The position numbers were made by a program, and so were the translations under genes. A stretch of 59,697 nucleotides of DNA from a virus (taxonomy: Duplodnaviria; Caudoviricetes). The notes below the pieces were generated by a model. It saw only the letters and a list, made by a program, of their open reading frames with translations. It was not told the DNA's origin and searched no databases. The stretch is taken from the IMG/VR virus record IMGVR_UViG_3300034414_000011, positions 1 to 59,697 of that record. One strand, given 5' to 3'. Numbering within the stretch: the stretch's first letter is position 1; each line of letters opens with the position of its first letter. This document shows positions 1 through 59,697 of the stretch, piece by piece.

Positions 1-127
1 ATGTATCTACGTTTCCAACCGAAGGGCAATGGTTGGTCAAACCTTTACCCATCTATCCCCCTCCCTCGGCCCTCCCTTTGCCGCGTTACTTCCTTCGGTG
101 CCAGCCAGGTGCCCCGGACCACCCCCA
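1..127. repeat. Terminal direct repeat, identical to 59571-59697; circular-assembly overlap
   Basis: The first 127 nt are identical to the last 127 nt; 127 is a common assembler k-mer size. Confidence 0.9.
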
Positions 128-274
128 TACCCCCGCTGAACACCCCACCCCCGCGAACGCGCGGGAGTCCCCTACTTCCCCATTAACTCCTCAATTTTCA
201 AACCCCCAGGGTCTTCCTAAAAACCGGAGTCCCAAAATTTCGGAGATCCCCGTTTTCCAAGTCTCGAAAAATCG

Positions 275-302
275 TTGACAGACGTTAACTCGCGTGGATA
301 AT
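275..302 (+). promoter_or_regulatory. Sigma70-like promoter for the lipoprotein gene
   Basis: TTGACA (275-280), 16-nt spacer containing GTTAAC, GATAAT (297-302). Confidence 0.6.
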
Positions 303-330
303 GTGGGGCATCAAGACTGCGGAGGTTCCT

Positions 331-822
331 ATGAAAAGGCTCTTTGTTTTAGTGTTTCTTCTCTCCCTGGTAGGTTGCACCGGCGATAAAGACAGGTTTA
401 CGGAGTTTGAGACCGAATACGCACCCACCATGCAGGACTTAACTGCACTGGTGAAGGCAACAGATCGTAACGTCAAGGATTATGAGGCAATCTCCCTGGT
501 CGAAAAGTGCAAGTCGGTCAGCGAGAAAACGTGCAAGAGTGCTCTCGTTTTACAGGAAAAGGCCAATGCCTTGAAGGACGAAGAGGCGAGGAAGGTTGCG
601 ACCACTATTGCGAATGACATTAATGATGCTGGTAAGTTTTCCGAGGAACTAGGGGCAATGTATTCGTACCGGTCACGGCCTGCAAATGAAGCGGTGTTGC
701 CTGGGCATAGCCGTTATGAACATATCTACGATGATATTCTGAAGGCCGGAGCCTTGAGAGACCTTGTGGACAAGATAGAAACCGAGCATGCTACCTTGAA
801 GGGCGTAATGTTCAGGAAGTAA
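331..822 (+). CDS. Lipoprotein, moron-like (possible superinfection exclusion)
   Basis: GGAGG RBS before ATG 331; MKRLFVLVFLLSLVG-C signal peptide with lipobox. Confidence 0.75.
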   Translation: MKRLFVLVFLLSLVGCTGDKDRFTEFETEYAPTMQDLTALVKATDRNVKDYEAISLVEKCKSVSEKTCKSALVLQEKANALKDEEARKVATTIANDINDAGKFSEELGAMYSYRSRPANEAVLPGHSRYEHIYDDILKAGALRDLVDKIETEHATLKGVMFRK

Positions 823-1075
823 AGTCGAACTGTCCATCGGGAAAAGTCCCATGCAACAAACTTGACACCACAATTCAACTAGGTTATAGTCCTCCCCGTC
901 ATGCGTGTTCTCCGCTCCATGGTCCGTAGTCCTCCTTTCCACAGACCCCCTTCGATTGCAGTCGTTGGGGGTCGCTCCTTTTATGCCCCCCCTGTTTCTT
1001 AAAAAGTACCTCCCCTAGAAATTTGCCCCTGCCTATTTTCCGTAGCCAAAAAAAGTATCGTTAGAAATATTTAAG

Positions 1076-1103
1076 TTGATTCTCTCTTTCAACTATGTAG
1101 AAT
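1076..1103 (+). promoter_or_regulatory. Sigma70-like promoter upstream of the DIP1984-like gene
   Basis: TTGATT, 16 nt, TAGAAT with AT-rich upstream region. Confidence 0.5.
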
Positions 1104-1138
1104 GGCGTCAACAACAAGGTTGAAGGTCGGAGGGACCA

Positions 1139-1648
1139 ATGAAGATTATCGAGGGAATGAAGAAGATCAAGGATCTCCAGCGGAAGGCAGAAGACTTGAG
1201 AGGGAAGATCGGCGCTCATAGTGCTGACCTGGACTTCGAGACTCCTCTGTACGAGAACCAGAAACTCCAGGTTGCCGAATGGCTCCAGGCGCACAGTGAC
1301 ATCATGAAAGAGATCCTGCGTCTCCGCATCGCCATCCAGAAGACGAATCTCCTCACCGATGTGACGATCACCATTTGCGACAAGCCGGTGACGAAGAGCA
1401 TTGCCGAGTGGATTCATCGCCGGAGAGACCTGGCGCAGTCTGATTATTCTGCCTGGGCGAAGCTGACTGACCGGGGCTTGAAGGAAGGCACCATCACTCA
1501 GTCAACCGGCCAGCTCAAGGAAGTGAAGATCCGCCGCTATTACGACCCGCTTGCCAGGGACCAGAAGCTCGACGAGTACCGGAGTGAACCTCACCTTATC
1601 GACGCGACTCTGGAGGTTGTTAACGCTGTGACAGACCTTATCGAGTAG
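1139..1648 (+). CDS. DIP1984/DUF6847-like alpha-helical protein
   Basis: GGAGG RBS; MKIIEG..., IQKTN..T, SIAEWI.RR and terminal ID..LEVVNAVTDLIE resemble the DIP1984 family pattern (recognition by eye). Confidence 0.6.
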   Translation: MKIIEGMKKIKDLQRKAEDLRGKIGAHSADLDFETPLYENQKLQVAEWLQAHSDIMKEILRLRIAIQKTNLLTDVTITICDKPVTKSIAEWIHRRRDLAQSDYSAWAKLTDRGLKEGTITQSTGQLKEVKIRRYYDPLARDQKLDEYRSEPHLIDATLEVVNAVTDLIE

Positions 1649-1680
1649 AACTTGCAAGGGACTACTTGTTAAGGCTGGAC

Positions 1681-2021
1681 GAATAGCCGACGCGCAGAGA
1701 TACAAAACCGGACGAAAAAGGGCGCTATCGCAAGCGTTATTGCGAACTCAGACTAGAGAAGCTCATGGCGAGCAACTGACTCTTAATCAGTGTGTACGGT
1801 TCGATTCCGTCTCATTCCAAATAGACTCCACACCGCGAGTCTGTTTCAAGGGCGCAAGGCTCAAGAGATCAAGGCATCAAGTCTCAATCTGAGTAAGGAA
1901 GCAAGTAGGCAAGGCCAAAGGGTGCAACGCGGACGTTAGTGCCGCGAATGACCTGGGACAAGTTTATGTTTCCCTTTTTATAACCGGAACTTTCCGGGCT
2001 TCCTGTTCGGGCGGCTAATTC
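1681..2021 (+). ncRNA. Candidate ~340-nt structured ncRNA with embedded tRNA-like domain and CAAG repeat array
   Basis: Nested pairings 1681-1689/2012-2021, AAAAAGGG 1715-1722/CCCTTTTT 1972-1979, ACTCAGA 1746-1752/TCTGAGT 1888-1894; local hairpins 1728-1745, 1819-1846, 1928-1946, 1984-1997; no convincing ORF. Confidence 0.7.
1752..1819 (+). pseudogene. Degenerate tRNA-Lys(CTT)-like element
   Basis: D arm GCTC/GAGC, anticodon arm ACTGA-CTCTTAA-TCAGT, T loop TTCGATT, ends in CCA; acceptor stem reduced to about 3 bp. Confidence 0.7.
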
Positions 2022-2043
2022 TATCAAGGTGTTAACGTGACAG

Positions 2044-2577
2044 ATGATAGGTGAGAAATTCGGGAAATGGACGGTCGTAGCGAGAGAGCCGAACCGCAAA
2101 TATGGGCAGGGCTCTCACCACAGCGCATGGCGGGTACGGTGCGAATGTGGTGAGGAAGAAATATTGCTCGGTCAGTCGCTACGCTCCGGGAGGTCTTTTG
2201 CCTGCCGGTTGTGCAGGCGGGCAGGGAACGGACAAAAGCCGTTTGGTTCTGACCGCAAGGCGTGGGAAGAACTCGGCAGAGTCAGGGATTCAAAAGGTCT
2301 CGCAAGAGGCGATATAAAGTCGAGATCGGTGAAATGGCTCATGGAGAGCCAAGACCGGAAAGGCTTGCTGGTACAGATAAAGGCCATGGCCGGGGAATAC
2401 CGGGAACACATGAGGGAGAAATGCCCACCCGATGACTACCCGCCCTGCATGGGCTGTTCTGATCTGACAGTGGCTTTTTGTGACGACTCCGGCCTGGAGT
2501 GCCGGGAATTTCATTCGTATTGCTGTAACTACAAAAAGGAGGGACGAGAGGATGTTTGTAACGAAGAAACGGCATGA
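2044..2577 (+). CDS. Hypothetical protein with an N-terminal Cys motif typical of HNH/AP2 homing-endonuclease N-termini
   Basis: GEKFGKWTV...WRVRCECG...LRSG.S..C motif; Cys-rich C-terminus; no HNH core seen. Confidence 0.55.
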   Translation: MIGEKFGKWTVVAREPNRKYGQGSHHSAWRVRCECGEEEILLGQSLRSGRSFACRLCRRAGNGQKPFGSDRKAWEELGRVRDSKGLARGDIKSRSVKWLMESQDRKGLLVQIKAMAGEYREHMREKCPPDDYPPCMGCSDLTVAFCDDSGLECREFHSYCCNYKKEGREDVCNEETA

Positions 2578-3016
2578 CGCCATAGTGAGCAACTTGTGGG
2601 AAGAAATTTTTTGTCTGCAAAAAAGCATCGAAAAGCTCAAGGGCAGTCGGGTTGAAATCGTGACCTGTACTGACTGCGGCTGTATGGTCGAAAAGACGAA
2701 AGCCAGAGAGCTTGAGCCTACTATCATGAAACATGGGCTGAGACCCGCATATCTACCGAGCTTTATAGAGCACAAAGAATACACCGTCATTCCGCACTTT
2801 ATCTGTTGGGGTTGCGACAAGGCCAGGAAAGAAGCGGTAGAGGTGAAAGGGTTGGCGGAAGACCTGCTCGAAGCCGCTGACGCACTGTTCGATTCCCTCG
2901 ACAAAGAAGGTTGCAAAACCCTTTGCGATGATCCGTGTAACCCTGCTTGCGATGCCTGCCAGGCACCAAGGCCGACTGAGGCAGGTGTAACCGGTAAACC
3001 GAATGTCCCAGGTTAA
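2552..3016 (+). CDS. Hypothetical Cys-rich protein
   Basis: Purine-rich RBS before ATG 2552; several CxxC pairs. Confidence 0.55.
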   Translation: MFVTKKRHDAIVSNLWEEIFCLQKSIEKLKGSRVEIVTCTDCGCMVEKTKARELEPTIMKHGLRPAYLPSFIEHKEYTVIPHFICWGCDKARKEAVEVKGLAEDLLEAADALFDSLDKEGCKTLCDDPCNPACDACQAPRPTEAGVTGKPNVPG

Positions 3017-3120
3017 CTCAGAAAACAACAAGAAGAGGGAGACTGAGTGCCCTCGATGCGGGGCACCCTTAACCGGGTGCCTTTGTCGTAACTGCGGGTT
3101 CAGCGGTTGCGGAGGTCTTT

Positions 3121-3405
3121 ATGAGTAAGGCAATGGCCGAACGCAGGATAGGTAGAGTCCTGGTCGAAAACGAATTTCTTATCGAAGTTGCCGGGTTGAG
3201 TTTTGCGCCGGGCGTTGAGCTGGTGAGAATACTCCCCGCTTACGACCGGGTAGAGTTCGGAAGTTGCCACTGGATCTTTCTGGCGCAAGATTCCCTGGAA
3301 CCGGTACCCAAAGGGGCTATCGTGCCCGAATACAAGTTCGAGATTGTTACTCCAGAAGAAGGCTCCGACGAGAAGCCGAAAGCATATCTGGTACCGGTGG
3401 AGTGA
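3121..3405 (+). CDS. Hypothetical protein
   Basis: GGAGG RBS; ORF in operon context. Confidence 0.6.
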   Translation: MSKAMAERRIGRVLVENEFLIEVAGLSFAPGVELVRILPAYDRVEFGSCHWIFLAQDSLEPVPKGAIVPEYKFEIVTPEEGSDEKPKAYLVPVE

Positions 3406-3477
3406 CCGCAAGAGAAGAGTGGATACAGGAAAGAGCCTGCATTATGTGGGAAGGCAATAACAAGGAGATTTCGTTCG

Positions 3478-3843
3478 ATGAGTGTATTCGGTCAGCTACA
3501 AGACTTTATTCCAAGCAATCAGGTTAGCCAGGACGCCGCAAGAAATCTGTTCGACCTTACCATCCATGTCAGGAAGCGGCTGGAAGAGCGGCTACCGGCC
3601 ATGAACCTGAGACTGATCGACCTGGATCTTATCGCTATGGACAAGATCGTTCTTGCCCCTAGAGCAGAGTCAGCTTTCGCCTTGCATGGTCTCGCGGTAA
3701 GACCGGAGAGCCAGCAGGCAAAGAAGTTCAGTATCCGTCTCGACCTTGACCCGAATGGTGAGTTCGACCGGGACGAACTGGAGCCGTTGGTGAACGAGAT
3801 CGTCAAGTCTCTCGAAAAGGCTTTTTACCCGAAGGTGTGCTGA
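3478..3843 (+). CDS. Hypothetical protein
   Basis: ORF abuts the next gene (TGATG coupling). Confidence 0.5.
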   Translation: MSVFGQLQDFIPSNQVSQDAARNLFDLTIHVRKRLEERLPAMNLRLIDLDLIAMDKIVLAPRAESAFALHGLAVRPESQQAKKFSIRLDLDPNGEFDRDELEPLVNEIVKSLEKAFYPKVC

Positions 3844-4154
3844 TGGCAGAGTTCAAGATTCCAAAGCGGTTCAAGTTACTCGGCCATACTATCGAAGTTT
3901 CTGAAGACCCTAGCCGCTATTATGCTTCCGGTTCTTATGGGACGTGCTCTTACGAAGAGAAATGGATAAAGCTGGTACCGCCGTCTGAACATCATCCCGT
4001 TACCCAAGGGAGTATCGAGCACACGTTTCTACATGAATTGACCCATATGATGCTTTACCATACGGAACAGCACGAATTGAAGAATAACGAGGCTTTCGTT
4101 GACTTATTTGCGGGCTTGCTTCATCAGGCGCTAACCACGATGGAGTTTGAATGA
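3843..4154 (+). CDS. Zincin-like metallopeptidase (ImmA/IrrE-like)
   Basis: TFLHELTH HExxH motif with downstream NEAFVD glutamate. Confidence 0.7.
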   Translation: MAEFKIPKRFKLLGHTIEVSEDPSRYYASGSYGTCSYEEKWIKLVPPSEHHPVTQGSIEHTFLHELTHMMLYHTEQHELKNNEAFVDLFAGLLHQALTTMEFE

Positions 4155-4555
4155 AGTTAACTTTGCCATTGAGCGTGACGTTGCCGCGCAAGACCAAGGC
4201 CGACCGGGTTTTTATCTGCAACCTCAACGTCTATCGCAACTCGCATCACATGACCCTTAACCCGGCCAAGGTGGCATACAAGGAGCAGGTTGCTTTTGCC
4301 TATGCGCTTGCCGGTGCCAGAAAGTTACCAGAGCCACCATACCGCTTCACCTATACCGTGTTTCCTTCCACCAGGAGGGCTTTCGACCTGGGGAACGTAT
4401 GCTCGATCATCCAGAAGTTTACCGACGACGCCTTGATCGACCTGGGCGTGTTAACGGACGACAACTTTAAGATCGTGCGGGAAGTCAACTACCGCTTCGG
4501 CGATGTGGACAAAGTTAACCCCAGGTGTGAACTGGAGATCGAGGGGCTGTCATGA
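4151..4555 (+). CDS. RusA-like Holliday junction resolvase
   Basis: DLGN...KFTDDAL...GVLTDDN acidic motif; C-terminal NPRCELEI. Confidence 0.75.
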   Translation: MKLTLPLSVTLPRKTKADRVFICNLNVYRNSHHMTLNPAKVAYKEQVAFAYALAGARKLPEPPYRFTYTVFPSTRRAFDLGNVCSIIQKFTDDALIDLGVLTDDNFKIVREVNYRFGDVDKVNPRCELEIEGLS

Positions 4556-4799
4556 ACACAGACACCACGGAAAACAACGACCCTTGCGCCATGTATTCGA
4601 GATGCCCGGTAGAGGGTAGGATCTGCGCCGGTTGCATGAACAGGCAAGAGCCAGCAGACGGCCCACCTTATGAGATAACCGGGGATTGAATGATGAAGAT
4701 CAGAGAGCTACTGGCGATTCCATTTTGCATGACGTTCATAGCCCTGGTGGTTGTGGCTGTAATCGTCGGCTGTATCGCTGAATTTATCGGAGGTGATAA

Positions 4800-4943
4800 A
4801 TGACGAAACTATTTGACAAGTTCCTGTGCTTTGTTTTCGGCCATACCTGGGTTGCCCGTCTCGACCTTGACCCAAGAGTTAACGTGATGGTGGCATATCA
4901 TAGGTGCTCCAGGTGTGGAGCCTCTACAACGAGGAGTTTATGA
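4800..4943 (+). CDS. Small Zn-ribbon protein (DUF1660-like)
   Basis: GGAGG RBS; MTKLFDKFLCFVFGH.W...C.RCG read from the sequence. Confidence 0.45.
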   Translation: MTKLFDKFLCFVFGHTWVARLDLDPRVNVMVAYHRCSRCGASTTRSL

Positions 4944-5248
4944 ACCACGAAGAAAAGATGGAGGCATTACGCGGCATATTCGATCATTGCCTAGAGGTGG
5001 CCGACGCCAAGGGGCATGATTATTCCGGCACCGAAGACGCGATGAGCAACTTTCATGATTTCGGTTGGCAGGGGATTATCGTCAGGATCGGTGACAAATA
5101 CCACCGGGTCAAGAACTTCTGCAAAAAAGCTGTGCTCAAGGTCAAGGATGAAAGTGTAGAGGACACCCTATACGACCTTATCACCTACGCGGCTCTCGCT
5201 CTTATCATGTATTGGGGGGAAAAGCGCAATGCTTCTGGTAAAGCCTAG
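4940..5248 (+). CDS. DUF1599 / nucleotide-modification-associated domain 1 protein
   Basis: KGHDYSG...NF, RIGDK..R, DESVEDTL.DL..YA motifs. Confidence 0.7.
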   Translation: MNHEEKMEALRGIFDHCLEVADAKGHDYSGTEDAMSNFHDFGWQGIIVRIGDKYHRVKNFCKKAVLKVKDESVEDTLYDLITYAALALIMYWGEKRNASGKA

Positions 5249-5888
5249 TTTCAAGATCATCGACGAGATCGACGGTGTCAAGATCCTGCGTTCCATCGAG
5301 CAGGCCGGGCGAACCTGCTACAAGTCCGAGGACAAGATCAGTGAAGGTAGCGCCGGGAAGTTTGTCGCAATGATAATCAAGCGCGGCCATGAATCGGTGC
5401 TGGAGCATGAGAAGGTTTCGGTGCGGATCGTCTGTGACCGTGGCGTGTCCCATGAGCTTGTGCGACACAGGATAGCGAGTTTTAGCCAGGAGAGCACCCG
5501 GTACTGCAACTACGAGGGTGGAGTGGCTTTCGTGATCCCACCGTGGACAAGCATCTCACCTGGGAATTATGAGAAAGGCAGTCACACCCTTTTGGTGCAA
5601 TTTGCCTGTCCCGCTGATGCGGAGTGGTTCTGGATGATGGAGGAAGTTGAAAACTCATACCAGACACTTCTTGATAACGGATGGACCCCGGAAAAGGCCC
5701 GCTCGGTACTGCCGAACAGCCTCAAGACGGAAATCGTCATGACCGCGAATCTACGCGAGTGGCGACACTTCTTTAAGCTCCGGGCGTCAACTGCGGCACA
5801 CCCACAGATGCAGGAGATCGCCTACCCACTCTTGAAAGAAATGTCCCGGCTGATACCGGTCGTTTTTGATGACATCGTGGTTGTGTGA
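5229..5888 (+). CDS. thyX: FAD-dependent thymidylate synthase
   Basis: GHESVLEH, RHRIASFSQESTR ThyX signature, ARSVLPN, NLREWRHF..LR. Confidence 0.95.
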   Translation: MLLVKPSFKIIDEIDGVKILRSIEQAGRTCYKSEDKISEGSAGKFVAMIIKRGHESVLEHEKVSVRIVCDRGVSHELVRHRIASFSQESTRYCNYEGGVAFVIPPWTSISPGNYEKGSHTLLVQFACPADAEWFWMMEEVENSYQTLLDNGWTPEKARSVLPNSLKTEIVMTANLREWRHFFKLRASTAAHPQMQEIAYPLLKEMSRLIPVVFDDIVVV

Positions 5889-6499
5889 TGACCAAGAAGA
5901 AGACCGAAAAGATTAAGCCTCCCGAAGCGCCATGGGCTCCAGGCCAAAGAGCCGGTGCGGTTACTCAAGCTCCGATTCCGGTCAAGGAAGCGAAGCTCTT
6001 GAAGGCTCTTATCGTTGACGGCAAGAGACCGAAAGAGGCTGTTGTCGAAGCCGGGTACACTGGTGCCAACCTCCAGCGGGGCACCAACGCCAAGGATCTT
6101 TGCGAGTTCGTCAAGAGCAAGCACCCGAATATCAATGTGGCGCTACTGGAGAGCCTTGAGGCGGCAGGAGTGACCCCGGATTATATCGTCAGCAAAGTCA
6201 AGGGTCTCTGCGAAGCGAAGAAGCAACTCCCGGTCAGGAAGATAAAAACCAAGTCCGAGGGTATCGAGGTCGAGGAAATAGAATACGCCGACTTCGATGA
6301 CCATCACGCGCAACACAAGGGCGTTAACACGCTTCTTGACATCCTGCCAGGGGCAAGGGCTCCGAAGAGGGTTGAAGTCACTCAGCAGACGTTTGAGCAG
6401 AAGGTTTCCATCCATGCCGAGATCCAGCAAAACCCGGCAGAAGCAATGAAGCTCATTCAAAGCCTTATCGAGCAGAAGAAGATTACCGAGGTTTCGTAG
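5885..6499 (+). CDS. Probable terminase small subunit
   Basis: HTH-like KEAVVEAGY segment; position upstream of the large terminase. Confidence 0.55.
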   Translation: MMTKKKTEKIKPPEAPWAPGQRAGAVTQAPIPVKEAKLLKALIVDGKRPKEAVVEAGYTGANLQRGTNAKDLCEFVKSKHPNINVALLESLEAAGVTPDYIVSKVKGLCEAKKQLPVRKIKTKSEGIEVEEIEYADFDDHHAQHKGVNTLLDILPGARAPKRVEVTQQTFEQKVSIHAEIQQNPAEAMKLIQSLIEQKKITEVS

Positions 6500-6507
6500 A
6501 AGTTTGT

Positions 6508-6583
6508 GCCGGATTAGTTCAGTTGGGAGAACAACTGCCTTGTAAGCAGTCTGTCGCGGGTTCAAGCCCTGCATCCGGCTCCA
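6508..6583 (+). tRNA. tRNA-Thr(TGT)
   Basis: Full 76-nt cloverleaf GCCGGAT...ATCCGGC-T-CCA; anticodon loop CTTGTAA; T loop TTCAAGC. Confidence 0.93.
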
Positions 6584-6631
6584 AAGTTAACATGACCGTC
6601 GAGAGACAGGGCCGAAGTTAACACCGTCGAG

Positions 6632-8407
6632 ATGACGGTACGGAGAAATATGTCAGAACTGTACGATCAGCTTGAAGGGAAATCCGAGGAAGAGTTGCTT
6701 GATCTTCTGGCGCACCTGCGCTTGACCGAGGATTTCCCGTATTTCTCGGAACGGATACTCAAGGTCCAGACAATGAAGGGCACCATTGTTCCCTTCGCCC
6801 TCAACGCCCCTCAAGTCCTGCTACACCGTATCATCGAAGAACTTATCAAGCCGCATCGCCTGGTCAGACTCGTCATCCTCAAGGCCCGGCGTTTCGGCTT
6901 CTCCACCTACTTCTCCGGTCGTTTCTACCAGAGAACGTCCCGCGTCAAGAACAGGTACGCGGTCCAGGTCACGCATGAGCCGGAAGCGACCGACACTCTG
7001 TTCAAGATGATAAAGCGTTTCTATAACTTCTCTCCCAAGGATGAACGCCCGGAGACGGTCTACAACAACACCCGTCTTCTGGAGTTCAACACCAAGGAGG
7101 GCATGGGTCTTAACAGTGCGATCCGGGTTGCAACAGCAGGTAAAGAGGACTTCGGTTCCGGCCAAACCATCCACTACGCTCACCTTTCCGAGACCGCCAA
7201 GTGGGATGAAGGAAACATCGAGAGCCTGTTAACTTCGATCCTCCAGTGCGTTCCTGATGAGCCCGATACTGCGGTTGTCCATGAGTCAACCGCAAAGGGT
7301 ATCGGCGGCGAGTATTACGACCGCTTTTGGGGTGCCAGGTTTCGCATCTGGATCAGCAAGCTGGACGAAGACGGGCAACCGGTTATCACAACCGAGATCA
7401 ACGCCAACGCTCCGGCAGACAATATCTATACCTCGATCTTTTTCCCCTGGTTCGTTTTCCCTGACTACTCCATGCCGGTACCGCATGACTTCGAGTTAAC
7501 GCCGGACGAGGAAAAGATCAAGGAGAAATACGGTCTCAGTGACGAGCAGATGGCATGGCGGCGCTGGATCATTGCCAACAAATGTAACGGCAAAGAGGAC
7601 ACCTTCAATCAGGAGTACCCGGCTTGCCCGGAGCATGCCTTCCTTGGCTCCGGTCGTCCGGTCTTCGATAATGCCAAGCTCCTTGCTTTGAAAGACACAC
7701 TCCCTGATCCAGTGGCGAGGTACGAGTGCCTTATCTCAAGCTATCAGTGGCTCGCCAATGAAAATGGCCGGCTGGTGGTCTACGAAGAGCCAAAGCCTAC
7801 CGGCGCTTACATTATCTCCGCCGACGTTGCCGAAGGTCTCAAGGATGGTGACTTTTCCTCCGCCGATGTCATTGACCATCGTACCGGGAAACAGGTCGCG
7901 CAATGGCATGGCAAGATCGACCCTGACGCTTTTGCGCTGGTCCTGATAGCCCTTGGCAAGCGGTACAACTACGCATGGATCGCGCCGGAGAGAAACAACC
8001 ACGGTCTCATGGTCGTAACGGTCCTGGTCAACGAGAACTATCCACAGGTCTATTCGGAGATGGTGCCGGAGCCCCCAGGCAAACCGCGCAAGAGATTCGG
8101 GTGGGTAACGTCGAACGCCACCAGACCGCTTATCATCGACAACCTGATTAAAGAGGTCCGGGAAGACTCGCATGGTATCAGTTGTGCCCAAACCATCGAA
8201 GAAATGATGAGCTTCAAGGTACAGGACAACGGCAGGATGGAGGCAGACGCCAACCGGAACGATGACCGGGTAATGAGTTTCGCCATAGGCAAGCATTTGC
8301 GGCAGACCTTGCCCTTGCCGTCAGCCTGGAGAACAAACCAGATGGCGAACAAGATCCGGGGCAGAAAGGGAAAGACGAAGATGCCGAGCCCGAAGGGGTG
8401 GACATAA
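6632..8407 (+). CDS. terL: Terminase large subunit (alternative start 6650)
   Basis: LKARRFGFST Walker A, HLSE Walker B, ESTAKG coupling motif, ADVAEG...DFS and DDRVMS nuclease acidic residues. Confidence 0.93.
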   Translation: MTVRRNMSELYDQLEGKSEEELLDLLAHLRLTEDFPYFSERILKVQTMKGTIVPFALNAPQVLLHRIIEELIKPHRLVRLVILKARRFGFSTYFSGRFYQRTSRVKNRYAVQVTHEPEATDTLFKMIKRFYNFSPKDERPETVYNNTRLLEFNTKEGMGLNSAIRVATAGKEDFGSGQTIHYAHLSETAKWDEGNIESLLTSILQCVPDEPDTAVVHESTAKGIGGEYYDRFWGARFRIWISKLDEDGQPVITTEINANAPADNIYTSIFFPWFVFPDYSMPVPHDFELTPDEEKIKEKYGLSDEQMAWRRWIIANKCNGKEDTFNQEYPACPEHAFLGSGRPVFDNAKLLALKDTLPDPVARYECLISSYQWLANENGRLVVYEEPKPTGAYIISADVAEGLKDGDFSSADVIDHRTGKQVAQWHGKIDPDAFALVLIALGKRYNYAWIAPERNNHGLMVVTVLVNENYPQVYSEMVPEPPGKPRKRFGWVTSNATRPLIIDNLIKEVREDSHGISCAQTIEEMMSFKVQDNGRMEADANRNDDRVMSFAIGKHLRQTLPLPSAWRTNQMANKIRGRKGKTKMPSPKGWT

Positions 8408-8691
8408 TGATAAGTGAAATAATTGACCAAGTATTTCTACTCAGGGAACAGGGTTATTTTCCCGACACCATAGCCTTCGCTCCGTATGCGTGGCGCACTG
8501 TTGCCAAAGAAGAATCACTGAGGTCTGCTTGCCTGTTTACGCCCGGAGACAAGTTACTTGGTATGGGGACCAAGATCATTTTCGATCTGAATAGTGACTT
8601 TCTTGTCTACCAATCCCGCACAAAGACGGACCCGGAATGGCCGGACGCTTTTCTTAAACAACTTGCCTTCCGTAAAATGGTGAAGCGATGA
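8407..8691 (+). CDS. Hypothetical protein
   Basis: TAATG overlap with the terL stop. Confidence 0.55.
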   Translation: MISEIIDQVFLLREQGYFPDTIAFAPYAWRTVAKEESLRSACLFTPGDKLLGMGTKIIFDLNSDFLVYQSRTKTDPEWPDAFLKQLAFRKMVKR

Positions 8692-9167
8692 AGTTAACGC
8701 GGAGATGGGTCATACCGGAACGTATCGCCCTCGAATACCCCTCACAGTCAGAGGCATACCGTTTTCTTCGGGCTATTGGTGTCGATGTTAACAGTCCCCA
8801 CACCATACTCGACGAAAAGTCAACAATGACCCTGATAGTTTGCCAGGAGCAAGAGCGACAGCTTCCCCCCGACCAACCGAGCGAAATAGAAGCTGATATG
8901 CTCGAAGAACTGGTGGATGATAACGAGTTGTGGTTTTACACCCCGGAGATGGAAAGGTGCAAAACCGGTGACATTTGGCGTGTGGCTGAGCTCCCGATAA
9001 TCACAAGCTATGTGCCGAGAAGCCCTATGGATACGGTGAAGATGGAGTGCAAGAATCTCCGTGTCCAAAAATACGGTGCCACAGTCAATTACGAACGGGT
9101 CGAGATCCTTGCGGCTGTTGACCCCGATACTTTGGAGGTATACTGGTGCAGGGTCCAACCGCGTTGA
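8688..9167 (+). CDS. Hypothetical protein
   Basis: ATGA overlap; 159 aa. Confidence 0.6.
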   Translation: MKLTRRWVIPERIALEYPSQSEAYRFLRAIGVDVNSPHTILDEKSTMTLIVCQEQERQLPPDQPSEIEADMLEELVDDNELWFYTPEMERCKTGDIWRVAELPIITSYVPRSPMDTVKMECKNLRVQKYGATVNYERVEILAAVDPDTLEVYWCRVQPR

Positions 9168-9304
9168 GCAAAGACACAAAATCGCGTTTCCTTGACTTCT
9201 TGAAACAGATGGGCATTATAAGGGACAATTTCACAGGAAAAGTCACCTTCAACGTCAACAATGGCGCGGTTTGTGACATTGAGAAGCTGGAGAGACTGAA
9301 ATAG
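9164..9304 (+). CDS. Small DUF2292/YezD-like protein (46 aa)
   Basis: TTG start overlapping the previous stop; FTGKVTFNVNNGAVCDIEKLERLK resembles the YezD pattern. Confidence 0.5.
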   Translation: MSKDTKSRFLDFLKQMGIIRDNFTGKVTFNVNNGAVCDIEKLERLK

Positions 9305-9308
9305 GTTT

Positions 9309-9394
9309 GCCGCCATAGACCGTTAAAGAGGCGGGGCGGGCTGTAACCCCGCTGTCGAAAGACCCGCAAGGCGCAGTACCTTGGGGCGGCACCA
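9309..9394 (+). tRNA. tRNA-Tyr(GTA), atypical
   Basis: Acceptor GCCGCC/GGCGGC, anticodon arm GCGGG-CTGTAAC-CCCGC, long variable arm GTC-GAAA-GAC, ACCA end; T loop CGCAGTA is non-canonical. Confidence 0.75.
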
Positions 9395-9440
9395 ACAAAA
9401 TAAGCCGGTTAGACCATTCCCCTTCCAGGAGGGGCTAGAT

Positions 9441-9490
9441 GAAGCCCGGATTTCTAGTGTTAACACTCACTAGAGGTCCGGGCTTTTTGT
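9441..9490 (+). terminator. Long hairpin plus U-tract in the leader of the portal operon
   Basis: AAGCCCGGATTTCTAGTG...CACTAGAGGTCCGGGCTT-TTTGT with GTTAAC at the apex. Confidence 0.65.
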
Positions 9491-9506
9491 ATTTCAAGGA
9501 TTCCGC

Positions 9507-11588
9507 ATGATGCAGGCAATACCAACTCCAACGCCAGGTGTAAGTAATTTCGGACTTGTCAAGGTCAGGAATAATGACGCATTGGCGGCAGAAGGGCTTT
9601 CCAGGGTACAGCCTGCCTCGCCTCCGCCTATCATCTCTTCACTCTCCGGGTATGTGAGCCGGTGCTGGCAAAACGCCAAGACCGCCAAACAGCCGATTGA
9701 GCAACAGATGATGCAGAGTTTGCGTCAACGGTACGGGATTTATGAAGCTGACAAATTGGCGGCGATCAGGGAGATGGGTGGGTCAGAAATCTTTGCCCTC
9801 CTGACACTGACGAAGTGCCGGGCCGCAGAGTCGTGGATTCACGACACGCTCAGTCCGGCGCAGGAGAGACCGTGGGCAATCGTCCCGACCCCTGTTTCCG
9901 AACTGCCTCCCGATGTGGAGCAGGACATCCGGCAGAAGACCGAGGCAACCTTCCGGGATGTGGTGGATCAGATTAACGCCATGCAAGGGTTTATTGATGT
10001 TAACGCGCTTCGTGGCGAGATCGAAACCTACCTCAAGGGCATGACCGATGAGACCATGCGCGAGCTACAGGAAGAAGCCGAGCTTCGCATGGAACGCATG
10101 TCCAACAAGATTGACGACCAGCTTACCGAGGGCGGTTGGCATGATGCCTTTCAAGAGTTCGTCTTCGATGTAGTGACTCTCAAGGCCGGGATACTGAAAG
10201 GCCCGGTAGTCAGGCGCAAGAAGGTCCAGAAGTGGGTACAGGGGTCGAAGTTCTGGAGCATGGGCACCGCTGATGAGTTTGTGCTGGAGTTCGACCGGGT
10301 TTCCCCCTTCGATATTTACCCGCAACCAGGCTCCCGGAGTGTCGATGACGGATATATCATCGAGCGCCACATGCTCAACAGGTCGGATCTTGTCGCTATG
10401 TTGGGTGTGCCAGGCTACTCCGAAGAGGCGATACGGACGGTCCTCGATGACTACGAGAACGGCAAGATCACCGAGTTTCTGCCGATAGACTCCGAACGCT
10501 ACTACATGGAGCATGGCGAAACCACCACGATCTACCAGACCGGCAAGATCGAGGCTCTTGAGTTTTGGGGAAGCGTCCAGGGCAGGCTCCTGATTGAGTG
10601 GGGCTTGACCGATGGTATTGACCCTCAACTTGAGTACGAAGTTAACGTGTGGCAAGTGGGCTCCCATGTTATCCGGGCGATCATCAACCCTGACAAGCTC
10701 GGTCGCAAGCCCTACAGCGTGACCTCATTCGAGAAGATACCCGGCTGTTTTTGGGGTATGGGCATACCGGAATTAATGTCCGACTCCCAGGACGCATGCA
10801 ACGCCGTAGCCCGCGCAATCGTGAACAATGCCGGTATCGCTTCCGGTCCCTTGGTCGAAATGAACATGGACCGTTGCGACGACAATACAAAGCTCTGGCC
10901 TTGGCGCGTATTTCAATCGACCAATCAGCAAATGCAGGAGGCTCCGGCTGTCAGGTTCTACCAGCCGACCATCGTTACCGGCCCGCTGATGGAGGTCTTT
11001 GAATACTTCGCCCGTATGGCAGACGAGCAAACAGGGGTTCCCCGCTGGAGCCATGGCAACACGAATATCGGCGGAGCCGGGGACACATCGTCCGGCCTTT
11101 CCATGCTGATGACGTATGCCGCTCGCGGGATCAAAAAGGTCATTTCCCATCTTGACGTTGCGGTGTCTGGCGTAATCACCAGAACCTACGACTACAACAT
11201 GATTTATGACCGCGATCAAAGCATCAAGGGTGACGCCAAGGTTGTTGCTCGCGGGGCAAGCGCCCTGGTGGCAAGGGAACAGAAGATGCTCCGTGTCAAC
11301 GAGTTCCTCCGGACTACCAACAACCCGGTTGATTATCAGATCATGGGACCGGACTTCCGGGCGAAGCTACTCAGGACTGCGGCCAAGAATCTTGAGATTG
11401 ACGACTATGAGGATATTGGTGGCAACGAGCTTATCAAGATCCTGGAGCAAGTCAGGGCACAGACGGCACAACTCGGATGGCAAGGTGTTACCCCGCAAGA
11501 GAAGGGGCAAAAGACTGATTCTGCCGGTAATCCTGCCGGTGGCACAGACCATAACGCCTTCCAGAACCAGCCAGGGGTAAGAACGTGA
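9507..11588 (+). CDS. Portal protein (podovirus type)
   Basis: 693 aa following terL; PFDIYP, GCFWGMGIPELM.D.Q..CN, ADEQTG, GDTSSGLSML portal motifs. Confidence 0.88.
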   Translation: MMQAIPTPTPGVSNFGLVKVRNNDALAAEGLSRVQPASPPPIISSLSGYVSRCWQNAKTAKQPIEQQMMQSLRQRYGIYEADKLAAIREMGGSEIFALLTLTKCRAAESWIHDTLSPAQERPWAIVPTPVSELPPDVEQDIRQKTEATFRDVVDQINAMQGFIDVNALRGEIETYLKGMTDETMRELQEEAELRMERMSNKIDDQLTEGGWHDAFQEFVFDVVTLKAGILKGPVVRRKKVQKWVQGSKFWSMGTADEFVLEFDRVSPFDIYPQPGSRSVDDGYIIERHMLNRSDLVAMLGVPGYSEEAIRTVLDDYENGKITEFLPIDSERYYMEHGETTTIYQTGKIEALEFWGSVQGRLLIEWGLTDGIDPQLEYEVNVWQVGSHVIRAIINPDKLGRKPYSVTSFEKIPGCFWGMGIPELMSDSQDACNAVARAIVNNAGIASGPLVEMNMDRCDDNTKLWPWRVFQSTNQQMQEAPAVRFYQPTIVTGPLMEVFEYFARMADEQTGVPRWSHGNTNIGGAGDTSSGLSMLMTYAARGIKKVISHLDVAVSGVITRTYDYNMIYDRDQSIKGDAKVVARGASALVAREQKMLRVNEFLRTTNNPVDYQIMGPDFRAKLLRTAAKNLEIDDYEDIGGNELIKILEQVRAQTAQLGWQGVTPQEKGQKTDSAGNPAGGTDHNAFQNQPGVRT

Positions 11589-11848
11589 CAGAGCAGGACA
11601 AAGAGTACCAGAAGGAGCTTAATGCTCTACACGAATTGGAAGGTTCGTACTTTCGCGGATACCTGGACAAGTTGCTTGCGGAGACCGATAAATCTCTTCG
11701 GATGTGCCGCAACGATGCTGACATGCACAGGCTCCAGGGAACCTCACAGTTTATCTACGAACTGTGCGGAAAGATCGACGGGGCTTTCGAGGAAATGACA
11801 AGGCTCAGACTGAAGACCACCAAGCCCGATATGAGCAAGGCTTTTTAA
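11585..11848 (+). CDS. Small post-portal protein
   Basis: GTGA overlap; HRLQG motif typical of the gene following podovirus portals. Confidence 0.6.
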   Translation: MTEQDKEYQKELNALHELEGSYFRGYLDKLLAETDKSLRMCRNDADMHRLQGTSQFIYELCGKIDGAFEEMTRLRLKTTKPDMSKAF

Positions 11849-11967
11849 CGCCTTGCCACTCAATAAAGTTGAAGTTTATGCACAATGAAATTGACCGGAA
11901 TCCCTGACAACAGGCTCCGGCGTTTATACGGAATCCCGCGAATAGCGGCTCCAACTAGAGGTAACAA

Positions 11968-12930
11968 ATGAAGAAAGAAGGATTTATGGACCCCGTAGCA
12001 AGGGCCGAAGCTGAAATCGCCGCAATGATGGGAAAGAGTGCAACGCCCGCAGACCCTACCCCGGCAGACGGTGGGAACCCCGGTATCGACCCGGCTCCCG
12101 CGAATCCCGATCCGACCGGAGGAAATGCGGACCCGATGCCTGCCGATCCTGCGCCGAACCCCACTGACCCACCGAAAACCGAGACCCCGGAATACTGGCG
12201 TCAACGCTTCGAGGTGATGCAGGGGAAGTACAACGCCGAGGTTCCGCGTCTTGTCGAGCAAGTTAACGCGCTCATGCAACAGGTACAGGAGTCAGCGCAG
12301 GCCGGGAAGAAGGAAGATCCCCCTGCTAAAAACCCTGCATCAGTTGAAGAGGCGCTTGCTGGACTCTACGAAACATACGGGTCCGACCTGACCGATGCTC
12401 TTGACCGACTTGTTCAGGCGAGAGTTCAGAAGGTCGAGGAAAAGGTCTCCAAGGTGGAGACAGCCACCGCTCAAACGGCAAAGGAAAAGTTCTATGGGCA
12501 CCTTGATAGGGTTGCCCCGGACTGGAGAGTATTGAACACCGATCCAGGTTTCTTCGCTTTCCTTGCCACCCCGGAAGAGTTCACCGGGATTCCGTTTCAA
12601 GCCCTGCTTGCCAGTGCGTTTGAATCCGGTGACGCGGAGAGAACAGCCAAGATTTTCAACACCTATTCAAAAACAATTAACCCGACCTCAACTCCTGAGA
12701 CTCCAAAGGAAGTCCAGCCGACACCTGATGCCCTCGCAACGCCCGCAAAAAGAGGCGGCGGCGATCCTGGGCCTGCCCCGCAAGGCGGCAAGAAAACCTA
12801 TACGATGGCGGAAGTTAACGCCTTCTACAAGGATCTTGAGCTTGGCAGGTACAACGGGAAGGAACAGGAAGCGGCAAGGATCGAAAACGACATCCTTATA
12901 GCAAACCAGGAGGGGAGGATTCGCGGGTAA
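11968..12930 (+). CDS. Capsid scaffolding protein
   Basis: Pro/Asp-rich N-terminus, coiled coil QGKYNAEVPRL, C-terminal A..EGRI; directly upstream of the capsid gene. Confidence 0.75.
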   Translation: MKKEGFMDPVARAEAEIAAMMGKSATPADPTPADGGNPGIDPAPANPDPTGGNADPMPADPAPNPTDPPKTETPEYWRQRFEVMQGKYNAEVPRLVEQVNALMQQVQESAQAGKKEDPPAKNPASVEEALAGLYETYGSDLTDALDRLVQARVQKVEEKVSKVETATAQTAKEKFYGHLDRVAPDWRVLNTDPGFFAFLATPEEFTGIPFQALLASAFESGDAERTAKIFNTYSKTINPTSTPETPKEVQPTPDALATPAKRGGGDPGPAPQGGKKTYTMAEVNAFYKDLELGRYNGKEQEAARIENDILIANQEGRIRG

Positions 12931-12949
12931 TCTTTAAGGAGATACCAAT

Positions 12950-13888
12950 ATGGTAGGAAGAGTTCCTGGGTACCCTGATCTCGGTTCGCAAGGTCAGAGT
13001 CAGTACACCCCCCAAATTTATGCGAAGAAGCTCCTGATTAAGTTCTATTCGGCAACCGTCTTTGGCGAGATTGCCAACAGGGACTATGAGGGCGAGATCA
13101 GCAAGGTCGGTGATAAGGTTATCATCCGCACCCGTCCGACCGTGGTTGTCGATGATTATGTCAAGGGCATGGACCTTGACACGATCCGTCAGACTCCCGA
13201 ATCCGATACCGTTGAACTGCTTATCGACAAGGCCAAGGTCTACTCGGTACAGATTGACGACATCGACCGGCTCCAGAACGACATCCAGGCGCTTGAAGAG
13301 TGGTCTGCCGATGGCGGCGAACAGCTCGCCCTCTCCATCGACCGGTCCATCCTGGGATCGTTCTACGCCGACGCGGATACGCTGAATACCGGTTTGACCG
13401 CTGGTAAGGTTTCCGGTTCCTACAACATGGGCGTTACTGGCACTCCGGTTGCCCTGACCAAGAGCAACATCCTTGACTACATCGTTTACTGCGATGCGGT
13501 CCTGTCCGAGCAGGACGTTCCGAAAACCGGTCGCTGGATGGTGCTTCCTGAGTGGGCGCTGGCTCAGATCAACACCTCTGACCTCCGCTCGGCACTCTTT
13601 ACCGGAGACCAGAGCAACCAGAACCTCCGTAATGGCAAGATCGGGCAAATCTCGAACTTCACCATCTACGGTTCCAACAACCTGACCGGTGTGACTGACG
13701 GTGCTGATACCTGCTGGAATATCCCGTTCGGCCATAAGTGCGCCCTGACTTTCGCCAGTCAGCTCGTCAAAAACCGGACCCTGGAACTCCAGAAGACATT
13801 TGCGACCGTCCAGGAAGGTCTCCAGGTCTACGGTTGGGAAGTTGTCAAGCCCGAAGCTCTTGGTGTTCTTTACGCCAAGAAGGGCTAA
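12950..13888 (+). CDS. Major capsid protein
   Basis: PQIYAKKL, NRDYEGEI..GDKVII, LLIDKAK, GLQVYG..VVKPEAL motifs. Confidence 0.88.
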   Translation: MVGRVPGYPDLGSQGQSQYTPQIYAKKLLIKFYSATVFGEIANRDYEGEISKVGDKVIIRTRPTVVVDDYVKGMDLDTIRQTPESDTVELLIDKAKVYSVQIDDIDRLQNDIQALEEWSADGGEQLALSIDRSILGSFYADADTLNTGLTAGKVSGSYNMGVTGTPVALTKSNILDYIVYCDAVLSEQDVPKTGRWMVLPEWALAQINTSDLRSALFTGDQSNQNLRNGKIGQISNFTIYGSNNLTGVTDGADTCWNIPFGHKCALTFASQLVKNRTLELQKTFATVQEGLQVYGWEVVKPEALGVLYAKKG

Positions 13889-13909
13889 ACAACTTGAATG
13901 TTAACATCA

Positions 13910-13946
13910 TCCCCCTTGCTTGAAATACAGCAAGGGGCTCTTCTTG
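13910..13946 (+). terminator. Terminator-like hairpin after the capsid gene
   Basis: CCCCTTGCT...AGCAAGGGG followed by CTCTTCTT. Confidence 0.5.
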
Positions 13947-13961
13947 TAAGGAGATAGTGAA

Positions 13962-14414
13962 ATGGCAACTTTGCCTTCAACTACAACCGCTCTTGGGAGC
14001 GAAGCCCTCGTTAAGAAAGTGCAGGGCAAGGCTCCTTTCGTGGTCGAGCAGGAGTTCGATCTTGACGCCCTTCTGGACGCGGTTATCGCCAACGCCGATG
14101 TTATCAACCTACTCCAGATTCCGGCCAACCATGTGATCCTCGCCGCCGCTCTCCAGGTAAAGACCCCTGGGACCAAGGACGCGACGACCTTCACCCTTCA
14201 GCCTCGCTTCGCCACATCTGCGATTGGTGCGGCCCTTGATGCTACCACTGACGAGGGGATTACCGTTGGTGGCGCTACTACCTACGCCCTTCCCATCACC
14301 GTTGGAACCAGTGCCGCATATCTTAACTTGGTGGCGGTTGTGTCAGGTGGCAACGCTGTGGCAACGAAAAATCCCAAAGTCAGAGTCCAGCTTGTCCTGG
14401 TAGACATGGGTTAA
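13962..14414 (+). CDS. Probable capsid decoration/virion protein
   Basis: Beta-rich 150 aa after the capsid gene; AAGGAG RBS. Confidence 0.6.
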   Translation: MATLPSTTTALGSEALVKKVQGKAPFVVEQEFDLDALLDAVIANADVINLLQIPANHVILAAALQVKTPGTKDATTFTLQPRFATSAIGAALDATTDEGITVGGATTYALPITVGTSAAYLNLVAVVSGGNAVATKNPKVRVQLVLVDMG

Positions 14415-14464
14415 CTTGGATGGCCCGGTTAGCTCCGGGCCTTTCTCTTAAAGGAGATAAAGCA

Positions 14465-14791
14465 ATGGGAATGTTTGTAAACCTCGATGTTGATACCTTT
14501 GAGGCAGAGGTGGCAGAGGTGAGGGACACCTTGAATGTCGGCGGCCTGGTGACGCTTTCCGAGGGGGCAAGGGTAGACGCGACGGCAGTAGGTGGCGTCA
14601 AGGTTCTGATTAAAGATGGAGACGGTAACGCTCTGCTTGCCACCGGCACAGGTGTTCCAGCCGACACTGGCGCGGGTTACGCCAAAGGCTGTCTGTTCAT
14701 CGACACTGATGTTGCTACCGGAACAAGCGGTCTTTACGTCAACGTAGGCACAACTGCATCCTGCGTATTCAAATTGGTCACTAACGCCTAA
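14465..14791 (+). CDS. Virion protein (head fibre-like)
   Basis: AAGGAG RBS; G.P....GYAKGCLFIDT...GLYVN.GT motif seen in fibre proteins. Confidence 0.55.
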   Translation: MGMFVNLDVDTFEAEVAEVRDTLNVGGLVTLSEGARVDATAVGGVKVLIKDGDGNALLATGTGVPADTGAGYAKGCLFIDTDVATGTSGLYVNVGTTASCVFKLVTNA

Positions 14792-14810
14792 TTGGGAGGT
14801 TATTAAAACA

Positions 14811-15122
14811 ATGAGGGAAAACCCGAAATTTCTCAGACAGACCACAACCGGCAGAATCTATGCCTACTCTCCGGGGATCGCCGGACGCAGGGATATGGTG
14901 CCGGTTGTCGAAACGGTCCCACCGGTCATCCCCGACGTCAAACAGGAAAGTGGGCCGGCCGATTTGACGCCGAAGGTGGAAGCTACTGTGCCGCCTGCCA
15001 AGATCGAGACGCCAAAGGTAGCCGAAACACCGACTGCCGCAGTACCGGAAGCTCCGAAGGTTGATCCACCGAAGGCGTATAGCGCCGCAAGCGCAAAGAA
15101 AACAGCCGCAAAGAAAGGCTAA
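14811..15122 (+). CDS. Hypothetical Pro/Ala/Lys-rich protein
   Basis: GGAGG RBS; structural operon context. Confidence 0.6.
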   Translation: MRENPKFLRQTTTGRIYAYSPGIAGRRDMVPVVETVPPVIPDVKQESGPADLTPKVEATVPPAKIETPKVAETPTAAVPEAPKVDPPKAYSAASAKKTAAKKG

Positions 15123-15125
15123 TAC

Positions 15126-15809
15126 ATGACCGTCGAAGAGATCCTTACAATCTGTCGCGGCCTGCTCGATGATGCCAAAGGGGCCGGAAAGCCCCTTTGG
15201 TCCGACGCAGAACTGGTTGAGTACGCCAATAACGCGGAGACACGGATTGCGGAAGAGTGCCTGGTGCTCAAGGACTCCGACACGGCAACCGATGGGACTG
15301 ATCCTGTCTGCGTCATCCCGCTCGCAACTCCTTTTACAAATACTATCGCGTTACACCCAAGCATTGTGAAGGTGTACGAGGTTGGTTACGGTGCAAACCG
15401 AACGCCACTCACGTTAACTTCCCGCGCACACCTGGACAATATTCGGCCAGGGTGGCGGTTAAAAACCGGCACTCCCCAATTCTATATCAATGACGCTACT
15501 ACCGGACAGATCGTCCTGGACAAGATTCCGACTGCGACTTCGAGCCTGTATCTCTCGGTAGCCCGTTTGCCGCTTGTGGAAATGGATAAGTCCAACATGA
15601 AGGCGTCACCTTCCATCCCGGCCAAGTACCACCGCAAACTCATTAACGGGATTATCGGCAGGGCATATCTCAAGCAGGATGCGGAAACACTGAATCTTAC
15701 CAAGGCTACCACGTTCAACCAGCAATTCGACGGTGACGTTGAGCAGATCAAGCGCGATGTGCTCCGGTACGGCAGGGGTGAGTTAACGTGCTTGCGGAGA
15801 CATTACTGA
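15126..15809 (+). CDS. Head-tail adaptor protein
   Basis: LWSDAELVEYAN.A, GTPQFY, IPAKYH..L...RAYLKQDAET motifs. Confidence 0.7.
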   Translation: MTVEEILTICRGLLDDAKGAGKPLWSDAELVEYANNAETRIAEECLVLKDSDTATDGTDPVCVIPLATPFTNTIALHPSIVKVYEVGYGANRTPLTLTSRAHLDNIRPGWRLKTGTPQFYINDATTGQIVLDKIPTATSSLYLSVARLPLVEMDKSNMKASPSIPAKYHRKLINGIIGRAYLKQDAETLNLTKATTFNQQFDGDVEQIKRDVLRYGRGELTCLRRHY

Positions 15810-17203
15810 TGGGTAGCGTCACCTACAAGACAATCGGGCGGAACCATATAGATGACCCTCTCGATGTGGGGGCTCAAGTTCCCAAGATCCGCAAGTTGAT
15901 CTTTACCGAGATGGTGGAGCTGGTGAACGCCGATCCCGATGATAATGGCGGGTGCTCGCTCCGTCCGGGCTTTGTCAAGCGGTACTCCGGTGATGTCAAC
16001 TCCATGTTTGCGAACGATGACATATTTCTGTTCCAGGAAGGCACGACCTTGAAGCGCCTCAATCCTGCGGATTTCTCGTCCACGTTTTTGAACATTGCCA
16101 TTGACGATGCGGCGGATGTGGCTTTCTGCGACGTTAACGGGCTTGTGGTCTATTCGGATGGCACCACCGTCAGGAAGGTATCAAACGGGATCGACTACGC
16201 GCTAACGGTCAGCACAGAAGAGTTCAAGGAAGCGACTCCAGCCGGTACCGTCATGGCGGTGTTTTATCGCAAGCTCCTTGTTGGTAGCGGAGGGGTACTC
16301 CATGTGACCGACCCCGATACCGTGGACTGGATGGATTCTAGGTTGTGCCGCTTCAAGATGGGAAACGAGATCACGATGATCGCTCCGGTTGATGACGGGG
16401 TGTATGTCTCGACCGAGGAAAAGATTTTTTTCCTGGCCGGTAGTGACCAGTACGAATGGAGTCAGCCGCGCAATGTCAGGAAGGTTGCCGATCACCCCGC
16501 GATCAAGGATACAGCGGTGCGGATGAAGTCTGAAAAGACCGGTCTGGATAAGGTAGATGGAAACCTTGTCATGTTCGCAACGGAGATGGGCTACTGCTAC
16601 GGACTGAATGGCGGGATGCTTCTTAATGCCACACAGGACAAAGTTCGGCCCGGACCTTTTGCTTCCGGTACTGCGGTACTCAGGGAGAACAGCGGGAGCC
16701 GACATTACCTTGCGGTTTTGCGTACCGGTGACACCTACCACGGTGAGGTGGTCAACACCAAGACCCAGGGAGCGGCAGAGTACCGAGGCTACAACTTCAA
16801 GTCCATTAGGTGTTACCAGGGCAGATATTTCGGGTGTAATTCCGATGGCATTTTCGAGTTAACAGGGTTAACAGACGATGGCGCAGACATACAGGCGAGT
16901 GGTCTCAGCGGTGTTTCTGACTGCGGAACTGACGCCACCAAGGGCTTTCCTGACGCATACCTTACGGTCAGGTGTGATGGAGAGCTTGAGTTTTCCCTTT
17001 CGGTTGATGAGGAAGAAGCGGTGTCCTATCCGGTAATGGAAGAGGACGACCGCGAAGGTGTCCACAAGAGACGTTGCAAGCTGGCGAAAGGTGAACGTGG
17101 CGGGCATGTCCAGATTGGTTGGAGCAATGTCGAGGGGTCCGATTTCTACCTTGGGCAAATAGAGCTGATGGTACAGCCTTCGGCAGAGAGAAAGGTGAGG
17201 TAA
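15809..17203 (+). CDS. Tail nozzle / DNA stabilisation protein
   Basis: LRPGF near the N-terminus, beta-propeller-like composition, position after the adaptor. Confidence 0.6.
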   Translation: MGSVTYKTIGRNHIDDPLDVGAQVPKIRKLIFTEMVELVNADPDDNGGCSLRPGFVKRYSGDVNSMFANDDIFLFQEGTTLKRLNPADFSSTFLNIAIDDAADVAFCDVNGLVVYSDGTTVRKVSNGIDYALTVSTEEFKEATPAGTVMAVFYRKLLVGSGGVLHVTDPDTVDWMDSRLCRFKMGNEITMIAPVDDGVYVSTEEKIFFLAGSDQYEWSQPRNVRKVADHPAIKDTAVRMKSEKTGLDKVDGNLVMFATEMGYCYGLNGGMLLNATQDKVRPGPFASGTAVLRENSGSRHYLAVLRTGDTYHGEVVNTKTQGAAEYRGYNFKSIRCYQGRYFGCNSDGIFELTGLTDDGADIQASGLSGVSDCGTDATKGFPDAYLTVRCDGELEFSLSVDEEEAVSYPVMEEDDREGVHKRRCKLAKGERGGHVQIGWSNVEGSDFYLGQIELMVQPSAERKVR

Positions 17204-17204
17204 C

Positions 17205-18380
17205 ATGGCTGATATAGATAGCTTTACCACATACGTTCAAGGCCAGCTTACCGATGTCATAGCGGCGGCAGAAGCGGCGGCTGGTGATCTTGAAGCTGTT
17301 GCCGAGGGCTATGTTGACTTCTTCACCTTCAATCCTCCCCCGGACTATGACGACACTACACAGATGGTCAACTTCGCCCCTGCCAGTGTCACCATGGATG
17401 CCGTTGCCCCGTTTTCCGCTCCTGCCGCTCCGACCTTCCCGGTGATAGCCGCTCCGACCGTGACCCCGATTGACCCGGTGGACTTCACCGAAGCAAACGC
17501 GGCGCTTGCCGGTCTCGATCTTACATCCTTCGACCCTGCCACCATTGACGGTGAGATAGCCGGTCTTGCGGCAAAGGTACTGGCGTTTATCGACTCCGGT
17601 GGGCCTGGGATCAGCGATGCAGTACAGACGGCGCTAATGGACAACATGAGAGAGCGGGATCTGCAAATACTGGATGACGCCCTTCTCCGGGTGAGATCGT
17701 CCGACGCCTTGAGTGGATTCCCTTTTCCAACGTCGATTACCCAGGCGGCGCAGAACGAGATCACCAAGAAGTACCAGGATGATTACTCAAACCGCAACCG
17801 CGAGATCCTGGCACTCATGACCGAGCGGGCTCACCAGACGGCCATGAATGGTCTCAATGCTGGTGTCCAGTTAACGCAGATAAAATCCGGGCTGATTACC
17901 GATGTCTGGAAACTTCACTACTCATTGCAGGGCTTGATCCTCGAAGAGTTCAAGGCTCTGCTTGGCGCGGAGCAGACGAGAGTTGAGACCGAACTTCGGA
18001 AGATCCTGGCTGACTACGAGGTTTACAAGACCCGCATGATGACGGAGTACAACGTCAAGCTGGAAGAGTTCAAGGTTCTCGCGTCTGGTGAGGAAGTCAG
18101 GGTGAGGGCCGAAACGGCTCTTGCTACAGCCAAGGCCGAAGTTGCCGTGAAGGCGAACGATCATCTCTTGCGGGCGGCGGTGGCAGAAGTCCAGGCACAG
18201 ATAGAGAAATGGGTCAAGACCGCCGACATCCTTACGGAGCGGGGCAAGGCCAATATCCAGCAACTTGTCAGCAATAATCAGATCAGGGTCCACGGTGCGG
18301 GTCAACAGGCTCAACTCTACTCTGGAGTGGTCAACGCCTGTGCTCAGATGGTTAATACTGTCCAGGTGAAGAAGACATAA
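17205..18380 (+). CDS. Virion structural protein (helical, coiled coil)
   Basis: 391 aa in the structural operon. Confidence 0.55.
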   Translation: MADIDSFTTYVQGQLTDVIAAAEAAAGDLEAVAEGYVDFFTFNPPPDYDDTTQMVNFAPASVTMDAVAPFSAPAAPTFPVIAAPTVTPIDPVDFTEANAALAGLDLTSFDPATIDGEIAGLAAKVLAFIDSGGPGISDAVQTALMDNMRERDLQILDDALLRVRSSDALSGFPFPTSITQAAQNEITKKYQDDYSNRNREILALMTERAHQTAMNGLNAGVQLTQIKSGLITDVWKLHYSLQGLILEEFKALLGAEQTRVETELRKILADYEVYKTRMMTEYNVKLEEFKVLASGEEVRVRAETALATAKAEVAVKANDHLLRAAVAEVQAQIEKWVKTADILTERGKANIQQLVSNNQIRVHGAGQQAQLYSGVVNACAQMVNTVQVKKT

Positions 18381-18682
18381 TGGGAATTTTACCGGATTGG
18401 TTAGGAGATGGCGGATTCATTGCGGTGGCGGCGAACCCTCCCGCTGGAGCAAGGTCTATCGGTTATGCGCGGAGACCGGCGCGTGTAGCGTCTCTTTCGT
18501 TTACATGGTTAACGCGCTACCCGGCAAAGGTTTCCGGTGTCGGGTATGCCACAACACCACGAACAGCCGGAGTTAACGCGATTTCTTACTTGGTCTCATC
18601 TCAACGCACGACAGGAGTTTTCGGGTGCAGATACATCACTACCCGCTTCCCTGTTCCCGTTTCAAACCTTTCGTTCCAATAG
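18380..18682 (+). CDS. Hypothetical virion protein
   Basis: TAATG coupling; internal repeats of the V.gv.Y.t.R type. Confidence 0.5.
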   Translation: MGILPDWLGDGGFIAVAANPPAGARSIGYARRPARVASLSFTWLTRYPAKVSGVGYATTPRTAGVNAISYLVSSQRTTGVFGCRYITTRFPVPVSNLSFQ

Positions 18683-18691
18683 GAGGCTCTT

Positions 18692-19246
18692 GTGCCCGCA
18701 ACCATCACCTTTCAAATACCGTCCCCTGCGGCGGGTGAAGATACGCCGGTTTCTGTTGTCTGGTACGACTCGGCGGACGGTACCGCTTTCGCGCAGATCG
18801 GAGAGGAACTGATTGCAAACCTCACCTACGATGCTGAGACGGAACTGTACTCCTGGGAGTTGGCCGAGGCTGATACCTCGCGCTATCAGCTTATCAAAAC
18901 GAAGAGCGCCGGTGGCATTGAGAGTTTTTCCGGTGCCTTCCTTCCGCCGCTCCCGAGTAACCCTTTACTGCAAAGCCTCTACGGCTCTGCCAAGGAATTT
19001 GGCGCGGCAACCTGGAGTGCGGGCGATACCGTGGAAATGACCATGGGCAAGGACCAGCTTATCAATGGTGTGATCCTGGAGCCAACTACCCGGACAACGA
19101 CAGTGGACGCAAACGGGCAGTTCGTGTTAACGCCGGATAAGGGAGTCGAGGTCAAGGTCCAGGTGAAGAACCAGGATGGGAAGATTTACTTTTCCAAGAG
19201 CTTCGTTGTCTCCAGTGACGACCAGAAGAATATAAAGGATTACTGA
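18692..19246 (+). CDS. Hypothetical virion protein
   Basis: GGAGG RBS and GTG start; beta-rich. Confidence 0.6.
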   Translation: MPATITFQIPSPAAGEDTPVSVVWYDSADGTAFAQIGEELIANLTYDAETELYSWELAEADTSRYQLIKTKSAGGIESFSGAFLPPLPSNPLLQSLYGSAKEFGAATWSAGDTVEMTMGKDQLINGVILEPTTRTTTVDANGQFVLTPDKGVEVKVQVKNQDGKIYFSKSFVVSSDDQKNIKDY

Positions 19247-20715
19247 TGTTTGCTCTGCCGAAGTGGATAACCGACATCAAGAAGCTGTTCGGGACGGCTG
19301 ATGGGAAGGTGCTTGGCCGGGTGGGTGGGGCGTGGGAGTTTCTTTCGTCGTTTGTTCCCTCGTCGCATAAAACCAGCCATGCGACAGGCGGGAGTGATGT
19401 GCTGACTCCTGCGGATATTGGGGCGGTGGCCGATGATGACGCCCGGCTTTCCGATGCCAGGACTCCCTTATCGCACTACCAGGACGCAAGTTCTGTCACT
19501 GTCTATACGGGGAATTTCAGCGGGAACCTTTCTGCCGCAGACGATACGGTACAGAAGGTTGCTGAGACCTTGGACGGGCTTGTTGCTGGTGGCGGAGGCG
19601 TGAGCATCCCCGAATCGGTAGACCCGCCAGAAAACCCCGAAGAAGGGCAACTCTGGATTGATCTTTCGGCAGATCCGATAAACCTTCCCTTGCTGTCTGC
19701 CGGTAATCTGGTAGAGAAGAAAATTATTACTGCTGATTGCCCAAGCGTAACTTTTACTGGACTGGATAGTTTGGTTGACGGGGATTATATACTCCAAGGA
19801 AGCACCATTACAGGGAATATCGCCACAAAAAGTTTGTATTTATTTGTGAATGGTGACGAATCCCTAACCAACTATAAAGGGCTGGCCACTAGTCAACAAA
19901 CCGCTTCTACAGCACCGTCTGGTAGCACTTTTAATAGCCCATCTATTCACAGGCTACGCCAAAACTATCATGGAGTATTTGAATTTCATATTAGGATTAT
20001 TGGTAGTGCCGTCTATGGGAGAGGTTGGACAGAAAATTCAGAAAGTGCAGAACCTTTATATAGTCAGATATACTCGTTTAAGAAACTAACTGCTGAGACT
20101 AAAATTACTAGCATTAAATTATCAGTAGAGAGTGGTACAAATTCTATAGCGGTAGGTTCAATATTCACCCTCTACAAATCCAACTCAGCACAGCAACTTA
20201 TTCCTTACAATCCTGTAGATATTACGTCGAGGACAAGTGACTATCCTCTGAAACCGGGAGAGGTTGTTTATATTGATTATATCAACGCAACGAGTGTTCC
20301 TTTGCATGTGGCAACGCAGGAGGGCGAGTATGAAGTTACCATTGTTGGTTTTAACTTGCCAGCTAGTCCGGTAAATGGCAACAACACACTAAGCCCAAAC
20401 AATACAACTTATGCCAATGCTATAAAATCACAACATACTGATGCGTCAGGGGCTTCTATAACAACAAATATTGAAGATAGGTCTACTTTTGGAATCAGCT
20501 ACGCTGGTTCAATAAGAGCTGTGAGTAGAATTTCCACTTTTACCCAAGGTAAATCAGTTTCAACTGACGGCTGGTTTAAATTTAACAGTGGTGCGTATGA
20601 GCAACACAAGGTAACTGAGTATTGGGTAGACACCACAACACCGTGGACATCCCTTGGTACCATCACTTTCCCCTCCACCAAGTCAGGTAAAATCATAATA
20701 AAGAGGATTATCTGA
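19246..20715 (+). CDS. Tail fibre / receptor-binding protein
   Basis: H..SHATGGSD.LTPADIGA and DARLSDARTPLSH fibre motifs; P..P.EGQLWID; AT-rich C-terminal modules. Confidence 0.75.
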   Translation: MFALPKWITDIKKLFGTADGKVLGRVGGAWEFLSSFVPSSHKTSHATGGSDVLTPADIGAVADDDARLSDARTPLSHYQDASSVTVYTGNFSGNLSAADDTVQKVAETLDGLVAGGGGVSIPESVDPPENPEEGQLWIDLSADPINLPLLSAGNLVEKKIITADCPSVTFTGLDSLVDGDYILQGSTITGNIATKSLYLFVNGDESLTNYKGLATSQQTASTAPSGSTFNSPSIHRLRQNYHGVFEFHIRIIGSAVYGRGWTENSESAEPLYSQIYSFKKLTAETKITSIKLSVESGTNSIAVGSIFTLYKSNSAQQLIPYNPVDITSRTSDYPLKPGEVVYIDYINATSVPLHVATQEGEYEVTIVGFNLPASPVNGNNTLSPNNTTYANAIKSQHTDASGASITTNIEDRSTFGISYAGSIRAVSRISTFTQGKSVSTDGWFKFNSGAYEQHKVTEYWVDTTTPWTSLGTITFPSTKSGKIIIKRII

Positions 20716-21290
20716 TGGGAGTATTAAGAAGGTGGAATAGTACAGAGGGTGTGTGGGAAGAGGTTGGCAGAAATCCTCCTGCTGTTAACGTGGTTGATTT
20801 AACCGGAGCAACTACCGATTACCTTCTGGCTGTTGGTGAGACGGCATTTATCGACTATGTTAACGCGACATCTGTCCCTTTGCATGTGGGTATCGCCGAT
20901 AAGTCAGTGTATGAAATAAACATTTCTTGTGATATTCAAAATTACGCTACATGCGACTCCCACCTAGATTTAATAGGTGCAAGTGGCGCTTGGGAATTGG
21001 ATATTGTGTACCCCTCATCAGCGACGGCTATGGCTAATTATGTGGGAACTGGAACAGGGGCTAATTTTAATATTCATATTGCTGATGGAACAATAAGAAA
21101 TGCAAATATTACCCTGTCTGCACGAAATGGAAATATCAGTTATATTTGTCATTCAAACGCAAGAGCAACATCTGCTTATATAGCTAATAGAAGTATAAGT
21201 GCGTCTTGGAAGTCCACTATAACATCACTTGGAACAATCACTCATGCGGTTGCACACACAGGTAGAATAACAATCAAAAGGAGAATTTGA
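20715..21290 (+). CDS. Fibre-associated protein, paralogue of the C-terminal domain of the upstream gene
   Basis: Shares DY.L..GE...IDY.NATSVPLHV and TSLGTIT.....G.I.IKR.I. Confidence 0.7.
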   Translation: MGVLRRWNSTEGVWEEVGRNPPAVNVVDLTGATTDYLLAVGETAFIDYVNATSVPLHVGIADKSVYEINISCDIQNYATCDSHLDLIGASGAWELDIVYPSSATAMANYVGTGTGANFNIHIADGTIRNANITLSARNGNISYICHSNARATSAYIANRSISASWKSTITSLGTITHAVAHTGRITIKRRI

Positions 21291-21293
21291 TTG

Positions 21294-22523
21294 ATGCTTT
21301 CATCCCTAAATTACGAAAGCGGTGAAGTCCTTTCAGTGCGCCTCAGAAACGTCTCCCGGCAGTTTTGGGACTTCACAGCGTTAACGTGGGTTGCTTCCGA
21401 AAGTGTTGATACCCGCATTAGTTATGGCGAGTCGGCAAACGGTGATGGGACGAGTCTTTATACCGCGGATGTTCCTGTACCGACTGGGGGACCGTTTGTA
21501 CAAGAGGTGCTTAACGCTTCCAATGATTTCATCACCTCAGACACTACAGCCATTGACGCCACAATATCGGAATCAGTTGCAAATGCCCCTCCTACGGTCG
21601 ATGAAATCAGGCAGGAGATGGACGCAAATAGCACCAAACTTGCCAATCTTGATGTTGCCGTATCCTCTCGCTCGACCTTCAATGGTGGTCAGGTGGCGTC
21701 AGTTGCCGGTTCTGTCGGAAGCGTAACCGGGTCGGTAGGAAGCGTGGCGGCACCTGTAACTGTCGGAACCAATCAGGATAAGACCGGCTACAGTCTGTCA
21801 ACTGCGGGGATCTTGGCAATATGGAACCAGGCAACCGGTGCGGCTGGTATCCTTGTCAATACCATCGGGGCAAAGTTCCGCGATCTGGTGCTTGGAACTG
21901 ACAATCGGGTGAAGATTTCCGCCGATGCTCAAGACCTGGCCGGGTTGAAGGTGACGGCAAAGACCGTTGAAGACAAGGCGGGCTATGCTTTAACTTCGGC
22001 CTATGACGCGGCCAAAACTGCGGCGTCTCAAACGTCAGTCGATTCGATACCGACGAATCCGCTCCTTGCCACTGACTCCAGGCTGGACCATCTGGACTCC
22101 GACATTTCCGCGATACCGACCGACCCTCTCCGGTTCGGGGATTATACGGCACCGGACAATGCGGGGATTGCGGCTATATTTTCGGCTACTCAAAGCGCGG
22201 CCCTTGAGCTTGACGCTATCTCCGGCGCTCTTGCCGCTGTTGCCTCCAGTGCTGATGTCCAGACCCTCCTTGATCGACTGAGCAACGCCCGCGCAGGACT
22301 GCTCGACAATCTCCAGTATCTCACCGAAGCACCAGGCTTGACGGTGGCGCAAGTTGCCATGCTCACCGAGGCAAGGGACGAGGCAAAGTTATCTCGGCAA
22401 CTCCAGAGCAATAAAGCTGTTATCGCCAATGACGGTCTGTCTGTGACGGTTTATGCCGATGACGGGATAACGCCGTTGTGGGTTTTCTCGATCCCTGACA
22501 ACAAGCACAGGATACCGGCATGA
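21294..22523 (+). CDS. Tail fibre/needle-like virion protein
   Basis: VAGSVGSVTGSVGSV repeats, DKTGYSL/DKAGYAL repeats, VYADDG.TPL C-terminus. Confidence 0.6.
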   Translation: MLSSLNYESGEVLSVRLRNVSRQFWDFTALTWVASESVDTRISYGESANGDGTSLYTADVPVPTGGPFVQEVLNASNDFITSDTTAIDATISESVANAPPTVDEIRQEMDANSTKLANLDVAVSSRSTFNGGQVASVAGSVGSVTGSVGSVAAPVTVGTNQDKTGYSLSTAGILAIWNQATGAAGILVNTIGAKFRDLVLGTDNRVKISADAQDLAGLKVTAKTVEDKAGYALTSAYDAAKTAASQTSVDSIPTNPLLATDSRLDHLDSDISAIPTDPLRFGDYTAPDNAGIAAIFSATQSAALELDAISGALAAVASSADVQTLLDRLSNARAGLLDNLQYLTEAPGLTVAQVAMLTEARDEAKLSRQLQSNKAVIANDGLSVTVYADDGITPLWVFSIPDNKHRIPA

Positions 22524-24181
22524 TCTACACCCACGAACAGGTAACAGGTGGTGAAGAGTACCTGGGCTTTGCCCGGCAGAAGCTCGCGTGGTTGGAGAGG
22601 GCTCGCCTTGAGGCTGGAGCGCCTATAATGACCTGGGGGCCGATAGAGATCAATGGTGTTGAAATCTATATTGAATCTTCAAACAGCAAAAATCTGATAA
22701 GAATTGAAAGCATCCCTGGCGGGTTTATTTGCCACCCAAGAGACCTGACCAACAAGGGCGGGGCGAAACCTGGTGGAGTGGCAATAACTCCAGAGTACAC
22801 CTATCCTTTGGTAGATGACGACCAAGGAAGCCGGATTCTAACCTATGAAGGCGATGCGTGGGCGGTTTCTTCCGACGTTGAGAACTATGGAAACCTTTAC
22901 TGGATAAGCGGCGGCGGTGATGTCCTTTCGTGGCGCGGGCCTGCTGGTCGGCAATTCGCCATGGACTCCACCAAGTCATACCCTGGCTTCACCGAATGGG
23001 ATTACACGGAGATGGTTGCGGGGTTGGAGGTCGAGCATTATACCCCTTACCGCAACCAGGTCTACCAGAACGGAGAAGTGCTCAAGGAATTTCTTTACGG
23101 GTACAAGGTCTTGGGATGCGCTCTGAACAGTGGGAGCCTTGTATGCGTGATTGGTGTCGATTACGCGGGGATTGCTAATCCTGATGGTGGCACTGGCGGT
23201 TTTTATGACGAGGTTTGGATTGGCGACGCAAGGATAGGCTGGCAAAGTTCTTCTCGCCCGAAGACACCATGGTTCTTTAACTCCATTGGCACCGAGGCTG
23301 TCTGCGGAAACAGGAAGATTGTGGTAGCCGAAGATTTGCTCAGTGTCGTTTTCTCTGACCTTGAAGTTGGAAGTGGCTCTCAAAATAATGAATATACCGG
23401 TGCAGATAGAAGCACATGGGGGGTCACAAAGTCTGGAAGTTGGCCGATGTTTCGTGACTATGTAGGGTTGATGGATCAAGGGGTTGCACTGATTATCAGC
23501 CTTGATGAACGCTCCACATCAACAGCCAATGGATCAGAAGACCGGGCTGATCTTCCCGTTATGATGTCAGGAATAGACGACCCGGTCGTTACGGTCAGTG
23601 GCCCAGAGGGTTACGCTGGAGAGGGCGCATACAGTTACGCCGTGAGCGGTAATAATTGTGGCATAGATACGGTTGAGTGGTCATACCCGAACGGGTGCGG
23701 TGAAGGCACCGTTAGTGTTACGGTCACGTTCCTTGGTGGTAAAACGGTAACAGGTAGCATGCAAGTAAAGATGCCGAGTGGCTCATATATGCTGATAGAG
23801 TCATGGTATAGTGGCCGACCCAACAGTTATTTGTTTACATGCGGAAACACAAATGGTTTTGAATATACAACCGGAGGATACGGCTTTAGTTTCAATGCCG
23901 GATCAGAAACAGGACCACAATGGAATATAATTTCACAAACTTGTATAACGGGAACAATACCGAAAGATTTAGGGTATCCAAGTGATAAAAAGCCAATTCC
24001 TTGTAGTGGGTACGAACAACCTGACCAAGTAAGTAGTGACGGGCATTGCTATTCAGTGACATTACATCAATACGTTTGGATGAATTACTATACTAAGTAT
24101 AAATGGTTCTGCAACGACGCAATCTTAATTGACACTACTACGATAGATGGTGTGACTTATTACACTTATGCCAATCCTTGA
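22520..24181 (+). CDS. Virion/tail protein with AT-rich Cys-rich C-terminus
   Basis: ATGA coupling; 553 aa. Confidence 0.55.
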   Translation: MIYTHEQVTGGEEYLGFARQKLAWLERARLEAGAPIMTWGPIEINGVEIYIESSNSKNLIRIESIPGGFICHPRDLTNKGGAKPGGVAITPEYTYPLVDDDQGSRILTYEGDAWAVSSDVENYGNLYWISGGGDVLSWRGPAGRQFAMDSTKSYPGFTEWDYTEMVAGLEVEHYTPYRNQVYQNGEVLKEFLYGYKVLGCALNSGSLVCVIGVDYAGIANPDGGTGGFYDEVWIGDARIGWQSSSRPKTPWFFNSIGTEAVCGNRKIVVAEDLLSVVFSDLEVGSGSQNNEYTGADRSTWGVTKSGSWPMFRDYVGLMDQGVALIISLDERSTSTANGSEDRADLPVMMSGIDDPVVTVSGPEGYAGEGAYSYAVSGNNCGIDTVEWSYPNGCGEGTVSVTVTFLGGKTVTGSMQVKMPSGSYMLIESWYSGRPNSYLFTCGNTNGFEYTTGGYGFSFNAGSETGPQWNIISQTCITGTIPKDLGYPSDKKPIPCSGYEQPDQVSSDGHCYSVTLHQYVWMNYYTKYKWFCNDAILIDTTTIDGVTYYTYANP

Positions 24182-24201
24182 TAGCCTTATAGGGGTAAGT
24201 T

Positions 24202-24516
24202 ATGTTAACAAGCAATGGACAAAGACTAGAAGTATGGCTTGGTTTGAAAAATAAATTTGATTACCAAGCGTTCAGTAAAGCCTGCTTGAGTAAAAATATT
24301 GAACCACTACCAGCAATGGAGTTCGCCCAAAAGGCCGGGCTTATTATGTGCGGAATGACAGCATACCCCGACTTGCCAGAAGCGGAGGCTTACCTTAAAT
24401 ACATTCGAGAAAACCCGCTTCCGCTTCCCACTACTTCCGCACCGATAGCTTCACAGGTCGTACCACGGACCCCATCGACTAACTGCCAAAGTTGCGGCGG
24501 CGGTAAGGTAAGATGA
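24202..24516 (+). CDS. Hypothetical protein with C-terminal CxxCGG
   Basis: ORF in operon. Confidence 0.55.
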   Translation: MLTSNGQRLEVWLGLKNKFDYQAFSKACLSKNIEPLPAMEFAQKAGLIMCGMTAYPDLPEAEAYLKYIRENPLPLPTTSAPIASQVVPRTPSTNCQSCGGGKVR

Positions 24517-25520
24517 CGATCAATACCTGCGACGGACCACACTATACTTGCGGGGAGACCCTTGATTGGCTCACTGGTCAGGACAGCGACCTATCCTTGT
24601 CTCAAACAAGAGACAGCAAAACCTCGTTCATGTTGGGTTCTACAGAAATCTTCGTTGTCTCTCAACAGAGAACCTTCGCTATATCGGCGTCAACTTCGTG
24701 GGACTTGACAGACGCTTTCCTTATGCGTGACTCAGATGCTAATGTTTTCCAATGTGCAAATATATCGAGTTCCAGTAGCGGGTCCGTTTCCGAAAATTTT
24801 ACCTACATCACAACACAGATTCATTTCCTGGACACACGCTACAATAACGGAGTATTTACCGAGACGAAGGAAGTCCTTAATTTTACCGATGCTGGCGCGA
24901 TGTGCGCTTTTAAAGAGACCTGGGGTCTCCAGTGGTACCATAAATTTGTTGTCACGAATCATACCGTAGTGACCACTATCACGCATTTTGTTGTGGTAAA
25001 TGGAGTTAAGACGGTACTGAAAGAAACGGTTTCCACGACATATCCAAATACGGCTGAAAACCCTTTGATTCTTGTGTTTCCGAATCCGCCATCAGAGGCT
25101 ATCCCCTGGATCAACTGTGAAGACATCGACGAGTTTGGTTTCTACGACTACCACGAAGGGGGTCCGCCTCCTGGTGGCAGTCAGCGGATAATCCAGGATG
25201 GAGGCGATGATTTCTATTGGCCGGAATGGGCGCGGGCAATAGGCCAAGTTAACGCGGCGGCTGATGTGGCAATGAAGGATGAAAGATATTACACCTTCTA
25301 CCTCAATGATCCTGACCCCGGCGTCAGGACCATCGGAGTCCCTGCGGTTTTTACCGACTCGACACCATGCGCTTCCATTGCCGTAGATCAGGGCGGACGT
25401 GTTTTTTACTCACTGACTCTTGGCGGACAAAATTTCAATTACCTGGAAGATGGAGACCTGTTGGAGCTATTGCCCTATTTCGCGGCTGACCCGAAATTCT
25501 ATCCAGTGGGGGTTATATGA
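24513..25520 (+). CDS. Hypothetical virion protein
   Basis: ATGA coupling; beta-rich. Confidence 0.55.
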   Translation: MTINTCDGPHYTCGETLDWLTGQDSDLSLSQTRDSKTSFMLGSTEIFVVSQQRTFAISASTSWDLTDAFLMRDSDANVFQCANISSSSSGSVSENFTYITTQIHFLDTRYNNGVFTETKEVLNFTDAGAMCAFKETWGLQWYHKFVVTNHTVVTTITHFVVVNGVKTVLKETVSTTYPNTAENPLILVFPNPPSEAIPWINCEDIDEFGFYDYHEGGPPPGGSQRIIQDGGDDFYWPEWARAIGQVNAAADVAMKDERYYTFYLNDPDPGVRTIGVPAVFTDSTPCASIAVDQGGRVFYSLTLGGQNFNYLEDGDLLELLPYFAADPKFYPVGVI

Positions 25521-25792
25521 AAATCCTGACTCAAGTTTTTGGCGCGTACATCATTACTGCCGTGATCGTCGATGGCAATATCTTCTACCGAATCAGGGAA
25601 TGGATCAAAGCAAAGACGCCCTGGCTGTTCAAAGGGAATCCGCCTCGACACCTTCTCGAATGTAGGATGTGTACCGGGTTTTGGGTATCAGTATTGGTTG
25701 CCCTGTTAACGTGCGGCATATCCATGGAGACGGTCTTTTCTTTCTTCTTGATATACGGTGCCTCGTATTTCCTTGCGACACAGGAGAGGTAG
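25517..25792 (+). CDS. DUF1360-like membrane protein
   Basis: IFYRIRE...LLECRMCTGFWVS motif; hydrophobic helices. Confidence 0.65.
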   Translation: MKILTQVFGAYIITAVIVDGNIFYRIREWIKAKTPWLFKGNPPRHLLECRMCTGFWVSVLVALLTCGISMETVFSFFLIYGASYFLATQER

Positions 25793-25861
25793 GTTGCTGT
25801 AACCTTGTAATCAATCGAGAAAGATGATATGAACAGCCAAGTAGATAGAAGGAGATAGCCA

Positions 25862-27382
25862 ATGACAAACGAGCGAAACAGGTTTGACTACATAGGCTTT
25901 GCCAATGGCGGCAAGGAGGTTGGCTCACAGCCTCCGAGTGACATTGTGCGAGGATTGAAGGACGGGACAGAGCTTGCGCTTCGTACTGCGGCTATTCCGT
26001 TTTATAAGGCCGCAGACGCGGCCAATGCCGTGACCAATGCCGCCGCCAGCGCAGGGAATTGGGCGCTTGGGAAGTTAACGGGATACGAAGTACCGTATGA
26101 AGCCGACTTGCCAACAAACATGAGCGGTGGAAATTCTGGGCGGGCCGGGCAGATTGCCAGTGGCGCACTGGAAGGTATGGGCTTGCGGAAGACTCCAGAA
26201 GCAATGCCAACGGGCAATACAAAAACCTCGGACAGTAAAAGAACCTTGCCCAAGGAATATGATGGACCTCTGATGAATCCCAATGCCGGGATAAAGCCAG
26301 GTGATCTCTCTGCTCTTTCCAATGGAGCTATACCTGCTCCAAGAAAGCCTGCTTCACCGAACAACCTACCTGGCGACTTCGCACCATATAATCCAGAGTT
26401 AACTCCGATGGGTACCTTCCAGGTGGAAGGTGGGCCCAAACGGTCGTTTTCTGCTGATTCCTCCGGCTCCTGGTACGAGGGCGGCAACAAAATGGGCGGC
26501 ATCATGGGTGCTCCTGCGCGTAGCGGGAACCCTGCCGTTGACGAAATCGTGAACCGCTTAATGTCGAATCAACCAAGCAACGGGATCGGATCGAGCTACA
26601 ACACCGGTATCCAAGACCCTGCCGCTGATGCGAAGTTCAGATCAGAGGTGGAGCAGGCTGTCAGAGTTAACGCGGCAAACGGCATGGCTCCAACCACTGA
26701 GCAGATGAAGATATTGGGAATGAGGGGTGCCGATCTTGTTACCCTCTTGGGCGCTCACAACAAAGATGGCAGGTACGACAAGCAGATCGGTGACGTATTC
26801 AAGAACGAGTTTCTTGAAAATGCCAGGGGCAAGCTCGATCTTGAGCGCATGGCACTCCCGATAGAGGCTGATGTCAAGGGAGCGCAGGGCGATTACTACC
26901 GGGCTCACGCGAAACAGCTTCTCACCATGTCAGACCCGGATCTCCTTCTCAAGATCAAGGGCAAGGACGCAGACACGGAGCGGGCCAAGGGCCAGAGCGA
27001 GATCATGAAAACCCTTCTGCCGAAGGCGTATGATACGGCAAACGATCTCACCAAGAAGTATCTGGAGCAGAACCCTAATGCTGACGCCAATGCGGTGTTC
27101 AATAACTATCTCAGCAACGCCATGTCCGCCTTTACTGACCAATTCTCTCAGGGCAAACGGTATGCTCCGGGTATCAACATGCCCGGCGAGAAGCCGTGGT
27201 TCGGGTTCAATTCCCCCGAGGTTAACGTAGACGGAGGATGGGGAGACCCTAGCATGTCTGAACTTTACAAGGCCACAGAAAGAGCCCTTCTTGCGGCTGG
27301 TGAAGATGGGGTCAAGCGCACATCAATTATGAATCGTTTTAACGAGTTACGGGGCCGGTTTCAAGGGATTCCAACTCAATAA
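25862..27382 (+). CDS. Internal virion / DNA ejection protein
   Basis: Gly/Ala/Pro-rich; precedes the giant internal protein; AAGGAG RBS. Confidence 0.55.
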   Translation: MTNERNRFDYIGFANGGKEVGSQPPSDIVRGLKDGTELALRTAAIPFYKAADAANAVTNAAASAGNWALGKLTGYEVPYEADLPTNMSGGNSGRAGQIASGALEGMGLRKTPEAMPTGNTKTSDSKRTLPKEYDGPLMNPNAGIKPGDLSALSNGAIPAPRKPASPNNLPGDFAPYNPELTPMGTFQVEGGPKRSFSADSSGSWYEGGNKMGGIMGAPARSGNPAVDEIVNRLMSNQPSNGIGSSYNTGIQDPAADAKFRSEVEQAVRVNAANGMAPTTEQMKILGMRGADLVTLLGAHNKDGRYDKQIGDVFKNEFLENARGKLDLERMALPIEADVKGAQGDYYRAHAKQLLTMSDPDLLLKIKGKDADTERAKGQSEIMKTLLPKAYDTANDLTKKYLEQNPNADANAVFNNYLSNAMSAFTDQFSQGKRYAPGINMPGEKPWFGFNSPEVNVDGGWGDPSMSELYKATERALLAAGEDGVKRTSIMNRFNELRGRFQGIPTQ

Positions 27383-27395
27383 GGAGAAGAAGTTT

Positions 27396-30300
27396 ATGGG
27401 TCAGTTTGATGGATTGTATGATGATATTCTGAACGGTGGAACTCGTGGCGGTGCCATCCCTGATAATGCCGCCAGGTCATTTACCGGGGAAGCCCTGGCC
27501 GGTGTCAGGGCTGGTGTAGCCGTAGAGCTTCCGAAAATGATAGGTCAGGCAATGAAAGCCATCTCCGATCCTGGGGGTGGCTTTCATGACGCAGGGAACA
27601 ATCTTGTTGAGGGGGCAGAAGAGCGATACAACGAAGATCCTGCCACCTATGCCAAGTCTGCATACGGCAACGACAAGTCAGATTACAATCCTCTTAAATA
27701 TACTTATGACGCCGCGAGCATGCTCCCCCCTTCCCTTGCTGGAGCCGCCGCCGCTATTCCGGTTGCCGCCGCTGGAGCCCCTGCCGCCGCTGTGATGGGT
27801 GCCGGTATGATTGCGTCTGGTGGACTGTTCGGCGCTTCACAGTACCAGGATACCTACGAGCGAGGTATTGAAGCAGGACTGTCAGAGGAAGATGCCAAGT
27901 CTGCCGCGTTAAAGACCGCCAGTATCGAAGGCGGCGGTGAGGCAATCGCCAGCGCAATTCCTCTAAAGTTCCTCGCAAAACCATTCACTAAAATAGCCGG
28001 AAAGATGGTGGGGCAGGCCGCAGAGCGCGGTATAGTGTCCTCCATTCTCGGAGTCAAGCCCTTTGTCAAGGAGCTAGGCAAACAAACCCTCAAGGAACTC
28101 CCTGTCGAAATGGGCACAGAGTTCTATCAAGGAGCGCACCAGGCGCAAGTTGAGAAAGACGCCGGTATTCGTCCTGACGCCGACTGGTACCAGGAAGGCT
28201 TGCAGGGTGCCATGGCCGCTTCGATGATGACCGCTGGACACATGGCCGGAGCCGGAGCCGGTGGTGCAATTAAGCACCGTATGACCATGAATGCCCTGAC
28301 CAATCCTGAAACCAATCCTGACGCACGACTCCGCGCACTGGAAGAGATTGGGCAAAGAATTGACGATGTTGACCCCGACAAAGGGAAGTTCTGGCGTCTC
28401 AACGGCGTTAACGCGATCAGAAACGGTCAGTCGATCCCGCTTGACGATTCCTTTCTTTCCGACCTGACTCAACGAGCTATCCCTGTCGAGGATGTTAACT
28501 TGCTTGAGTGGAACAGGGGGAACAACTATCCGGCTGTTGGCGGTGTTGCTGGACCGCCTGCTGGTCCTGCTGGTCCTGGAACCGGCTTTACCATGCGCGA
28601 CCCTGGTTACATTGATGCTGAATTTGACGAGGTAGGGCCGCAAGGGCAAGTACCCGGCGAACAGCGTATGGCGATTCCTTTCCTGCCGAATGAGCAAGCC
28701 GGTCTCAATGATTGGTTTGGTCAACGTCCGAATGGCCCGCAGAACCTTAACTCGGAAGATCAGTCCAAGCTCGATGATATGGTGCGAGCAAGATACGGGT
28801 TAACTCCAGGACTTGAAGCCGCCCACGATGCCGCATCTTCCCCGCTCAACGATCACGCAGATCCTACCGAATCTCAGATCCAGGCAGGGAACTACCGCAA
28901 GGGTCACGTTAACATCCAAGGTCTCGACATTTCTATTGAGAATCCGGCTGGCTCCGTTCGTTCCGGTAAGGACGCTGACGGCAAGGCATGGTCTACCGAT
29001 ATTCAGCATCACTACGGCTATATCAAGGGAACGGTCGGAAAGGACAAAGACCACATCGACACTTTTATCGGCAACAAGCCGGAAAGTGACAGGGTGTTCG
29101 TGGTAGATCAGATCGACCCGAAAACCGGCAAGTTCGATGAAGCTAAAGTCATGATTGGGTTTGACAGTATAGAAGAGGCTCTCGACGGGTATTTGAAGAA
29201 TTATGATGAATCCGGGCCGAGTAGGGTAGGTGCCGTAACCCCTGTTAATATGGCAGAGTTCAAGGGGTGGCTCAAAAATGGTAACACCAAAAAGACGTTT
29301 GCCGGGTCAGATATTGGGAAGCAGGTTCACGCTAAAGCATCAAGCAACTCCCCTTCTCAAGAGACACTTTCTGATGGTGTCCCAGGAAACGCCGAACCTT
29401 CTACCAATGGCGGCGTAGGTCCAGCCACAATCTCTTCTCAACACAATGCCTTCGTCAATGGGCCAAGTGGTAGCGCCCCATCTGTGCCCGGTAACATGCT
29501 CCCGCTGGGTAGTAATCTCAAGGTTGTCGGGGGAGTTGTTCAATCCATTCCCGTCGATGTGATGGACGACCTCTCTATTGGTAAGAGGTCTGCCAAGAAC
29601 TCTCTCCATGACAAGCCTATGCTCGAATCTCTGCCTTCTGACACCATCAACAACGGTGCTAATGAGCCTATAAGCGGTGTTGTGCCTGGGGAAAAACCTG
29701 ATGTGACCACCAGTGCTGGGCCTACCCATGACGATACCTCCAAAAAGAAAGATGAACCGAAGGTATCAGAACGTAATCAAGAAGTAAATACGGTTCAACC
29801 AACAAAGTTGAACAAGGGCGATACCAATGACGTAACCACCGAAGAGCTTACCGAGAGCGGCATCAAATACGATGTTAACTCTGCCGGAGAGATCATTGTT
29901 ATGAAGGACGGCAAGAATACCGCCCAACGTGACAAGAACACCGGGAAATGGAGAGTCTACGAAGGGAGCCTCAAGAAAGAAGATCTGGTCGTTGACGATG
30001 TTTCCATGCGCGAGGCCATGGACGAGTTGATCGGCATGCGCGAGGATGACAACCACGATAAGTCCAGAACCCTTGACGAAACTGGACGCGCCACGGATGG
30101 CAAGCCCATCATGCCAGGTGATGCCTTTACTACATCATCCGGCAGAAAAACAACAGCATACCCCAAACAGAAGGGCGAAAAATATGCGTCTCAATGGCTG
30201 ATTGACAATGCCGTGGCAGAGTCAGAGTCAAGGGGTGACGATTGGAACGCTAAAATATTTGGCAATGTGAAACCTTTAAAGAGTGGAGAACTTACCCCGG

Positions 30301-33300
30301 CTGACCGTGATTCTATGTTGATGTACCTGTTCGGTGAACAGCCTCCGGTTGTCAAGAAAGCACTGAAACCGCTTGCGCCGAAACCGGCAGAGGCTCCAAA
30401 AGAACCCGAGTTAACCCTGGAAGACGCCAAGAAGTCGAAGTATTGGCCGGAGTCTTTGAAACGTGCCAGAGAAGCCGCAGTTACTCTTGGCAAGGTCAAG
30501 GCTGTCACTATCGCCCCGGAGACCAAAGCAGACAAGATGAAGCCGAAGGGTGATGTCTGGACCCCGGAAGAGTTTACTGCCCTCATGGAAGCGAAGGCGG
30601 CTGACGCGAAGCTGAAACCGTACACCGTCATGGAGCCGCAAGGGATGTCCACCGAAGAGTATGAGATATGGGCGGAAAACCATGCTCTCGACACCGTTAA
30701 GGACCGGCTTGCCCATGAGAAGGCGAAGATCGAGAAGCAGGACACCCGCCTTGGCACCCTGGACAAGATCAACACACCAGAGCTTGCCATGGAGTTTGCA
30801 CAGAAACTCGCTGATGTGGTTGAAAGGGGCGAGTCCCTGGACAAGATCAAAGTCCTCCAGATGGTAGCAGAGCTTTACGGTACCACTGTGAAGGAGATCC
30901 GCGAGAAGCTGGAAGCGCAGGAGGCTGATTGGCGGCATGTGGAAGAGGCAATGGAGTATGCCGTGGTGAAGTATGCCAAGGCTATCGTTGCCGGTAAGGG
31001 CACAGTGGATCAGAAGTTAACACGCCTCCAGGCTCTCTATGACGCGCAACCGAACCTTGCGAAGAGGGACACCACCACCAAGGCCGGTCAACAGTTCTCA
31101 ACCCCTGCTCCGCTCGCCTTCCTCATGGGTGAAGCTATCGGTCTCACCAAGCAGGACGCGGTATATGAACCGACTGCCGGTAATGGCATGCTGGTGATGG
31201 GTGCCTCTCCGTCAAAAACCATCGTCAATGAATACGACGCGGTGCGCCGGGCAAACCTGTCGGATCAGGGTTTTAACAAGGTCTACGGCAACGACATTCT
31301 TGACCCGTCGATCCCGGCTGGAGTCTCCGACAAGTCACAGGATGTTGTTGTTGCCAACCCTCCTTTTGGCAAGGCAGATATGGAGATGGTGTTCGATGAT
31401 ATGCCTCTCGACAAAAAGGAACATATCATCGTTGCCGATGCCCTGGAGAAGATGAGGGACAATGGACGGGCCGCGTTTATTATCGGTGGGCACAACTTCA
31501 AGAAGGGCACCATGGGCGAAGCCGATTGGAACTTCCTTAATTGGCTTTACAAGCATTATAACGTGCGGCACAATATAGACATAAACGGAGACGTTTACCG
31601 CAGGATGGGAACCACCTACCCGATCCGCATGATCGTGATTGATGGCAGGAAGGCAACCCCTGACGAGAACTACTCCGTACAGGACAAGGAAGTTAACGCC
31701 GACAAGGAAGCTCTTGCCATGTCGGAAGCAAACTCTTTCGAGGATGTCAAAAAGATACTGGAGGAAAAAGGCTATGTTGACCGACGAGGGCAGGTACCTT
31801 CTGGAAATGGCAATAGCGGATTGGCAGAAGAAGCCGAAGAAGGACAGGATCAACCTAACGGAGCATCTGATAGAGTACCAGTGGGCACCGGACACGACAC
31901 TGATAAGCGAGACAGCGGCACCGGAAAAAATAGCGGACGAGATAGTGACGGCGCTTCAACCGGACGTACTGGAAAAGATAAGCGAGGTAGCGGAAAGTCT
32001 CCAGGATCTTCCAGAGAGTCAGTGGATGGAGGAAGCAAATCTCGAAGCGTTACTGAGTTAACGGGAGACATCAAGCAGGACATCAACAATGCCCTTTCCC
32101 ATGTGGATGCCGCTATCAAGGCGGCGCTCAAGGGTATTACCGATCCCAACAAATTAAGCATGGGCGTCACGATTGACGAGAAAGCCTATGCTGAGATCAA
32201 GAAGCATCTCGCCGCCACTCTCGAAGAACTCAAAAAAGCCTTCAAGGATTTCAACGAACTTATTTCCAAATTCGCAGAAACGGTAATGGAGCGGTATGGA
32301 GAGGCGATTATCCCGTATGCCACCAAGTTCTATGGTGAAGTGCATGCGGAGCATCTCGCCAACGAATCCAAGGCAAACGAGCCCACGGTAAAGGACGAGC
32401 CCATGGAAGGAGGCAATAGCCTCCAGGCACCGTACCGGCCAAGATCAAAAGGGAAAAGCTCTGACAAGCTGATCCCGCGCAACATGGAAGCGTTTATCAA
32501 GGCGGCTCTTGACGACCTTGAGGCTCGCCATGGCGACATTGACGAGTATGTGGCGTCGAAGCTCCAGTATGGTTCCAAGAAAGACCTCCACAAAGCCCTC
32601 TTTGCCGACCAGATCGACACCGTGGCAATGGCGATTGACAACATCGACCGCGGCCTTGGCTTTATCAATGGTTCACAGACTGGAGCAGGGAAAGGCCGGA
32701 CTGTCGCGGCAATCATGTGGTATGCCAAAACGAAGGGCTTGAAGTCCATCTTCTTCACTCAACAGCCAAAACTCTTCTCCGATATGTACCGCGACTTGAA
32801 GGGTATAGGGCACCCGGAGATGAAACCCTACATTATCCATGGACTGTCGGAAGCCCATATTTACGACGAAGACAACAATATTATCCACCGGGCGTTCCCT
32901 CCTGGCGTGACCTCCCGTTCGGCTGAGTATGAACGTGTTGCCAGCAATGTCGAGAAGGAGCTTGCTGACTATGATACGGTTTTTATTCCGTACTCCCAGG
33001 TTAACACGGCCAACACTCAACGCGACTTACTGAGGGCTCTGGCTCCGAACAGTATTGTTATCCTCGACGAATCCCACAAGGCCGCAGGCGACGGGTCCAA
33101 TACCGGGCTTTTCGTGCAGGAACTCTTGTCTCTTTCTCCGGGTGTAATGTACTCTTCGGCAACATTCGCCAAGCGACCATCGTCAATGCCGGTGTATTTC
33201 CGAACCAACCTGGGACAAACCGGGATGAGCATGGAAGAGCTTATTGCTTCCGTTGAGGCTGGAGGTGTACCGCTCCAGCAGATCATATCTGCACAACTCG

Positions 33301-36300
33301 CCAGGTCCGGTCAGTACATCAGGTTCGAGATGGACGTTAACCAGATCGAATCGAACACCATGACGTTCAGCGAAGACACCAAGGCAAAGGACACCATAGC
33401 GTCAGATGGCATCACCTCGGTTATGCGCGATCTGGTTGATTTTTCCAACGAGTTCTCGGGGTGGGTGGAGACGATCAAGGCGCAGGCGAACATTGGCAAG
33501 ACCAAGGGAAACCGGGTTAACGTGACCACAAGTAGCTTCAGCTCGGTAGCCCACAATACGGTTGCACAGCTCCTTCTTGGCTTAAAGGTTGAGATGGTGG
33601 CGGCAAAAGCTGTCGAGACCTTAAAGGCTGACAAGAAGGCGCTCATAAACCTGTCCAATACCATGTCGAGCTTTATTGAAGACATTGCCGCGATGGAGGG
33701 GGTAAAGAGCGGTGAAGAACTTGACATTTCCTTTGTTGATGCGCTCCGCAGAACTCTCAGGAACCAGCTTACCTACACCGTAAAACAACCCGGACAGAGA
33801 CGGGGCGAGAAAGTCAGGATCGACCCGAACGAACTCACCGATCATTTGCGGGCAAAATACAATCGCATCATGCGGAAGATAGACGTAACCGATGTTAACA
33901 TACCGGCTTCCCCTATTGACATGCTACGCTACCGCATCGAGCAGGCTGGTTATAATGTTGCCGAGATAACCGGTCGCAACAGCCGACTTGATTACAGCGG
34001 AGATGGCGCACCCGTATATCGTCCGATGTCCAAGAAGGACAAGAACCGGAACGAGATCGTCAACGGTTTCAACAAGGGCACTATAGATTGTGTGATTTTC
34101 AATGCGGCTGGAGCAACCGGCCTATCACTCCATGCCAGTCAGGATTTCGCGGACAGACGTATCCGTAAGATGCTGATAGCACAGGCAGACCTCAATATTG
34201 ACACGGTTTTGCAGGCAATGGGGCGTATCTTTAGGACCGGACAGGTAGAGAAGCCGGAATACGAGTTTACTCTTTCCGCCTTGCCCGGAGAGAAGAGACC
34301 TGCCGCAATACTCCAGAAGAAATTGGCTTCCATGAACGCCAATACCTCCGCCGATGCCAAGAGCGCATACACCAACGAAGAAGTGCCTGATATTCTCAAT
34401 ATCTACGGTGACAAGGTGGCGGCTGAGTATCTGATAGATACCCCCGATGTTAACAGCATGTTGGGTGGCCTGGTCAGTCGCAATGATGCCGGGGAAGTCC
34501 ATGTTCCAGAAGACCTCATGAGGAAGATGACAGGTAAAATGGCCCTTCTCCCGGTAGCTCTTCAAGAGAAGATATACAAGGAAATCATCGAGATATACAA
34601 CGCCGAGATTGATTATCTTAACAAGACCGGCCAGAACAGACTCATTGCTTCGGTCCACGATTACCAGGCAAAGACTCTGGACAAGTCGGTTATCTATGAC
34701 GGTGACGAGAACAGCCCGAATCCATTTACGAGACCTGCGTATCTGGAGAAGGTTCTTACGAAGGTGACGAAGAAGCCACACACCATTGAAGAAGTGAAAG
34801 AGATGGCCGAGAAGGAACTTGCCGGACGGTCTCAGCGAGAGTATATCAAGGAAACCTCCAAGGACATGATGGACCGTACCAAGGAATACCTTGATGCGCT
34901 CAACAGGGATTTGGAAGAAGCCAGAACCAACAACGGGCCAACCGCCGCGATAGAGCGGAAAATCTCTACGATCCGGGAAAACGTCTCAACCTACGAAGAG
35001 CTATGTAGCAACTTCGTTGTGGGCGACCCTTACACGGTCATAACCTCCAGCGACGGAGATTCTGTGCTCGGCGTATTCCTGGGAGTTAACTTCTCGAAAA
35101 CCGCAGAAGGCACAAACCCGATGGTCCCGTCTAAAATAGGGTTCAAGTTTGCCGTTGCCAGTGGCGAGAAGACTATCACCATGCCGATGTCCAAGCATGA
35201 GCTTCTAAGAAAGGCCGAAGACGAGCGACTGAGCAAGCTGGACGAATGGGACGAAATGCAAAAGGCTACCACGGAAGTAAGGCACATGGTAACGGGCAAC
35301 CTCCTTACCGGGTACCGCTCTTTTGTGTCGGCTGGAAAGCGCCCCGAAGTAGTGATGTATTCGTCTAATGAGGGTGGCACACGCCCAGGTATCCAGGTTC
35401 CGAAGTCGATGGAGAGAGAACTTGAGTCTCTTTTCCGGTTTACCTCTACCGGATCAAAGACGGCCCTTGAGTACCTGGCGCACATCAAGAAGGTTAACGC
35501 GAACAATGCCCACGTCTCCATGACGACCGGAGCACCGGTAACAGTCATGTGGTCAGGCAGTATGAACAAATGGCGGGTCAACGTCGAGGGATCGCCGCAG
35601 AACAACCAGGCAGTCATGGACCGCAGGCTCATTGAAGCTACAGACGCCGGGCGATTTGACCAGAGAAATGGTGACTGGTCCGCTGTTGTGAGCGAAGAGA
35701 ACCTGCCAAGGATGATGCAGGCTCTTGAGTCTGCCTTCTCTGCCAAGTTCAACGTCCCGCGTGACTTCAAAAACAAGGCCGGTGAAGGTAATGTTGACCT
35801 CTCTATCCACCAGGCGCCCGGCATTGAGACCCGGAAGATCAATCAGTCCAATCTCGCCAGGATCAAGGCCGCGATTGAGCGTATCCTTCCGCAAGGAGTT
35901 ATGCTGGAGCTGGTTGATAAGCTGGAGTACGACCTTGACCAAGTTGCAACCGGGGCAAAAGCCCACGGTCTCGACCTTGAAAAACTGAGGAAGAAGGGCA
36001 AGCTCAAGGTTGTAGCGAAAGGATCGCACAGAACGGTAAAACTCACAACCGGGGAGTTAACTTCGCTCATCAAGCTGTCGATGTCGAAGGCAACAGAAGC
36101 CACCGGCTACCATGAGATCCTGCATGCCGCCGAAGCTCTTGGAGTCATCAACGCCGAAGACTTGAAGATCCTTGAGCGGGCTTTCCCGGAGAAGAACGGC
36201 AAAAGCTCCAAGGAGATGAGAGCCGATGCCTTCGGTGATTTCGTAACAGGCAACATGAAACAGGGGACTCCATCGGCGGCGAGACTCATTTTCCAGAAAA

Positions 36301-38834
36301 TAAAGGTCTTCCTTGAGAAGTTGGCAAATGTTTTCCGGGGTTTAGGATACCGAACCGCAGAGGATGTTTTTTCCGATCTTTACTCCGGCAAGTTGAAAGC
36401 GGAGAATGTCAGGAAAAGTACCCTGGTGCAAGGCTACAGTGAAGATTTTTCCCTTGTCACCGACTCCCTCGCGGCGATTGAGAAGGTCATCAAGGATGCT
36501 CAAGGCCCCAGCAAGATAGCTTCCTTTGCGTCCAAGGCCATTGACCGGGCTAAAGATATTGCCGGGAGGATGGGCCCGCTCGGTAATCTGCCGGACCAGG
36601 GCAAGTACCTGGCCGAAAGGTATTTGACACTCGGCAAGATCGACGCAGGAGAAGACCTGGCAAGGCAGATGCACGACGCCCTCCAAGGAGTTTCCGACGA
36701 GGACGCCAAGGCGATCTATGATTTCTGGACCAGCCCGACCATGACGGTCAGGCAGGCCGGTATCAGGGATGTTAACGCAGAGAGAACAGCCCTTGAGGTC
36801 AAGCAGAAGATCGTTGACATTGGCAGAGAACTGGTGGAGCGGGATCTTCTGGATCACAAGACCTTCATGGAAAACCTTGGAAGCTATGTTCCCCGCGTGT
36901 ATTTGAAGCACATCCTGGGGGATCAGGGTTTTAAGGTCATGGGTACTGGTCGCAAAGCATCGGTCATGGCATATCTGAAACAGCGCAAGGATATACCGGA
37001 AGAGGTAAGAAGGATTCTTCTCGGCGAAATCAAAGACCCGGCCTACCTTGCCGCAAAAGCAATCTCGGTTCCTCTCCGCGACATGGCAATACTTGACTGG
37101 CTCGGCGACATTTCCAAACATAACGAGTGGGTCTTGCAGGCGTCTTTAGTGGATTGGCAATTCCCGGCAAACGGCAAGATCAAGAAGGTTACACCTTACT
37201 GGCTTCTGTCTGAAGCGAAGAGGCTCCGTGACCAGATCCATCACATGCCGGAAGAAGACCGAGCCGAAGCGAAGGCTCTTGCCGACAGGATGCAATCCGA
37301 GGGCGAGGCGGCTATTGGTGAGACCGAGGGTACGGTACCCGATGACTTCAAGCAGATTCCAGACTCGGCACGTTACGGTGCTCTCCGTGGAATGTATGTC
37401 CGCAAGGAGATCCACCAGGATCTTATTGGTACAACTGCGATCTTTGCCGGTGACGCCTCGATAGCAGAGAAGATCCTTGGGCAAGGTGGCGCGTTAACAA
37501 AGTACACCCAATATTGGAAATGGGCGAAGGTTGCCGCCAATCCTCCGGCGCAGGCTCGTAACTTCGTCTCGAACCTTGTCCTTCTCCATATCTCCGGGGT
37601 GCCGTTCCATAAGGTACCGACCCGGATTGTTGAAGCTATCAAGCAGATCAAGAATAATGGCGAAGCATGGCAGGTTGCCAAACAGTACGGGATACGGAAA
37701 GCCTCTTTCTCGAATGAAGAGATGGCGCGTATAGAGCGGGAGTTGATCGACCTCGAAGCAAAGCGAGCCGGGAAGGGTATCGGTTGGCCGCAAATGAAAA
37801 ACCTCGCCATGAAGTTGGTCAACAAGACCGGAGACTGGTATCAGTTTATGGAGGCTGTTGGCAAGACCGCGAAGATCATTGACGAGATGGAGAGAGGTGC
37901 AAGCGCAGAAGAAGCCGCCATGGCCGCGCACTCCAGTCTTTTCGATTACTCCCTGGTCAACCCTTCGGTCAGGTATCTCAGAAACGCTCCGATAGGTGTA
38001 CCGTTCCTCACGTTCCTTTACAAGTCGGTGCCAATGATGGTGGGGAACTTCGCCAAGCACCCGACAAGGATGATCCCGTACCTTGCGCTTACATACGGGT
38101 TAACGCAACTTGTATCGAGCATGACCGGTATGGACGATGACGACCTTGCGGCACTAAAAAAGGCTCTCCCGGTATGGCTCCAGGAGAGGAACCATACTTA
38201 CTTCCTGCCTTACAAGGACGACCGTGGAAGGTGGCAGGCTGTTGACCTTGGCTACTTCTTCCCCTGGACAGCCATTGGAGAGATGGCACAGAACGCCGGT
38301 CATGGAGAGTTCGGCAAACTGCTTTCTACTTCGGGTGTTCTCGGTGGTCCGGTGCCAAGCATGATCTCTGCGATCCAGACCAATACTGACCCGTTTACGA
38401 AGAAGCAGATTATCGACAAAACATCAACCCCGGCACAGCAGGCCGGTCAGCTTATGGGCTATCTCTACCAGTTAAACATGCCGACCTGGCTGACCAATCA
38501 GGGGGTGGCTGGCAAGGTAAAGCAAGCCATGGGTGCCGAAGTGGACAAGTTCGGAGACCCGAAAGCTACCTGGGCGCAAGCCGGGCTCAGAATGGCAGGT
38601 GTCAACCTCTATGCAGTTGAGCCTACCAGAAGCCGGGCGCGGAATATCTCGACCATGGAAGGTGAATTGACATCGCTCAAGCGTGAGCAATCCATGGAAC
38701 TGAAAAACCCGAAACTCTCGCCAGATGATCGAGCAGAGATCATTAAGGAGTACGGGAAGTTGATGGATAAAAAGAAATCCGAGATCGCAAAATACAAGGA
38801 AGAATCACAACTTGGACCAGCCGCTTTACGTTAA
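27396..38834 (+). CDS. Giant polyvalent internal virion protein (DarB-like): PPase-like, N6-adenine MTase, Strawberry-notch SF2 helicase, zincin, LPD38-like
   Basis: GNYRKGH...HYGYIKGT.GKD.DHID; QQFSTP, EPTAGNG, NPPF; QTGAGKGR, ILDESH, SSAT, GLSLH, QAMGRIFRTGQ; HEILH; N-terminal Gly/Ala membrane-like helices. Confidence 0.85.
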   Translation: MGQFDGLYDDILNGGTRGGAIPDNAARSFTGEALAGVRAGVAVELPKMIGQAMKAISDPGGGFHDAGNNLVEGAEERYNEDPATYAKSAYGNDKSDYNPLKYTYDAASMLPPSLAGAAAAIPVAAAGAPAAAVMGAGMIASGGLFGASQYQDTYERGIEAGLSEEDAKSAALKTASIEGGGEAIASAIPLKFLAKPFTKIAGKMVGQAAERGIVSSILGVKPFVKELGKQTLKELPVEMGTEFYQGAHQAQVEKDAGIRPDADWYQEGLQGAMAASMMTAGHMAGAGAGGAIKHRMTMNALTNPETNPDARLRALEEIGQRIDDVDPDKGKFWRLNGVNAIRNGQSIPLDDSFLSDLTQRAIPVEDVNLLEWNRGNNYPAVGGVAGPPAGPAGPGTGFTMRDPGYIDAEFDEVGPQGQVPGEQRMAIPFLPNEQAGLNDWFGQRPNGPQNLNSEDQSKLDDMVRARYGLTPGLEAAHDAASSPLNDHADPTESQIQAGNYRKGHVNIQGLDISIENPAGSVRSGKDADGKAWSTDIQHHYGYIKGTVGKDKDHIDTFIGNKPESDRVFVVDQIDPKTGKFDEAKVMIGFDSIEEALDGYLKNYDESGPSRVGAVTPVNMAEFKGWLKNGNTKKTFAGSDIGKQVHAKASSNSPSQETLSDGVPGNAEPSTNGGVGPATISSQHNAFVNGPSGSAPSVPGNMLPLGSNLKVVGGVVQSIPVDVMDDLSIGKRSAKNSLHDKPMLESLPSDTINNGANEPISGVVPGEKPDVTTSAGPTHDDTSKKKDEPKVSERNQEVNTVQPTKLNKGDTNDVTTEELTESGIKYDVNSAGEIIVMKDGKNTAQRDKNTGKWRVYEGSLKKEDLVVDDVSMREAMDELIGMREDDNHDKSRTLDETGRATDGKPIMPGDAFTTSSGRKTTAYPKQKGEKYASQWLIDNAVAESESRGDDWNAKIFGNVKPLKSGELTPADRDSMLMYLFGEQPPVVKKALKPLAPKPAEAPKEPELTLEDAKKSKYWPESLKRAREAAVTLGKVKAVTIAPETKADKMKPKGDVWTPEEFTALMEAKAADAKLKPYTVMEPQGMSTEEYEIWAENHALDTVKDRLAHEKAKIEKQDTRLGTLDKINTPELAMEFAQKLADVVERGESLDKIKVLQMVAELYGTTVKEIREKLEAQEADWRHVEEAMEYAVVKYAKAIVAGKGTVDQKLTRLQALYDAQPNLAKRDTTTKAGQQFSTPAPLAFLMGEAIGLTKQDAVYEPTAGNGMLVMGASPSKTIVNEYDAVRRANLSDQGFNKVYGNDILDPSIPAGVSDKSQDVVVANPPFGKADMEMVFDDMPLDKKEHIIVADALEKMRDNGRAAFIIGGHNFKKGTMGEADWNFLNWLYKHYNVRHNIDINGDVYRRMGTTYPIRMIVIDGRKATPDENYSVQDKEVNADKEALAMSEANSFEDVKKILEEKGYVDRRGQVPSGNGNSGLAEEAEEGQDQPNGASDRVPVGTGHDTDKRDSGTGKNSGRDSDGASTGRTGKDKRGSGKSPGSSRESVDGGSKSRSVTELTGDIKQDINNALSHVDAAIKAALKGITDPNKLSMGVTIDEKAYAEIKKHLAATLEELKKAFKDFNELISKFAETVMERYGEAIIPYATKFYGEVHAEHLANESKANEPTVKDEPMEGGNSLQAPYRPRSKGKSSDKLIPRNMEAFIKAALDDLEARHGDIDEYVASKLQYGSKKDLHKALFADQIDTVAMAIDNIDRGLGFINGSQTGAGKGRTVAAIMWYAKTKGLKSIFFTQQPKLFSDMYRDLKGIGHPEMKPYIIHGLSEAHIYDEDNNIIHRAFPPGVTSRSAEYERVASNVEKELADYDTVFIPYSQVNTANTQRDLLRALAPNSIVILDESHKAAGDGSNTGLFVQELLSLSPGVMYSSATFAKRPSSMPVYFRTNLGQTGMSMEELIASVEAGGVPLQQIISAQLARSGQYIRFEMDVNQIESNTMTFSEDTKAKDTIASDGITSVMRDLVDFSNEFSGWVETIKAQANIGKTKGNRVNVTTSSFSSVAHNTVAQLLLGLKVEMVAAKAVETLKADKKALINLSNTMSSFIEDIAAMEGVKSGEELDISFVDALRRTLRNQLTYTVKQPGQRRGEKVRIDPNELTDHLRAKYNRIMRKIDVTDVNIPASPIDMLRYRIEQAGYNVAEITGRNSRLDYSGDGAPVYRPMSKKDKNRNEIVNGFNKGTIDCVIFNAAGATGLSLHASQDFADRRIRKMLIAQADLNIDTVLQAMGRIFRTGQVEKPEYEFTLSALPGEKRPAAILQKKLASMNANTSADAKSAYTNEEVPDILNIYGDKVAAEYLIDTPDVNSMLGGLVSRNDAGEVHVPEDLMRKMTGKMALLPVALQEKIYKEIIEIYNAEIDYLNKTGQNRLIASVHDYQAKTLDKSVIYDGDENSPNPFTRPAYLEKVLTKVTKKPHTIEEVKEMAEKELAGRSQREYIKETSKDMMDRTKEYLDALNRDLEEARTNNGPTAAIERKISTIRENVSTYEELCSNFVVGDPYTVITSSDGDSVLGVFLGVNFSKTAEGTNPMVPSKIGFKFAVASGEKTITMPMSKHELLRKAEDERLSKLDEWDEMQKATTEVRHMVTGNLLTGYRSFVSAGKRPEVVMYSSNEGGTRPGIQVPKSMERELESLFRFTSTGSKTALEYLAHIKKVNANNAHVSMTTGAPVTVMWSGSMNKWRVNVEGSPQNNQAVMDRRLIEATDAGRFDQRNGDWSAVVSEENLPRMMQALESAFSAKFNVPRDFKNKAGEGNVDLSIHQAPGIETRKINQSNLARIKAAIERILPQGVMLELVDKLEYDLDQVATGAKAHGLDLEKLRKKGKLKVVAKGSHRTVKLTTGELTSLIKLSMSKATEATGYHEILHAAEALGVINAEDLKILERAFPEKNGKSSKEMRADAFGDFVTGNMKQGTPSAARLIFQKIKVFLEKLANVFRGLGYRTAEDVFSDLYSGKLKAENVRKSTLVQGYSEDFSLVTDSLAAIEKVIKDAQGPSKIASFASKAIDRAKDIAGRMGPLGNLPDQGKYLAERYLTLGKIDAGEDLARQMHDALQGVSDEDAKAIYDFWTSPTMTVRQAGIRDVNAERTALEVKQKIVDIGRELVERDLLDHKTFMENLGSYVPRVYLKHILGDQGFKVMGTGRKASVMAYLKQRKDIPEEVRRILLGEIKDPAYLAAKAISVPLRDMAILDWLGDISKHNEWVLQASLVDWQFPANGKIKKVTPYWLLSEAKRLRDQIHHMPEEDRAEAKALADRMQSEGEAAIGETEGTVPDDFKQIPDSARYGALRGMYVRKEIHQDLIGTTAIFAGDASIAEKILGQGGALTKYTQYWKWAKVAANPPAQARNFVSNLVLLHISGVPFHKVPTRIVEAIKQIKNNGEAWQVAKQYGIRKASFSNEEMARIERELIDLEAKRAGKGIGWPQMKNLAMKLVNKTGDWYQFMEAVGKTAKIIDEMERGASAEEAAMAAHSSLFDYSLVNPSVRYLRNAPIGVPFLTFLYKSVPMMVGNFAKHPTRMIPYLALTYGLTQLVSSMTGMDDDDLAALKKALPVWLQERNHTYFLPYKDDRGRWQAVDLGYFFPWTAIGEMAQNAGHGEFGKLLSTSGVLGGPVPSMISAIQTNTDPFTKKQIIDKTSTPAQQAGQLMGYLYQLNMPTWLTNQGVAGKVKQAMGAEVDKFGDPKATWAQAGLRMAGVNLYAVEPTRSRARNISTMEGELTSLKREQSMELKNPKLSPDDRAEIIKEYGKLMDKKKSEIAKYKEESQLGPAALR
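29340..29729 (-). CDS. HNH endonuclease with C-terminal HTH, nested antisense inside the giant gene
   Basis: EHRLVME..LGRPL...EVVHHIDGNGLNN..DNLE; WTYAAIGRRFGVSWDTIRK HTH; GGAGG RBS 7 nt before ATG. Confidence 0.85.
   Translation of the reverse strand: MGRPSTGGHIRFFPRHNTAYRLISTVVDGVRRQRFEHRLVMERVLGRPLTNREVVHHIDGNGLNNSPDNLEITTQREHVTGHRWGATTWPIDEGIVLRRDCGWTYAAIGRRFGVSWDTIRKCLLRRGVA
31774..32061 (+). CDS. Overprinted 95-aa acidic helical protein in an alternative frame of the giant gene
   Basis: GGAGG at ~31760 before ATG; protein-like sequence while the main frame is a G/S/D/R low-complexity linker. Confidence 0.55.
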   Translation: MLTDEGRYLLEMAIADWQKKPKKDRINLTEHLIEYQWAPDTTLISETAAPEKIADEIVTALQPDVLEKISEVAESLQDLPESQWMEEANLEALLS

Positions 38835-38989
38835 CTTGCGATTCCATCAAGAAGATGGTATGAATCAATCAACATAAAACGGTTAGTTTCACCCTCCTTG
38901 TCCCTCCCAAGGAGGCTATGAGACCCGGATCTGCACATGACATTGAGTTGTCTGTAGGTCCGGGTCTCGTTTTATTTCAAGGAGAGCAA

Positions 38990-39361
38990 ATGCCCCAAAC
39001 TACAATGACCCCGGAACTGTACGTCGCACTCTTGGAAAAAGTCATAGCCTGGTTATCTGCCTGCATACTTCTGATCGGCGGCTCATTTTCTGGCGCTCTG
39101 GTCTACATTTATAAGCAGGGCCAGGGAACGGTGGCGTCATCCCTGGCATCTATGGAAAAGCGAATTGGTGATGTTGCAGACAGTCTAAGCAAGATAACCG
39201 ATAGGCTGTTCCAAAAAACAGACGACCTCAACGACAGGGTGGCGGCGCAAGAAGCAAGGACGGAACGGGTAGAGGCTATTTGCCAGGAAAGGCATGGCGG
39301 CAATCATGCCCCCACATCACCCACCAAGGTATGCAACCCATGGATGCCGGAAGGAGCATAG
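38990..39361 (+). CDS. Holin-like/lysis-associated membrane protein with coiled coil
   Basis: AAGGAG RBS; one TM segment; first gene of the lysis cassette. Confidence 0.55.
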   Translation: MPQTTMTPELYVALLEKVIAWLSACILLIGGSFSGALVYIYKQGQGTVASSLASMEKRIGDVADSLSKITDRLFQKTDDLNDRVAAQEARTERVEAICQERHGGNHAPTSPTKVCNPWMPEGA

Positions 39362-39365
39362 AGTA

Positions 39366-39872
39366 ATGGCAGAAATAAAGCAGGCATTGACAAAGTTATT
39401 TGGTGTCGAAGGCGGATATGTTAACGACCCCGATGACGCTGGAGGCGAGACGAAGTTCGGGATCTGCAAAAGATCGTATCCCCACGTCGATATAAAAAAT
39501 CTGACGTTAAGTGAAGCGGCGGATATTTACCAGAAAGATTTTTGGGGATTCCTCCGTCTTTCCGAGATACGGAACCAGACCATAGCGGAAGAGATTTTTG
39601 ATACTGCCGTCAACTGCGGTGCTGTGACTGCGGCGAAAATAGCGCAGGAGGCTGTTAACCTCACCAACTATCCAGAGCCGGACATAGCTGTTGATGGTAA
39701 GATCGGTTCTGCGTCCGTCACGGCAATCAACTTTCACAAGTCCTTGCCAGCATATTACAAGGCGCTCAACGGTCTCCAGTTTGTCAGATATATGGGTATC
39801 GTGAAGAACAACCCGAAGCAGGAAAAGTATTTCCGTGGTTGGCTCAAGCGAGTTTTTGAGTCCACGGTTTAA
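39366..39872 (+). CDS. Endolysin, glycoside hydrolase family 108
   Basis: EGGYVNDPDDAGGETKFGI motif; FDTAVN.G; C-terminal RGWLKR peptidoglycan-binding end. Confidence 0.92.
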   Translation: MAEIKQALTKLFGVEGGYVNDPDDAGGETKFGICKRSYPHVDIKNLTLSEAADIYQKDFWGFLRLSEIRNQTIAEEIFDTAVNCGAVTAAKIAQEAVNLTNYPEPDIAVDGKIGSASVTAINFHKSLPAYYKALNGLQFVRYMGIVKNNPKQEKYFRGWLKRVFESTV

Positions 39873-39881
39873 GGAGTTGTC

Positions 39882-40364
39882 ATGGATATTATTGGATCTC
39901 TTTTCGCGGGTGGTATCAAGGGTGTTGCCGAGGGTATCGGTTCAATGGCGAAGGGTATCAGGGAAGCGATTGTCGGCCCTGAGTTAACGCCGGAACAGAA
40001 GACACAGATCCAGCTTCAGCTTCTCGCAATGGAGCAGGCGGCAAACCAGGCGGCGGCTCAGTATGAATCCCAACTGGCGGCTGGTCAGATCAATCTCAAT
40101 ACCTTGGATGCACAGAGCACCGACAGGTTCAGAAGCTATGGACGCCCTGCCGCAATCTGGATGTGTGTGCTCGGACTGTTCTATTCATTTCTACTCCAGC
40201 CGCTTCTTCCTTGGACCGTGGAGACGTTTTGTGTGGTGTTTGGCTACACACCCCTTATCAAGCCCCTTCCAAACCTTCCTACGGAGATCCTGATGACCCT
40301 GGGCGGATCTTTGCTTGGTCTCGGAGGGTATCGTTCCTGGGAAAAAACAAAGGGGAGAGCATGA
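39882..40364 (+). CDS. 3TM holin (gene-transfer-agent release holin type)
   Basis: Q..LN..DAQS....S.GRPA..W, LLGLGGYRSWEK motifs. Confidence 0.8.
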   Translation: MDIIGSLFAGGIKGVAEGIGSMAKGIREAIVGPELTPEQKTQIQLQLLAMEQAANQAAAQYESQLAAGQINLNTLDAQSTDRFRSYGRPAAIWMCVLGLFYSFLLQPLLPWTVETFCVVFGYTPLIKPLPNLPTEILMTLGGSLLGLGGYRSWEKTKGRA

Positions 40365-40579
40365 GGTTAAACGGCCACCTTGAGCCTGGCGCGATCTGTT
40401 ACAAGTGTCACGACATCGAGGGAGACATCATCTGCGAATTTTGCTTTTGCCCACTTTACTACACCGACTGCGGCGGTGACTTCGTGATGATGCCTGCGGG
40501 GATCAAAGATTGCTCTCGATGCACCCGGCCACATGACAAGCAGTTTGTCGATCAAAGGATTCCAATTCTACAAAGTTGA
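40361..40579 (+). CDS. Cysteine-rich small domain protein
   Basis: CEFCFCPLY..DCGG.F....GIKDCSRCTRPH. Confidence 0.7.
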   Translation: MRLNGHLEPGAICYKCHDIEGDIICEFCFCPLYYTDCGGDFVMMPAGIKDCSRCTRPHDKQFVDQRIPILQS

Positions 40580-40682
40580 AGAAAACCAACAACTTACGTC
40601 GAGTACCAAAAATGTACCATTTTGACATTGAGTTAACTTAAAAGCTCAAACATTACGGAATGTTACAGCGTAAAGGAAAAGA

Positions 40683-40728
40683 ACTGCAAAACCTTTATTC
40701 AGCGGTTCAAATCCGCTCGCCGCCTCCA
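40683..40728 (+). mobile_element. attP core: 3' half of a tRNA-Cys(GCA)
   Basis: CTGCAAAACCTTTATT-CAGCGGTTCAAATCCGCT-CGCCGCCTCCA lacking the 5' half; adjacent to the integrase; GTACCA arm-like repeats at 40603-40620 and 40893-40920. Confidence 0.85.
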
Positions 40729-40922
40729 TCTAACCCACTGATAATACAGGGGGTTTTTTCTTACCCGAAATCAAAAATCCACAAAGTAGAACGTAAAACA
40801 CCGATATTGTTGAAGATTTTGCTTTCCTCAATAATATCGGTGTGTTATGTGAGTTTATCAACAAAGTTGAATAATAACGTCAACTTACAACGGGTACCAA
40901 AAAGGTACCATGGATACCATGA

Positions 40923-42170
40923 TTATTGCCCGCCGATAGTGAAGTCTGCCATGGCCGCATGGGTAGATCTCTCGGTAATATGGGCATATCGGCGAGTCAT
41001 GTATGACGAAGAGTGTCCAACTATTTTTCGGAGCACTTCGATCTTATCCGGGAACGCTTCGAGGAAGAGGGTACAGAACGTGTGCCGGAAGTCATGGAAG
41101 GTGAAGTCTTCGATGCCGACCGCCGCGAGTGCTCTCTGGAGCCCGAAGTTTGACGTGATCTTGATATGATCTCCAGGCTTCTTGGGACTCGGTATAACGT
41201 ATCCCTTTGCGCGAACAACATTGGATCTCGCCTTCCACTTCTTTAACTCGTCTCGGAGTGTCGGCGTCATGGGAATGCGCACCGGCTTTGCCGCACCGTC
41301 CCGGTGATGCTTCACCATTTTGACGATCTCGTTCCGGTCCCAATCAATCTCTTCCCACCGCAAGGTAAGCACTCCGTCGATACGAAGACCAGTGTTCAAT
41401 CCCAAGATAGCTGCGATCCTGAGATGGGCAGGGTAGACAGCTATTTCTTTTTCGGATGTTAACACGCTCATCCGCCTCCTGGAGCACTCCGCGAGCAGTT
41501 TGTCTATCTCGGTATGGGTCAGGTACCTCTCGCGCTCGTTATCCTCCCTGAGAAGCTCATAGTCCACCAGGAGCGAGTGCTTGATGATGCGTTTCTGTAC
41601 CGCAATGGACATCATGCGTTTCAGTGTGGCAATCTCTCGGTTGATCGTGGCGTTTGTTGGGTAGCCCCCTTTGCCCCTTCCTTCCTCGATAATCTGTGTT
41701 CTGCGGTACTGCTTGTACTCGTCAACGTCTTCCCACTCGATGTTGCGAATGTCTTTCCCCGTAAAGAATGGGGTCAGGTGAACCCTTGTGCGATAGCGAT
41801 ACGAGCTTGCTGATCCTGGGGCGAGTTTCCCTTCCGCCTCCCGCTCGTCCACCCAATCAAGAAATATTTTTGCGGCATGCAAGTATGTTGTGTCCTTGGG
41901 CTTAGAAAAAACCTCTCCCTTGCTTTTTCGATCTATCAAGGAAGCCTCGTATGCCTTCGCCTCTTCCTTGGTCCCTACTGATTTTTTGTGCGGTTTCATC
42001 ACCCCGTCCTTGCCGGGTAACTTCACACAGACACACCACTTTGCAAGGTACCTTGTTTCCGCACCGCAAGAGCAGAGGGGCGGAGTTTCCTTCCCCCCTT
42101 TCTTCGCTACTGTTTGATCGTGATACTCTTTACCGCATGCACCGCACAACCTTCGCTTGTAAACTGACAT
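40923..42170 (-). CDS. int: Tyrosine integrase
   Basis: TGLR, HDFRHT, VGHS...MTRRY catalytic R-H-R-H-Y residues. Confidence 0.93.
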   Translation of the reverse strand: MSVYKRRLCGACGKEYHDQTVAKKGGKETPPLCSCGAETRYLAKWCVCVKLPGKDGVMKPHKKSVGTKEEAKAYEASLIDRKSKGEVFSKPKDTTYLHAAKIFLDWVDEREAEGKLAPGSASSYRYRTRVHLTPFFTGKDIRNIEWEDVDEYKQYRRTQIIEEGRGKGGYPTNATINREIATLKRMMSIAVQKRIIKHSLLVDYELLREDNERERYLTHTEIDKLLAECSRRRMSVLTSEKEIAVYPAHLRIAAILGLNTGLRIDGVLTLRWEEIDWDRNEIVKMVKHHRDGAAKPVRIPMTPTLRDELKKWKARSNVVRAKGYVIPSPKKPGDHIKITSNFGLQRALAAVGIEDFTFHDFRHTFCTLFLEAFPDKIEVLRKIVGHSSSYMTRRYAHITERSTHAAMADFTIGGQ

Positions 42171-42637
42171 TAGTGTCCTCCCTTCTTGCCGCCTTTACGG
42201 CCAATAACCTTCGCTTCTTCCGTAATGTCGATATTTGCCAACTTCGCGGCGAGTTCTATCTGTCCCACCATTTGAGCCGCAAGTCCTGGTCTTCCAGCTT
42301 CCAGCTTATTAAATATCTCCACCCATGCCGCCTGATCCGCAGTAAGGGTCGATGAAGCATCGTCACCGATCAGCTTCGTCATCTCAGTATCATCGGTATA
42401 CGTTTCGAGTATTTCCTTTATTTCGCCGCGAGAATAGTTGAGGTACCGGAGGATGACCGCAAGGGTGTCGGCTGAGAGCTGTTTAACGCCACAATCAACA
42501 AATCCCCGGCGAACCGTCTCTACAGTGTACGGCACCTTGGACTTCTGCGTGAACTGCGTAACCGTATCCCAGCCTTCGGCAACAAGCCGAGCGTTCATCA
42601 TTTTGAAGAAATCCTTTTTCAATTCTTTCCGATACAT
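42170..42637 (-). CDS. Probable immunity repressor (XRE-like HTH)
   Basis: Divergent from the lytic operon, co-oriented with int; TVTQFTQKSKVPYTVETVRR HTH-like segment. Confidence 0.5.
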   Translation of the reverse strand: MYRKELKKDFFKMMNARLVAEGWDTVTQFTQKSKVPYTVETVRRGFVDCGVKQLSADTLAVILRYLNYSRGEIKEILETYTDDTEMTKLIGDDASSTLTADQAAWVEIFNKLEAGRPGLAAQMVGQIELAAKLANIDITEEAKVIGRKGGKKGGH

Positions 42638-42699
42638 AACCCCTCACTTTCCTTACCTATATTTAAATATGAATAACATCATTGCGTCCCATAATTGGT

Positions 42700-42851
42700 T
42701 TTATACTACATTGAATGGAAGTGTCAACACAATTTGATGTTAATTGTGAATTAGGCGCTAATGATCCACAATATCATTAGGAGATACTAAGTTAACATTT
42801 ATATTTCTTGGCAATTTTGTGTTGACAAACCCTTATGTCGTTTCGTATGAT
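42700..42851. promoter_or_regulatory. Divergent lysis/lysogeny promoter region
   Basis: AT-rich; rightward TTGACA (42822), 18 nt, TATGAT; leftward TTGACA (complement of 42722-42727), 16 nt, TATAAA. Confidence 0.6.
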
Positions 42852-43025
42852 GCGTTCACGTTGAATGTTTGCTTCAATGAAGTTGTTGGAACATTGTCTT
42901 GTAATATTGATATATTAAGTCATTTATTTGACATGCAGAAAATTAAATACTGCTGTGATATTGGCTCATTAAGTTATGGTAATCGCACCCTTTAGGGGTG
43001 ATAACTGACGCACACAGGGGGTTTT

Positions 43026-43211
43026 ATGGTGGCAGGGGCAACAAATTTCGCGGCGACTGAGTGTGGTGAGTATGGGGCATCTGCCCCCTTTCTTGATGGC
43101 TTGACCAGCGACCAACTGCTGGCGAGGATCGGAGAAGCGGAGGCGAGGATCGAAGAAGAGACGGCAGTTATATCTGAGTGTCACAAAAGATTGGGGGTAA
43201 AAAAGCCTTGA
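43026..43211 (+). CDS. Hypothetical protein
   Basis: GGGGG RBS; first ORF of the rightward operon. Confidence 0.45.
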   Translation: MVAGATNFAATECGEYGASAPFLDGLTSDQLLARIGEAEARIEEETAVISECHKRLGVKKP

Positions 43212-44146
43212 AGGCAAAAAAACTGGTAAGCACCGTAGGAATGAGCAGGGAAGATTGGTTGCGGTATCGGCAGATGGGGATAGGCGGCTCTGATGCCGCC
43301 GCAATCTGCGGACTGTCGCGGTGGGGGAACCCCTTGACGGTATATCTGGACAAGGTATCCAATCAAGCACCGAGCGAGGAAGAAAACCGCTTCCAGTATT
43401 GGGGCAAACGCATGGAGCCGCTGATTGCGGACGAGTTTGCCAGGGAGACAGGATTTAAGGTCAGGAATTGCAACTACATTCTCCAGCACCCGAAATATCC
43501 ATGGATGCTGGCGAACATTGACAGGGAGGTGGTAGATCCTGAGCATGGGAAGGTCGGCCTGGAGTGCAAACAGGCAAGCCAGTACAAGGCGAAGGAGTGG
43601 GATGGCGACCAGACTCCGGAGGAATATCTGGTTCAATGCTCGCACTACATGATGGTGACAGGCTTTCCGGTCTGGTATCTGGCCGTCCTGATCGGCGGTA
43701 ATGACTTCGCCTGGAGGAAGTTAACGCGGGATCTGGAGCTTGAGAGGTATCTGTTCGGGTACGAGGAACAGTTCTGGAAACTGGTGGAGGCGAGGACGCC
43801 ACCGGCAATGACGGAAGATGGCAGGATCGTTGGCTTGGAGTTCAAGCCGGACCCGCCGAAGATCATCCTGCCAGACGAACTTCTCCCGAAGGTCCAGAGG
43901 GTCAAAGAGTTGAACGCTTCCATCAAGGAACCGGAGAAGGAACTGAAAAAACTCAAGGACGAGCTGAATCAGATCATGGAGGTTGCTGACCCGGATTGTG
44001 AGCTATTTTTGTGTGGTGATGTTCAACTAAGTAGAAAGAAAGTTCCAACTTTGAGGTTTGATAGTGGTTCATTCAAAGAGGAACAGCCGGAGCTTTACGA
44101 GGGATACCTTGTCGATTCCATGCAAAGGAGGTTGACGATAAAATGA
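43178..44146 (+). CDS. YqaJ-like recombination exonuclease
   Basis: WL..R..GIGGSD, WG..MEP.I, ANID...LECK, Y..Q..HYM. Confidence 0.92.
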   Translation: MSQKIGGKKALKAKKLVSTVGMSREDWLRYRQMGIGGSDAAAICGLSRWGNPLTVYLDKVSNQAPSEEENRFQYWGKRMEPLIADEFARETGFKVRNCNYILQHPKYPWMLANIDREVVDPEHGKVGLECKQASQYKAKEWDGDQTPEEYLVQCSHYMMVTGFPVWYLAVLIGGNDFAWRKLTRDLELERYLFGYEEQFWKLVEARTPPAMTEDGRIVGLEFKPDPPKIILPDELLPKVQRVKELNASIKEPEKELKKLKDELNQIMEVADPDCELFLCGDVQLSRKKVPTLRFDSGSFKEEQPELYEGYLVDSMQRRLTIK

Positions 44147-44613
44147 CAGGCATGACTGATTTTGCAAAGAAGACCTTGGAGGCGATTCGGACTTTCGGAC
44201 CAATCGGCAATAGTGAGTTGGTGGAGTTATTGGCCGAAGAGTTGAAAGACAACAAGGAGGGCAACGCAAGGGCTCAAAAAATATCTGCGGCTTGCAAGAA
44301 ACTCATCAAGCTCAACCTTGTGGTGAGGGAGTCAAAGAAATACTTTGCGGTAACTATGCCAAGACTGAACCCAACTCCACCTCGAACTGCCGTGACGGAC
44401 GACACCCAGGAACAGCCGACCGTAATAGTCAATGGCGTCCGCTATATCCCCGAACCGCCACCGGCACCACCACGACCAATAGGATTCAAGACCTACCTTC
44501 GCCGCCTATCGTCAGTGGACACCGTTGCGGGAAATCATATCGAGTTAACGGTCGAGGCTTTCGAGCACGATCTTAAACCAGGGCAGAATATAACCATTTT
44601 AATCAACGAGTAA
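44143..44613 (+). CDS. Hypothetical protein with winged-helix-like N-terminus
   Basis: ATGA coupling. Confidence 0.55.
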   Translation: MTGMTDFAKKTLEAIRTFGPIGNSELVELLAEELKDNKEGNARAQKISAACKKLIKLNLVVRESKKYFAVTMPRLNPTPPRTAVTDDTQEQPTVIVNGVRYIPEPPPAPPRPIGFKTYLRRLSSVDTVAGNHIELTVEAFEHDLKPGQNITILINE

Positions 44614-44628
44614 AAGGAGAATCAACAC

Positions 44629-45561
44629 ATGGCAAACGTAGGAACACAAGCATCGGTAACAAAGAAACTGGCGGCAGGACAGAGCGGAGCAGGGTCAAAC
44701 GTCCCGGCACAGAAACCGAAAACCTTGGCAGATCAGATCAATGCTATGGTCCCACAACTGGCGAGAGCGGCAGGGAACAACATTGACCCTGATAAAATGG
44801 CGCGTCTGGCGTTAACGGAGATCAGAAAGACGCCTCTCCTGGCGCAGTCAACTCCCGAGTCTTTCCTGGGCGCTCTCATGACCGCAACACAACTTGGCCT
44901 TGAGCTTGGCCCAACTGGTCACGCATACCTTCTCCCTTTCAAGAATAAGGGTGTCGTGGAGACACAGTTCATTATTGGATACAAGGGTATGCTCGACATG
45001 GTGCGCCGGTCCAATGAGGTTGTTGGTGTGCCTAAAGCTCGTCTTGTCTACGAGAACGATCTGTTCAACCTTGAGTTCACCAACGATGGTGACAAGTATT
45101 CCCATACACCGTGGTACATGCGGAAGGACGAGAAGTTTACTGAACCCGGCAAGCCGATCATGGGCTATCTGTTTGTTCAGTATCGTGATGGTGGGAGTGA
45201 CGTTTTCCCAATGTCCATGCACGAAATACTCAAACACAAGGACCGGAGCAAAGCGAAGGACTTCGGACCTTGGGTCACAGACTTCGAGGCGATGTGTAAG
45301 AAGACCATTGTACGCGCTAACTTTGCATATCTTCCCATGTCGGTTGACGATCAGCGGATTGTCAGCGAGCAGGACGGAGCGGTGGCAAGGCTCAACCTTG
45401 GTGCCGCAGAGAACGGAAGTATTGATGTTGAGTTCTCCCAGGTGCCCGATACCGGGGAAATCCCGTTAACTCCAGAGGAAGTGGCAGAAGTGTCGGCAGG
45501 CCAAGAACCTGAGACAGTGGGCGGTGAGTCTCTTTTTACGCCTGATGAATCAACAAAGTAG
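44629..45561 (+). CDS. recT: RecT single-strand annealing protein
   Basis: S.LGALM..TQLGLE, AYLLPF, QFIIGYKG, PW.TDFEAM.KKT. Confidence 0.93.
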   Translation: MANVGTQASVTKKLAAGQSGAGSNVPAQKPKTLADQINAMVPQLARAAGNNIDPDKMARLALTEIRKTPLLAQSTPESFLGALMTATQLGLELGPTGHAYLLPFKNKGVVETQFIIGYKGMLDMVRRSNEVVGVPKARLVYENDLFNLEFTNDGDKYSHTPWYMRKDEKFTEPGKPIMGYLFVQYRDGGSDVFPMSMHEILKHKDRSKAKDFGPWVTDFEAMCKKTIVRANFAYLPMSVDDQRIVSEQDGAVARLNLGAAENGSIDVEFSQVPDTGEIPLTPEEVAEVSAGQEPETVGGESLFTPDESTK

Positions 45562-45745
45562 AATTTAAACAACAACCAAGTTTGCCCCCCGGTGCCAGAG
45601 TGATTATATTTTGTGTGACAACAAATAAAAAATCCAATAGTCAAAACCTGCAATAGATAGCAGGCGGCTTTCTGGCAGGCCCATGAAAGGAAAGATCCTC
45701 CGACCGGGGGGCGTTTTTTAATTCACAGAAAGTAGAGTTAACGCA

Positions 45746-46153
45746 ATGGCAACATTAGGTGCGCGTGTCAGTGATGAGTTTTACGACAAGGTGAGCAAGG
45801 CCGCGTCATTGGCCGGGCTCAAGGTCTCCAAGTTTATAGAGGAAGCGGTTTCCTACCGGGTCACGCATGGCCCGCCACAAGACCCTGACCAGAAGGTGAT
45901 GGATTTCAGAAAAGCACCGGGCGACACATCCAAGAACCGGGAAATTGTCCACGACCTTCTTCTTGCCGAGGGTCCAGCTACCAAGTTCGAGTTAGCCGCA
46001 AAGCTCAAGTGGGATGAGCATTGGGTTTCGCCCAGGTTAACGGAGTTGAAGAGGGACGGGAAGATCATTATGTCCGGCACAAAGATCAATCCGAACTCAG
46101 GGAAACCCTGCCATGTATGGCAAGCCAAAAAGGAGGTCAATCTGGATGGGTAA
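45746..46153 (+). CDS. DNA-binding protein (RHH plus winged helix)
   Basis: LGARVSDE..KV...A RHH; T..ELA..L......VSPRLTEL...G.I wHTH. Confidence 0.65.
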   Translation: MATLGARVSDEFYDKVSKAASLAGLKVSKFIEEAVSYRVTHGPPQDPDQKVMDFRKAPGDTSKNREIVHDLLLAEGPATKFELAAKLKWDEHWVSPRLTELKRDGKIIMSGTKINPNSGKPCHVWQAKKEVNLDG

Positions 46154-46490
46154 AGAGAAGGTTGACGACATGCTGTGGGAGGCGCGAGGGGCAATCAGCA
46201 AGGCGATCAGAAGTGACAAGTGGGTCAATTCGATATTCAAAGAGGCGGACCAAAGAGGTCTCAATGGTGACAGCCGGTTCGTTGTCATGTGCGCGAGGTT
46301 AATCCTGGAGCGAAGAAGGTTGATCGAGGACCGGGATATTTACGCCCAATCGGTAGCGGACTTGTCACGATTGCTGGCGTTAATGCAGAAGCAAAACACA
46401 ACCTGGACCGTCAGGTTTATCAACAGAATGAGAGAGAGGTTTTATCAATGGCACGAACGCATAATGTTTTTTTTAAGGGGCGCTTGGTAA
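46146..46490 (+). CDS. Hypothetical protein
   Basis: GGAGG RBS. Confidence 0.55.
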   Translation: MGKEKVDDMLWEARGAISKAIRSDKWVNSIFKEADQRGLNGDSRFVVMCARLILERRRLIEDRDIYAQSVADLSRLLALMQKQNTTWTVRFINRMRERFYQWHERIMFFLRGAW

Positions 46491-46813
46491 AAGACCCGAC
46501 ACTGGATACCACGCGGGGAGGAAAGGCAACGTGTGAGTTCCGCGTAGCAAGGTCGAAGGGACCGGATAAGCCAGCAGTATTTATGAGTTGCAAGGCATGG
46601 GAAGACTTGGCCGAGCATATCGCAGAGAACTACAAGAAGGGTGACATGATCCTGGTCAGGGAAGCCACCTACGAGACCAGGGTGGTACCGGGAGAGGGCA
46701 AGAAGACCACGGAATACCCTTTCTTTACCGTCTACGAAATAGGTGAGGACGATGGAGCCGTGGGCAACAGTGATACCGGCGCGGGGAGCCCTGATGACGA
46801 TGTGCCGTACTGA
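46448..46813 (+). CDS. ssb: Single-stranded DNA-binding protein
   Basis: N.VFFKGRLVKDP, C.AW..LAE, acidic tail DDDVPY. Confidence 0.88.
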   Translation: MARTHNVFFKGRLVKDPTLDTTRGGKATCEFRVARSKGPDKPAVFMSCKAWEDLAEHIAENYKKGDMILVREATYETRVVPGEGKKTTEYPFFTVYEIGEDDGAVGNSDTGAGSPDDDVPY

Positions 46814-47180
46814 GTCTGATTACCGGACAATCACTTGTGGACTAACCTATGACCAGATTGTAGCAGTTGCTATCTCTGCCCCGAACAAACGCGCGGCGGC
46901 AAAGAAGTTGGGCGTAGGAGAAGATCATTTCCGCCGTGTCGTCAAGAATTTGGGTATGGGGCATTGGTTCTCTAACAAGAAAACTGGTCGGTCTATCTGT
47001 CTTACAAAAGATGACATCGTTCAACTTGCAAAAGATGGGTACAACATGAAAGACGCGGCCTTTGTGGCTGGAGTTAACTACTCCTATTTCAAGAAATTGG
47101 TAGCCGATTATGGCGTGAATGACAGCTTCCCTACCAGTGGGAAAGCGAGCTGGATTTCTCGTAGAGGATATGCGGCATAA
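46794..47180 (+). CDS. Double-HTH DNA-binding protein
   Basis: NKRAAAKKLGV and NMKDAAFVAGV HTH-like segments. Confidence 0.55.
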   Translation: MTMCRTESDYRTITCGLTYDQIVAVAISAPNKRAAAKKLGVGEDHFRRVVKNLGMGHWFSNKKTGRSICLTKDDIVQLAKDGYNMKDAAFVAGVNYSYFKKLVADYGVNDSFPTSGKASWISRRGYAA

Positions 47181-47242
47181 CGCACCCCCCGGTGTAGCAT
47201 TATGGTGTTGCACCGGGGAATCAACCTATAAGGATAAGTGCA

Positions 47243-47542
47243 ATGAAGATATTGGAAAAGAAGGTCAAAGAGTGGTGCGACAGTGAGTTCCCAAGAGACC
47301 TACCGGGTAGGATCAGAAAATTGGGCGAGGAATTTGGGGAGTTGAGCGAGGCAATGGTGAGGGGCCAAAAGAAGGAGATTATAGCCGAAGCTGGAGACTG
47401 TGGGCTTGTTCTTATGGATATATGTAACCTTTTGGGGGCCAGCTTTTCAGCTTCAATGGAGACCAATATGTTTATCAAGCAGGCTCTTAAACAAAGGGAG
47501 GAACAGGTACTTGTCAAAAAGAGAAAAGGAGCCAGGCAATGA
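47243..47542 (+). CDS. MazG-like NTP pyrophosphohydrolase
   Basis: KLGEEFGEL.EA...EAGD motif. Confidence 0.75.
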   Translation: MKILEKKVKEWCDSEFPRDLPGRIRKLGEEFGELSEAMVRGQKKEIIAEAGDCGLVLMDICNLLGASFSASMETNMFIKQALKQREEQVLVKKRKGARQ

Positions 47543-47724
47543 CCCCTAAAAATCTCAAAACCTCATCAAATCTTGACAAGCAAGCTCGGAAACCAGAGGT
47601 CAGATACACCGTCATATCTTGTCGCGTTAACGCAGACGAAGCGGAGAGAATCAGACAGGCAATTCCCAAGGGAACCACCATTGATAAATGGGTCAGAGAT
47701 GCTTTGTTAACAATGGCTGGCTAG
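47539..47724 (+). CDS. Small RHH DNA-binding protein
   Basis: VISCRVNADE..RI.....T...WVRDAL. Confidence 0.6.
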   Translation: MTPKNLKTSSNLDKQARKPEVRYTVISCRVNADEAERIRQAIPKGTTIDKWVRDALLTMAG

Positions 47725-47743
47725 GATTTCCGGGGGTGTTGAA

Positions 47744-48547
47744 ATGGCTGACGGGTGGGTGAAACTTCACAGACAGATTGTCACAAACGATCTGTGGTTA
47801 TCGGAGCCGTTCACAAGGGCGCAAGCATGGGTGGATCTTATCCTGCTTGCTAATCATGGCAATGGGGTTGTTCGGCGCAGAGGTATCAAAATAAACGTGC
47901 AACGCGGTCAAGTTGGTGTGTCACAAGATTCTTTAGCTGAAAGGTGGAGATGGAGCAAAAACAAAGTACGACGCTTCTTGAAAGAGCTAATAAGTGATGG
48001 ACAAATTAGCCTTGAAACGGAACTGAAAAATATTGCCGTAAGTACCCTGATTACAATAACAAATTATGAGTTTTACCAAGGAAGCGAAACCGAAGACGAA
48101 ACCGAAGAAAAACCGAAGATTAAACTGAAAACGGCACTAGAACAAGAAGAAGAAGAAAAAGAAGAAGAAAAAGAAGTAAAAACCTCTTCTCCATCTGGCG
48201 ATGAAGCGGGCGGGAAATTTTACCTGACGAGGAAAAAGAAGAAGCTGGCAGGTAAGAGGCTTGAAACCTTTGAGCGGTTCTGGATAGCGTTCGGGTACAA
48301 GTCGGGGAAAGCAGAAGCGGCAGACGCCTGGCTTGAGATACCGACACTGACCGATGCCATTGTCGAGCAGATCGTGTCGGCGGCGAAGGCAGAGTGCGAG
48401 AGACGCCCTGACTTGATCGCCAATGGCAAGACTCCGAAGATGGCGCAGGGATGGTTGAGTGGCAGGAGATGGGAAGATGAAGAAGCATCAGGAATAGAGC
48501 AGAACAAGGGAACATGGAAAACCGGAATCTTTGCGGGGGTGGTTTGA
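47744..48547 (+). CDS. Replication initiator (replisome organiser)
   Basis: GWVKLHR N-terminus; FERFW..F..K.GK..A...W and WL...RWEDE C-terminus; internal repeats. Confidence 0.82.
   Translation: MADGWVKLHRQIVTNDLWLSEPFTRAQAWVDLILLANHGNGVVRRRGIKINVQRGQVGVSQDSLAERWRWSKNKVRRFLKELISDGQISLETELKNIAVSTLITITNYEFYQGSETEDETEEKPKIKLKTALEQEEEEKEEEKEVKTSSPSGDEAGGKFYLTRKKKKLAGKRLETFERFWIAFGYKSGKAEAADAWLEIPTLTDAIVEQIVSAAKAECERRPDLIANGKTPKMAQGWLSGRRWEDEEASGIEQNKGTWKTGIFAGVV
48086..48183. repeat. Probable replication origin (iteron-like repeats plus A-rich tract)
   Basis: Three AAACCGAAG copies at ~12-nt spacing followed by a GAAGAAGAAAAA tract inside the initiator gene. Confidence 0.5.
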
Positions 48548-50454
48548 TGGGAACGATGAGCGTAGGTGAGATTGTGCAGATGATGAAGGATCGGGCCGAG
48601 GAAATAGCCAGACACCTTTTGCCAAACGGCAGACTGCATGGCCGCGAGTGGACGGTGGGTTCCATAGGTGGCGAGGCTGGACAGTCGTGTAAGGTCTGTG
48701 TCACCGGAGCCAAGATCGGAGTGTGGAGCGACTTTGCATCAGGCCAATCGGGAGACCTTCTCGATTTGTGGCGGATTGTCAAAGGGTATGACGCCAACAA
48801 GGACGCATTGGCAGAGATCAAGCGGTTCCTGGGTATCAAGGAGCCTGAGTTTGTGACGCCAGGGAAAAAGACCTACAGGAAACCGGACCCGCCGAAGGAT
48901 GCAACCAAGGCGAAAGAGGGGTCGGCGGTGATGAAGTATCTGGTCGAAGAGCGGAAGTTAACACCGGAAGCTATCGCCCTTTACCGGATTGGAGAGGTGG
49001 GGAAGGTTGGCCCATGGGAATCGTGGAAGCGGCAGGAAGCGGCAAAGGGTCCGTGGATTGTCTTTCCGTTCTTCCGTGACAAGGAGTTGTTTGGAGTGAA
49101 ATATCTCCATCTCCAGAGGAAAGAAGGCAAGAAGTTCACCCTGGTTGAGCCGGGATGCGAGCCTACCTGTTTCGGGTGGCATGCGATAGACCCTGCTTCG
49201 AGGGAAATCACGATATGCGAGGGGGAAATTGATGCAGTTTCTTTATCCGTTTATGGGCGTAAGTCCGTGTCTGTACCATTTGGCGGCGGTAAGGGTGACA
49301 AGCAACAATGGGTCGATACCGATTGGGAGCATCTGGAAGCATACGAGACAATTTATCTCTGTCTCGACGCAGATGCGGAGGGACAAGCGGCTACCGAAGA
49401 ACTCGTCCAAAGGCTCGGTATACACCGATGCAAGATCGTTACGTTACCGCGCAAGGACGCAAACCAGTGCCTCCAAGACGGTGTTAGCAAGGAGGAAATC
49501 GACGCCTGTTTTGCCAACGCAAGAGTTATAGAACCGGAGGAACTGCGACCGGCCAATGCCTACACCGACGAGGTTATCGCGGAGTTTTACCCATCAGGGG
49601 GGAAGTTGCCCGGCTTTGATATGCCATGGGAGAAGGTGCCATTCCGTTTCCTGCGAGGTGAGGTCTCGCTTTATACCGGCGTTAACTCTCACGGAAAGTC
49701 CGTACTTCTGAGCCACGTTGACTTGGCCGCTATCGACCAGGACGAGAAGTGTTGTGTCGCTTCCTTCGAGATGCACCCACGGAAGACGCTCTATCGCAAA
49801 GTGAGACAGGCAACCGGACAGCGGCACCCGTCGCAGGAAACGATAGCTCAGTGCATGGAGTGGATGACCGGTAAGATTTGGCTCTTCCATCTGGTTGGCA
49901 CCGGGAAGGTTGACCGGATCTTTGAGGTCTTTGAGTTCGCGTACCGACGCCATGGTATCAAGCAATTCGTCATCGACAGTCTGATGAAGTGCGGGATAGC
50001 GGAGGATGATTACAAGGCGCAGAAGGCTTTTATCGAAAGGCTTTGCGACTTCGCCGCCAGAACTGGAGCGCATATCCACCTGGTAGCCCACGCGCGGAAG
50101 GGTGACAACGAGTTAACTCCAGTGGGCAAGCTGGATGTCAAGGGTACTGGAGCGATCAGTGACCTTGTTTTCAACTGCTTCTCCGTGTGGAGGAACAAGG
50201 CCAAGGAAGCAATCATGAAGTCGCTTGCCAATGGCGAGCCGGTCGAATTGAAGGGTAAGACCATCGAGCAGATCACGCAAGAGCCGGACGCGGTGCTCCT
50301 TATCGACAAGAGCCGTAACGTGGAGGATGTAGAAGGCAAATACGCAATGTGGTTTGATGGTCCATCGTTGCAATACCTTGAGCGCCAGTACATGACGCCG
50401 AAGGTTTATTTCAAGACGGCACAGATGGAAGAGGACGAAGAGGCACCATTCTAG
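48547..50454 (+). CDS. Primase-helicase (TOPRIM plus DnaB/T7 gp4-like SF4)
   Basis: ICEGEIDA, DAD.EGQ, KDANQ; G.NSHGKS, VIDSL, LVAH.RK, KGTG. Confidence 0.92.
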   Translation: MGTMSVGEIVQMMKDRAEEIARHLLPNGRLHGREWTVGSIGGEAGQSCKVCVTGAKIGVWSDFASGQSGDLLDLWRIVKGYDANKDALAEIKRFLGIKEPEFVTPGKKTYRKPDPPKDATKAKEGSAVMKYLVEERKLTPEAIALYRIGEVGKVGPWESWKRQEAAKGPWIVFPFFRDKELFGVKYLHLQRKEGKKFTLVEPGCEPTCFGWHAIDPASREITICEGEIDAVSLSVYGRKSVSVPFGGGKGDKQQWVDTDWEHLEAYETIYLCLDADAEGQAATEELVQRLGIHRCKIVTLPRKDANQCLQDGVSKEEIDACFANARVIEPEELRPANAYTDEVIAEFYPSGGKLPGFDMPWEKVPFRFLRGEVSLYTGVNSHGKSVLLSHVDLAAIDQDEKCCVASFEMHPRKTLYRKVRQATGQRHPSQETIAQCMEWMTGKIWLFHLVGTGKVDRIFEVFEFAYRRHGIKQFVIDSLMKCGIAEDDYKAQKAFIERLCDFAARTGAHIHLVAHARKGDNELTPVGKLDVKGTGAISDLVFNCFSVWRNKAKEAIMKSLANGEPVELKGKTIEQITQEPDAVLLIDKSRNVEDVEGKYAMWFDGPSLQYLERQYMTPKVYFKTAQMEEDEEAPF

Positions 50455-50467
50455 GAGGGAGGAAACA

Positions 50468-50752
50468 ATGGCAACAACAGACAAAAATGGCAGAGAAATA
50501 ATGCCGGGAGACACGCTTAAGGTTTACCATTTCACCGGAGCGCGACGGAAAAAACATTTCATGTATAAATTTGTCAAAAGTGTCCAACCTTTCAAGGGTG
50601 GGGAGTGCTTTGTGATAGACCATTTGAACCTTAAAGAAGGACTATATTTTATGCCTAATGACGGGTTTCAACACGACGAAATAGAAATTGTGCAAGGGTA
50701 TGGCTCAGACGGCACACCATTCGACCAGAGAAAAAGAAAGGGGGGATGTTAA
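50468..50752 (+). CDS. YopX-like hypothetical protein
   Basis: DKNGREI..GD motif; EIEIV.G. Confidence 0.55.
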   Translation: MATTDKNGREIMPGDTLKVYHFTGARRKKHFMYKFVKSVQPFKGGECFVIDHLNLKEGLYFMPNDGFQHDEIEIVQGYGSDGTPFDQRKRKGGC

Positions 50753-50753
50753 C

Positions 50754-51173
50754 ATGGAACAATCAATCTCGTTCCGGTTCCGCAACACCGATACCGGACA
50801 GTGGGACGGCATACCGTTGAGCACTTTCGATGGTTCAACAATCGGTGAGGTCGTGAAGCTGTGCGAAGGTAAGGAGGTTGTGGCCGAGGTTATCCAGGTG
50901 CTCGACGATGGCCGCGAATGGAAGGGCTATCTCTGTGGTACGACAAAATGGGTGAAGCATTACCAGGAGAAAGGGTTTTCTGCCAAGGGTTTCAAGGAGG
51001 GAGTAGAACTGCTGGAAGGGAAGGGCTCGCCACTGGTAGGTGGGTTATCACCGGGGGCGAGGGAATTATTGTCTGCTGTCGAAGAGACGTTCCCAGGTAC
51101 CCAGGTTGATTCTTTTGCGGTGGAGCCTGCACTTTTCTGGTTGACAACCTTCAGCAAAGTTGATAGAAGTTAA
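50754..51173 (+). CDS. Hypothetical protein
   Basis: ORF in operon. Confidence 0.55.
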   Translation: MEQSISFRFRNTDTGQWDGIPLSTFDGSTIGEVVKLCEGKEVVAEVIQVLDDGREWKGYLCGTTKWVKHYQEKGFSAKGFKEGVELLEGKGSPLVGGLSPGARELLSAVEETFPGTQVDSFAVEPALFWLTTFSKVDRS

Positions 51174-51377
51174 ATCACTTTGTTTGTTGTGGTAATAATG
51201 AAGCACAAAATATGGTGTAAACAGTACCCAACGTGACGCTGGAGACGTTTTGGGGGCCAAGGCTAGGTCAGTTCTATGGGTAGGGCAATCCGAGGGGGTG
51301 ATTTCGCATGAAATAGCAGATTTGGAAATGTGGCTAGAAACAGAAATACGAAACGGACATTCACGGAGGGATAAATC

Positions 51378-51635
51378 ATGGGAAAAGCAGAGTTGGTAAA
51401 GGCAGTCATGGCGGTTGGAATAACGGAGAAGCTCGCAAGGGCGGCTGTTGAGGCAGTCTTTGAAGAGATTTCCGAAGAGGTCAAGCGGGGCGGGGCGGTG
51501 GAGGTCAGGGGTTTTGGCACCTTCTATCTGAAAGAAACTGCGGCGAAGGTGGGGCGCAATCCGGCGACACAGGAGCCTATCAACATCAAGGCGTCGAAGA
51601 GGTTGGCTTTCCGCACCAGGCTCAAGATCGAGTAA
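51378..51635 (+). CDS. HU/IHF-like DNA-binding protein
   Basis: K.ELV, V...GFGTF, GRNPATQE.I.I.A...AF. Confidence 0.93.
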   Translation: MGKAELVKAVMAVGITEKLARAAVEAVFEEISEEVKRGGAVEVRGFGTFYLKETAAKVGRNPATQEPINIKASKRLAFRTRLKIE

Positions 51636-51660
51636 GGTTTGCGTTAACATACAGAAACAG

Positions 51661-51695
51661 AAAAGGCCCGGCGGGATTACTCCTACCGGGCTTTT
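51661..51695. terminator. Bidirectional terminator between convergent operons
   Basis: AAAAGGCCCGG...CCGGGCTTTT. Confidence 0.75.
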
Positions 51696-51698
51696 GCT

Positions 51699-51854
51699 TT
51701 ATGCCGCTTTGCTTCCTCCCAACATCATCAAGCCAGCTTCGATCAGATCGCGGAGACATTCGCTTTCCTTTTGGCCCCGCTCTTCTGCCAATGAACACAC
51801 CTGTTCCATCATTACCTTGTCCACCCTCAAAGTGATTCTCACGTTTTTTATCAT
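51699..51854 (-). CDS. Small RHH (CopG-like) protein
   Basis: RITLRVD.......LA...G..ESE.LRDLI..GL; AAGGAGG RBS. Confidence 0.65.
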   Translation of the reverse strand: MIKNVRITLRVDKVMMEQVCSLAEERGQKESECLRDLIEAGLMMLGGSKAA

Positions 51855-51942
51855 AATCAATCCTCCTTTGCTCCAGCGTAGAATATTGCACCGAACCAGA
51901 TCAGTAAAGCAATTCCTGGGAGTGCGAGTTTTAGGTGTTCCA

Positions 51943-52485
51943 TTAATCTTCCTCCCCTTCCTCGTCATTCGCTTCGTGCCATGCTTCACAAGCCTCGGCG
52001 TTAACTTGTCTTACTGCCTCATGAAATCGCTTGTTCAAAGTGTCGGGAGATAGAACCGTCACATAATGCGGTCCTATCTCTGCGTCGGAACCCTCAACAA
52101 TGGACCCAACCTTGATTGCCCTTATCGGTCCAAGCTCCAACCATGTTTTCGGTGCTTCCTCGTAATAGACTTCACGGTACGTTTCTCTGTCAAGGTGAGG
52201 GTCGTAAACGTATTCACTGGCAACGAACGCAACCCAAGGGCCGCAGTCGGTGTGCTTGTAGATGGACCGGCCCATGTTGTATGGCCCATCATAGTCAGGG
52301 AATATCCGTTTCATCGGGTGGGTAACGTCATGCCCCTCTGCGTAACATTCGGGTCTGCCGATTACTCCACAAGTTTTGCACTCTTCGCAAATGCACATAC
52401 TCACATCGAACCCGCATACTTCGCATGGTCCCTCATCGTCTGGTGGCGTACTCATCCATTGGTCGTGCCTGTCGAAAATGCTCAT
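51943..52485 (-). CDS. Hypothetical Cys-rich early protein
   Basis: AAGGAG RBS; CxxC clusters. Confidence 0.6.
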   Translation of the reverse strand: MSIFDRHDQWMSTPPDDEGPCEVCGFDVSMCICEECKTCGVIGRPECYAEGHDVTHPMKRIFPDYDGPYNMGRSIYKHTDCGPWVAFVASEYVYDPHLDRETYREVYYEEAPKTWLELGPIRAIKVGSIVEGSDAEIGPHYVTVLSPDTLNKRFHEAVRQVNAEACEAWHEANDEEGEED

Positions 52486-52564
52486 GGTGTTAACTCTCCT
52501 TTCTGATAGTGACTGACAACTCAAAGGTGGGCCGGAAGTTTCCCTCCGGCCTTGGTTTCAGTGG

Positions 52565-52840
52565 TCACTCAGTAATACCTAACTCACTCAAGATTTTCGC
52601 CGCTTCACAACATCGGCAACCACAGCCACATTGGTATTTATGTGCGTCCTGGTCGCAGTCGTAGTTGTCACGAATGTTCTTTATGAAAGCCAGCATCTCC
52701 GGTGCCGCCGCGATCAGCTTCGCGTTGTCAATTTCCTTTTGCTCGTTGTCGCACCCGACTGAACCAGTTACCGCAACAACTCCGTCGCTCTCGTCAAGAA
52801 CCGCGATAAATTTTCCCCAAGTACCTGTTTTCCATTTCAT
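52565..52840 (-). CDS. Hypothetical early protein (LIAAAPE family)
   Basis: NAKLIAAAPEML motif. Confidence 0.6.
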   Translation of the reverse strand: MKWKTGTWGKFIAVLDESDGVVAVTGSVGCDNEQKEIDNAKLIAAAPEMLAFIKNIRDNYDCDQDAHKYQCGCGCRCCEAAKILSELGITE

Positions 52841-53139
52841 GACTGCTCTCCTTTCACCTTGGCGATTGCCGCCAGTGCCTTCTCGTATCTCATGTTTTCT
52901 TTTTCTGTGACTCGGTGGTGCTTCATGAAGTGCATGCAAAGTTCAACCACTTCCAGCAACTCCGGTGCGGCGGCGATCAAGTTCGCATCTTCTCGGATAG
53001 CCCCGTTGTGACAGTTGTGAACGGTGGCGACTGGCAACCCCTCTTGCTTCGGCCCACGCGTGTCCGATACTGGCACTATTTCCAGTGTTCCGATACCTAC
53101 GGTTCCGATTTTCCATGGCCCTGCTGTGTGCTTGCTCAT
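52837..53139 (-). CDS. Hypothetical early protein (KHTPGPW / LIAAAPE family)
   Basis: MSKHTAGPW...ANLIAAAPELL. Confidence 0.7.
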   Translation of the reverse strand: MSKHTAGPWKIGTVGIGTLEIVPVSDTRGPKQEGLPVATVHNCHNGAIREDANLIAAAPELLEVVELCMHFMKHHRVTEKENMRYEKALAAIAKVKGEQS

Positions 53140-53140
53140 G

Positions 53141-53413
53141 TTAACGTCCTCCTTTATTTTTCTCTTTGACGCGAAAATAAATATCTGCGTCGTCAATATC
53201 TATCAAGTCTCTGGCTTTTTCTTTCGCCTCGTCCTCATCGCTTGCCCAAACCGTCACAGTCTCATCTAGTGAAATCTCTACTGTAACCGTGTACTCGGTT
53301 TTACCTTCGTTCTCCGCTTCTTGTGCTCGCAACATCTTGATTGCTTTGATCTGGTCAACATCTCCGAAAACAGGTGGACGATTCAATGCCTCTTGAATTT
53401 GGTGTGGCGTCAT
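53141..53413 (-). CDS. Hypothetical early protein
   Basis: V.ASDEDEAKEKA motif; RBS. Confidence 0.6.
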   Translation of the reverse strand: MTPHQIQEALNRPPVFGDVDQIKAIKMLRAQEAENEGKTEYTVTVEISLDETVTVWASDEDEAKEKARDLIDIDDADIYFRVKEKNKGGR

Positions 53414-53484
53414 AGTTCTCCCCCCTCTTGTTGGTTTGACTGCTCAAGAAGCGGGTCAACCGGAGTTAGCCCGCCGATCAGAAG

Positions 53485-53892
53485 TCAAATATTGATAAAC
53501 CCGCCGTTGTGCTTCTTGATAGCTTCGTCGTAAACTCGTTCAACCACTTCCTGTAGTTGGTCGCAGTAAATATCCTCTCTGGTATCCAGTATCTCCCCGA
53601 TGATGCCCTTGCCGCGTTTCTTCGGTGAAGCTAACTGTAAAAGGTAAATGGTGTAGGTGTCAGAACACTCAAGGGATACGATGATGGTCCATTGCTTGCC
53701 CCGCTTGCCGTTGACCTTGAGGGATACCCCAGTGTCATACTCGACAAGGCCGCAGTCTAAAACCTTGCTGTTGCCCCTGCCGTTCTTGCATTGGTAACTG
53801 ACCTGTCGCGTTCCGCAGTATACCGGTGCCCCTCTTAACCCCATGCCGCCCATCTGTGTGATGATCTCTTGAATTACTGTCGGTGTTGCCAT
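53485..53892 (-). CDS. Hypothetical early protein
   Basis: I..QMGG...SDTY...DIYCDQL..V pattern; GGAGG RBS. Confidence 0.65.
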   Translation of the reverse strand: MATPTVIQEIITQMGGMGLRGAPVYCGTRQVSYQCKNGRGNSKVLDCGLVEYDTGVSLKVNGKRGKQWTIIVSLECSDTYTIYLLQLASPKKRGKGIIGEILDTREDIYCDQLQEVVERVYDEAIKKHNGGFINI

Positions 53893-53914
53893 GGTTTATA
53901 CCCTCCTTGTCGCT

Positions 53915-54106
53915 TTATTCGTCCTCACCAAAAAGAAAATCCTCTTCCTCTTGCTTCGTTATAAGTCCAGCCCGTATTGCCTGTTTGCGACACTGACATT
54001 TGAAGCACTTGTAGTTATCGCACTTGCATGACTTGGCGTTTTTCAGCAACTCATCTTCCCTGACTGAATAAAAGCTCGCCCCGACAGTGACTTCGTGGTT
54101 TTTCAT
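53915..54106 (-). CDS. Small Cys-rich hypothetical protein
   Basis: ORF in operon; RBS. Confidence 0.5.
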   Translation of the reverse strand: MKNHEVTVGASFYSVREDELLKNAKSCKCDNYKCFKCQCRKQAIRAGLITKQEEEDFLFGEDE

Positions 54107-54109
54107 GGC

Positions 54110-54562
54110 TTATGCCCTCCCTTCCTGTCTCTGCTCAACGAACGCTCCGTCGAAGAACCGCGAATAGATCACGTTGTTGGGTCCGCTGGTGGTAACTTGC
54201 GTCTCCCCGAATACCGGCTTGCCTTCGGCGTCCCTGTCGTACTCGATGTACGCCATGATCTGCCCAAGTGGGCATGCACCCATAACCGTGATAACCTCTC
54301 CAATCCGCTTGCCCTGGTCGTTCGGGTCTTTTCTCCAACCGTCCGTGACCATGTAAGCCGTGTCTGCCTTCAATGCCTTGATTGCCTTCGGTATGGCAAC
54401 CTCCAGAAATGCCTTGTCTTCATCGCCTGACATTTGCAGGGTGGTGATGTGCGGCTCCCCTGCAACCTCCAGAATCAAGGCCGGTGCTACTTCCTGCCCC
54501 TGCTCGATAAAACTCTTTGCTGTCTCCGCAAAATGCCTCGCCTTCTTCTCCATGTCTTCCAT
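54110..54562 (-). CDS. Hypothetical early protein
   Basis: GGAGG RBS; TAATG coupling. Confidence 0.6.
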   Translation of the reverse strand: MEDMEKKARHFAETAKSFIEQGQEVAPALILEVAGEPHITTLQMSGDEDKAFLEVAIPKAIKALKADTAYMVTDGWRKDPNDQGKRIGEVITVMGACPLGQIMAYIEYDRDAEGKPVFGETQVTTSGPNNVIYSRFFDGAFVEQRQEGRA

Positions 54563-54693
54563 TAGTCCACCTCCATTTTCTCTGTGTAGTAGGGTTCAAC
54601 GGTCTGGTAACACTTCGGGCAATGGTCGGTCATTGCCTCGCTACAAACGTCTGTCCACATTTCTCCGCAATGCGAGTAGTAGTTGATGGTCAT
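54562..54693 (-). CDS. Small Zn-ribbon protein
   Basis: HCG..W.D......D.CP.C...VEPY. Confidence 0.5.
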   Translation of the reverse strand: MTINYYSHCGEMWTDVCSEAMTDHCPKCYQTVEPYYTEKMEVD

Positions 54694-54776
54694 GTAGCGC
54701 CCCCTTTTTCTTGGTGTGATTGACTGCTCAATGAAAAGGCCATGCGTTAACATGGCCCTTCGATCAGCTTTCAATC

Positions 54777-55136
54777 CTATGCGTTACCGGCCATCTTGAC
54801 GTTCGGCGTCGGGGTGTCTTTCGACGCTTCATCCGGCGTAATACCTGCTTCGGCCATGACTCTTTCGATTTCTTCTTCCGGCACCCTCTTTGTTGATTCC
54901 ATGAGAAGCATGATGGAGCCACCAACAATGCCTTCTCCCATGAGCTTGAGACCTTTCTTTGCCGCGTCCGTGTCTCCATGGTCGATCAGGTTGCTAATTA
55001 TCGAGCAGGTAATCTCGACCTTCTTCACCAAGTCGATATAGCCCTTGATGATCTTCATTGCCTGTTCGGGGCTTTCCAGTGCCAGACCAATGATCTTTGC
55101 CCCTGCTTCTGCGTTTCCTTTTACTGTGTCGCTCAT
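54777..55136 (-). CDS. Hypothetical protein
   Basis: AAGGAG RBS before ATG 55136. Confidence 0.55.
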   Translation of the reverse strand: MSDTVKGNAEAGAKIIGLALESPEQAMKIIKGYIDLVKKVEITCSIISNLIDHGDTDAAKKGLKLMGEGIVGGSIMLLMESTKRVPEEEIERVMAEAGITPDEASKDTPTPNVKMAGNA

Positions 55137-55316
55137 GTCGTTCTCCTTTTCTTTGATGGTTTTACGGATTTCTCCGTTCGTTAAGTCCATTGCCAAGGTA
55201 CGATCTTGGTCCCCGTACCGTGTTAACTCGGCTGTTTCTCCGCTCGTCCCGTAGCTTCCAGAAAACCTCAAGGCCCATGTATGCCCACAATAAGAACCAC
55301 AAGTGATGGACCCCCA

Positions 55317-55622
55317 TTAGAAGCCGCCTGTTCTGCGGTGCCTGATGTTCGGGAAATGCTCTGACTCTTCAGCAAGGATAGAGACCGGCATCTCCCCTAC
55401 ATTTGCCGTGATGATGGTCCCAAGGGACGTTTTACGGAAAGAGACCTGCTTCTTGCTGTCCTTGTGTGCCAAAACAGCAAACGCGACCTCTGCCGCAAAA
55501 ACTCCGCTTCTCTCTGCTTCCAGTACGATCTTTGCGCTTGTGCTTCCGCCGCCCAGGTAAGGATAACTTGGTGGAGCCCACGCCTTGCTTCTTGCTGATT
55601 GGTTGATTGATTGTGCTGTCAT
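55317..55622 (-). CDS. Hypothetical protein
   Basis: GGAGG RBS before ATG 55622. Confidence 0.5.
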   Translation of the reverse strand: MTAQSINQSARSKAWAPPSYPYLGGGSTSAKIVLEAERSGVFAAEVAFAVLAHKDSKKQVSFRKTSLGTIITANVGEMPVSILAEESEHFPNIRHRRTGGF

Positions 55623-55626
55623 GGTG

Positions 55627-56109
55627 TTAATCCTCCATTTGTTTATTTGCTGTGTGTTTCCACTTCCTGCCGTGAACAATGTCCCGTATATACCGATGAC
55701 CCACCCCGTATTTTTTGGATAAATCATTGGCCGTAACGCGGTAAGGTATATACTCGCTCCTGATTTGTTGGACTTGTTCCTCTGTGAGTTTGTTGTTGCG
55801 GTTTTTCGTGCCTTGATTTTTTGACTCCTTGTGTCTGGAGCGTCCTTTTGATATGGCGTCTTGCATGTTGTCTTGGTGGGTTCCAAGGAACAGATGGTCA
55901 GGGTTTATGCACTTTCTGTTGTCGCAACTGTGGCAAACCAGAAGTCCTTTCGGTATTGGACCCTTGTGGACGACATAAGACAATCTGTGAGCGCCCCAAT
56001 TTTTACCTTGGAAAGACAAGCGACCGTAACCGCTACGGTCTATGTCGCCCAACCATTCCCAACAATCCCCATTGATGCAAACTTGTGATTTAAGTTTCTC
56101 CGATGTGAT
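55627..56109 (-). CDS. HNH homing endonuclease with C-terminal HTH (apparent ATC start)
   Basis: CWEW.G....GYG...AHR.SY...G.IP.G..VCH.CDN..C.NPDHL.LGT..DN..D; KLTE.QV..IR. Confidence 0.85.
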   Translation of the reverse strand: MTSEKLKSQVCINGDCWEWLGDIDRSGYGRLSFQGKNWGAHRLSYVVHKGPIPKGLLVCHSCDNRKCINPDHLFLGTHQDNMQDAISKGRSRHKESKNQGTKNRNNKLTEEQVQQIRSEYIPYRVTANDLSKKYGVGHRYIRDIVHGRKWKHTANKQMED

Positions 56110-56197
56110 ATGTGCCTCCCTTGGTTGCGCCGGGAAAATCTTTCCCGGCTCGATCAGAAGTCAAAGTGGCGTGTTAACTTCATTCTAGTTGGTGGAA

Positions 56198-56533
56198 TCA
56201 ATACTCAAAAAGTCCTGCCGCTGTGACGATGTAGTTACCAAGTACCTCGATGTCGTGCCCCTCGAAAATGTCCCTCTTCTGCATTGCCGCTATTTCATCT
56301 TCTGCCGATGGTTTTGACGTTCCAGAAGGGTGGTTATGCGCGAAGATAACCGCGTCCGCCTTTGCTTCTACCGCGTCCGCGATAAGGTCCGTCAGGTTTT
56401 GGGATACCGTGTTGCCGTGTCCCTGCTTCTCGATGGTCTTGATTAACTTGCCTTTCCGGTAAAGGAAGGTGGAAGCTACCTCGTTAGGGTAGCCTCCCAT
56501 CTGTGCCAGTAGTGCGTTAACTTCATTAGTCAT
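56198..56533 (-). CDS. RadC-like JAB domain protein
   Basis: E...AHNHPSG...PS.ED JAB motif. Confidence 0.8.
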   Translation of the reverse strand: MTNEVNALLAQMGGYPNEVASTFLYRKGKLIKTIEKQGHGNTVSQNLTDLIADAVEAKADAVIFAHNHPSGTSKPSAEDEIAAMQKRDIFEGHDIEVLGNYIVTAAGLFEY

Positions 56534-57356
56534 TGTCTTTGCCTCCTAGTAGTTCTTTTGCCATTCTGTTTACCCACTGTGCGGACCCTTCGATTGTGTT
56601 GAAGGTCGTCATGTTTCCGTCATCAATTCCTCTCGGAATGTAGATGATTGTTGTGCCGTCCTCGTCCGTGGAAATAGCTTCTGTTTGGTGTTCCATTCCA
56701 TCGACAGAACTTCCATAATTCCCGCTGTATCGGAATTTCGCCTGTTTCTCTGTTATTGCAAACATGAGACGCCGGTTGTATGAGGGGTGCGCCATGCAAA
56801 AAGCCAGTGCATCAAGGTCTATCGGGCCAAGTCCCATGCGGACAACGTAAGTGCCTGTACTGTTAACTCGGTAAATGTCCAGTTCAACAATGTTGTTCGG
56901 GTCGCTCTGGAGAAGATTCACCAGTGCCACGACTGCCGCTCCCCTGTTCATCAGTTGCTCGACTGTCGTATCTCCGTTTGAGGAAGGGTTAACGTGAATC
57001 CTAAACATTTTCTTGCGCGGCTCCATGTCCTGCTCTAGCCAGCACTCCGGCTCGCCCGTCATGACTGTTCCAATGTCGAAAGAAAGCCCTGTAACGTCCC
57101 AATAGTAATTCGCCGGTTCATACTTCACATGGTTTTCGATGCGTTCCAGCTTGTCGCTCATGTCCTTTACGCCTTCGTGCCAGCCTGTTCTTGCCAGCTT
57201 TGCCGCCTCAGCCCAATCTGCCGTCAGGGTGAAGTGGCGGCCATTGGTTCTTGAGTCGTTATAGCCCCCGTTGTTCTCCCATTCGTCCGTGTCCGTGTAG
57301 GCCAATAACTCGTCCATGTTCCTAAATTCGATGTAGGGTTCAACTCGTTTCAGCAT
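56526..57356 (-). CDS. vWA-like partner of the MoxR AAA ATPase
   Basis: Follows the AAA gene; G...DIG..M.GEPECW, RGAAV..LV..L, AHPS..RR..F. Confidence 0.6.
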   Translation of the reverse strand: MLKRVEPYIEFRNMDELLAYTDTDEWENNGGYNDSRTNGRHFTLTADWAEAAKLARTGWHEGVKDMSDKLERIENHVKYEPANYYWDVTGLSFDIGTVMTGEPECWLEQDMEPRKKMFRIHVNPSSNGDTTVEQLMNRGAAVVALVNLLQSDPNNIVELDIYRVNSTGTYVVRMGLGPIDLDALAFCMAHPSYNRRLMFAITEKQAKFRYSGNYGSSVDGMEHQTEAISTDEDGTTIIYIPRGIDDGNMTTFNTIEGSAQWVNRMAKELLGGKDND

Positions 57357-57438
57357 GGTCATTCCCTCCCTTTCTTGTGAAGTTAACAGCTTCAAGGAAA
57401 GCCTTGAATGTCTTGATTCAAGGCCAACCTTCAGACGG

Positions 57439-58746
57439 TTAACAATGTGCCGTGATCTTTGATCTGATGTCTTGAGAAACGCCTTTCCAGATAACCATTT
57501 CCTCTACTTCGTGCCGTGGAAAGCCTGCCGCTAGTAGCTTTGCCCCTTTGATTGATGCCCTTGGGGAGATAATGATTTCCTGTTTTGTATCCCATGCCGC
57601 TTTCCTGTACCTCTGTACCGTCTTTGCCCATTCGGTATTACCAGCAAGAAATACCTCCAGTTCTTCGTCGTAATCAAAGTCGATAACAGCGAAGCGGTCC
57701 AGCGTGGCTCCGTCCAGCTTGTTTCGTCCTACATACTGCCGATCTGCCCCGCGTCCATAGGTGTTCATTGCCATGACACATACAAAGTCGGCGTTAACTT
57801 CAACCATGCCATCAGGGAAGGGCGCGAAGCCGTTGGAAGTCATAGCGTTCATGATGGTTATGGTGTTCGCGTTCCCTGCGTCCGCTTCGTCCATGAGGAA
57901 AACGCCGCCGTGTTCGATAGCGTCCCGCAACTGTGTCCTGTGGTAATTCCCCGTTGCGTCGATAAAGCCGATAAGATCAGTTTTTGTCGTCTGCTGACCC
58001 ACCGATATACAGTAGAAGTTTAAGCCGTTCGCCTCTGCCGCCGCGTGTACTGCATGCGTCTTGCCGCTCCCTGCCGGTCCAACAAGGGAGAAGTTTTCCC
58101 TTGCCATTACCAGCTTCACCAGCTTTTCAAACAGGTAGTGTTGCCGCCCCATGTCCTTGACTTCGCCGGTAGGTAGTTCAACCTTGATAACCTTCGCCGC
58201 CTTCTGTATCTCTTCCTTGATGATGTCCTCAATCAAATCGGGGTCCGGTAAAAGGTTAAGGTATGGAGAAATCATCATCGCCATCATCTGACCGAAAGCA
58301 TCTGCTCCAGCACTTCCCGGCGTAGGCATTGCCACTGGACCCGCGTTAACTTCTGCCCATGTACCGTTCATGAGGTATTCCGCTATCTGGTCCCGGCTCC
58401 ACTTCGTTCTCAAGTCCGTTGTGGGCCTGCCTTCTGCCTTGGCTTTCTCGGCTCCCCGCTTCCTCAACTCCTGCATGGACAGTTCTTTGATTTCTTCTGC
58501 GCTCATTTCTTCCCCCTCGCTGTTATCGTTCGGTTCCGTGTTAACTTCTGGAATTACCGTAAACTCTCTGATTGCCCTGTCTTTCAACTCCGCGTCATTG
58601 CCGTAAAACTTCGTGCCGTCGCTGTTGCCAAACTTCGATGGTTTCAGTCCGACAGAACGGAGCCAGAACTTTTCGTGTTCTGTTTCAGCATCGAATACCC
58701 AATAGACCTTGCCGGTCTTTCGCTTCCTGTGCTCTGTGATCTTCAT
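57439..58746 (-). CDS. MoxR/CbbQ/CobS-like AAA+ ATPase
   Basis: GPAGSGKT, FLMDEAD, MNTYG.G...YVGRN.LD.ATLDRF, SPRA. Confidence 0.88.
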   Translation of the reverse strand: MKITEHRKRKTGKVYWVFDAETEHEKFWLRSVGLKPSKFGNSDGTKFYGNDAELKDRAIREFTVIPEVNTEPNDNSEGEEMSAEEIKELSMQELRKRGAEKAKAEGRPTTDLRTKWSRDQIAEYLMNGTWAEVNAGPVAMPTPGSAGADAFGQMMAMMISPYLNLLPDPDLIEDIIKEEIQKAAKVIKVELPTGEVKDMGRQHYLFEKLVKLVMARENFSLVGPAGSGKTHAVHAAAEANGLNFYCISVGQQTTKTDLIGFIDATGNYHRTQLRDAIEHGGVFLMDEADAGNANTITIMNAMTSNGFAPFPDGMVEVNADFVCVMAMNTYGRGADRQYVGRNKLDGATLDRFAVIDFDYDEELEVFLAGNTEWAKTVQRYRKAAWDTKQEIIISPRASIKGAKLLAAGFPRHEVEEMVIWKGVSQDIRSKITAHC

Positions 58747-59128
58747 AGTTGCGCCCTCCTTTCATTCTAGTTTGTTGAAGTTAACAGCCTCAAGAATCCC
58801 CATGAATAGGTCCATGGGGAGAGTTCAAGCGGTTAACCAGTTTACCTTGGCGCTTCACTCATCAAGTTGCTTCGCGCCTTTCGACAGGAGGGAGACATCT
58901 TCCCCGTTGTTCCCGAATCGTGCTCTGGCCTGCGTTAACTCTGCTTTTCTTGTCGTTTTCCTTCTGTTCCCGCTAGTAGCGCCAGTTTACTCCGTCGAGT
59001 CCAATCCTTTTGCATCCCGTCTCGGTCTGGAGATCTTCCTACTTGCCCCTCTCCAGTTATGTTTCATCTCGGCCTTTCGCCTTTCCTTCCCCTCCGTTTG
59101 CCTTCTATTCAGTTGTTCCCGCAATTCT

Positions 59129-59172
59129 ACTTTATCGAATGTCTGACACCGTGTCAACAACTTTGTCTGACA
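59129..59172 (-). promoter_or_regulatory. Leftward early promoter flanked by two TGTCnGACA operator-like palindromes
   Basis: Minus-strand TTGACA (59152-59157), 17 nt, TAAAGT; TGTCTGACA at 59140-59148 and 59164-59172. Confidence 0.6.
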
Positions 59173-59697
59173 TTATTTTCAATCAAGTGGAATTACCGCG
59201 TAAATACTGGCTTTCTCCCTACCTATCTAGGAAAACCTTAAAACAGGTATACATAGGAGAACCTTACCCTATATATAGGTATACTTGTCTTTCAACCTCT
59301 ATATGGGAGTTACCTGCTAGGGAAAACAATATGGGAATACTGTATGGGGAAAGAGGAGGATGACCGGCGCGTTTCCCACAAAATCTGCCGAATCAATCCG
59401 TCTACGCGGATATATCATCTGGACCATTCATCCGTTTAAGCGGATATAACGACAAAGCCGCGTAATCATTGGAGTTATCACAAGTTAACTCGATGGTCTA
59501 GGCCATGGTTCGAGGGTGCCAGGGTACCATATTGGATACCATTTCCCGGCTCGCTCTATGCAAAGCCTTGATGTATCTACGTTTCCAACCGAAGGGCAAT
59601 GGTTGGTCAAACCTTTACCCATCTATCCCCCTCCCTCGGCCCTCCCTTTGCCGCGTTACTTCCTTCGGTGCCAGCCAGGTGCCCCGGACCACCCCCA

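Follow-up and report, generated by a model that had tools for sequence, protein, structure and literature searches.

The hexamer palindrome GTTAAC occurs 100 times in the window, by which we mean the whole 59,697-base stretch of phage DNA analysed here, and its sites are under selection. This is evident from their conservation in related phages, the amino-acid cost at which they are kept, their placement where sites are cheap and their even spacing, and it bears out the claim of selection made in a preliminary description of the sequence. To the model in which GTTAAC is a phage-private, HIP1-like iterated palindrome, acting as a selected cis mark on double-stranded phage DNA at about one site per 0.6 kb, we give roughly an even chance of being correct.

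Abundance, placement and spacing of GTTAAC

An exact string search of the whole window yields a density of 1.68 sites/kb and agrees with the approximately 100 copies counted previously; 17 of 18 coordinates then listed are exact, and the remaining one, 59485, has its true start at 59484. Base composition predicts 13.5 sites, close to the earlier figure of about 13, at a measured GC content of 51.6% rather than the ~53% given there. The observed number is therefore 7.4 times expectation, and none of 100 dinucleotide-preserving shuffles reaches it (mean 9.81, sd 3.22, maximum 18). GTTAAC is the commonest hexamer of the window, the runner-up TCAAGG occurring 71 times, and has a z of 16.0 among the 4096 hexamers with CTCCAG second at 8.0 (200 shuffles). 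The excess persists under codon-preserving nulls based on our own simple ORF calls (62 genes, 52,290 nt), where 78 coding sites compare with 21.1 ± 3.9 (maximum 33) in 1000 synonymous-codon shuffles and 11.5 ± 3.3 (maximum 24) in 1000 codon permutations. The avoidance of palindromes seen in phages is strong in the window, with 29 of 64 hexamer palindromes absent and the 63 other than GTTAAC totalling 223 against 917 expected, an approximately four-fold depletion. GTTAAC runs in the opposite direction, so its enrichment is indeed the reverse of restriction avoidance. In the available text of one study (PMC6286503), over-representation receives only a brief remark, on Type III and IIM sites. The first 25 nt of the window are repeated at 59571, which we take as a putative terminal assembly overlap of ~127 nt, 25 of which were matched; as this overlap holds no GTTAAC, no site is counted twice.

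Table 1. Coordinates of GTTAAC sites and genes discussed in the text
Feature	Position	Strand	Remarks
GTTAAC lattice	284..59489	.	100 sites; mean gap 598 bp, median 550, largest 2824 bp
Site in sigma-70-like promoter spacer	284..289	+	TTGACA-16-GATAAT, 275-302; 11/12 consensus positions match
Site supplying TAA stop of ORF 2480-3016	3012..3017	+	Stop-codon check
Further TAA-stop sites	14410, 38830, 50748 (+); 57438 (-)		Stop-codon check
Site at apex of terminator-like hairpin	9459..9464	+	9441-9486, 19 pairs, then T run; 3' of tRNA-Tyr
Portal-gene site common to G005 and all four compared relatives	10793..10798 (calculated, probably wrong)	+	Alignment column 1287; nearest listed GTTAAC 10641
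Major capsid protein gene, site-free	12950..13888	+	Flanking sites 12814 and 13900
Largest site-free stretch, 2.8 kb	21386..24203	+	Covers ORFs 21291-22523 and 22520-24181
Giant ORF, 3812 aa	27396..38834	+	InPase, N6 MTase (about 31266-31700), Strawberry-notch-like helicase; end of structural module
Tyrosine integrase	40923..42170	-	Indicates a temperate phage
HU/IHF-family DNA-binding protein, 85 aa	51378..51635	+	Considered as site reader
DUF7192 protein	56526-57395	-	Homologues in every GTTAAC-rich genome seen
CobS-like AAA+ ATPase	57439-58746	-	Homologues in every GTTAAC-rich genome seen

Sites are favoured at low-cost locations, namely non-coding DNA, TAA stops, gene starts and a terminator loop (Table 1). 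Their density is 3.39/kb in non-coding against 1.48/kb in coding DNA, and 18 lie no more than 20 nt from where a gene starts or stops, against 7.1 expected. The sites previously placed in a promoter spacer and at a terminator apex are both found there. Within genes only the two frames already described are used, GTT-AAC at 39 sites and xxG-TTA-ACx at 33 (first 58 gene calls); the third frame would read TAA and is seen only as a genuine stop codon. Five of the 28 TAA stops fall within a GTTAAC, including those described before at 3012, 14410 and 38830, whereas the supposed stop at 32061 falls within the giant ORF in another frame and so ends no gene. Protein sequence is itself bent toward making sites. 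Val-Asn is the most over-represented of 400 dipeptides (79 against 48, z 4.8) and is encoded as GTTAAC in 42 of 79 instances, where codon usage predicts ~15 by our arithmetic, while 36 of 103 TTA codons sit within G-TTA-AC. The major capsid protein gene is site-free, as are its orthologues in L001, L003, G005 and G001:C46. The two ORFs spanned by the largest site-free stretch have no homologue in most relatives, and this stretch may have been acquired recently.

The gaps between sites are more even than random placement would produce. Gap length in the window has a coefficient of variation (CV) of 0.74, where randomly placed sites would give 0.98 (P about 0.0006-0.001), and whole-genome values are 0.68, 0.79, 0.78 and 0.76 in the phages G005, G244, G245 and G248 (P 0.001 to 0.045 across the five genomes). 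Gaps are also even inside single giant ORFs, with CVs of 0.48, 0.53, 0.45, 0.35 and 0.57 (P 0.0006 to 0.038), the first of these being the window's own, with 20 internal sites (P 0.0006); a sixth giant ORF, with only four sites, gives 0.44 (P 0.24). The mode of the gaps inside these ORFs is ~550-750 bp. Over the lattice as a whole, few gaps exceed about 1.5 kb. In another phage, G249, TGGCCA occurs 217 times with a gap CV of 0.98, equal to random spacing, so even spacing is no general property of such palindromes.

Distribution among phages and candidate hosts

In relatives aligning at 71-75% nucleotide identity, 14 of 19 window sites are kept, whereas those alignments preserve 20.1% of other hexamers (binomial P 7e-7); the tally of 19 may enter one window site via more than one relative. 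Conservation of the sites is thus ~3.7 times that of other hexamers. At ~57% amino-acid identity, G005 shares one of nine window sites across seven compared genes. Sites therefore turn over at larger divergence, so that selection acts more on there being a site nearby than on its precise location. G005 and G244 each hold 81 GTTAAC, against 7 and 9 copies of the reversed-word control, and have few genes in common with the window. GTTAAC richness is hence a lineage trait carried in non-homologous genes. It is also patchy: among phages whose terminases are related, site numbers run from 0-1, the poor members avoiding the word, up to 81-100, and the otherwise unrelated phage G248 is rich as well. 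A symmetric 10-bp context, R-H-GTTAAC-D-Y, surrounds the sites in four genomes and is seen at none of the control words.

The candidate host order was assigned from one MAG bin and from portal relatives in 5 of its 239 genomes, two of them within large contigs, and the description of GTTAAC as phage-private rests on this assignment. All 239 genomes of the order hold the word (59-811 copies), at no more than about 0.21/kb, and by our reading of the table 235 of them fall below the reversed-word control. One phage contig in the MAG itself is rich, at 23 sites over 16.7 kb, compared with 811 in 5.9 Mb for the whole bin. The phage density is at least eight times that of any candidate-order genome, such that the mark could distinguish phage from host DNA. 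A host excess, named beforehand as an outcome that would undo the idea, is accordingly absent from this order, and it is very improbable that the phage simply adopted a genome-wide compositional bias of its host. That explanation draws on the origin of the window in a sediment metagenome, on the genome-wide occurrence of HIP1-type palindromes in some bacteria and on G248, whose richness could mean a common host. However, it sits poorly with the low density of the rest of the MAG and of the order to which the portal relatives point, and with the differences among phages with related terminases, and it would not explain even spacing.

Candidate readers and competing explanations

The preliminary description had proposed that GTTAAC is the target of the N6-adenine MTase and Strawberry-notch-like helicase of the 3812-residue virion protein, for self-marking, anti-restriction or stepwise genome entry, with host-methylated self marks and a protein-binding lattice as further candidates. 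P1 DarB and other 'polyvalent' virion proteins, which also combine MTase and helicase modules, resemble the giant protein and not the sites, and the occurrence of the giant protein does not follow GTTAAC richness. The gamma-class MTase looks intact, with motif I (EPTAGxG) and motif IV (NPPF) conserved in three genomes and a Pfam N6_Mtase match slightly over cut-off; an SF2/Sbno helicase is present in the same ORF, and both modules occur in three of four rich genomes (window, G005 and G245). Against this, InPase is the one domain in the giant protein of rich G244, and its 59-kb contig yields no candidate to the MTase-helicase profile; although 73% complete by CheckV, this contig runs collinear with the window between about 2 kb and CobS. 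In G251 the MTase domain is the closest to the window's (47.9% identity, in a giant protein with 35% identity over 56%), yet there is only 1 site where 10.0 are expected, and the L153 locus, with the next-closest domain (42.7%), has 3 against 5.2. Of the 56 viral loci that the MTase-helicase profile detects, just 2 are GTTAAC-rich, both being relatives already in the terminase clade, and hexamer palindromes at five-fold excess or more are no commoner at these loci (12 of 56) than at CobS-scan loci (12 of 69). As MTase and motif do not co-vary across the phages compared, the MTase-helicase of the giant protein lacks support as the reader of GTTAAC and, judged from these genomes, is quite improbable as the cause of the excess. 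The giant protein of a poor relative carries ART-PolyVal and LPD38 domains.

The Pfam families N6_N4_Mtase, C5 DNA_methylase, D12/Dam MTase and Vsr give no match in the four rich genomes. The HincII family search matches none of the control genomes, so that its result has no bearing on the rich ones. The sole MTase found in rich genomes is that of the giant protein. The CobS-like and DUF7192 proteins fail as trait markers, as poor phages have them too (G251; 75 of 80 CobS-scan loci). The HU-like protein was likewise rejected as reader, being present in the rich window, G005 and G244 and in poor G246, G247 and G079:C63, and missing from G245, G248 and G251. Each phage gene family common to the four rich genomes either occurs in poor phages as well (CobS-like, DUF7192, DnaD-like and HU-like proteins) or is part of a widespread family of unknown function (Phage_P22_Y8K6), and no phage gene was found to track GTTAAC richness. 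The reader may therefore be encoded by the host, or be an unrecognised small phage protein.

A neutral drive, in which biased repair or gene conversion keeps creating sites that need no function, for example by copying a methylated site-bearing strand, is an unlikely though substantive alternative. Such a heteroduplex-repair model has been published by Elhai for HIP1 (PMC4390886, as far as its available text goes). RecT and a YqaJ exonuclease, both encoded by the phages, generate heteroduplex, and site positions turn over with divergence. Most one-mismatch neighbours in the window are depleted (ATTAAC/GTTAAT to 0.43, GCTAAC/GTTAGC to 0.31 and GTGAAC/GTTCAC to 0.66 of expectation), with a similar pattern in G005, but this is expected under selection too. 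Drive predicts random or clustered spacing rather than the evenness seen in five genomes and within single ORFs, and the conservation of sites, the ground on which selection on HIP1 is argued (PMC5861425), also speaks against it; searches of the phages revealed no MTase of the families named above, no Vsr and no other nickase acting on mismatches, and a host-encoded drive should enrich candidate host genomes, none of which is enriched. A signal read in mRNA as GUUAAC, or in protein as Val-Asn or Leu-Thr, would suit the 78 sites within genes and the surplus of Val-Asn but is scarcely credible, given that two frames encoding unrelated dipeptides are used about equally, that non-coding density is 2.3 times higher with a promoter spacer among the locations, that flank preference is symmetric and that Val-Asn is written as GTTAAC far beyond codon usage.

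An architectural lattice, in which neighbouring sites are linked by a site-specific protein, dimeric or tetrameric, that thereby condenses or silences the prophage or organises the replicating genome, is about as unlikely as drive. DNA circularises most readily at lengths near 500 bp, and the regular gaps, at 0.5-0.7 kb, are favourable for looping; the symmetric context and the pairs of GTTAAC 21 bp apart in G248 and L110 also fit. The tyrosine integrase indicates a temperate phage, and the enzyme is found in the window, G244 and G245, with none found in G005. Prophage-encoded silencers exist, such as CgpS of Corynebacterium, and three rich genomes have an HU-family protein. However, no candidate binder tracks the trait. 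The lattice overlaps the model of a selected cis mark and differs only in the process served. For the cis mark, the symmetric context would suggest that duplex DNA is read by a protein itself symmetric, a dimer, and even spacing that the process served has a reach from each site limited to about 1 kb. That process might be repair or recombination guided by a methylation- or binding-based mark of strand or self, of the kind proposed for HIP1 and established for GATC with Dam and MutH, or the sites might serve to load or bridge a protein acting on phage DNA.

Comparison with known systems

HIP1 (GCGATCGC) and the alternate HIPs of cyanobacterial chromosomes are, like GTTAAC, short palindromes that are hyper-abundant relative to composition (available text of PMC5861425, PMC4390886 and PMC13756078). 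HIP1 is selected, being conserved above background, and is quasi-periodic (PMC5861425). Both motifs are written into genes in several frames, and are conserved above background and non-randomly distributed at a density near one per kb; the function of HIP1 too has long eluded explanation. They differ in that HIP1 is a GC-rich 8-mer found throughout cell genomes, whereas GTTAAC is a 6-mer with an AT core found in phages and not in candidate hosts. HIP1 genomes hold the cognate orphan MTases DmtA and DmtC, with none found for GTTAAC, and the reported periodicity of HIP1 spans 10-90 kb against a regularity of 0.5-0.7 kb here. The word 'phage' has no occurrence in the text available for the two HIP1 papers checked for it. 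As a hyper-abundant, selected and quasi-periodic palindrome, HIP1 is nonetheless a fair precedent, as had been suggested.

GATC, read by Dam, MutH and SeqA, is the enterobacterial palindromic methylation site, a 4-mer that host and phage both carry and for which MTase and nickase are known. For GTTAAC no cognate MTase or nickase was found, and methyl-directed repair is not known to operate in the candidate hosts. GATC is useful where a site lies within about 1 kb of any position, which predicts dense, gap-poor coverage such as GTTAAC shows. In the portion of Elhai's account available, methyl-directed repair reaches ~1000 nt and should accordingly need roughly one site in each kb (PMC4390886).

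Chi, USS/DUS and KOPS resemble GTTAAC as short over-represented words that reshape codon choice. Such words label DNA as self for the machinery that processes it. They are, however, asymmetric, in many cases oriented by strand, and plentiful in the host chromosome, whereas GTTAAC is a palindrome and rare in candidate hosts.

The GTTAAC excess and its phage distribution

The palindrome GTTAAC occurs 100 times in the window, where base composition predicts 13.5 copies and dinucleotide-preserving shuffles give 9.8 ± 3.2 (100 shuffles, maximum 18), making it the commonest hexamer of the genome. The many-fold excess claimed in the preliminary description is confirmed and strengthened by nulls that preserve codons. 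The 62 called genes contain 78 sites against 21.1 ± 3.9 when synonymous codons are shuffled within genes and 11.5 ± 3.3 under codon permutation. The synonymous null is generous because it retains the GTT, AAC and TTA codons that the sites themselves supply, and even so GTTAAC ranks top of all 4096 hexamers (z = 16). The runner-up, CTCCAG (44 coding-strand copies against 15.3, z = 8), is non-palindromic, unlike GTTAAC. Within genes the sites are written as GTT-AAC (39 sites) or xxG-TTA-ACx (33 sites; both counts for the first 58 gene calls). Both frames avoid TAA, and the third frame is confined to genuine stops, five of the 28 TAA stops lying inside a site. Sites previously placed in a promoter spacer and at a terminator apex are present as described. 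One of the previously listed site positions is off by one, and a proposed stop codon at 32061 is the stop of no gene.

The remaining 63 hexamer palindromes total 223 copies in the window against 917 expected from composition, and 187 against 720 inside genes under the codon null. Across the hexamer palindromes, 29 are absent, 21 are present one to three times and 14 more often, with the tolerated ones matching codon-null expectation (z ≤ 2.5). General palindrome avoidance is therefore strong, and GTTAAC is its sole exception, driven in the opposite direction. Several non-palindromic words are also nearly absent from the window genes relative to the codon null (GAGGAG 1 against 35.9, GAGGCC 1 against 25.2, GGCAGC 0 against 18.5 and GCAGCA 0 against 16.9). 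This purge of words resembles what avoidance of numerous restriction sites would leave, perhaps together with avoidance of internal Shine-Dalgarno-like words.

At 59,697 bases the window is a complete virus record, flagged for terminal repeats, of a temperate tailed phage. Its initial 25 nt are found again at 59571 in a comparison limited to those 25 nt, and we take positions 1-127 and 59571-59697 as a terminal assembly overlap of ~127 nt, which would leave a unique genome of about 59,570 bp. The sequence is present as short-read contigs in two sediment-metagenome runs, which may be its source. Gene coordinates derive from simple in-house ORF calling with no curated annotation. The giant ORF, which lies in the structural module and carries methyltransferase and helicase modules, has a DarB-like or polyvalent layout. 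GenBank phages gave no nucleotide match to the window, and a search with the portal protein returned distant relatives only, at up to 33.5% identity, in Rhizobium phages. Rhizobium phage RHph_TM3_14A has no GTTAAC excess.

Features called in the window
Feature	Position	Strand	Remarks
Nucleotide-metabolism/modification genes	4904-6499
Major capsid gene	12950-13888
Giant ORF	27396-38834	+	3812 aa; InPase, N6-MTase and Strawberry-notch-like helicase domains
Tyrosine integrase	40923-42170	-
CobS-like AAA+ ATPase, DUF7192 and RadC-like JAB proteins	56198-58746	-	conserved block adjoining the genome end
GH108 endolysin, GTA-type holin, YqaJ exonuclease, RecT, SSB
ThyX and DUF1599 protein
Primase-helicase
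RusA-like resolvase
HU-family protein
tRNA-Thr and tRNA-Tyr

Relatives of the window were drawn from viral contigs by portal and terminase similarity. Two of these, G005 and G244, are comparably rich, with 81 sites in 54.9 kb and 81 sites in 59.0 kb against 7 and 9 copies of the reversed word in the same genomes, which serves as a control. The shorter contig L043 has 33 sites in 22 kb, an excess is also found in L003, L001, L033, L037 and L038, and G245 is intermediate (46 sites, reversed-word control 37). Rich relatives share few genes with the window beyond terminase, portal, scaffold and capsid, so the excess exists in non-homologous DNA. In other relatives with equally similar terminases (52-65% identity) the site is neutral or avoided, with 14 copies in G246, one in G247 and one in G251, for which 10 are expected; further poor terminase relatives are L035 and L045 (no copies) and L044 (one). 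A maximum likelihood TerL tree calls for three changes of the trait, of which well-supported branches force only one. The excess is a lineage trait but patchy, and the TerL tree is compatible with a single origin. In three of the contigs (L043, L044 and L053) the TerL matches are split, with residues to ~186 and from ~332 aligning and genes ~1 kb over the expected size, which suggests a putative insertion such as an intein, intron or homing element. The motif is also abundant in G248, an otherwise unrelated phage (31.9 kb, 43% GC) with 45 copies (reversed-word control 5) and several other enriched palindromes. G248 has only the CobS-like, DUF7192, RecT and YqaJ genes in common with the window.

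Even spacing and selection on the sites

In five genomes, the gaps between sites are more even than chance. The coefficient of variation is 0.74 in the window, 0.68 in G005, 0.79 in G244, 0.78 in G245 and 0.76 in G248, against ~0.98 for random placement (P from <0.0002 to 0.045). The regularity persists inside single giant ORFs, with values of 0.48 for that of the window (P = 0.0006), 0.53 and 0.45 for two non-homologous giant ORFs of G005, 0.35 in G244 and 0.57 in G245 (a sixth, with four sites only, gives 0.44, P = 0.24), and is therefore not caused by gene boundaries. The bulk of gaps measure ~350-950 bp. Only four of the 59 one-kb bins of the window lack a site, against 11.0 expected, and its largest gaps are a single one of 2.8 kb and the next of 1.66 kb. 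Nearly every position thus lies within ~1 kb of a site, as in a GATC/Dam-MutH-type system.

The earlier proposal that the sites are selected is supported by their conservation, their cost to the protein and their cheap placement as well as by this spacing. At 71-75% nucleotide identity (blastn), 14 of 19 window sites are also GTTAAC in a relative, compared with 20.1% of other hexamer positions (P = 7e-7); this count covers L001, L033, L043 and L217 (L219 did not align), and one window site may count in several relatives. At ~57% amino acid identity, one of nine sites in seven common genes is at the same position. Together these figures indicate that individual sites survive moderate divergence times and are replaced over longer ones, at a density that is maintained. 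Among the 400 dipeptides Val-Asn shows the greatest over-representation in the window (79 against 48), 42 of the 79 are encoded as GTTAAC, and 36 of the 103 TTA codons lie within G-TTA-AC. Site density is 3.39/kb in non-coding against 1.48/kb in coding DNA, and 18 sites are found no more than 20 nt from the start or stop of a gene, where 7.1 are expected. The cheap locations include RBS-ATG spacers, codons 2-3, stop codons and a terminator loop. Around the sites of four genomes there is a symmetric flank preference, R-H-GTTAAC-D-Y, with R at -2 favoured and G at -1 avoided on both sides, which is absent at control words. Our data show that a duplex-symmetric word of 6-10 bp is selected to be present locally, at intervals rarely above 1-1.5 kb and on phage DNA only. 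The major capsid gene is free of GTTAAC in the window and in four relatives, and in the window sites lie just beyond both of its ends.

Candidate readers of the sites and the host

The preliminary description favoured the methyltransferase-helicase of the giant protein as the activity acting on the sites. Judged by its conserved EPTAGxG and NPPF motifs, this methyltransferase looks intact. Its link to the sites is not supported, as the domain and the GTTAAC excess do not co-vary. G244 is rich, yet its 2289-aa giant protein has the InPase domain only and its contig gives no match to the methyltransferase-helicase profile, whereas G251, with a single site, has a giant protein whose methyltransferase domain is closest to that of the window (47.9% identity). 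Of the 56 viral loci found with the profile, two are rich (G005 and G245) and 54 poor. In a ranking by identity alone, the domains of G251 and of L153 (42.7%), also poor, stand nearer to the window than those of G005 (39.8%) and G245 (39.5%), so that the rich phages do not form their own specificity group. Profiles were used for the viral-contig scans after searches with single CobS and methyltransferase-helicase proteins gave no match.

The four rich genomes (the window, G005, G244 and G245) have no match to the N6_N4 (PF01555), C5 (PF00145) or D12 (PF02086) methyltransferase families or to Vsr, and accordingly the site-specific methyltransferase and hemimethylation nickase of a GATC/Dam-MutH-type system have no counterpart among these families. 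A HincII family search gave no match in rich genomes and none in control genomes either, and so carries no information. A methyltransferase for the sites could still be encoded by the host. Families found in all four rich genomes are the CobS-like AAA+ ATPase, DUF7192 (weak in G245), a DnaD-like initiator, the InPase domain and a small protein. As site readers, the CobS-like, DUF7192 and DnaD-like proteins were rejected because they also occur in the poor G251, and 75 of the 80 loci of the CobS scan are not rich. The small protein is a member of Phage_P22_Y8K6, a widespread family, and is absent from the rich G248; its AlphaFold model has a mean pLDDT of 47.9. The HU-like protein was rejected as it is found in rich and poor phages alike. 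No phage-encoded determinant emerged among the families compared between rich and poor genomes. The determinant may lie in the host, be small and quick to evolve, or be a familiar protein with a specificity that is unreadable from sequence.

Relatives of the CobS-like protein are encoded by more than 500 viral stretches. In G247, which avoids GTTAAC, the giant virion-module ORF (L071:7496-17668) has ART-PolyVal and LPD38 instead of the InPase, methyltransferase and helicase domains; the cargo domains of giant virion-module proteins are swapped between close phages. Nucleotide-metabolism and modification genes are dispersed in the rich genomes (G244, G005 and G245 as well as the window). They include ThyX and DUF1599 (Nmad1), with Nmad5, DUF4406 and a MazG-like protein in at least one genome, and none is common to all rich genomes. 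These scattered genes hint at non-canonical nucleotide chemistry.

The portal profile found relatives in five of 239 genomes belonging to a single bacterial order, in a search anchored by a metagenome-assembled genome (MAG) named Geobacteraceae. Two of these matches sit within contigs that measure 194 and 85 kb, and two are phage-sized, GTTAAC-poor contigs (12 sites against 11.1 expected and 1 against 9.7). The rich phage contig of the MAG has 23 sites in 16.7 kb, and the entire MAG 811 in 5.9 Mb. A host-wide bias would give the host chromosome an equal density. Here none of the 239 genomes of the candidate order, from which the host is inferred, is enriched in GTTAAC (59-811 sites each, at most ~0.21/kb), and, as we read the tabulated counts, 235 lie under the reversed-word control. 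For a host from this order, GTTAAC density in the phage would exceed that of the host by a factor of at least 8 and up to ~34. A metagenome scan with the integrase profile revealed no junction between a rich prophage and its host, and its only rich loci were L217 and L218 (G244 contig).

A proposed phage-private palindrome lattice

The mechanism can be drawn only in outline. A dimeric protein would read R-H-GTTAAC-D-Y, and the process that it serves would reach about a kilobase from each site. The closest worked-out logic is methyl-directed strand choice, for which Elhai, writing on HIP1, predicts about one site per kb from a reach of ~1000 nt (PMC4390886). The spacing would suit just as well a protein that bridges or loops DNA, or sites at which a protective or recombination machine is loaded. 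Alternatively, sites might be created by a purely neutral drive of biased repair, which fits the depletion of one-mismatch neighbours of GTTAAC but neither the even spacing nor the site conservation.

HIP1, the highly iterated palindrome of cyanobacterial chromosomes, is reported to be selected and quasi-periodic (PMC5861425) and to promote transformation in a way that depends on methylation (PMC13756078). The window phage resembles a HIP-type element in the over-representation of its palindrome against both composition and codon-aware nulls, in the conservation of sites above other words and in their quasi-periodic distribution. It differs in that the only methyltransferase of the genome, within the giant protein, does not behave as cognate, and in that the word is not genome-wide in the chromosomes of the candidate host order. 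The scale also differs, with a reported periodicity of 10-90 kb for HIP1 and 0.5-0.7 kb for GTTAAC. Among HIP-type elements the GTTAAC lattice would stand as an iterated hexamer private to phages and regular on a sub-kilobase scale. The literature searched, supplementary tables excepted, contains no report of a phage genome enriched for GTTAAC or for any other palindromic hexamer, and the word phage is absent from the HIP literature searched. In PMC8919816 and PMC11033074 GTTAAC stands solely as an enzyme specificity, and the nearest statement is that GATC is over-represented in haloarchaea with a cognate methylase (PMC7230728).

Other loci with a hyper-abundant hexamer suggest that such enrichment may be common. 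With locus length set at 10 kb or more, copy number at 12 or more and excess over the composition expectation at fivefold or more, an enriched hexamer palindrome was found in 12 of 69 from the CobS scan, 12 of 56 from the methyltransferase-helicase scan, three of 16 from the TerL scan and two of 26 from the integrase scan; the null here is composition alone, and the weaker excesses may be due to codon usage. In the unrelated phage G249 (L214-L216, also L118; 51.8 kb, 62% GC), TGGCCA occurs 217 times against 17.1 expected and 41 of the 64 hexamer palindromes are absent. Its sites are randomly placed (coefficient of variation 0.98). Spacing as if by a ruler is thus peculiar to the examined phages with GTTAAC.

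A wider model is speculative and, in our judgement, more likely wrong than right. Many environmental phages would keep one private, dense hexamer palindrome and purge the rest, and the ~0.6-kb GTTAAC lattice would be a self mark for a distance-limited process. Its determinant would be portable between unrelated phages, given that G248 has the motif in common with the window but hardly any genes. This process might be repair or recombination between kin phages directed by methylation or binding, or one that protects phage rather than site-poor host DNA. If true, the lattice would be to phages what HIP1, GATC and uptake sequences are elsewhere. Palindrome avoidance is an assumed rule in phage genomics, and here one palindrome is pushed equally hard in the opposite direction. 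The amino acid cost, site-by-site conservation, ruler spacing and on/off occurrence among relatives point to an unrecognised sequence-specific system on phage DNA, for which an epigenetic mark, a binding lattice and a repair or recombination signal are candidates. Natural contrasts, such as the window with G251 and G244 without the methyltransferase, make the system testable. The system may also shed light on the purpose of HIP1-type palindromes, a question of long standing, in a 60-kb genome in which all 100 sites could be recoded.

Further abundant palindromes, all against the composition null, are TTGCAA in L130 (35 against 2.9, 12-fold), TTTAAA in L123, L124 and L126 (about 12-fold), TCCGGA in L163 and L202 (37 against 4.6 and 34 against 6.0) and CTCGAG in L179 (45 against 8.2). 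In G248 (L209-L210; L075), CGATCG occurs 48 times, CTCGAG 27, GTTAAC 45, ATCGAT 43 and TTTAAA 66, while 27 other palindromes are absent and full HIP1 octamers number six. Some of its GTTAAC sites are paired at a distance of exactly 21 bp (such as 24009/24030, 26572/26593 and 26963/26984). Seven sites, including one 21-bp pair, are clustered within 0.8 kb at L110:4517-5292 in what looks like an iteron-like array.

Follow-up and report, generated by a model that had tools for sequence, protein, structure and literature searches.

Large, intricately folded bacterial and phage RNAs are rare, and most of them, such as GOLLD and ROOL, still have no function and no known partner. GOLLD and ROOL are encoded by phages and prophages, often near tRNA islands, contain many pseudoknots, and in GOLLD tRNAs sometimes lie inside the RNA, in the linker; no protein partner is known for them, and many GOLLD members exceed 800 nt (10.1101/2024.12.08.627333). 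ROOL is roughly 580 nt long. In other RNA-protein particles, such as tmRNA-SmpB and Y RNA (YrlA)-Rsr, a structured RNA with a tRNA-like module works with one dedicated small protein; YrlA and rsr are neighbors, and some occur in phages. TRAP, HutP, and CsrA with CsrB/RsmZ read many copies of a short motif at regular spacing on single-stranded RNA through an oligomer or several dimers. HutP sites are UAG triplets with a 7-nt period in two sets, and CsrA is a dimer titrated by multi-site RNAs. Type III toxin-antitoxin systems such as ToxIN place a small protein gene next to a repeat-containing RNA and are carried on mobile elements. The DIP1984/DUF6847 proteins (∼150–170 aa) possess a solved structure (PDB code 3KDQ), but our literature searches found no function in print, and the family has often been mislabeled "septicolysin" in plasmid annotations.

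We analyzed the 59,697-nt genome of an uncultivated tailed phage (IMG/VR record IMGVR_UViG_3300034414_000011, positions 1–59,697, hereafter the window), which is complete and carries a previously uncatalogued ∼335-nt RNA that accompanies one small protein gene in every set of loci examined. A first-pass annotation had described a promoter, a DIP1984-like gene, and a ∼340-nt structured RNA with a tRNA-like domain and a periodic CAAG array. This observation is confirmed, and the finding is larger than described, although two of the seven helices proposed are wrong. The features of the module are as follows.

1076–1103 (+), promoter-like site TTGATT-16-TAGAAT, weak and putative
1139–1648 (+), gene for a 169-aa protein with a predicted DIP1984 fold (DUF6847-like), the proposed partner of the RNA
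1684–2017 (+), the whole structured noncoding RNA (class 1), bounded by the two strands of helix P1
1684–1700 (+), P1 5' strand: P1a at 1684–1689, P1b at 1691–1697 plus 1699–1700, with A1690 and A1698 unpaired
1701–1707 (+), conserved A-rich junction (consensus GAGAUAAAAAC spans 1697–1707)
1708–1722 (+), 5' strands of P2 (1708–1711) and P3 (1715–1722), which both pair into the loop of P5 and form a pseudoknot
1723–1745 (+), H-type pseudoknot: S1 is CGCU 1723–1726/AGCG 1733–1736, S2 is UCGCA 1728–1732/UGCGA 1741–1745
1756–1813 (+), tRNA-like domain with D, anticodon (CUU), and T arms and only a 3-bp acceptor
1818–1845 (+), hairpin AAAUAGACUC/GAGUCUGUUU in the variable region after the tRNA-like domain, specific to this window
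1848–1920 (+), single-stranded AAG track: five AAG (1848–1881), one degenerate unit (AAU 1886–1888), four AAG (1895–1920); proposed protein-binding platform
1928–1946 (+), hairpin Px (CGCGG/CCGCG), variable in sequence but conserved in place
1946–1964 (+), conserved GAAUG, then the P5 5' strand: P5a 1952–1957, bulge AC, P5b 1960–1964
1972–1987 (+), 3' strands of P3 (1972–1979) and P2 (1984–1987), both inside the P5 loop
1988–1998 (+), P5 3' strand: P5b 1988–1992 and P5a 1993–1998
2001–2017 (+), P1 3' strand: P1b 2001–2009 and P1a 2012–2017, preceded by the conserved GGCUU

The region downstream of the gene does not code for protein. Positions 1649–2043 hold only short ORFs (49–50 aa on the plus strand and 71 aa on the minus strand), and in 44 homologous RNAs the longest plus-strand ORF has a median of 28 aa, whereas a stop-free frame in the conserved 3' 175 nt occurs in only 2–6 of 44. 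Rfam 15 matches only the embedded tRNA-like domain. A covariance-model scan of 1000–2200 at E up to 10 lists only tRNA and one chance plastid UTR hit, and 20 homologous loci give only tRNA. In contrast to GOLLD and ROOL, whose models are not matched, the RNA is ∼335 nt long, carries an unpaired AAG heptad track, and has a strictly linked protein gene; the comparison with GOLLD made in the first-pass annotation holds only for setting (phage, tRNA association), not for membership. In contrast to tmRNA, whose tRNA-like domain is formed by the two RNA ends and which also carries a tag reading frame, the tRNA-like module is internal, ARAGORN reports no tmRNA, and Rfam finds neither tmRNA nor Y RNA. 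Compared with both tmRNA-SmpB and YrlA-Rsr, the module is dispensable and the partner protein is unrelated.

The fold of the RNA is supported by covariation rather than by thermodynamics. Single-sequence folding is unremarkable (minimum free energy −120 kcal/mol, z = −0.86, 19 of 100 shuffles fold as well; z = −0.58 on the minus strand). However, in 44 full-length homologues 77.6% of cells are paired vs 62.0 ± 0.6% in shuffled alignments (0/500), the covariation score is 0.406 vs 0.165, and slid registers reach 51.4% or less. The 15-bp closing helix P1, found with RNAalifold, is supported in both parts (P1a 85% vs 49%, P1b 87% vs 72%, 0/1000 each; 85.1 and 88.4% paired over the 44 sequences). 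The same holds for P2 (86% vs 68%, 0/1000; 86.0% paired) and for both parts of P5 (P5a 96% vs 75%, P5b 92% vs 87.5%, 0/1000), of which one helix is 92.5% paired with changes on both sides in 7 of 11 pairs. The P3 duplex scores −7.38 kcal/mol for cognate strands vs −4.41 for non-cognate ones (0/2000, 33/37), S2 scores −6.57 vs −3.08 (0/2000, 35/35), and Px scores −7.82 vs −4.04 (0/1000, 39/43), whereas S1 rests on inspection by eye. The columns of the A-rich junction are nearly invariant.

Of the helices proposed in the first-pass annotation, four hold and are supported by covariation: the outer GAATAGCCG/CGGCTAATTC is P1a, AAAAAGGG/CCCTTTTT is P3, TCGCAA/TTGCGA is pseudoknot stem S2, and CGCGG/CCGCG is Px. 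By contrast, ACTCAGA/TCTGAGT does not hold (cognate −2.43 vs non-cognate −2.07 kcal/mol, 85/1000 permutations as good, 16/36). Neither does CCGGAA/TTCCGG (53% paired vs 56% non-cognate, 991/1000), whose bases belong to P2 and P5. The pairing AAATAGACTC/GAGTCTGTTT exists in the window but lies in a variable region. Homologues carry other sequences in place of the hairpin at 1818–1845. A hairpin taken for a terminator, in a stretch that a motif scan also lists as terminator-like, is really the P5 3' strand plus P2. The promoter-like site matches 9 of 12 positions, with 2 sites found in 800–2300 against 0.8 ± 0.8 expected from shuffles, and is not evidence by itself. We further rejected a mini-hairpin CCY-NNNN-RGG at 2002–2011 (724/1000 permutations as good), which was replaced by P1b, and a conserved hairpin in the class 1 mid-track spacer (478/1000).

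The tRNA-like domain scores 33.5 bits against the tRNA model (RF00005; gathering score 29, model positions 5–66). However, only three acceptor pairs align, instead of the seven of a chargeable tRNA, and ARAGORN does not call it, so that in this window the element is tRNA-like and not a tRNA gene. Among the 44 homologues, 17 carry an ARAGORN-callable tRNA at this position and 28 keep the T-arm motif; the T stem is 88% paired and the anticodon stem 75.8%. The scaffold might thus be a cassette that expresses, protects, or delivers the embedded tRNA, for example by guiding RNase P/Z cleavage, with the protein as a chaperone. The related class 2 RNAs (see below) sit inside tRNA islands, as in locus L124 (L numbers denote individual loci of the set examined). 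However, 16/44 RNAs have no T-arm motif, the domain of the window lacks an acceptor stem, anticodons are unconstrained (5 of 17 have A at position 34), and the conserved parts are the scaffold and the AAG track, not the tRNA. We therefore regard this reading as very unlikely.

The AAG track begins units at 1848, 1856, 1863, 1871, and 1879 and again at 1895, 1903, 1911, and 1918. These are the only two chains of four or more AAG at 7/8-nt spacing on either strand of the whole window. In 38 arrays we find a median of 9 AAG at a spacing of 7 nt (90 cases) or 8 nt (77 cases), with the logo Y-A-A-G-G(0.57)-N-U. A Shine-Dalgarno mimicry of AAGG was dropped because class 2 units read AAGAC or ACGAC. 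The arrangement recalls the targets of TRAP, HutP, and CsrA, but the motif is AAG, the track is embedded in a large closed scaffold, and the protein fold is unrelated, with no hit to those proteins in Pfam or PDB sequence searches.

The type III toxin-antitoxin pair suggested in the first-pass annotation fails the defining features of these systems. Like them, the module is a compact, mobile pair of one small protein and one repeat-bearing RNA with no fixed neighbors. In type III systems, however, the antitoxin RNA consists of tandem repeats of about 34–36 nt, lies upstream of the toxin gene, and is paired with a ToxN/AbiQ-type endoribonuclease. Here, Tandem Repeats Finder returns 0 arrays in 1600–2100, the units are 7–8 nt long, and the RNA follows the gene in 41 of 44 loci. 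Pfam gives no nuclease-type hit, and PADLOC returns 0 hits for the window protein; one PADLOC hit for L124 (AbiEii, E 0.0044) is taken as chance. The module moreover sits in phage genomes among tRNA genes, and we consider the toxin-antitoxin or abortive-infection reading very improbable. Nothing in these data bears on the decoy or anti-defense role that had also been proposed.

The gene upstream of the RNA encodes a protein at the edge of the DUF6847 family. It reaches the gathering cut-off of PF20935 only marginally (27.2 bits vs 27, residues 11–167 over profile 2–141; the homologue in L005 scores 34.8 bits) and remains below the cut-off of the DIP1984 family NF038048 (34 bits vs 70). The only other Pfam hit is a sub-threshold match to kleA_kleC. 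A PDB search by sequence returned only UvsY at E 0.37 with the single protein and no hit with the profile, PHROGs gives no family, and a protein atlas lists only "hypothetical protein" clusters, mostly viral. However, the AlphaFold2 model (pLDDT 94.8) matches the fold of 3KDQ in Foldseek (3kdq_C, E 1.6e-4, probability 1.00, TM 0.57/0.62) at about 18% identity, whereas the next hit has E 0.19.

The protein is also predicted to self-associate. With four copies folded, the score is 0.79 against a best control of 0.01; that mark was reached by 20 of 30 proteins solved as pairs of one chain and by 1 of 23 solved as single chains. The runs agree in at least 99% of contacts, and partner pLDDT is at least 88. 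This result used our own alignment and four copies, unlike the calibration, and may also reflect memory of the solved relative 3KDQ. The contact lists of the two copies are nearly the same residues, which we read as a two-fold dimer. A ring oligomer like TRAP is not supported, because the model gives a two-fold contact only, and how 9–10 sites would be filled is conjecture.

Gene and RNA co-occur in both search directions. Starting from the protein, a single-sequence nhmmer query finds the RNA in 18/23 viral loci, and a profile of its 3' domain finds it in 23/23; the RNA is also present in 8/8 close loci from MAGs. Starting from the RNA, a pattern scan gave 50 loci, of which 27 are genuine and all 27 have the gene; the other 23 are chance matches in coding DNA without an RNA profile hit, 21 of them near-identical copies of one coding sequence. 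Because these loci come from searches seeded with the protein or with a strict RNA motif, RNAs that lack the gene but diverge in that motif would have been missed. All 44 of 44 pairs lie on the same strand; 41 RNAs are downstream (median gap 17 nt, 26 within 60 nt; 35 nt after the stop codon in the window) and 3 are immediately upstream, whereas in L043 and L044 the RNA is 1–1.5 kb from the gene. Among 2007 neighboring ORFs in 132 loci, only the gene itself is shared (123 loci), and the next real family occurs in 5 loci or fewer. In GenBank phages, a blastn search with the RNA matches only a tRNA-like 40 nt, and tblastn with the class 1 and class 2 proteins finds 0 of 50,697 records; by these searches no cultured phage carries the module.

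The linkage extends to a distant protein clade, about 28% identical to the window protein, which carries a second RNA class with the same layout and AAG heptads. The set comprises 44 class 1 and 32 class 2 RNAs, the latter with a putative mid-track pseudoknot. Chains of four or more AAG at 7/8-nt spacing lie downstream in 44/71 loci of this clade, that is, 66 chains in 60.6 kb against 6 in 532 kb of background (about 97-fold enrichment). Many of the remaining loci have degenerate A[AC]G arrays, whereas 4 of the 71 metagenome loci (L114, L154, L155, and L190) show no array by eye. Protein clade and RNA class co-segregate (17/17 and 37/54, with 0 crossed). In contrast, 21 classical DUF6847 loci in Bacillota have no such chain, except for a perfect (GTAAGCA)x11 microsatellite in L089 that lies behind an opposite-strand gene and is unrelated. 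RNA binding, if it occurs, is therefore not a family-wide property.

These patterns also bear on whether the RNA works without the protein, alone or as an RNA multimer like GOLLD and ROOL, with the gene as a merely co-inherited neighbor in phage tRNA islands. In favor of this view, tRNAs are embedded in or flank the RNA here as well. However, co-occurrence is complete in every set examined and persists across two RNA classes while all other neighbors change, and a conserved unpaired triplet track is hard to explain without a reader. We consider this alternative unlikely.

Equally unlikely, in our view, is that the RNA is an autoregulatory 3' UTR, a cis element to which the protein binds only to control the stability or translation of its own mRNA, without a trans-acting particle. 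The RNA starts 1–20 nt after the stop codon in most loci, always on the same strand, and no promoter or terminator was found between gene and RNA in the window. However, a ∼335-nt doubly pseudoknotted scaffold with a tRNA insert is far more than feedback binding needs, and the RNA lies upstream of the gene in L068, L078, L080, and L003 and 0.8–1.5 kb away in L044 and L043. In one metatranscriptome run, a 334-nt contig matches 1683–1752 and 1879–2009 with a different middle and covers the RNA only. This hint of expression is weak, because contigs cannot prove a discrete transcript; runs with small word shares are contigs only, and stretches of 1100–2100 without cover in them carry no meaning. 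Two DNA sequencing runs may be the source sample.

Taken together, window 1139–2017 is a self-contained two-part module. Our analysis establishes that the RNA is a closed, doubly pseudoknotted scaffold with a conserved H-type pseudoknot and hairpin Px, that it carries two elements of variable content (a tRNA or tRNA-like insert and a single-stranded track of 9–10 AAG triplets), and that gene and RNA are inherited together across two deeply diverged clades. What we infer, with slightly better than even confidence, is that both are made from one transcript and that the protein, as two-fold symmetric dimers, binds the AAG triplets with several dimers per RNA, in the way known proteins read spaced triplet or GGA repeats. 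The result would be a defined ribonucleoprotein whose scaffold displays the tRNA(-like) domain. The earlier interpretation is thus partly supported: a functional protein-RNA pair has strong genetic support, self-association is supported by a model only, and binding and biological role remain inference. That the particle acts on host or phage tRNA or translation biology is speculative.

In contrast to GOLLD and ROOL, this RNA offers an obvious handle, a single, strictly linked protein gene and a simple repeated motif that can be mutated, which makes the question of its role directly testable. The two RNA classes occur in about 120 loci from sediments, wastewater, and MAGs of many phyla, and the protein family has 767 clusters at E up to 1e-3, so that the family is not a curiosity of one phage. 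tRNA or tRNA-like modules are swapped in and out of a fixed slot of a conserved scaffold, which bears on why phage tRNA islands attract ornate RNAs. The finding also offers a first functional lead for a domain-of-unknown-function family. A further-reaching reading, which we hold only tentatively, is a new kind of phage ribonucleoprotein in which four to five two-fold dimers line up on the 9–10-unit AAG heptad track of a scaffold that displays an exchangeable tRNA or tRNA mimic, and which would intervene in host tRNA, translation, or tRNA-directed defense during infection. That would give the first function, sequence-specific single-stranded RNA binding, to a branch of the DUF6847/DIP1984 family and the first protein-partnered member of the ornate RNAs found in phage tRNA islands.

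The record, of 59,697 bp, is a complete virus record with direct terminal repeats. It represents a tailed phage with a terminase (6632-8404), a portal/adaptor (9507-11585), a 3812-amino acid protein (27396-38834, +), a primase-helicase, and tRNA-Thr and tRNA-Tyr genes. Residues ∼430-650 of the 3812-amino acid protein match lysozyme, endolysin or DarB-like giant virion protein families, and a second long match at residues 1168-2424 is to a family of unknown function. An ORF at 57439-58746 (-) matches a PHROG labelled porphyrin biosynthesis (phrog_249, E 2.2e-52) and an ATPase family, and is a possible auxiliary metabolic gene. The left end (1-300) is C-rich and proline-codon-like without a convincing gene, and presumably lies within or beside the direct terminal repeat reported by IMG/VR.

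The gene and RNA described here lie 1.1-2.0 kb from the left end. An ORF of 169 amino acids (1139..1648, +) is followed by 395 nt (1649-2043) that hold only short ORFs. In this stretch, Rfam 15 gives a single hit, a tRNA at 1756-1813 (33.5 bits, model positions 5-66), which is not called by ARAGORN and in which only three acceptor pairs align. Directly after the RNA lie two overlapping cysteine-rich ORFs (2044-3016, +), and the first 59 residues of 2044..2577 match an HNH endonuclease family (phrog_374, E 4.3e-8). Folding of the single sequence is unremarkable (z -0.86, with 19 of 100 shuffles folding as well), so the case rests on comparison with homologues.

To collect homologues, we first scanned viral contigs with the protein, which gave 23 loci at 51-66% identity. 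The intergenic sequence of the window alone found the region next to the gene in 18 of the 23 by nhmmer (downstream of the gene, except upstream in the locus L003), whereas a profile of the 3′ domain found it in all 23, and only once in the window. A scan of genome contigs added 8 close loci in MAGs of many phyla, all 8 of which have the RNA. After removal of duplicates, 44 full-length RNAs of 275-438 nt were aligned (alignment A7). In window coordinates, the RNA is organized as follows.

1684-1689 / 2012-2017, helix P1a
1691-1697 plus 1699-1700 / 2001-2009, helix P1b, found by RNAalifold and followed by a nearly invariant A-rich junction (GAGAUAAAAAC)
1708-1711 / 1984-1987, helix P2
1715-1722 / 1972-1979, helix P3
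1723-1745, H-type pseudoknot
1756-1813, tRNA-like domain
1818-1845, variable hairpin
1848-1920, AAG track
1928-1946, hairpin Px, followed by the conserved GAAUG
1952-1957 plus 1960-1964 / 1988-1998, helix P5

The 3′ strands of P2 and P3 lie inside the P5 loop, so that P2/P3 and P5 form a pseudoknot. Many Px hairpins of the homologues (window equivalent 1926-1947) share the form CUC-GAA-GCG-(GNRA-like loop)-CGC-GGA-GAG, a symmetric internal loop of possible tandem G.A pairs capped by a tetraloop, which may be a tertiary-contact or protein-binding motif.

On alignment A7, the named structure has 77.6% of cells paired against 62.0 ± 0.6 in shuffles (0/500), 453 cells with a change on both sides against 163 in shuffles, and a covariation score of 0.406 against 0.165, whereas all slid registers give 51.4% or less. 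P1 is 85-88% paired, P2 86%, and P5 92.5%. An anchored count of our own on 37 sequences agrees with these values, with cognate against non-cognate pairing of 85% versus 49% for P1a, 87% versus 72% for P1b, 86% versus 68% for P2, 96% versus 75% for P5a, and 92% versus 87.5% for P5b (0/1000 permutations as good for each). Because P3, Px, and the pseudoknot stem S2 contain indels that MAFFT misaligns (55-58% paired on A7), we tested them by the duplex energy of cognate against non-cognate strands. This gave -7.38 versus -4.41 kcal/mol for P3 (0/2000, 33/37), -6.57 versus -3.08 for S2 (0/2000, 35/35), and -7.82 versus -4.04 for Px (0/1000, 39/43). Stem S1 of the pseudoknot (CGY/RCG) was seen only by eye. 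The region is not coding.

Of the seven helices proposed in the first-pass annotation, four hold, namely the outer helix, AAAAAGGG/CCCTTTTT, TCGCAA/TTGCGA, and CGCGG/CCGCG. One lies in a variable region, outside the reach of a comparative test, and two fail (ACTCAGA/TCTGAGT and CCGGAA/TTCCGG). A terminator-like site detected at 1984-1997 is the failed hairpin, whose bases belong to P2 and P5.

Between the pseudoknot and the track, 17 of 44 RNAs carry an ARAGORN-callable tRNA, 28 of 44 keep a T-arm motif, and 16 have neither. Anticodons vary widely. Five of the 17 embedded tRNAs have A at wobble position 34 (anticodons ACU, AUU, and three times AAU), and one has a two-letter anticodon reported by ARAGORN as ‘???’; these are unusual for decoding tRNAs (homologous RNAs in A7, e.g. 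those of loci L004, L007, L046, L078, and L079). The slot is therefore conserved, but its content is exchangeable, and in the window it holds a truncated, Lys(CUU)-like mimic.

The AAG track has a median of 9 exact AAG in 38 class 1 arrays (the RNA class of the window). Successive AAG are 7 nt (90 cases) or 8 nt (77 cases) apart, with the logo Y-A-A-G-G(0.57)-N-U, and no pairing partner is conserved for the track. In the window, it reads five AAG, one degenerate unit, and then four AAG, and no other such chain occurs on either strand of the 59.7-kb genome.

The 169-amino acid protein reaches Pfam DUF6847 at its threshold (27.2 versus 27) but does not reach NCBIfam DIP1984_fam (34 versus 70). 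Its AF2 model is confident (pLDDT 94.8), and the only significant structural match of the model is 3KDQ, the Corynebacterium diphtheriae protein of unknown function (E 1.6e-4, prob 1.00, TM 0.57-0.62). A profile search of 1.84 billion representative proteins found 767 clusters at E up to 1e-3, nearly all of ∼170 amino acids. When four copies were folded together, the self-association score was 0.79 (runs 0.76, 0.81, and 0.79) against a best control of 0.01, a mark that was reached by 20 of 30 proteins solved as pairs of one chain and by 1 of 23 solved as single chains. The runs agree in at least 99% of contacts, and partner pLDDT is at least 88. However, our own alignment and the use of four copies differ from the calibration of the method, and a solved relative may be remembered by it. 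The two contacting copies list nearly the same residues, which we read as a predicted 2-fold dimer.

A scan with an RNA-only pattern returned 50 loci. Of these, 27 match the RNA profile, and exactly those 27 encode the protein (nine of them are contigs already found through the protein), whereas the other 23 are chance matches in coding DNA. In all 44 RNAs, the gene is on the same strand; 41 RNAs are downstream with a median gap of 17 nt, and 3 are immediately upstream. These counts cover loci that were all found through the protein or through a strict 3′ motif. Clustering of 2007 neighboring ORFs from 132 loci found no shared family beyond the gene itself (123 loci), the next real family occurring in 5 loci or fewer. 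Searches found no cultured phage that carries the module.

Four distant homologues (27-34% identity) led us to a metagenome scan, which gave 80 loci. Chains of 4 or more exact AAG at 7/8-nt spacing lie 123-880 nt downstream on the gene strand in 44 of the 71 loci that have at least 350 nt downstream. This corresponds to 66 chains in 60.6 kb, against 6 chains in 532 kb elsewhere and on the other strand. Many of the remaining loci have degenerate A[AC]G or AUG units, whereas four of these metagenome loci (L114, L154, L155, and L190) show none. These class 2 RNAs (32 unique) keep the same order of parts: a closing helix, a GUAAA-type junction, an H-type pseudoknot, a variable insert, 4-5 heptads, a GC-rich hairpin or pseudoknot, 4 heptads, a conserved 3′ module, and YGGCUR before the closing strand. 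Their P1 strands pair at -15.1 kcal/mol cognate against -6.5 non-cognate (0/2000, 32/32), although the anchors were chosen by best energy, which biases this figure. Protein clade and RNA class never cross (17/17 class 1, 37/54 class 2 by a crude motif test, 0 mixed). One class 2 gene-RNA module (locus L124, 2287-3768) sits inside a tRNA island, with two tRNA genes upstream of the gene and three downstream of the RNA, and another locus, L014, has 17 tRNA genes after its gene.

Classical DUF6847 genes are carried by 20 of 401 Bacillota genomes, and none of the 21 loci checked has an AAG chain, apart from an unrelated microsatellite. This perfect (GTAAGCA)x11 heptamer microsatellite (locus L089, 706-778) lies ∼700 nt upstream of the gene and is separated from it by an opposite-strand ORF. 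It has the same 7-nt period and an AAG core as the track, but this is probably a coincidence.

A hint of expression comes from one metatranscriptome run (X10), which holds a 334-nt contig that matches 1683-1752 and 1879-2009 with 131 different letters in between. This is a relative's RNA, and the ends of the contig fall within ∼8 nt of the P1 ends, but contigs cannot define transcript ends, and DNA may be present in the library. In two other runs (X5 and X6), a 107-nt contig of very high depth (1121 in X5) matches only the anticodon-to-T-arm part of the tRNA-like domain (1770-1810), with a 2-letter insertion. It is most likely an abundant true tRNA of another organism and not this RNA.

No Rfam 15 family other than tRNA matches the window or 20 homologous loci. 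Full-text searches for DUF6847, DIP1984, PF20935, and 3KDQ found no functional study, but only one passing mention of DIP1984 and two unrelated 3KDQ strings; papers on ‘septicolysin’ are, judging from their listing alone, annotation mentions. For GOLLD and ROOL, we relied on 10.1101/2024.12.08.627333. A catalogue of 8,495 IMG/VR candidate structures of 29-151 nt exists (PMC10690425), in which fragments of this RNA may be listed without a name; the text that we consulted does not describe the whole RNA or its protein link.

The analysis shows a conserved, pseudoknotted RNA and its strict co-inheritance with the gene. Alternative explanations that we considered are an autoregulatory UTR, a protein-independent RNA, a tRNA cassette, and a type III-like toxin–antitoxin pair. 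Co-transcription of gene and RNA, as well as binding of protein dimers to the AAG triplets, are inferred, the latter by analogy with TRAP, HutP, and CsrA/CsrB. More speculatively, the module may act on tRNA or translation biology.

Follow-up and report, generated by a model that had tools for sequence, protein, structure and literature searches.

A conserved nine-slot AAG array in a structured phage RNA linked to a DUF6847/DIP1984-like protein gene

What is the run of CAAG tetramers, repeated about every 8 nt in the DNA of an uncultured phage, and what might read it? We addressed this question in IMG/VR record IMGVR_UViG_3300034414_000011 (Duplodnaviria; Caudoviricetes), whose positions 1 to 59,697 are the whole stretch of DNA that was analysed and are called the window here. 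A first-pass annotation, made from the letters alone, had placed CAAG at 1847, 1855, 1862, 1870, 1878, 1902 and 1910, and all seven begin exactly there; the in-register variants that it named, CAAT at 1885, TAAG at 1894, AAAG at 1917 and CAAC at 1925, also read as written. Its count of about 11 units came down to nine. The seven CAAG, TAAG 1894 and AAAG 1917 occupy conserved slots, with AAG at 1848, 1856, 1863, 1871, 1879, 1895, 1903, 1911 and 1918, and all nine are filled in the window RNA. CAAT 1885 sits in a conserved A-rich linker of double length between slots 5 and 6, CAAC 1925 sits where a variable hairpin begins, and neither is conserved as a unit.

Within the window, the longest chain of CAAG at 7–9 nt spacing on either strand had five members, more than in any of 200 dinucleotide-preserving whole-window shuffles, where the longest chain was two in 186 and three in 14. 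A bare AAG chain of five was equalled or exceeded in 4 of the 200 shuffles, so that the window alone gives moderate support at the AAG level. CAAG is also a common word of this DNA, with 513 occurrences on the plus strand. The annotation had doubted an origin in slippage-generated tandem repeats, and rightly so: Tandem Repeats Finder returned none between 1500 and 2200 at a minimum score of 30, which fits periodicity of a motif without identity of the unit, and the linkers differ among 56 distinct RNAs. A sequence-only model of the array gave a single match in the 59.7-kb window (1845–1925, E 6e-14) and also matched the equivalent position of homologous RNAs. It is the comparative data that lend the array its decisive support. 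The features on which the comparison rests are the following.

1076–1103, plus strand: sigma-70-like promoter TTGATT-16-TAGAAT, 5' of the protein gene (consensus match only)
1139–1648, plus strand: gene for a 169-aa DUF6847/DIP1984-like protein, the only conserved neighbour of the RNA (Pfam, fold, neighbour clustering)
1685–2016, plus strand: whole structured RNA, about 330 nt, from the P1 5' strand to the P1 3' strand (alignment A2, covariation count)
1685–1689, plus strand: P1 5' strand AGCCG, pairing with 2012–2016 (5 of 5 pairs changed on both sides)
1690–1707, plus strand: conserved 5' box, family consensus GACGNGCAGAGATAAAAAC (alignment of homologues)
1708–1711, plus strand: P2 5' strand CCGG, long-range pseudoknot with 1984–1987 (4 of 4 pairs changed on both sides)
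1722–1745, plus strand: small H-type pseudoknot of CGC/GCG and UCGCA/UGCGA (recognised visually in many of the homologues, in an alignment whose register drifts by one column between sequences)
1756–1813, plus strand: tRNA-like element nested in the RNA; its acceptor stem is short and its anticodon-loop triplet is CUU (Rfam tRNA 33.5 bits, model positions 5–66)
1824–1843, plus strand: hairpin AGACUC-loop-GAGUCU directly 5' of the array (single-sequence fold)
1847–1882, plus strand: first half-array, slots U1–U5 (AAG at 1848, 1856, 1863, 1871, 1879)
1883–1893, plus strand: central double-length linker, with 16 nt between the starts of slots 5 and 6, where other lineages have hairpins inserted
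1894–1921, plus strand: second half-array, slots U6–U9 (AAG at 1895, 1903, 1911, 1918)
1928–1946, plus strand: variable hairpin P5, which separates the array from the 3' domain (recognised visually; different sequence in each homologue)
1946–2011, plus strand: conserved 3' domain with GAAUG, P3, P4, the P2 3' strand, GGCUUCC and P6 (model R1)
1952–1957 with 1993–1998 (P3), 1960–1964 with 1988–1992 (P4), 1984–1987 (P2 3' strand) and 2002–2004 with 2009–2011 (P6), plus strand: helices of the 3' domain (covariation count)
2012–2016, plus strand: P1 3' strand CGGCU (covariation count)

The terminal helix, the long-range pseudoknot and the 3' domain all carried compensatory changes. Over P1 to P4, 89.2% of alignment cells could pair, and 16 of the 23 pairs were changed on both sides (96 cells); none of 500 shuffles reached any of five measures, and slid controls paired in 31.5–60.7%. 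The helices of the window RNA fit the covarying columns of the family alignment, and it scored 69 bits with model R1 (the 3' domain) and 50.5 bits with model R2. All features of the proposed family (P1, the P2 pseudoknot, the P3/P4 3' domain and the nine-slot array) are present in the window, and family members range from about 290 to 385 nt. No Rfam family matched the whole RNA, GOLLD, ROOL, CsrB, RsmY and RsmZ included (E ≤ 1 for the window, E ≤ 0.1 for six loci). The parts of the literature accessible to us held no description of it, and supplementary lists of candidate motifs (e.g. PMC8040213) could hold it under another name. Judged by sequence comparison, the RNA appears to represent a previously undescribed class of structured phage RNA, for which we propose the name DUF6847-associated AAG-array RNA.

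Where the window has its tRNA-like element, homologues have either a complete tRNA, with anticodons that vary, or a simple hairpin. Of 22 loci, 10 gave an ARAGORN call of a tRNA within the RNA, and tRNAs are nested in about half of the family; in the window ARAGORN called neither the nested element nor a tmRNA. A tmRNA combines a tRNA-like domain built from its two ends with a tag reading frame, and the ends of the window RNA form a plain 5-bp helix. We dropped the notion that the CUU anticodon reads the AAG motifs since the tRNAs nested in homologues have many different anticodons, and some homologues nest none. A role of the 5' box as a reused phage-polymerase promoter was likewise dropped; the box occurs once in the window, where chance expects 2.4 loose matches. 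Among Logan contigs, one of 334 nt from an RNA library covers 1683–1752 and 1879–2009, a weak hint of a transcript; runs X4–X6, which are probably or possibly DNA, cover scattered parts of the region. A high-depth Logan contig of 107 nt over 1770–1810 is a look-alike of a tRNA T-arm and was given no weight, nor were uncovered bins. Two runs contain the entire window; both bear the label sediment metagenome and may be its source, and runs with a small share of it were not read as evidence of habitat.

The homologues share one slot layout: five AAG, a double-length linker and four AAG. In 56 distinct full-length arrays, AAG occupied slots U1 to U9 in 52, 51, 45, 43, 52, 56, 30, 41 and 51 cases, respectively, U7 being the weakest slot. 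One RNA had five slots filled, eight had six, 21 had seven, 13 had eight and 13 had all nine. Slot spacings were 8, 7, 7, 8, 16, 8, 8 and 7 nt, each found in 25–30 of 31 arrays, but the 16-nt spacing in 19 of 31; the distance from U5 to U6 was 15–19 nt in 55 of the 56. The bases around the motif were looser. In the 31 arrays C was about as frequent as U before AAG, G followed in most slots, and the second base after AAG was A in 5, 5, 8, 9, 2, 5, 9 and 13 arrays (U1–U7 and U9). Units of some members read CAAGGAU, and the final slot is often YAAGGAUGUA (e.g. L010, L017 and L019). Three members of the phage clade have hairpin insertions at the central junction (L018, L288, L297). What is conserved on alignment is thus a set of slots and not a sequence. 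RNAalifold predicted zero pairs in the array columns, the mean unpaired probability was 0.57 for the AAG triplets and 0.42 for the rest of the RNA, and the array strand is purine-skewed (A 36%, G 28%, C 14%).

Chains of exact AAG, counted over 41 family loci, reached at least seven outside the gene in 20, a count that undercounts degenerate arrays; on the minus strand no chain exceeded five in any of the 41. In two loci (L015, L017) the exact count caught Lys-rich coding sequence instead, and models R1 and R2 superseded these counts. When both strands of 154 unrelated viral loci (1.44 Mb) were counted, two strands had chains of at least nine AAG, both in Lys/Glu-rich coding sequence.

The first-pass annotation had proposed a search for periodic AAG arrays beside homologous genes, and such arrays were present in 77 of 80 viral loci encoding a homologue, in the same slots, register and strand. 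Model R1 matched these 77, always on the strand of the gene; of the three misses, one locus stops at a contig end and two (L348, L356) have no RNA in the available flanks. The 80 loci are a second set that largely overlaps one of 35 loci with homologues of at least 50% identity, in which R1 matched 35 of 35 as well as the window. Genome-bin loci at that protein identity had the array RNA in 11 of 11 cases, and the bins carrying the pair bear the labels of about ten phyla. A set of 98 unrelated viral loci (875 kb) yielded one R1 match, in a locus that encodes the protein. Neighbour clustering found no other gene cluster common to more than five loci, except antisense ORFs overlapping the gene itself. 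The RNA mostly lies downstream of the gene and in some loci immediately upstream (L004, L149, L151, L153 and further loci). Taken together by sequence, gene and RNA appear to be a two-part module.

Scans by short pattern were less selective. Among the 81 matches listed for a 14-mer of the 5' box in viral contigs (80 loci), 3 were RNA-bearing by the 3'-domain test, and one further locus (L031) has the gene and the box but its sequence ends early. Of the 82 matches listed for an 18-nt 3' pattern (80 loci), those in 2 loci were RNA-bearing, and one further match, motif-only, was not confirmed by R1 (L237). Since most of these matches are chance, the scans say little on whether the RNA occurs apart from the gene. 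In the interval between gene and RNA no promoter-like site was seen, so that co-transcription is the likely arrangement. In place of binding by the protein, the co-occurrence could reflect a role of the RNA as a cis element within the transcript of the gene.

Relatives at 27–34% protein identity (L154–L157, L159, L162, L163; bins of Synergistaceae, Acidobacteriota and Promethearchaeota) possess an RNA of another kind, with five NAAG, a hairpin and four NAAG at a 7-nt period, closed in the Synergistaceae and Acidobacteriota loci by terminal helices of 10–14 bp. Four canonical DIP1984-family genes (160–187 bits, in proteobacterial genomes) had no flanking AAG array by eye and no R1 match, unlike the phage gene. 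This result indicated that the RNA partnership is not general to the whole fold family.

The protein itself scored 27.2 bits with Pfam PF20935, marginally above the cut-off of 27, and 34 bits with NCBIfam DIP1984_fam, below the cut-off of 70. Its AlphaFold2 model is helical (pLDDT 93), and Foldseek matched it to DIP1984 (3kdq; E 1.3e-4, probability 1.00, TM 0.56–0.62), so that the fold is shared even though the protein lies below the NCBIfam cut-off. No recognised RNA-binding domain was found in Pfam, PHROGs, PADLOC or PDB sequence searches, and no DNA-binding fold was evident in Pfam or Foldseek. PHROGs and PADLOC had no match for the protein, the best PDB sequence hit was an insignificant one to UvsY (E 0.37), the profile search of the PDB was empty, and the BFVD fold search gave nothing at E ≤ 0.001. 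An Atlas search returned hypothetical clusters only, mostly viral. Fold matches to TasH-tigRNA (Foldseek E 0.2–0.5) were set aside as coiled-coil noise. Searches of GenBank phages were empty, both BLASTN with the region and TBLASTN with the protein over 50,697 records, and no longer fused forms of the protein were found, which is weak evidence.

The annotation had also called for oligomer prediction, and self-association was indeed predicted, with an ipSAE of 0.78 against a best of 0.02 among three controls. In the calibration, 20 of 30 proteins with structures of one-chain pairs passed the mark applied, as did 1 of 23 with single-chain structures; the runs on the phage protein differed in using four copies, and the pass may be memorised if 3kdq was solved as an oligomer. 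The runs agreed in at least 96% of contacts, with partner pLDDT of at least 87. Identical residues touch on both copies of the predicted interface, and the modelled protein is thus predicted to form symmetric dimers. Residues shared without exception by the two protein clades are concentrated in MKIIEGMK at the N-terminus and IDxxLEVxNAxTDL at the C-terminus. Both segments lie largely outside the predicted interface, which would leave a conserved surface free for another partner.

What, then, would the slots be for? The array, its conservation, its place in the RNA and its linkage to the gene are matters of observation. Since the array is unpaired and the RNA around it has covariation support, a role as a binding platform at the RNA level is reasonable. 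Our favoured explanation, to which we give an even chance, is that the protein of the module itself docks at the AAG slots, where its dimers would assemble. The nine YAAG(G) slots, conserved in position at intervals of about 8 nt and arranged as five, a turn or linker, and four, would be occupied by symmetric dimers with two AAG sites per dimer, so that some four or five dimers could load onto one RNA. The RNA may fold back at the central linker, with the dimers bridging its two half-arrays, and the outcome would be a defined ribonucleoprotein and not a loose sponge. Loss of AAG from mirrored slots was not significantly correlated (odds ratio 3.4, p 0.11 for U4–U7; odds ratio 1.0 for U3–U8), and fold-back pairing is therefore without statistical support. 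One possible role would be feedback on the AAG-bearing ribosome-binding region of the gene itself. A pair of AAG 6–9 nt apart within −35 to −1 was found in 14 of 41 family genes and in 20 of 258 ORFs taken as a crude control (Fisher p 1.9e-5); relatedness among the genes and the naive choice of control start sites make this a lead only.

A fuller and less probable version of this picture can be offered only tentatively. The pair would be a hitherto unrecognised RNP module of uncultured phages, horizontally mobile and with cellular cousins, in which four to five DUF6847 dimers zip U1–U5 and U6–U9 antiparallel into a ladder on a pseudoknotted, tRNA-carrying scaffold, and it would specifically read or mimic Shine-Dalgarno-like YAAGG, so as to control how its own mRNA, and possibly mRNAs of host or phage, are translated.

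The first-pass annotation had suggested an oligomeric ring or filament with one CAAG per subunit, probably of the adjacent protein, by analogy with TRAP and Hfq. A TRAP-like ring is not indicated by the predicted interface, whose symmetry is dimer-like, and a ladder of dimers fits it better than a head-to-tail ring; the analogy survives in principle only, and the defining spacings and motifs of TRAP and Hfq were not found. In the trp leader bound by TRAP and the hut leader bound by HutP, each subunit of an oligomeric protein reads one of a regular series of NAG triplets. TRAP (MtrB), an 11-mer ring, binds 9–11 (G/U)AG triplets with 2–3 nt spacers in the 5' leader of the operon it regulates, whereas the phage motif is AAG with 4–5 nt spacers in nine slots split 5 + 4 inside a closed RNA of about 330 nt. 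The array usually lies 3' of the gene, the adjacent protein matches only DUF6847, and its fold is unrelated; its predicted interface is symmetric and not ring-forming. HutP comes closer in period, UAG-N4 giving 7 nt. The (ARN)n site of the Hfq distal face has contiguous triplet periodicity, and the phage period is 7–8 nt.

In the alternative that fares best, the array would belong to an RNA-only architecture. The contacts of the AAG slots would be with RNA, tertiary or between molecules (A-minor docking, for instance), and would give form to a large, ornate RNA or multimer, and the protein would be a chaperone or unrelated cargo. Invariant adenines would suit A-minor contacts, and the RNA is large, pseudoknotted and, in about half of the family, the host of a nested tRNA, as GOLLD can be. 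It also resembles GOLLD and ROOL in being ornate, encoded by phages or prophages and placed among or around tRNA genes. The available part of a preprint (bioRxiv 10.1101/2024.12.08.627333) reports these phage-associated RNAs as RNA-only assemblies. However, the array has no covarying partners, its nine near-identical motifs at 7–8 nt spacing meet no matching repeated receptor elsewhere in the RNA, and the linkage to one protein gene is very tight over very divergent lineages. The phage RNA is moreover much smaller than GOLLD and ROOL, carries an AAG array, is tied to a protein gene and matches neither in Rfam. We regard the RNA-only reading as doubtful.

The array might instead address a host factor, either as a sponge of the CsrA/RsmA type or as a Shine-Dalgarno mimic that pairs with the 16S 3' end or holds the 30S subunit. 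RsmZ and CsrB carry about 8–20 short purine motifs per RNA, the symmetric homodimer CsrA/RsmE binds two, and several dimers load, which makes this system the closest match to the mechanism proposed for the phage module. The CAAGGAU units and the last slot YAAGGAUGUA resemble the CsrA consensus and the AAGGAG core of Shine-Dalgarno sequences, and the G that follows AAG in most slots would fit as well. Sponges of this type have many GGA motifs, largely in hairpin loops, but GGA is not conserved after AA in the phage family (window units read GGG, GGC, GAG, GGC, GTC and so on), and the YAAG(G) motifs stand in a linear unpaired tract, with no consensus hairpin in the array. Nor does C as often as U before AAG suit pairing with the 16S 3' end. 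Slot number and register are fixed at 5 + 4, whereas sponges vary in site number; the protein has a 169-aa helical DUF6847 fold and not the small CsrA fold; protein gene and RNA form one mobile module; and Rfam CsrB, RsmY and RsmZ gave no match. The presence of the module in bins of about ten phyla favours a partner carried by the module over a host factor, and we consider a host-factor target unlikely.

At the DNA level the tetramers might be iterons, that is, operator, centromere or origin repeats for a DNA-binding protein. The array is intergenic in a phage genome, and the tetramer boxes of ParG/parH and the omega heptads are short motifs at 7–8 bp, but the array is always on the strand of the gene, at a fixed place inside an RNA with compensatory changes, on a purine-skewed strand, with hairpin-forming insertions at one fixed junction and a neighbour protein that has no evident DNA-binding fold; an iteron reading is very improbable. 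Functionless low complexity produced by chance or slippage, to which the abundance of CAAG and the AAG chains of shuffled windows lend some colour, has next to no probability: it is refuted by slot-wise conservation in 56 distinct RNAs with differing linkers, alongside the CAAG chain that exceeds every shuffle, the empty tandem-repeat search and the rarity of long AAG chains, both coding, in unrelated loci.

The docking explanation also invites comparison with the type III toxin-antitoxin system ToxIN, where ToxI consists of tandem 34–36-nt direct repeats upstream of the endoribonuclease toxin gene. In both, a small protein gene adjoins a repetitive RNA and moves with it as a module, and the ToxI-toxin assembly has a defined stoichiometry. 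The phage RNA differs in that it has no tandem repeat, motifs of 3–5 nt, a unique complex fold and no PADLOC match.

A new and widespread class of structured RNA is suggested by about 80 viral contigs and by genome bins labelled with about ten phyla. For a protein family whose structure (3kdq) has been of unknown function since 2009, and which spans 739 clusters at 50% identity, partnership with a specific RNA is the first functional lead. A module of ladder and reader, if true, would give the DIP1984 fold its first function. If binding holds, a new fold and a new motif would join the systems in which oligomers assemble on repeated RNA sites (TRAP, HutP, CsrA), and phages would be shown to carry one in the form of a portable cassette of two parts. 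The fixed 5 + 4 slot design makes the docking hypothesis directly testable. In the accessible parts of the literature, the string 'dip1984' occurs in an Acinetobacter surveillance paper and, as a chance string, in a paper on needle transducers.

The CAAG periodicity described by the first-pass annotation, together with the variants that it named (CAAT 1885, TAAG 1894, AAAG 1917 and CAAC 1925), is present in the sequence as stated. By word count, CAAG starts at 1847, 1855, 1862, 1870, 1878, 1902 and 1910 of the window, which is a complete viral record of 59,697 nt with 127 nt repeated at its ends. Tandem Repeats Finder reported no tandem repeat for the array region. The longest CAAG chain on either strand of the window consisted of five units at 7-9 nt spacing, more than in any of 200 dinucleotide shuffles (maximum 2 in 186 and 3 in 14). 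Since a chain of five bare AAG triplets arose in 4 of the 200 shuffles, the window alone was suggestive rather than conclusive. In a background of 154 unrelated viral loci (1.44 Mb, both strands), AAG chains of at least seven occurred on 11 strands and of at least nine on 2; the latter two, in L090 and L091, were low-complexity coding sequence rich in Lys and Glu, whose AAG spacings are divisible by three.

The array lies in a 395-nt gap between the gene for the DUF6847/DIP1984-like protein (ORF 1139-1648) and ORF 2044-2577. Homologues of the protein, at 51-66% identity, are encoded on 23 viral contigs, and beside these genes a tRNA or hairpin and a series of YAAG units recur between a conserved 5' box and a strongly conserved 3' domain. 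Five helices were written on A2, a 21-sequence alignment of the homologous RNAs, and two further elements were drawn by eye and kept outside the covariation count.

Elements of the structured RNA in the window
1685-1689 with 2012-2016, + strand, helix P1 (A2 alignment)
1708-1711 with 1984-1987, + strand, helix P2 (A2 alignment), a pseudoknot relative to P3 and P4
1952-1957 with 1993-1998, + strand, helix P3 (A2 alignment)
1960-1964 with 1988-1992, + strand, helix P4 (A2 alignment)
2002-2004 with 2009-2011, + strand, helix P6 (A2 alignment)
1722-1745, + strand, H-type pseudoknot on the 5' side (by eye, outside the count)
1928-1946, + strand, variable hairpin P5 (by eye, outside the count)

The helices therefore delimit the RNA in the window to 1685-2016. 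Covariation support for this structure is strong: 89.2% of cells were paired and both-sided changes occurred in 16 of 23 pairs (96 cells), a count somewhat favourable to the structure because the helices were derived from the same sequences. None of 500 shuffles attained any of five covariation measures, with the 3' partners displaced by 1-3 columns pairing fell to 31.5-60.7%, and P1, P2 and P3 each contain four or five compensatory pairs. Rfam held no family matching the RNA, with E up to 1 allowed for the window and up to 0.1 for six homologous loci. Its sole find at the locus was a truncated tRNA-like element at 1756-1813 (33.5 bits), a degenerate copy with a 3-bp acceptor stem and without an ARAGORN call. 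A nested tRNA is found in about half of the family; ARAGORN called one in 10 of 22 loci, the nesting was noted at the corresponding position in L002, L005, L006, L008, L015, L016, L021, L023 and L024, and several copies have unusual anticodons (ACU, AUU, a 2-base 'tt', UCA). Processing by RNase P and Z would yield a two-piece RNA joined by P1 and P2.

Across the aligned homologous RNAs the array units are in register, as nine AAG slots (U1-U9) in a group of five and a group of four. The sequence-only array model R2 gave a single match in the window (1845-1925) and one per homologous RNA. Counting an AAG within 2 nt of register as occupancy, 56 distinct full-length arrays gave 52 for U1, 51 for U2, 45 for U3, 43 for U4, 52 for U5, 56 for U6, 30 for U7, 41 for U8 and 51 for U9. 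Five slots were occupied in 1 RNA, six in 8, seven in 21, eight in 13 and all nine in 13, among them the window RNA, whose U1 and U8 lie one base off the consensus register. In an earlier set of 31 arrays the modal slot spacings were 8, 7, 7, 8, 16, 8, 8 and 7 nt, each kept in 25-30 arrays except the central 16 nt, which was kept in 19, the others having 15-18 and one 27. In that set the AAG is preceded by C or U and mostly followed by G, and the rest of the linkers is variable; the usual slot replacements are ACG, ATG and CAG. Two of the variants that the first-pass annotation had counted as units are not conserved: CAAT 1885 sits in the central linker, which is A-rich, and CAAC 1925 falls where the variable hairpin begins. 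Three loci of the phage clade (L018, L288 and L297) have insertions at the U5/U6 junction that form hairpins. The array itself appears unpaired, as judged from folding predictions: RNAalifold placed no pairs in its columns, a weak test because the length-variable P5 was missed too, and mean unpaired probability was 0.57 for the AAG triplets versus 0.42 for the remainder of the RNA. The tract is purine-rich (A 36%, G 28%, C 14%).

R1, a covariance model of the 3' domain, matched the window, all 22 viral loci searched, 11 of 11 genome-bin loci (protein identity at least 50%) and 2 further loci. In a second set, based on the protein, it matched 77 of the 80 loci; this set overlaps the first in 21 loci on the same contigs. 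Every match was on the gene's strand. Among the three misses, the contig of L361 ends after the array start, and the available 0.4-1.5 kb flanks of L348 and L356 (protein identity 50-52%) contained no RNA; these two are either true exceptions or carry the RNA elsewhere. R1 had one match among 98 unrelated viral loci (875 kb), at a locus encoding the protein. The RNA is usually 3' of the gene, is directly upstream in L004, L149, L151, L153 and others, and is separated from it by an extra ORF in L008, L012 and L017; antisense ORFs overlapping the gene aside, no other neighbouring gene recurred in more than five loci. The protein family numbers 1,701 members at E up to 0.001 in a 90%-identity collection, none informatively named, and comprises 739 clusters at 50% identity; no member was found among 50,697 GenBank phages. 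Genome bins bearing the module of gene and RNA are labelled with about ten phyla, and their contigs may be mis-binned phage.

The genes of more distant relatives of the protein (27-34% identity), in bins labelled Synergistaceae, Acidobacteriota and Promethearchaeota, precede a different RNA without an R1 match. In Synergistaceae and Acidobacteriota its terminal helices are 10-14 bp, differ in sequence between the two and lie about 250-290 nt apart. By eye, the interior holds five NAAG with a period of 7 nt, then a hairpin and a further four NAAG (L154-L157, L159, L162 and L163), again with ACG as a common substitute; the hairpin thus stands at the junction that takes the insertions in the phage clade. 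Four canonical DIP1984-family genes (160-187 bits, from 401 proteobacterial genomes) had no array on either side by eye and no R1 match. The Promethearchaeota-labelled L154 also contains a 12-nt perfect inverted repeat (3340-3351/3405-3416) that pairs the regions of AAG units one and six, which was not seen in other clades.

The protein matches DUF6847 marginally (27.2 bits, cut-off 27) and DIP1984_fam below its cut-off (34 bits against 70), and the genes around it, such as one for a RusA-like resolvase, are phage-like. Its AlphaFold2 model (pLDDT 93) matches 3kdq, a Corynebacterium diphtheriae protein of unknown function (E 1.3e-4, TM 0.56-0.62). Four copies are predicted to associate. The ipSAE was 0.78, against a best of 0.02 among 3 controls; the ipSAE mark was attained by 20 of 30 proteins whose solved structure pairs one chain with itself and by 1 of 23 with a single-chain structure, a calibration that did not use four copies, and the score may be recall if 3kdq is an oligomer. 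Runs agreed in at least 96% of contacts, with partner pLDDT of at least 87. Because the same residues touch on both copies, the predicted interface is symmetric and dimer-like, not head-to-tail. Residues invariant across both protein clades, mainly the N-terminal MKIIEGMK and the C-terminal IDxxLEVxNAxTDL, lie largely outside the listed interface residues and may form the RNA-facing surface.

The fixed slot number and spacing, free linkers, apparent lack of pairing, tolerant central junction and strict linkage to the protein in widely diverged lineages argue for a defined protein-RNA assembly, and are best explained, on sequence comparison and structure prediction, if the self-associating protein reads the AAG slots. 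An architecture of RNA alone, with the large, pseudoknotted fold in its favour and the protein linkage against it, is unlikely; a platform for a host factor, CsrA or the 30S subunit, is more doubtful still. DNA iterons are very improbable given slots embedded in a covarying RNA, and chance can practically be dismissed given a register kept across the family. For a protein reading the slots, the first-pass annotation had proposed one CAAG per subunit of a ring or filament; this proposal is supported in part, in that its comparative prediction of arrays beside homologous genes holds, and the predicted symmetric, dimer-like interface gives no indication of a head-to-tail ring. Each dimer would instead hold two AAG sites, much as CsrA/RsmE dimers load onto RsmZ with two sites per dimer. 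A two-fold-symmetric dimer would naturally bridge antiparallel strands, and a fold-back at the central junction could bring U5 to U6, U4 to U7, U3 to U8 and U2 to U9. Slot conservation is roughly mirrored in these pairs (52/56, 43/30, 45/41 and 51/51 of 56), and this geometry is speculative because AAG losses in mirrored slots were not significantly correlated. We rate the module as a repeated-motif RNA probably read by an oligomeric protein, in which the RNA family, the protein fold for this task and the motif would be new; searches at the level of titles and abstracts yielded no description of the RNA or function for the protein.

A sigma-70-like promoter precedes the gene (1076-1103), and no promoter-like site was found between gene and RNA. 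In the metatranscriptomic library X10, one 334-nt contig covers 1683-1752 and 1879-2009; it stems from a relative, since 131 other letters replace the 126 between the matching stretches. It ends within a few bases of the RNA ends, and X4 (probably DNA) has a 231-nt contig with an end at 2008. Because transcript ends cannot be read from contigs, these ends hint only weakly at a discrete RNA. The gene's own 5' region suggests a possible role for the assembly: 14 of 41 family genes have a pair of AAG spaced 6-9 nt at -35 to -1, versus 20 of 258 crude control ORFs. This is a lead only, because these genes are related to each other and AAGG also belongs to normal ribosome-binding sites.

The module is often at the edge of phage tRNA clusters (L014, L015 and L016); in L015, 17 tRNA genes follow the gene (3594-5626), with the RNA among the first of them. 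ORF 2044-2577, directly after the RNA, has a weakly HNH-endonuclease-like N-terminus (phrog_374, E 4e-8), which, with the extra ORF between gene and RNA in L017 (~2700-3100), suggests mobile-endonuclease traffic around the module. Elsewhere in the window, the stretch 862-990 contains a strong sigma-70-like promoter (TTGACA-17-TATAGT, 11 of 12), then some 100 nt that lack a long ORF, and a closing GACCCCC...GGGGGUC hairpin with a T-run; it is a possible separate small RNA. ORF 301-822 has its own strong promoter-like site by eye (~266-295), and translation from its inner start yields MKRLFVLVFLLSLVGC, which resembles a lipoprotein signal and has a lipobox cysteine.
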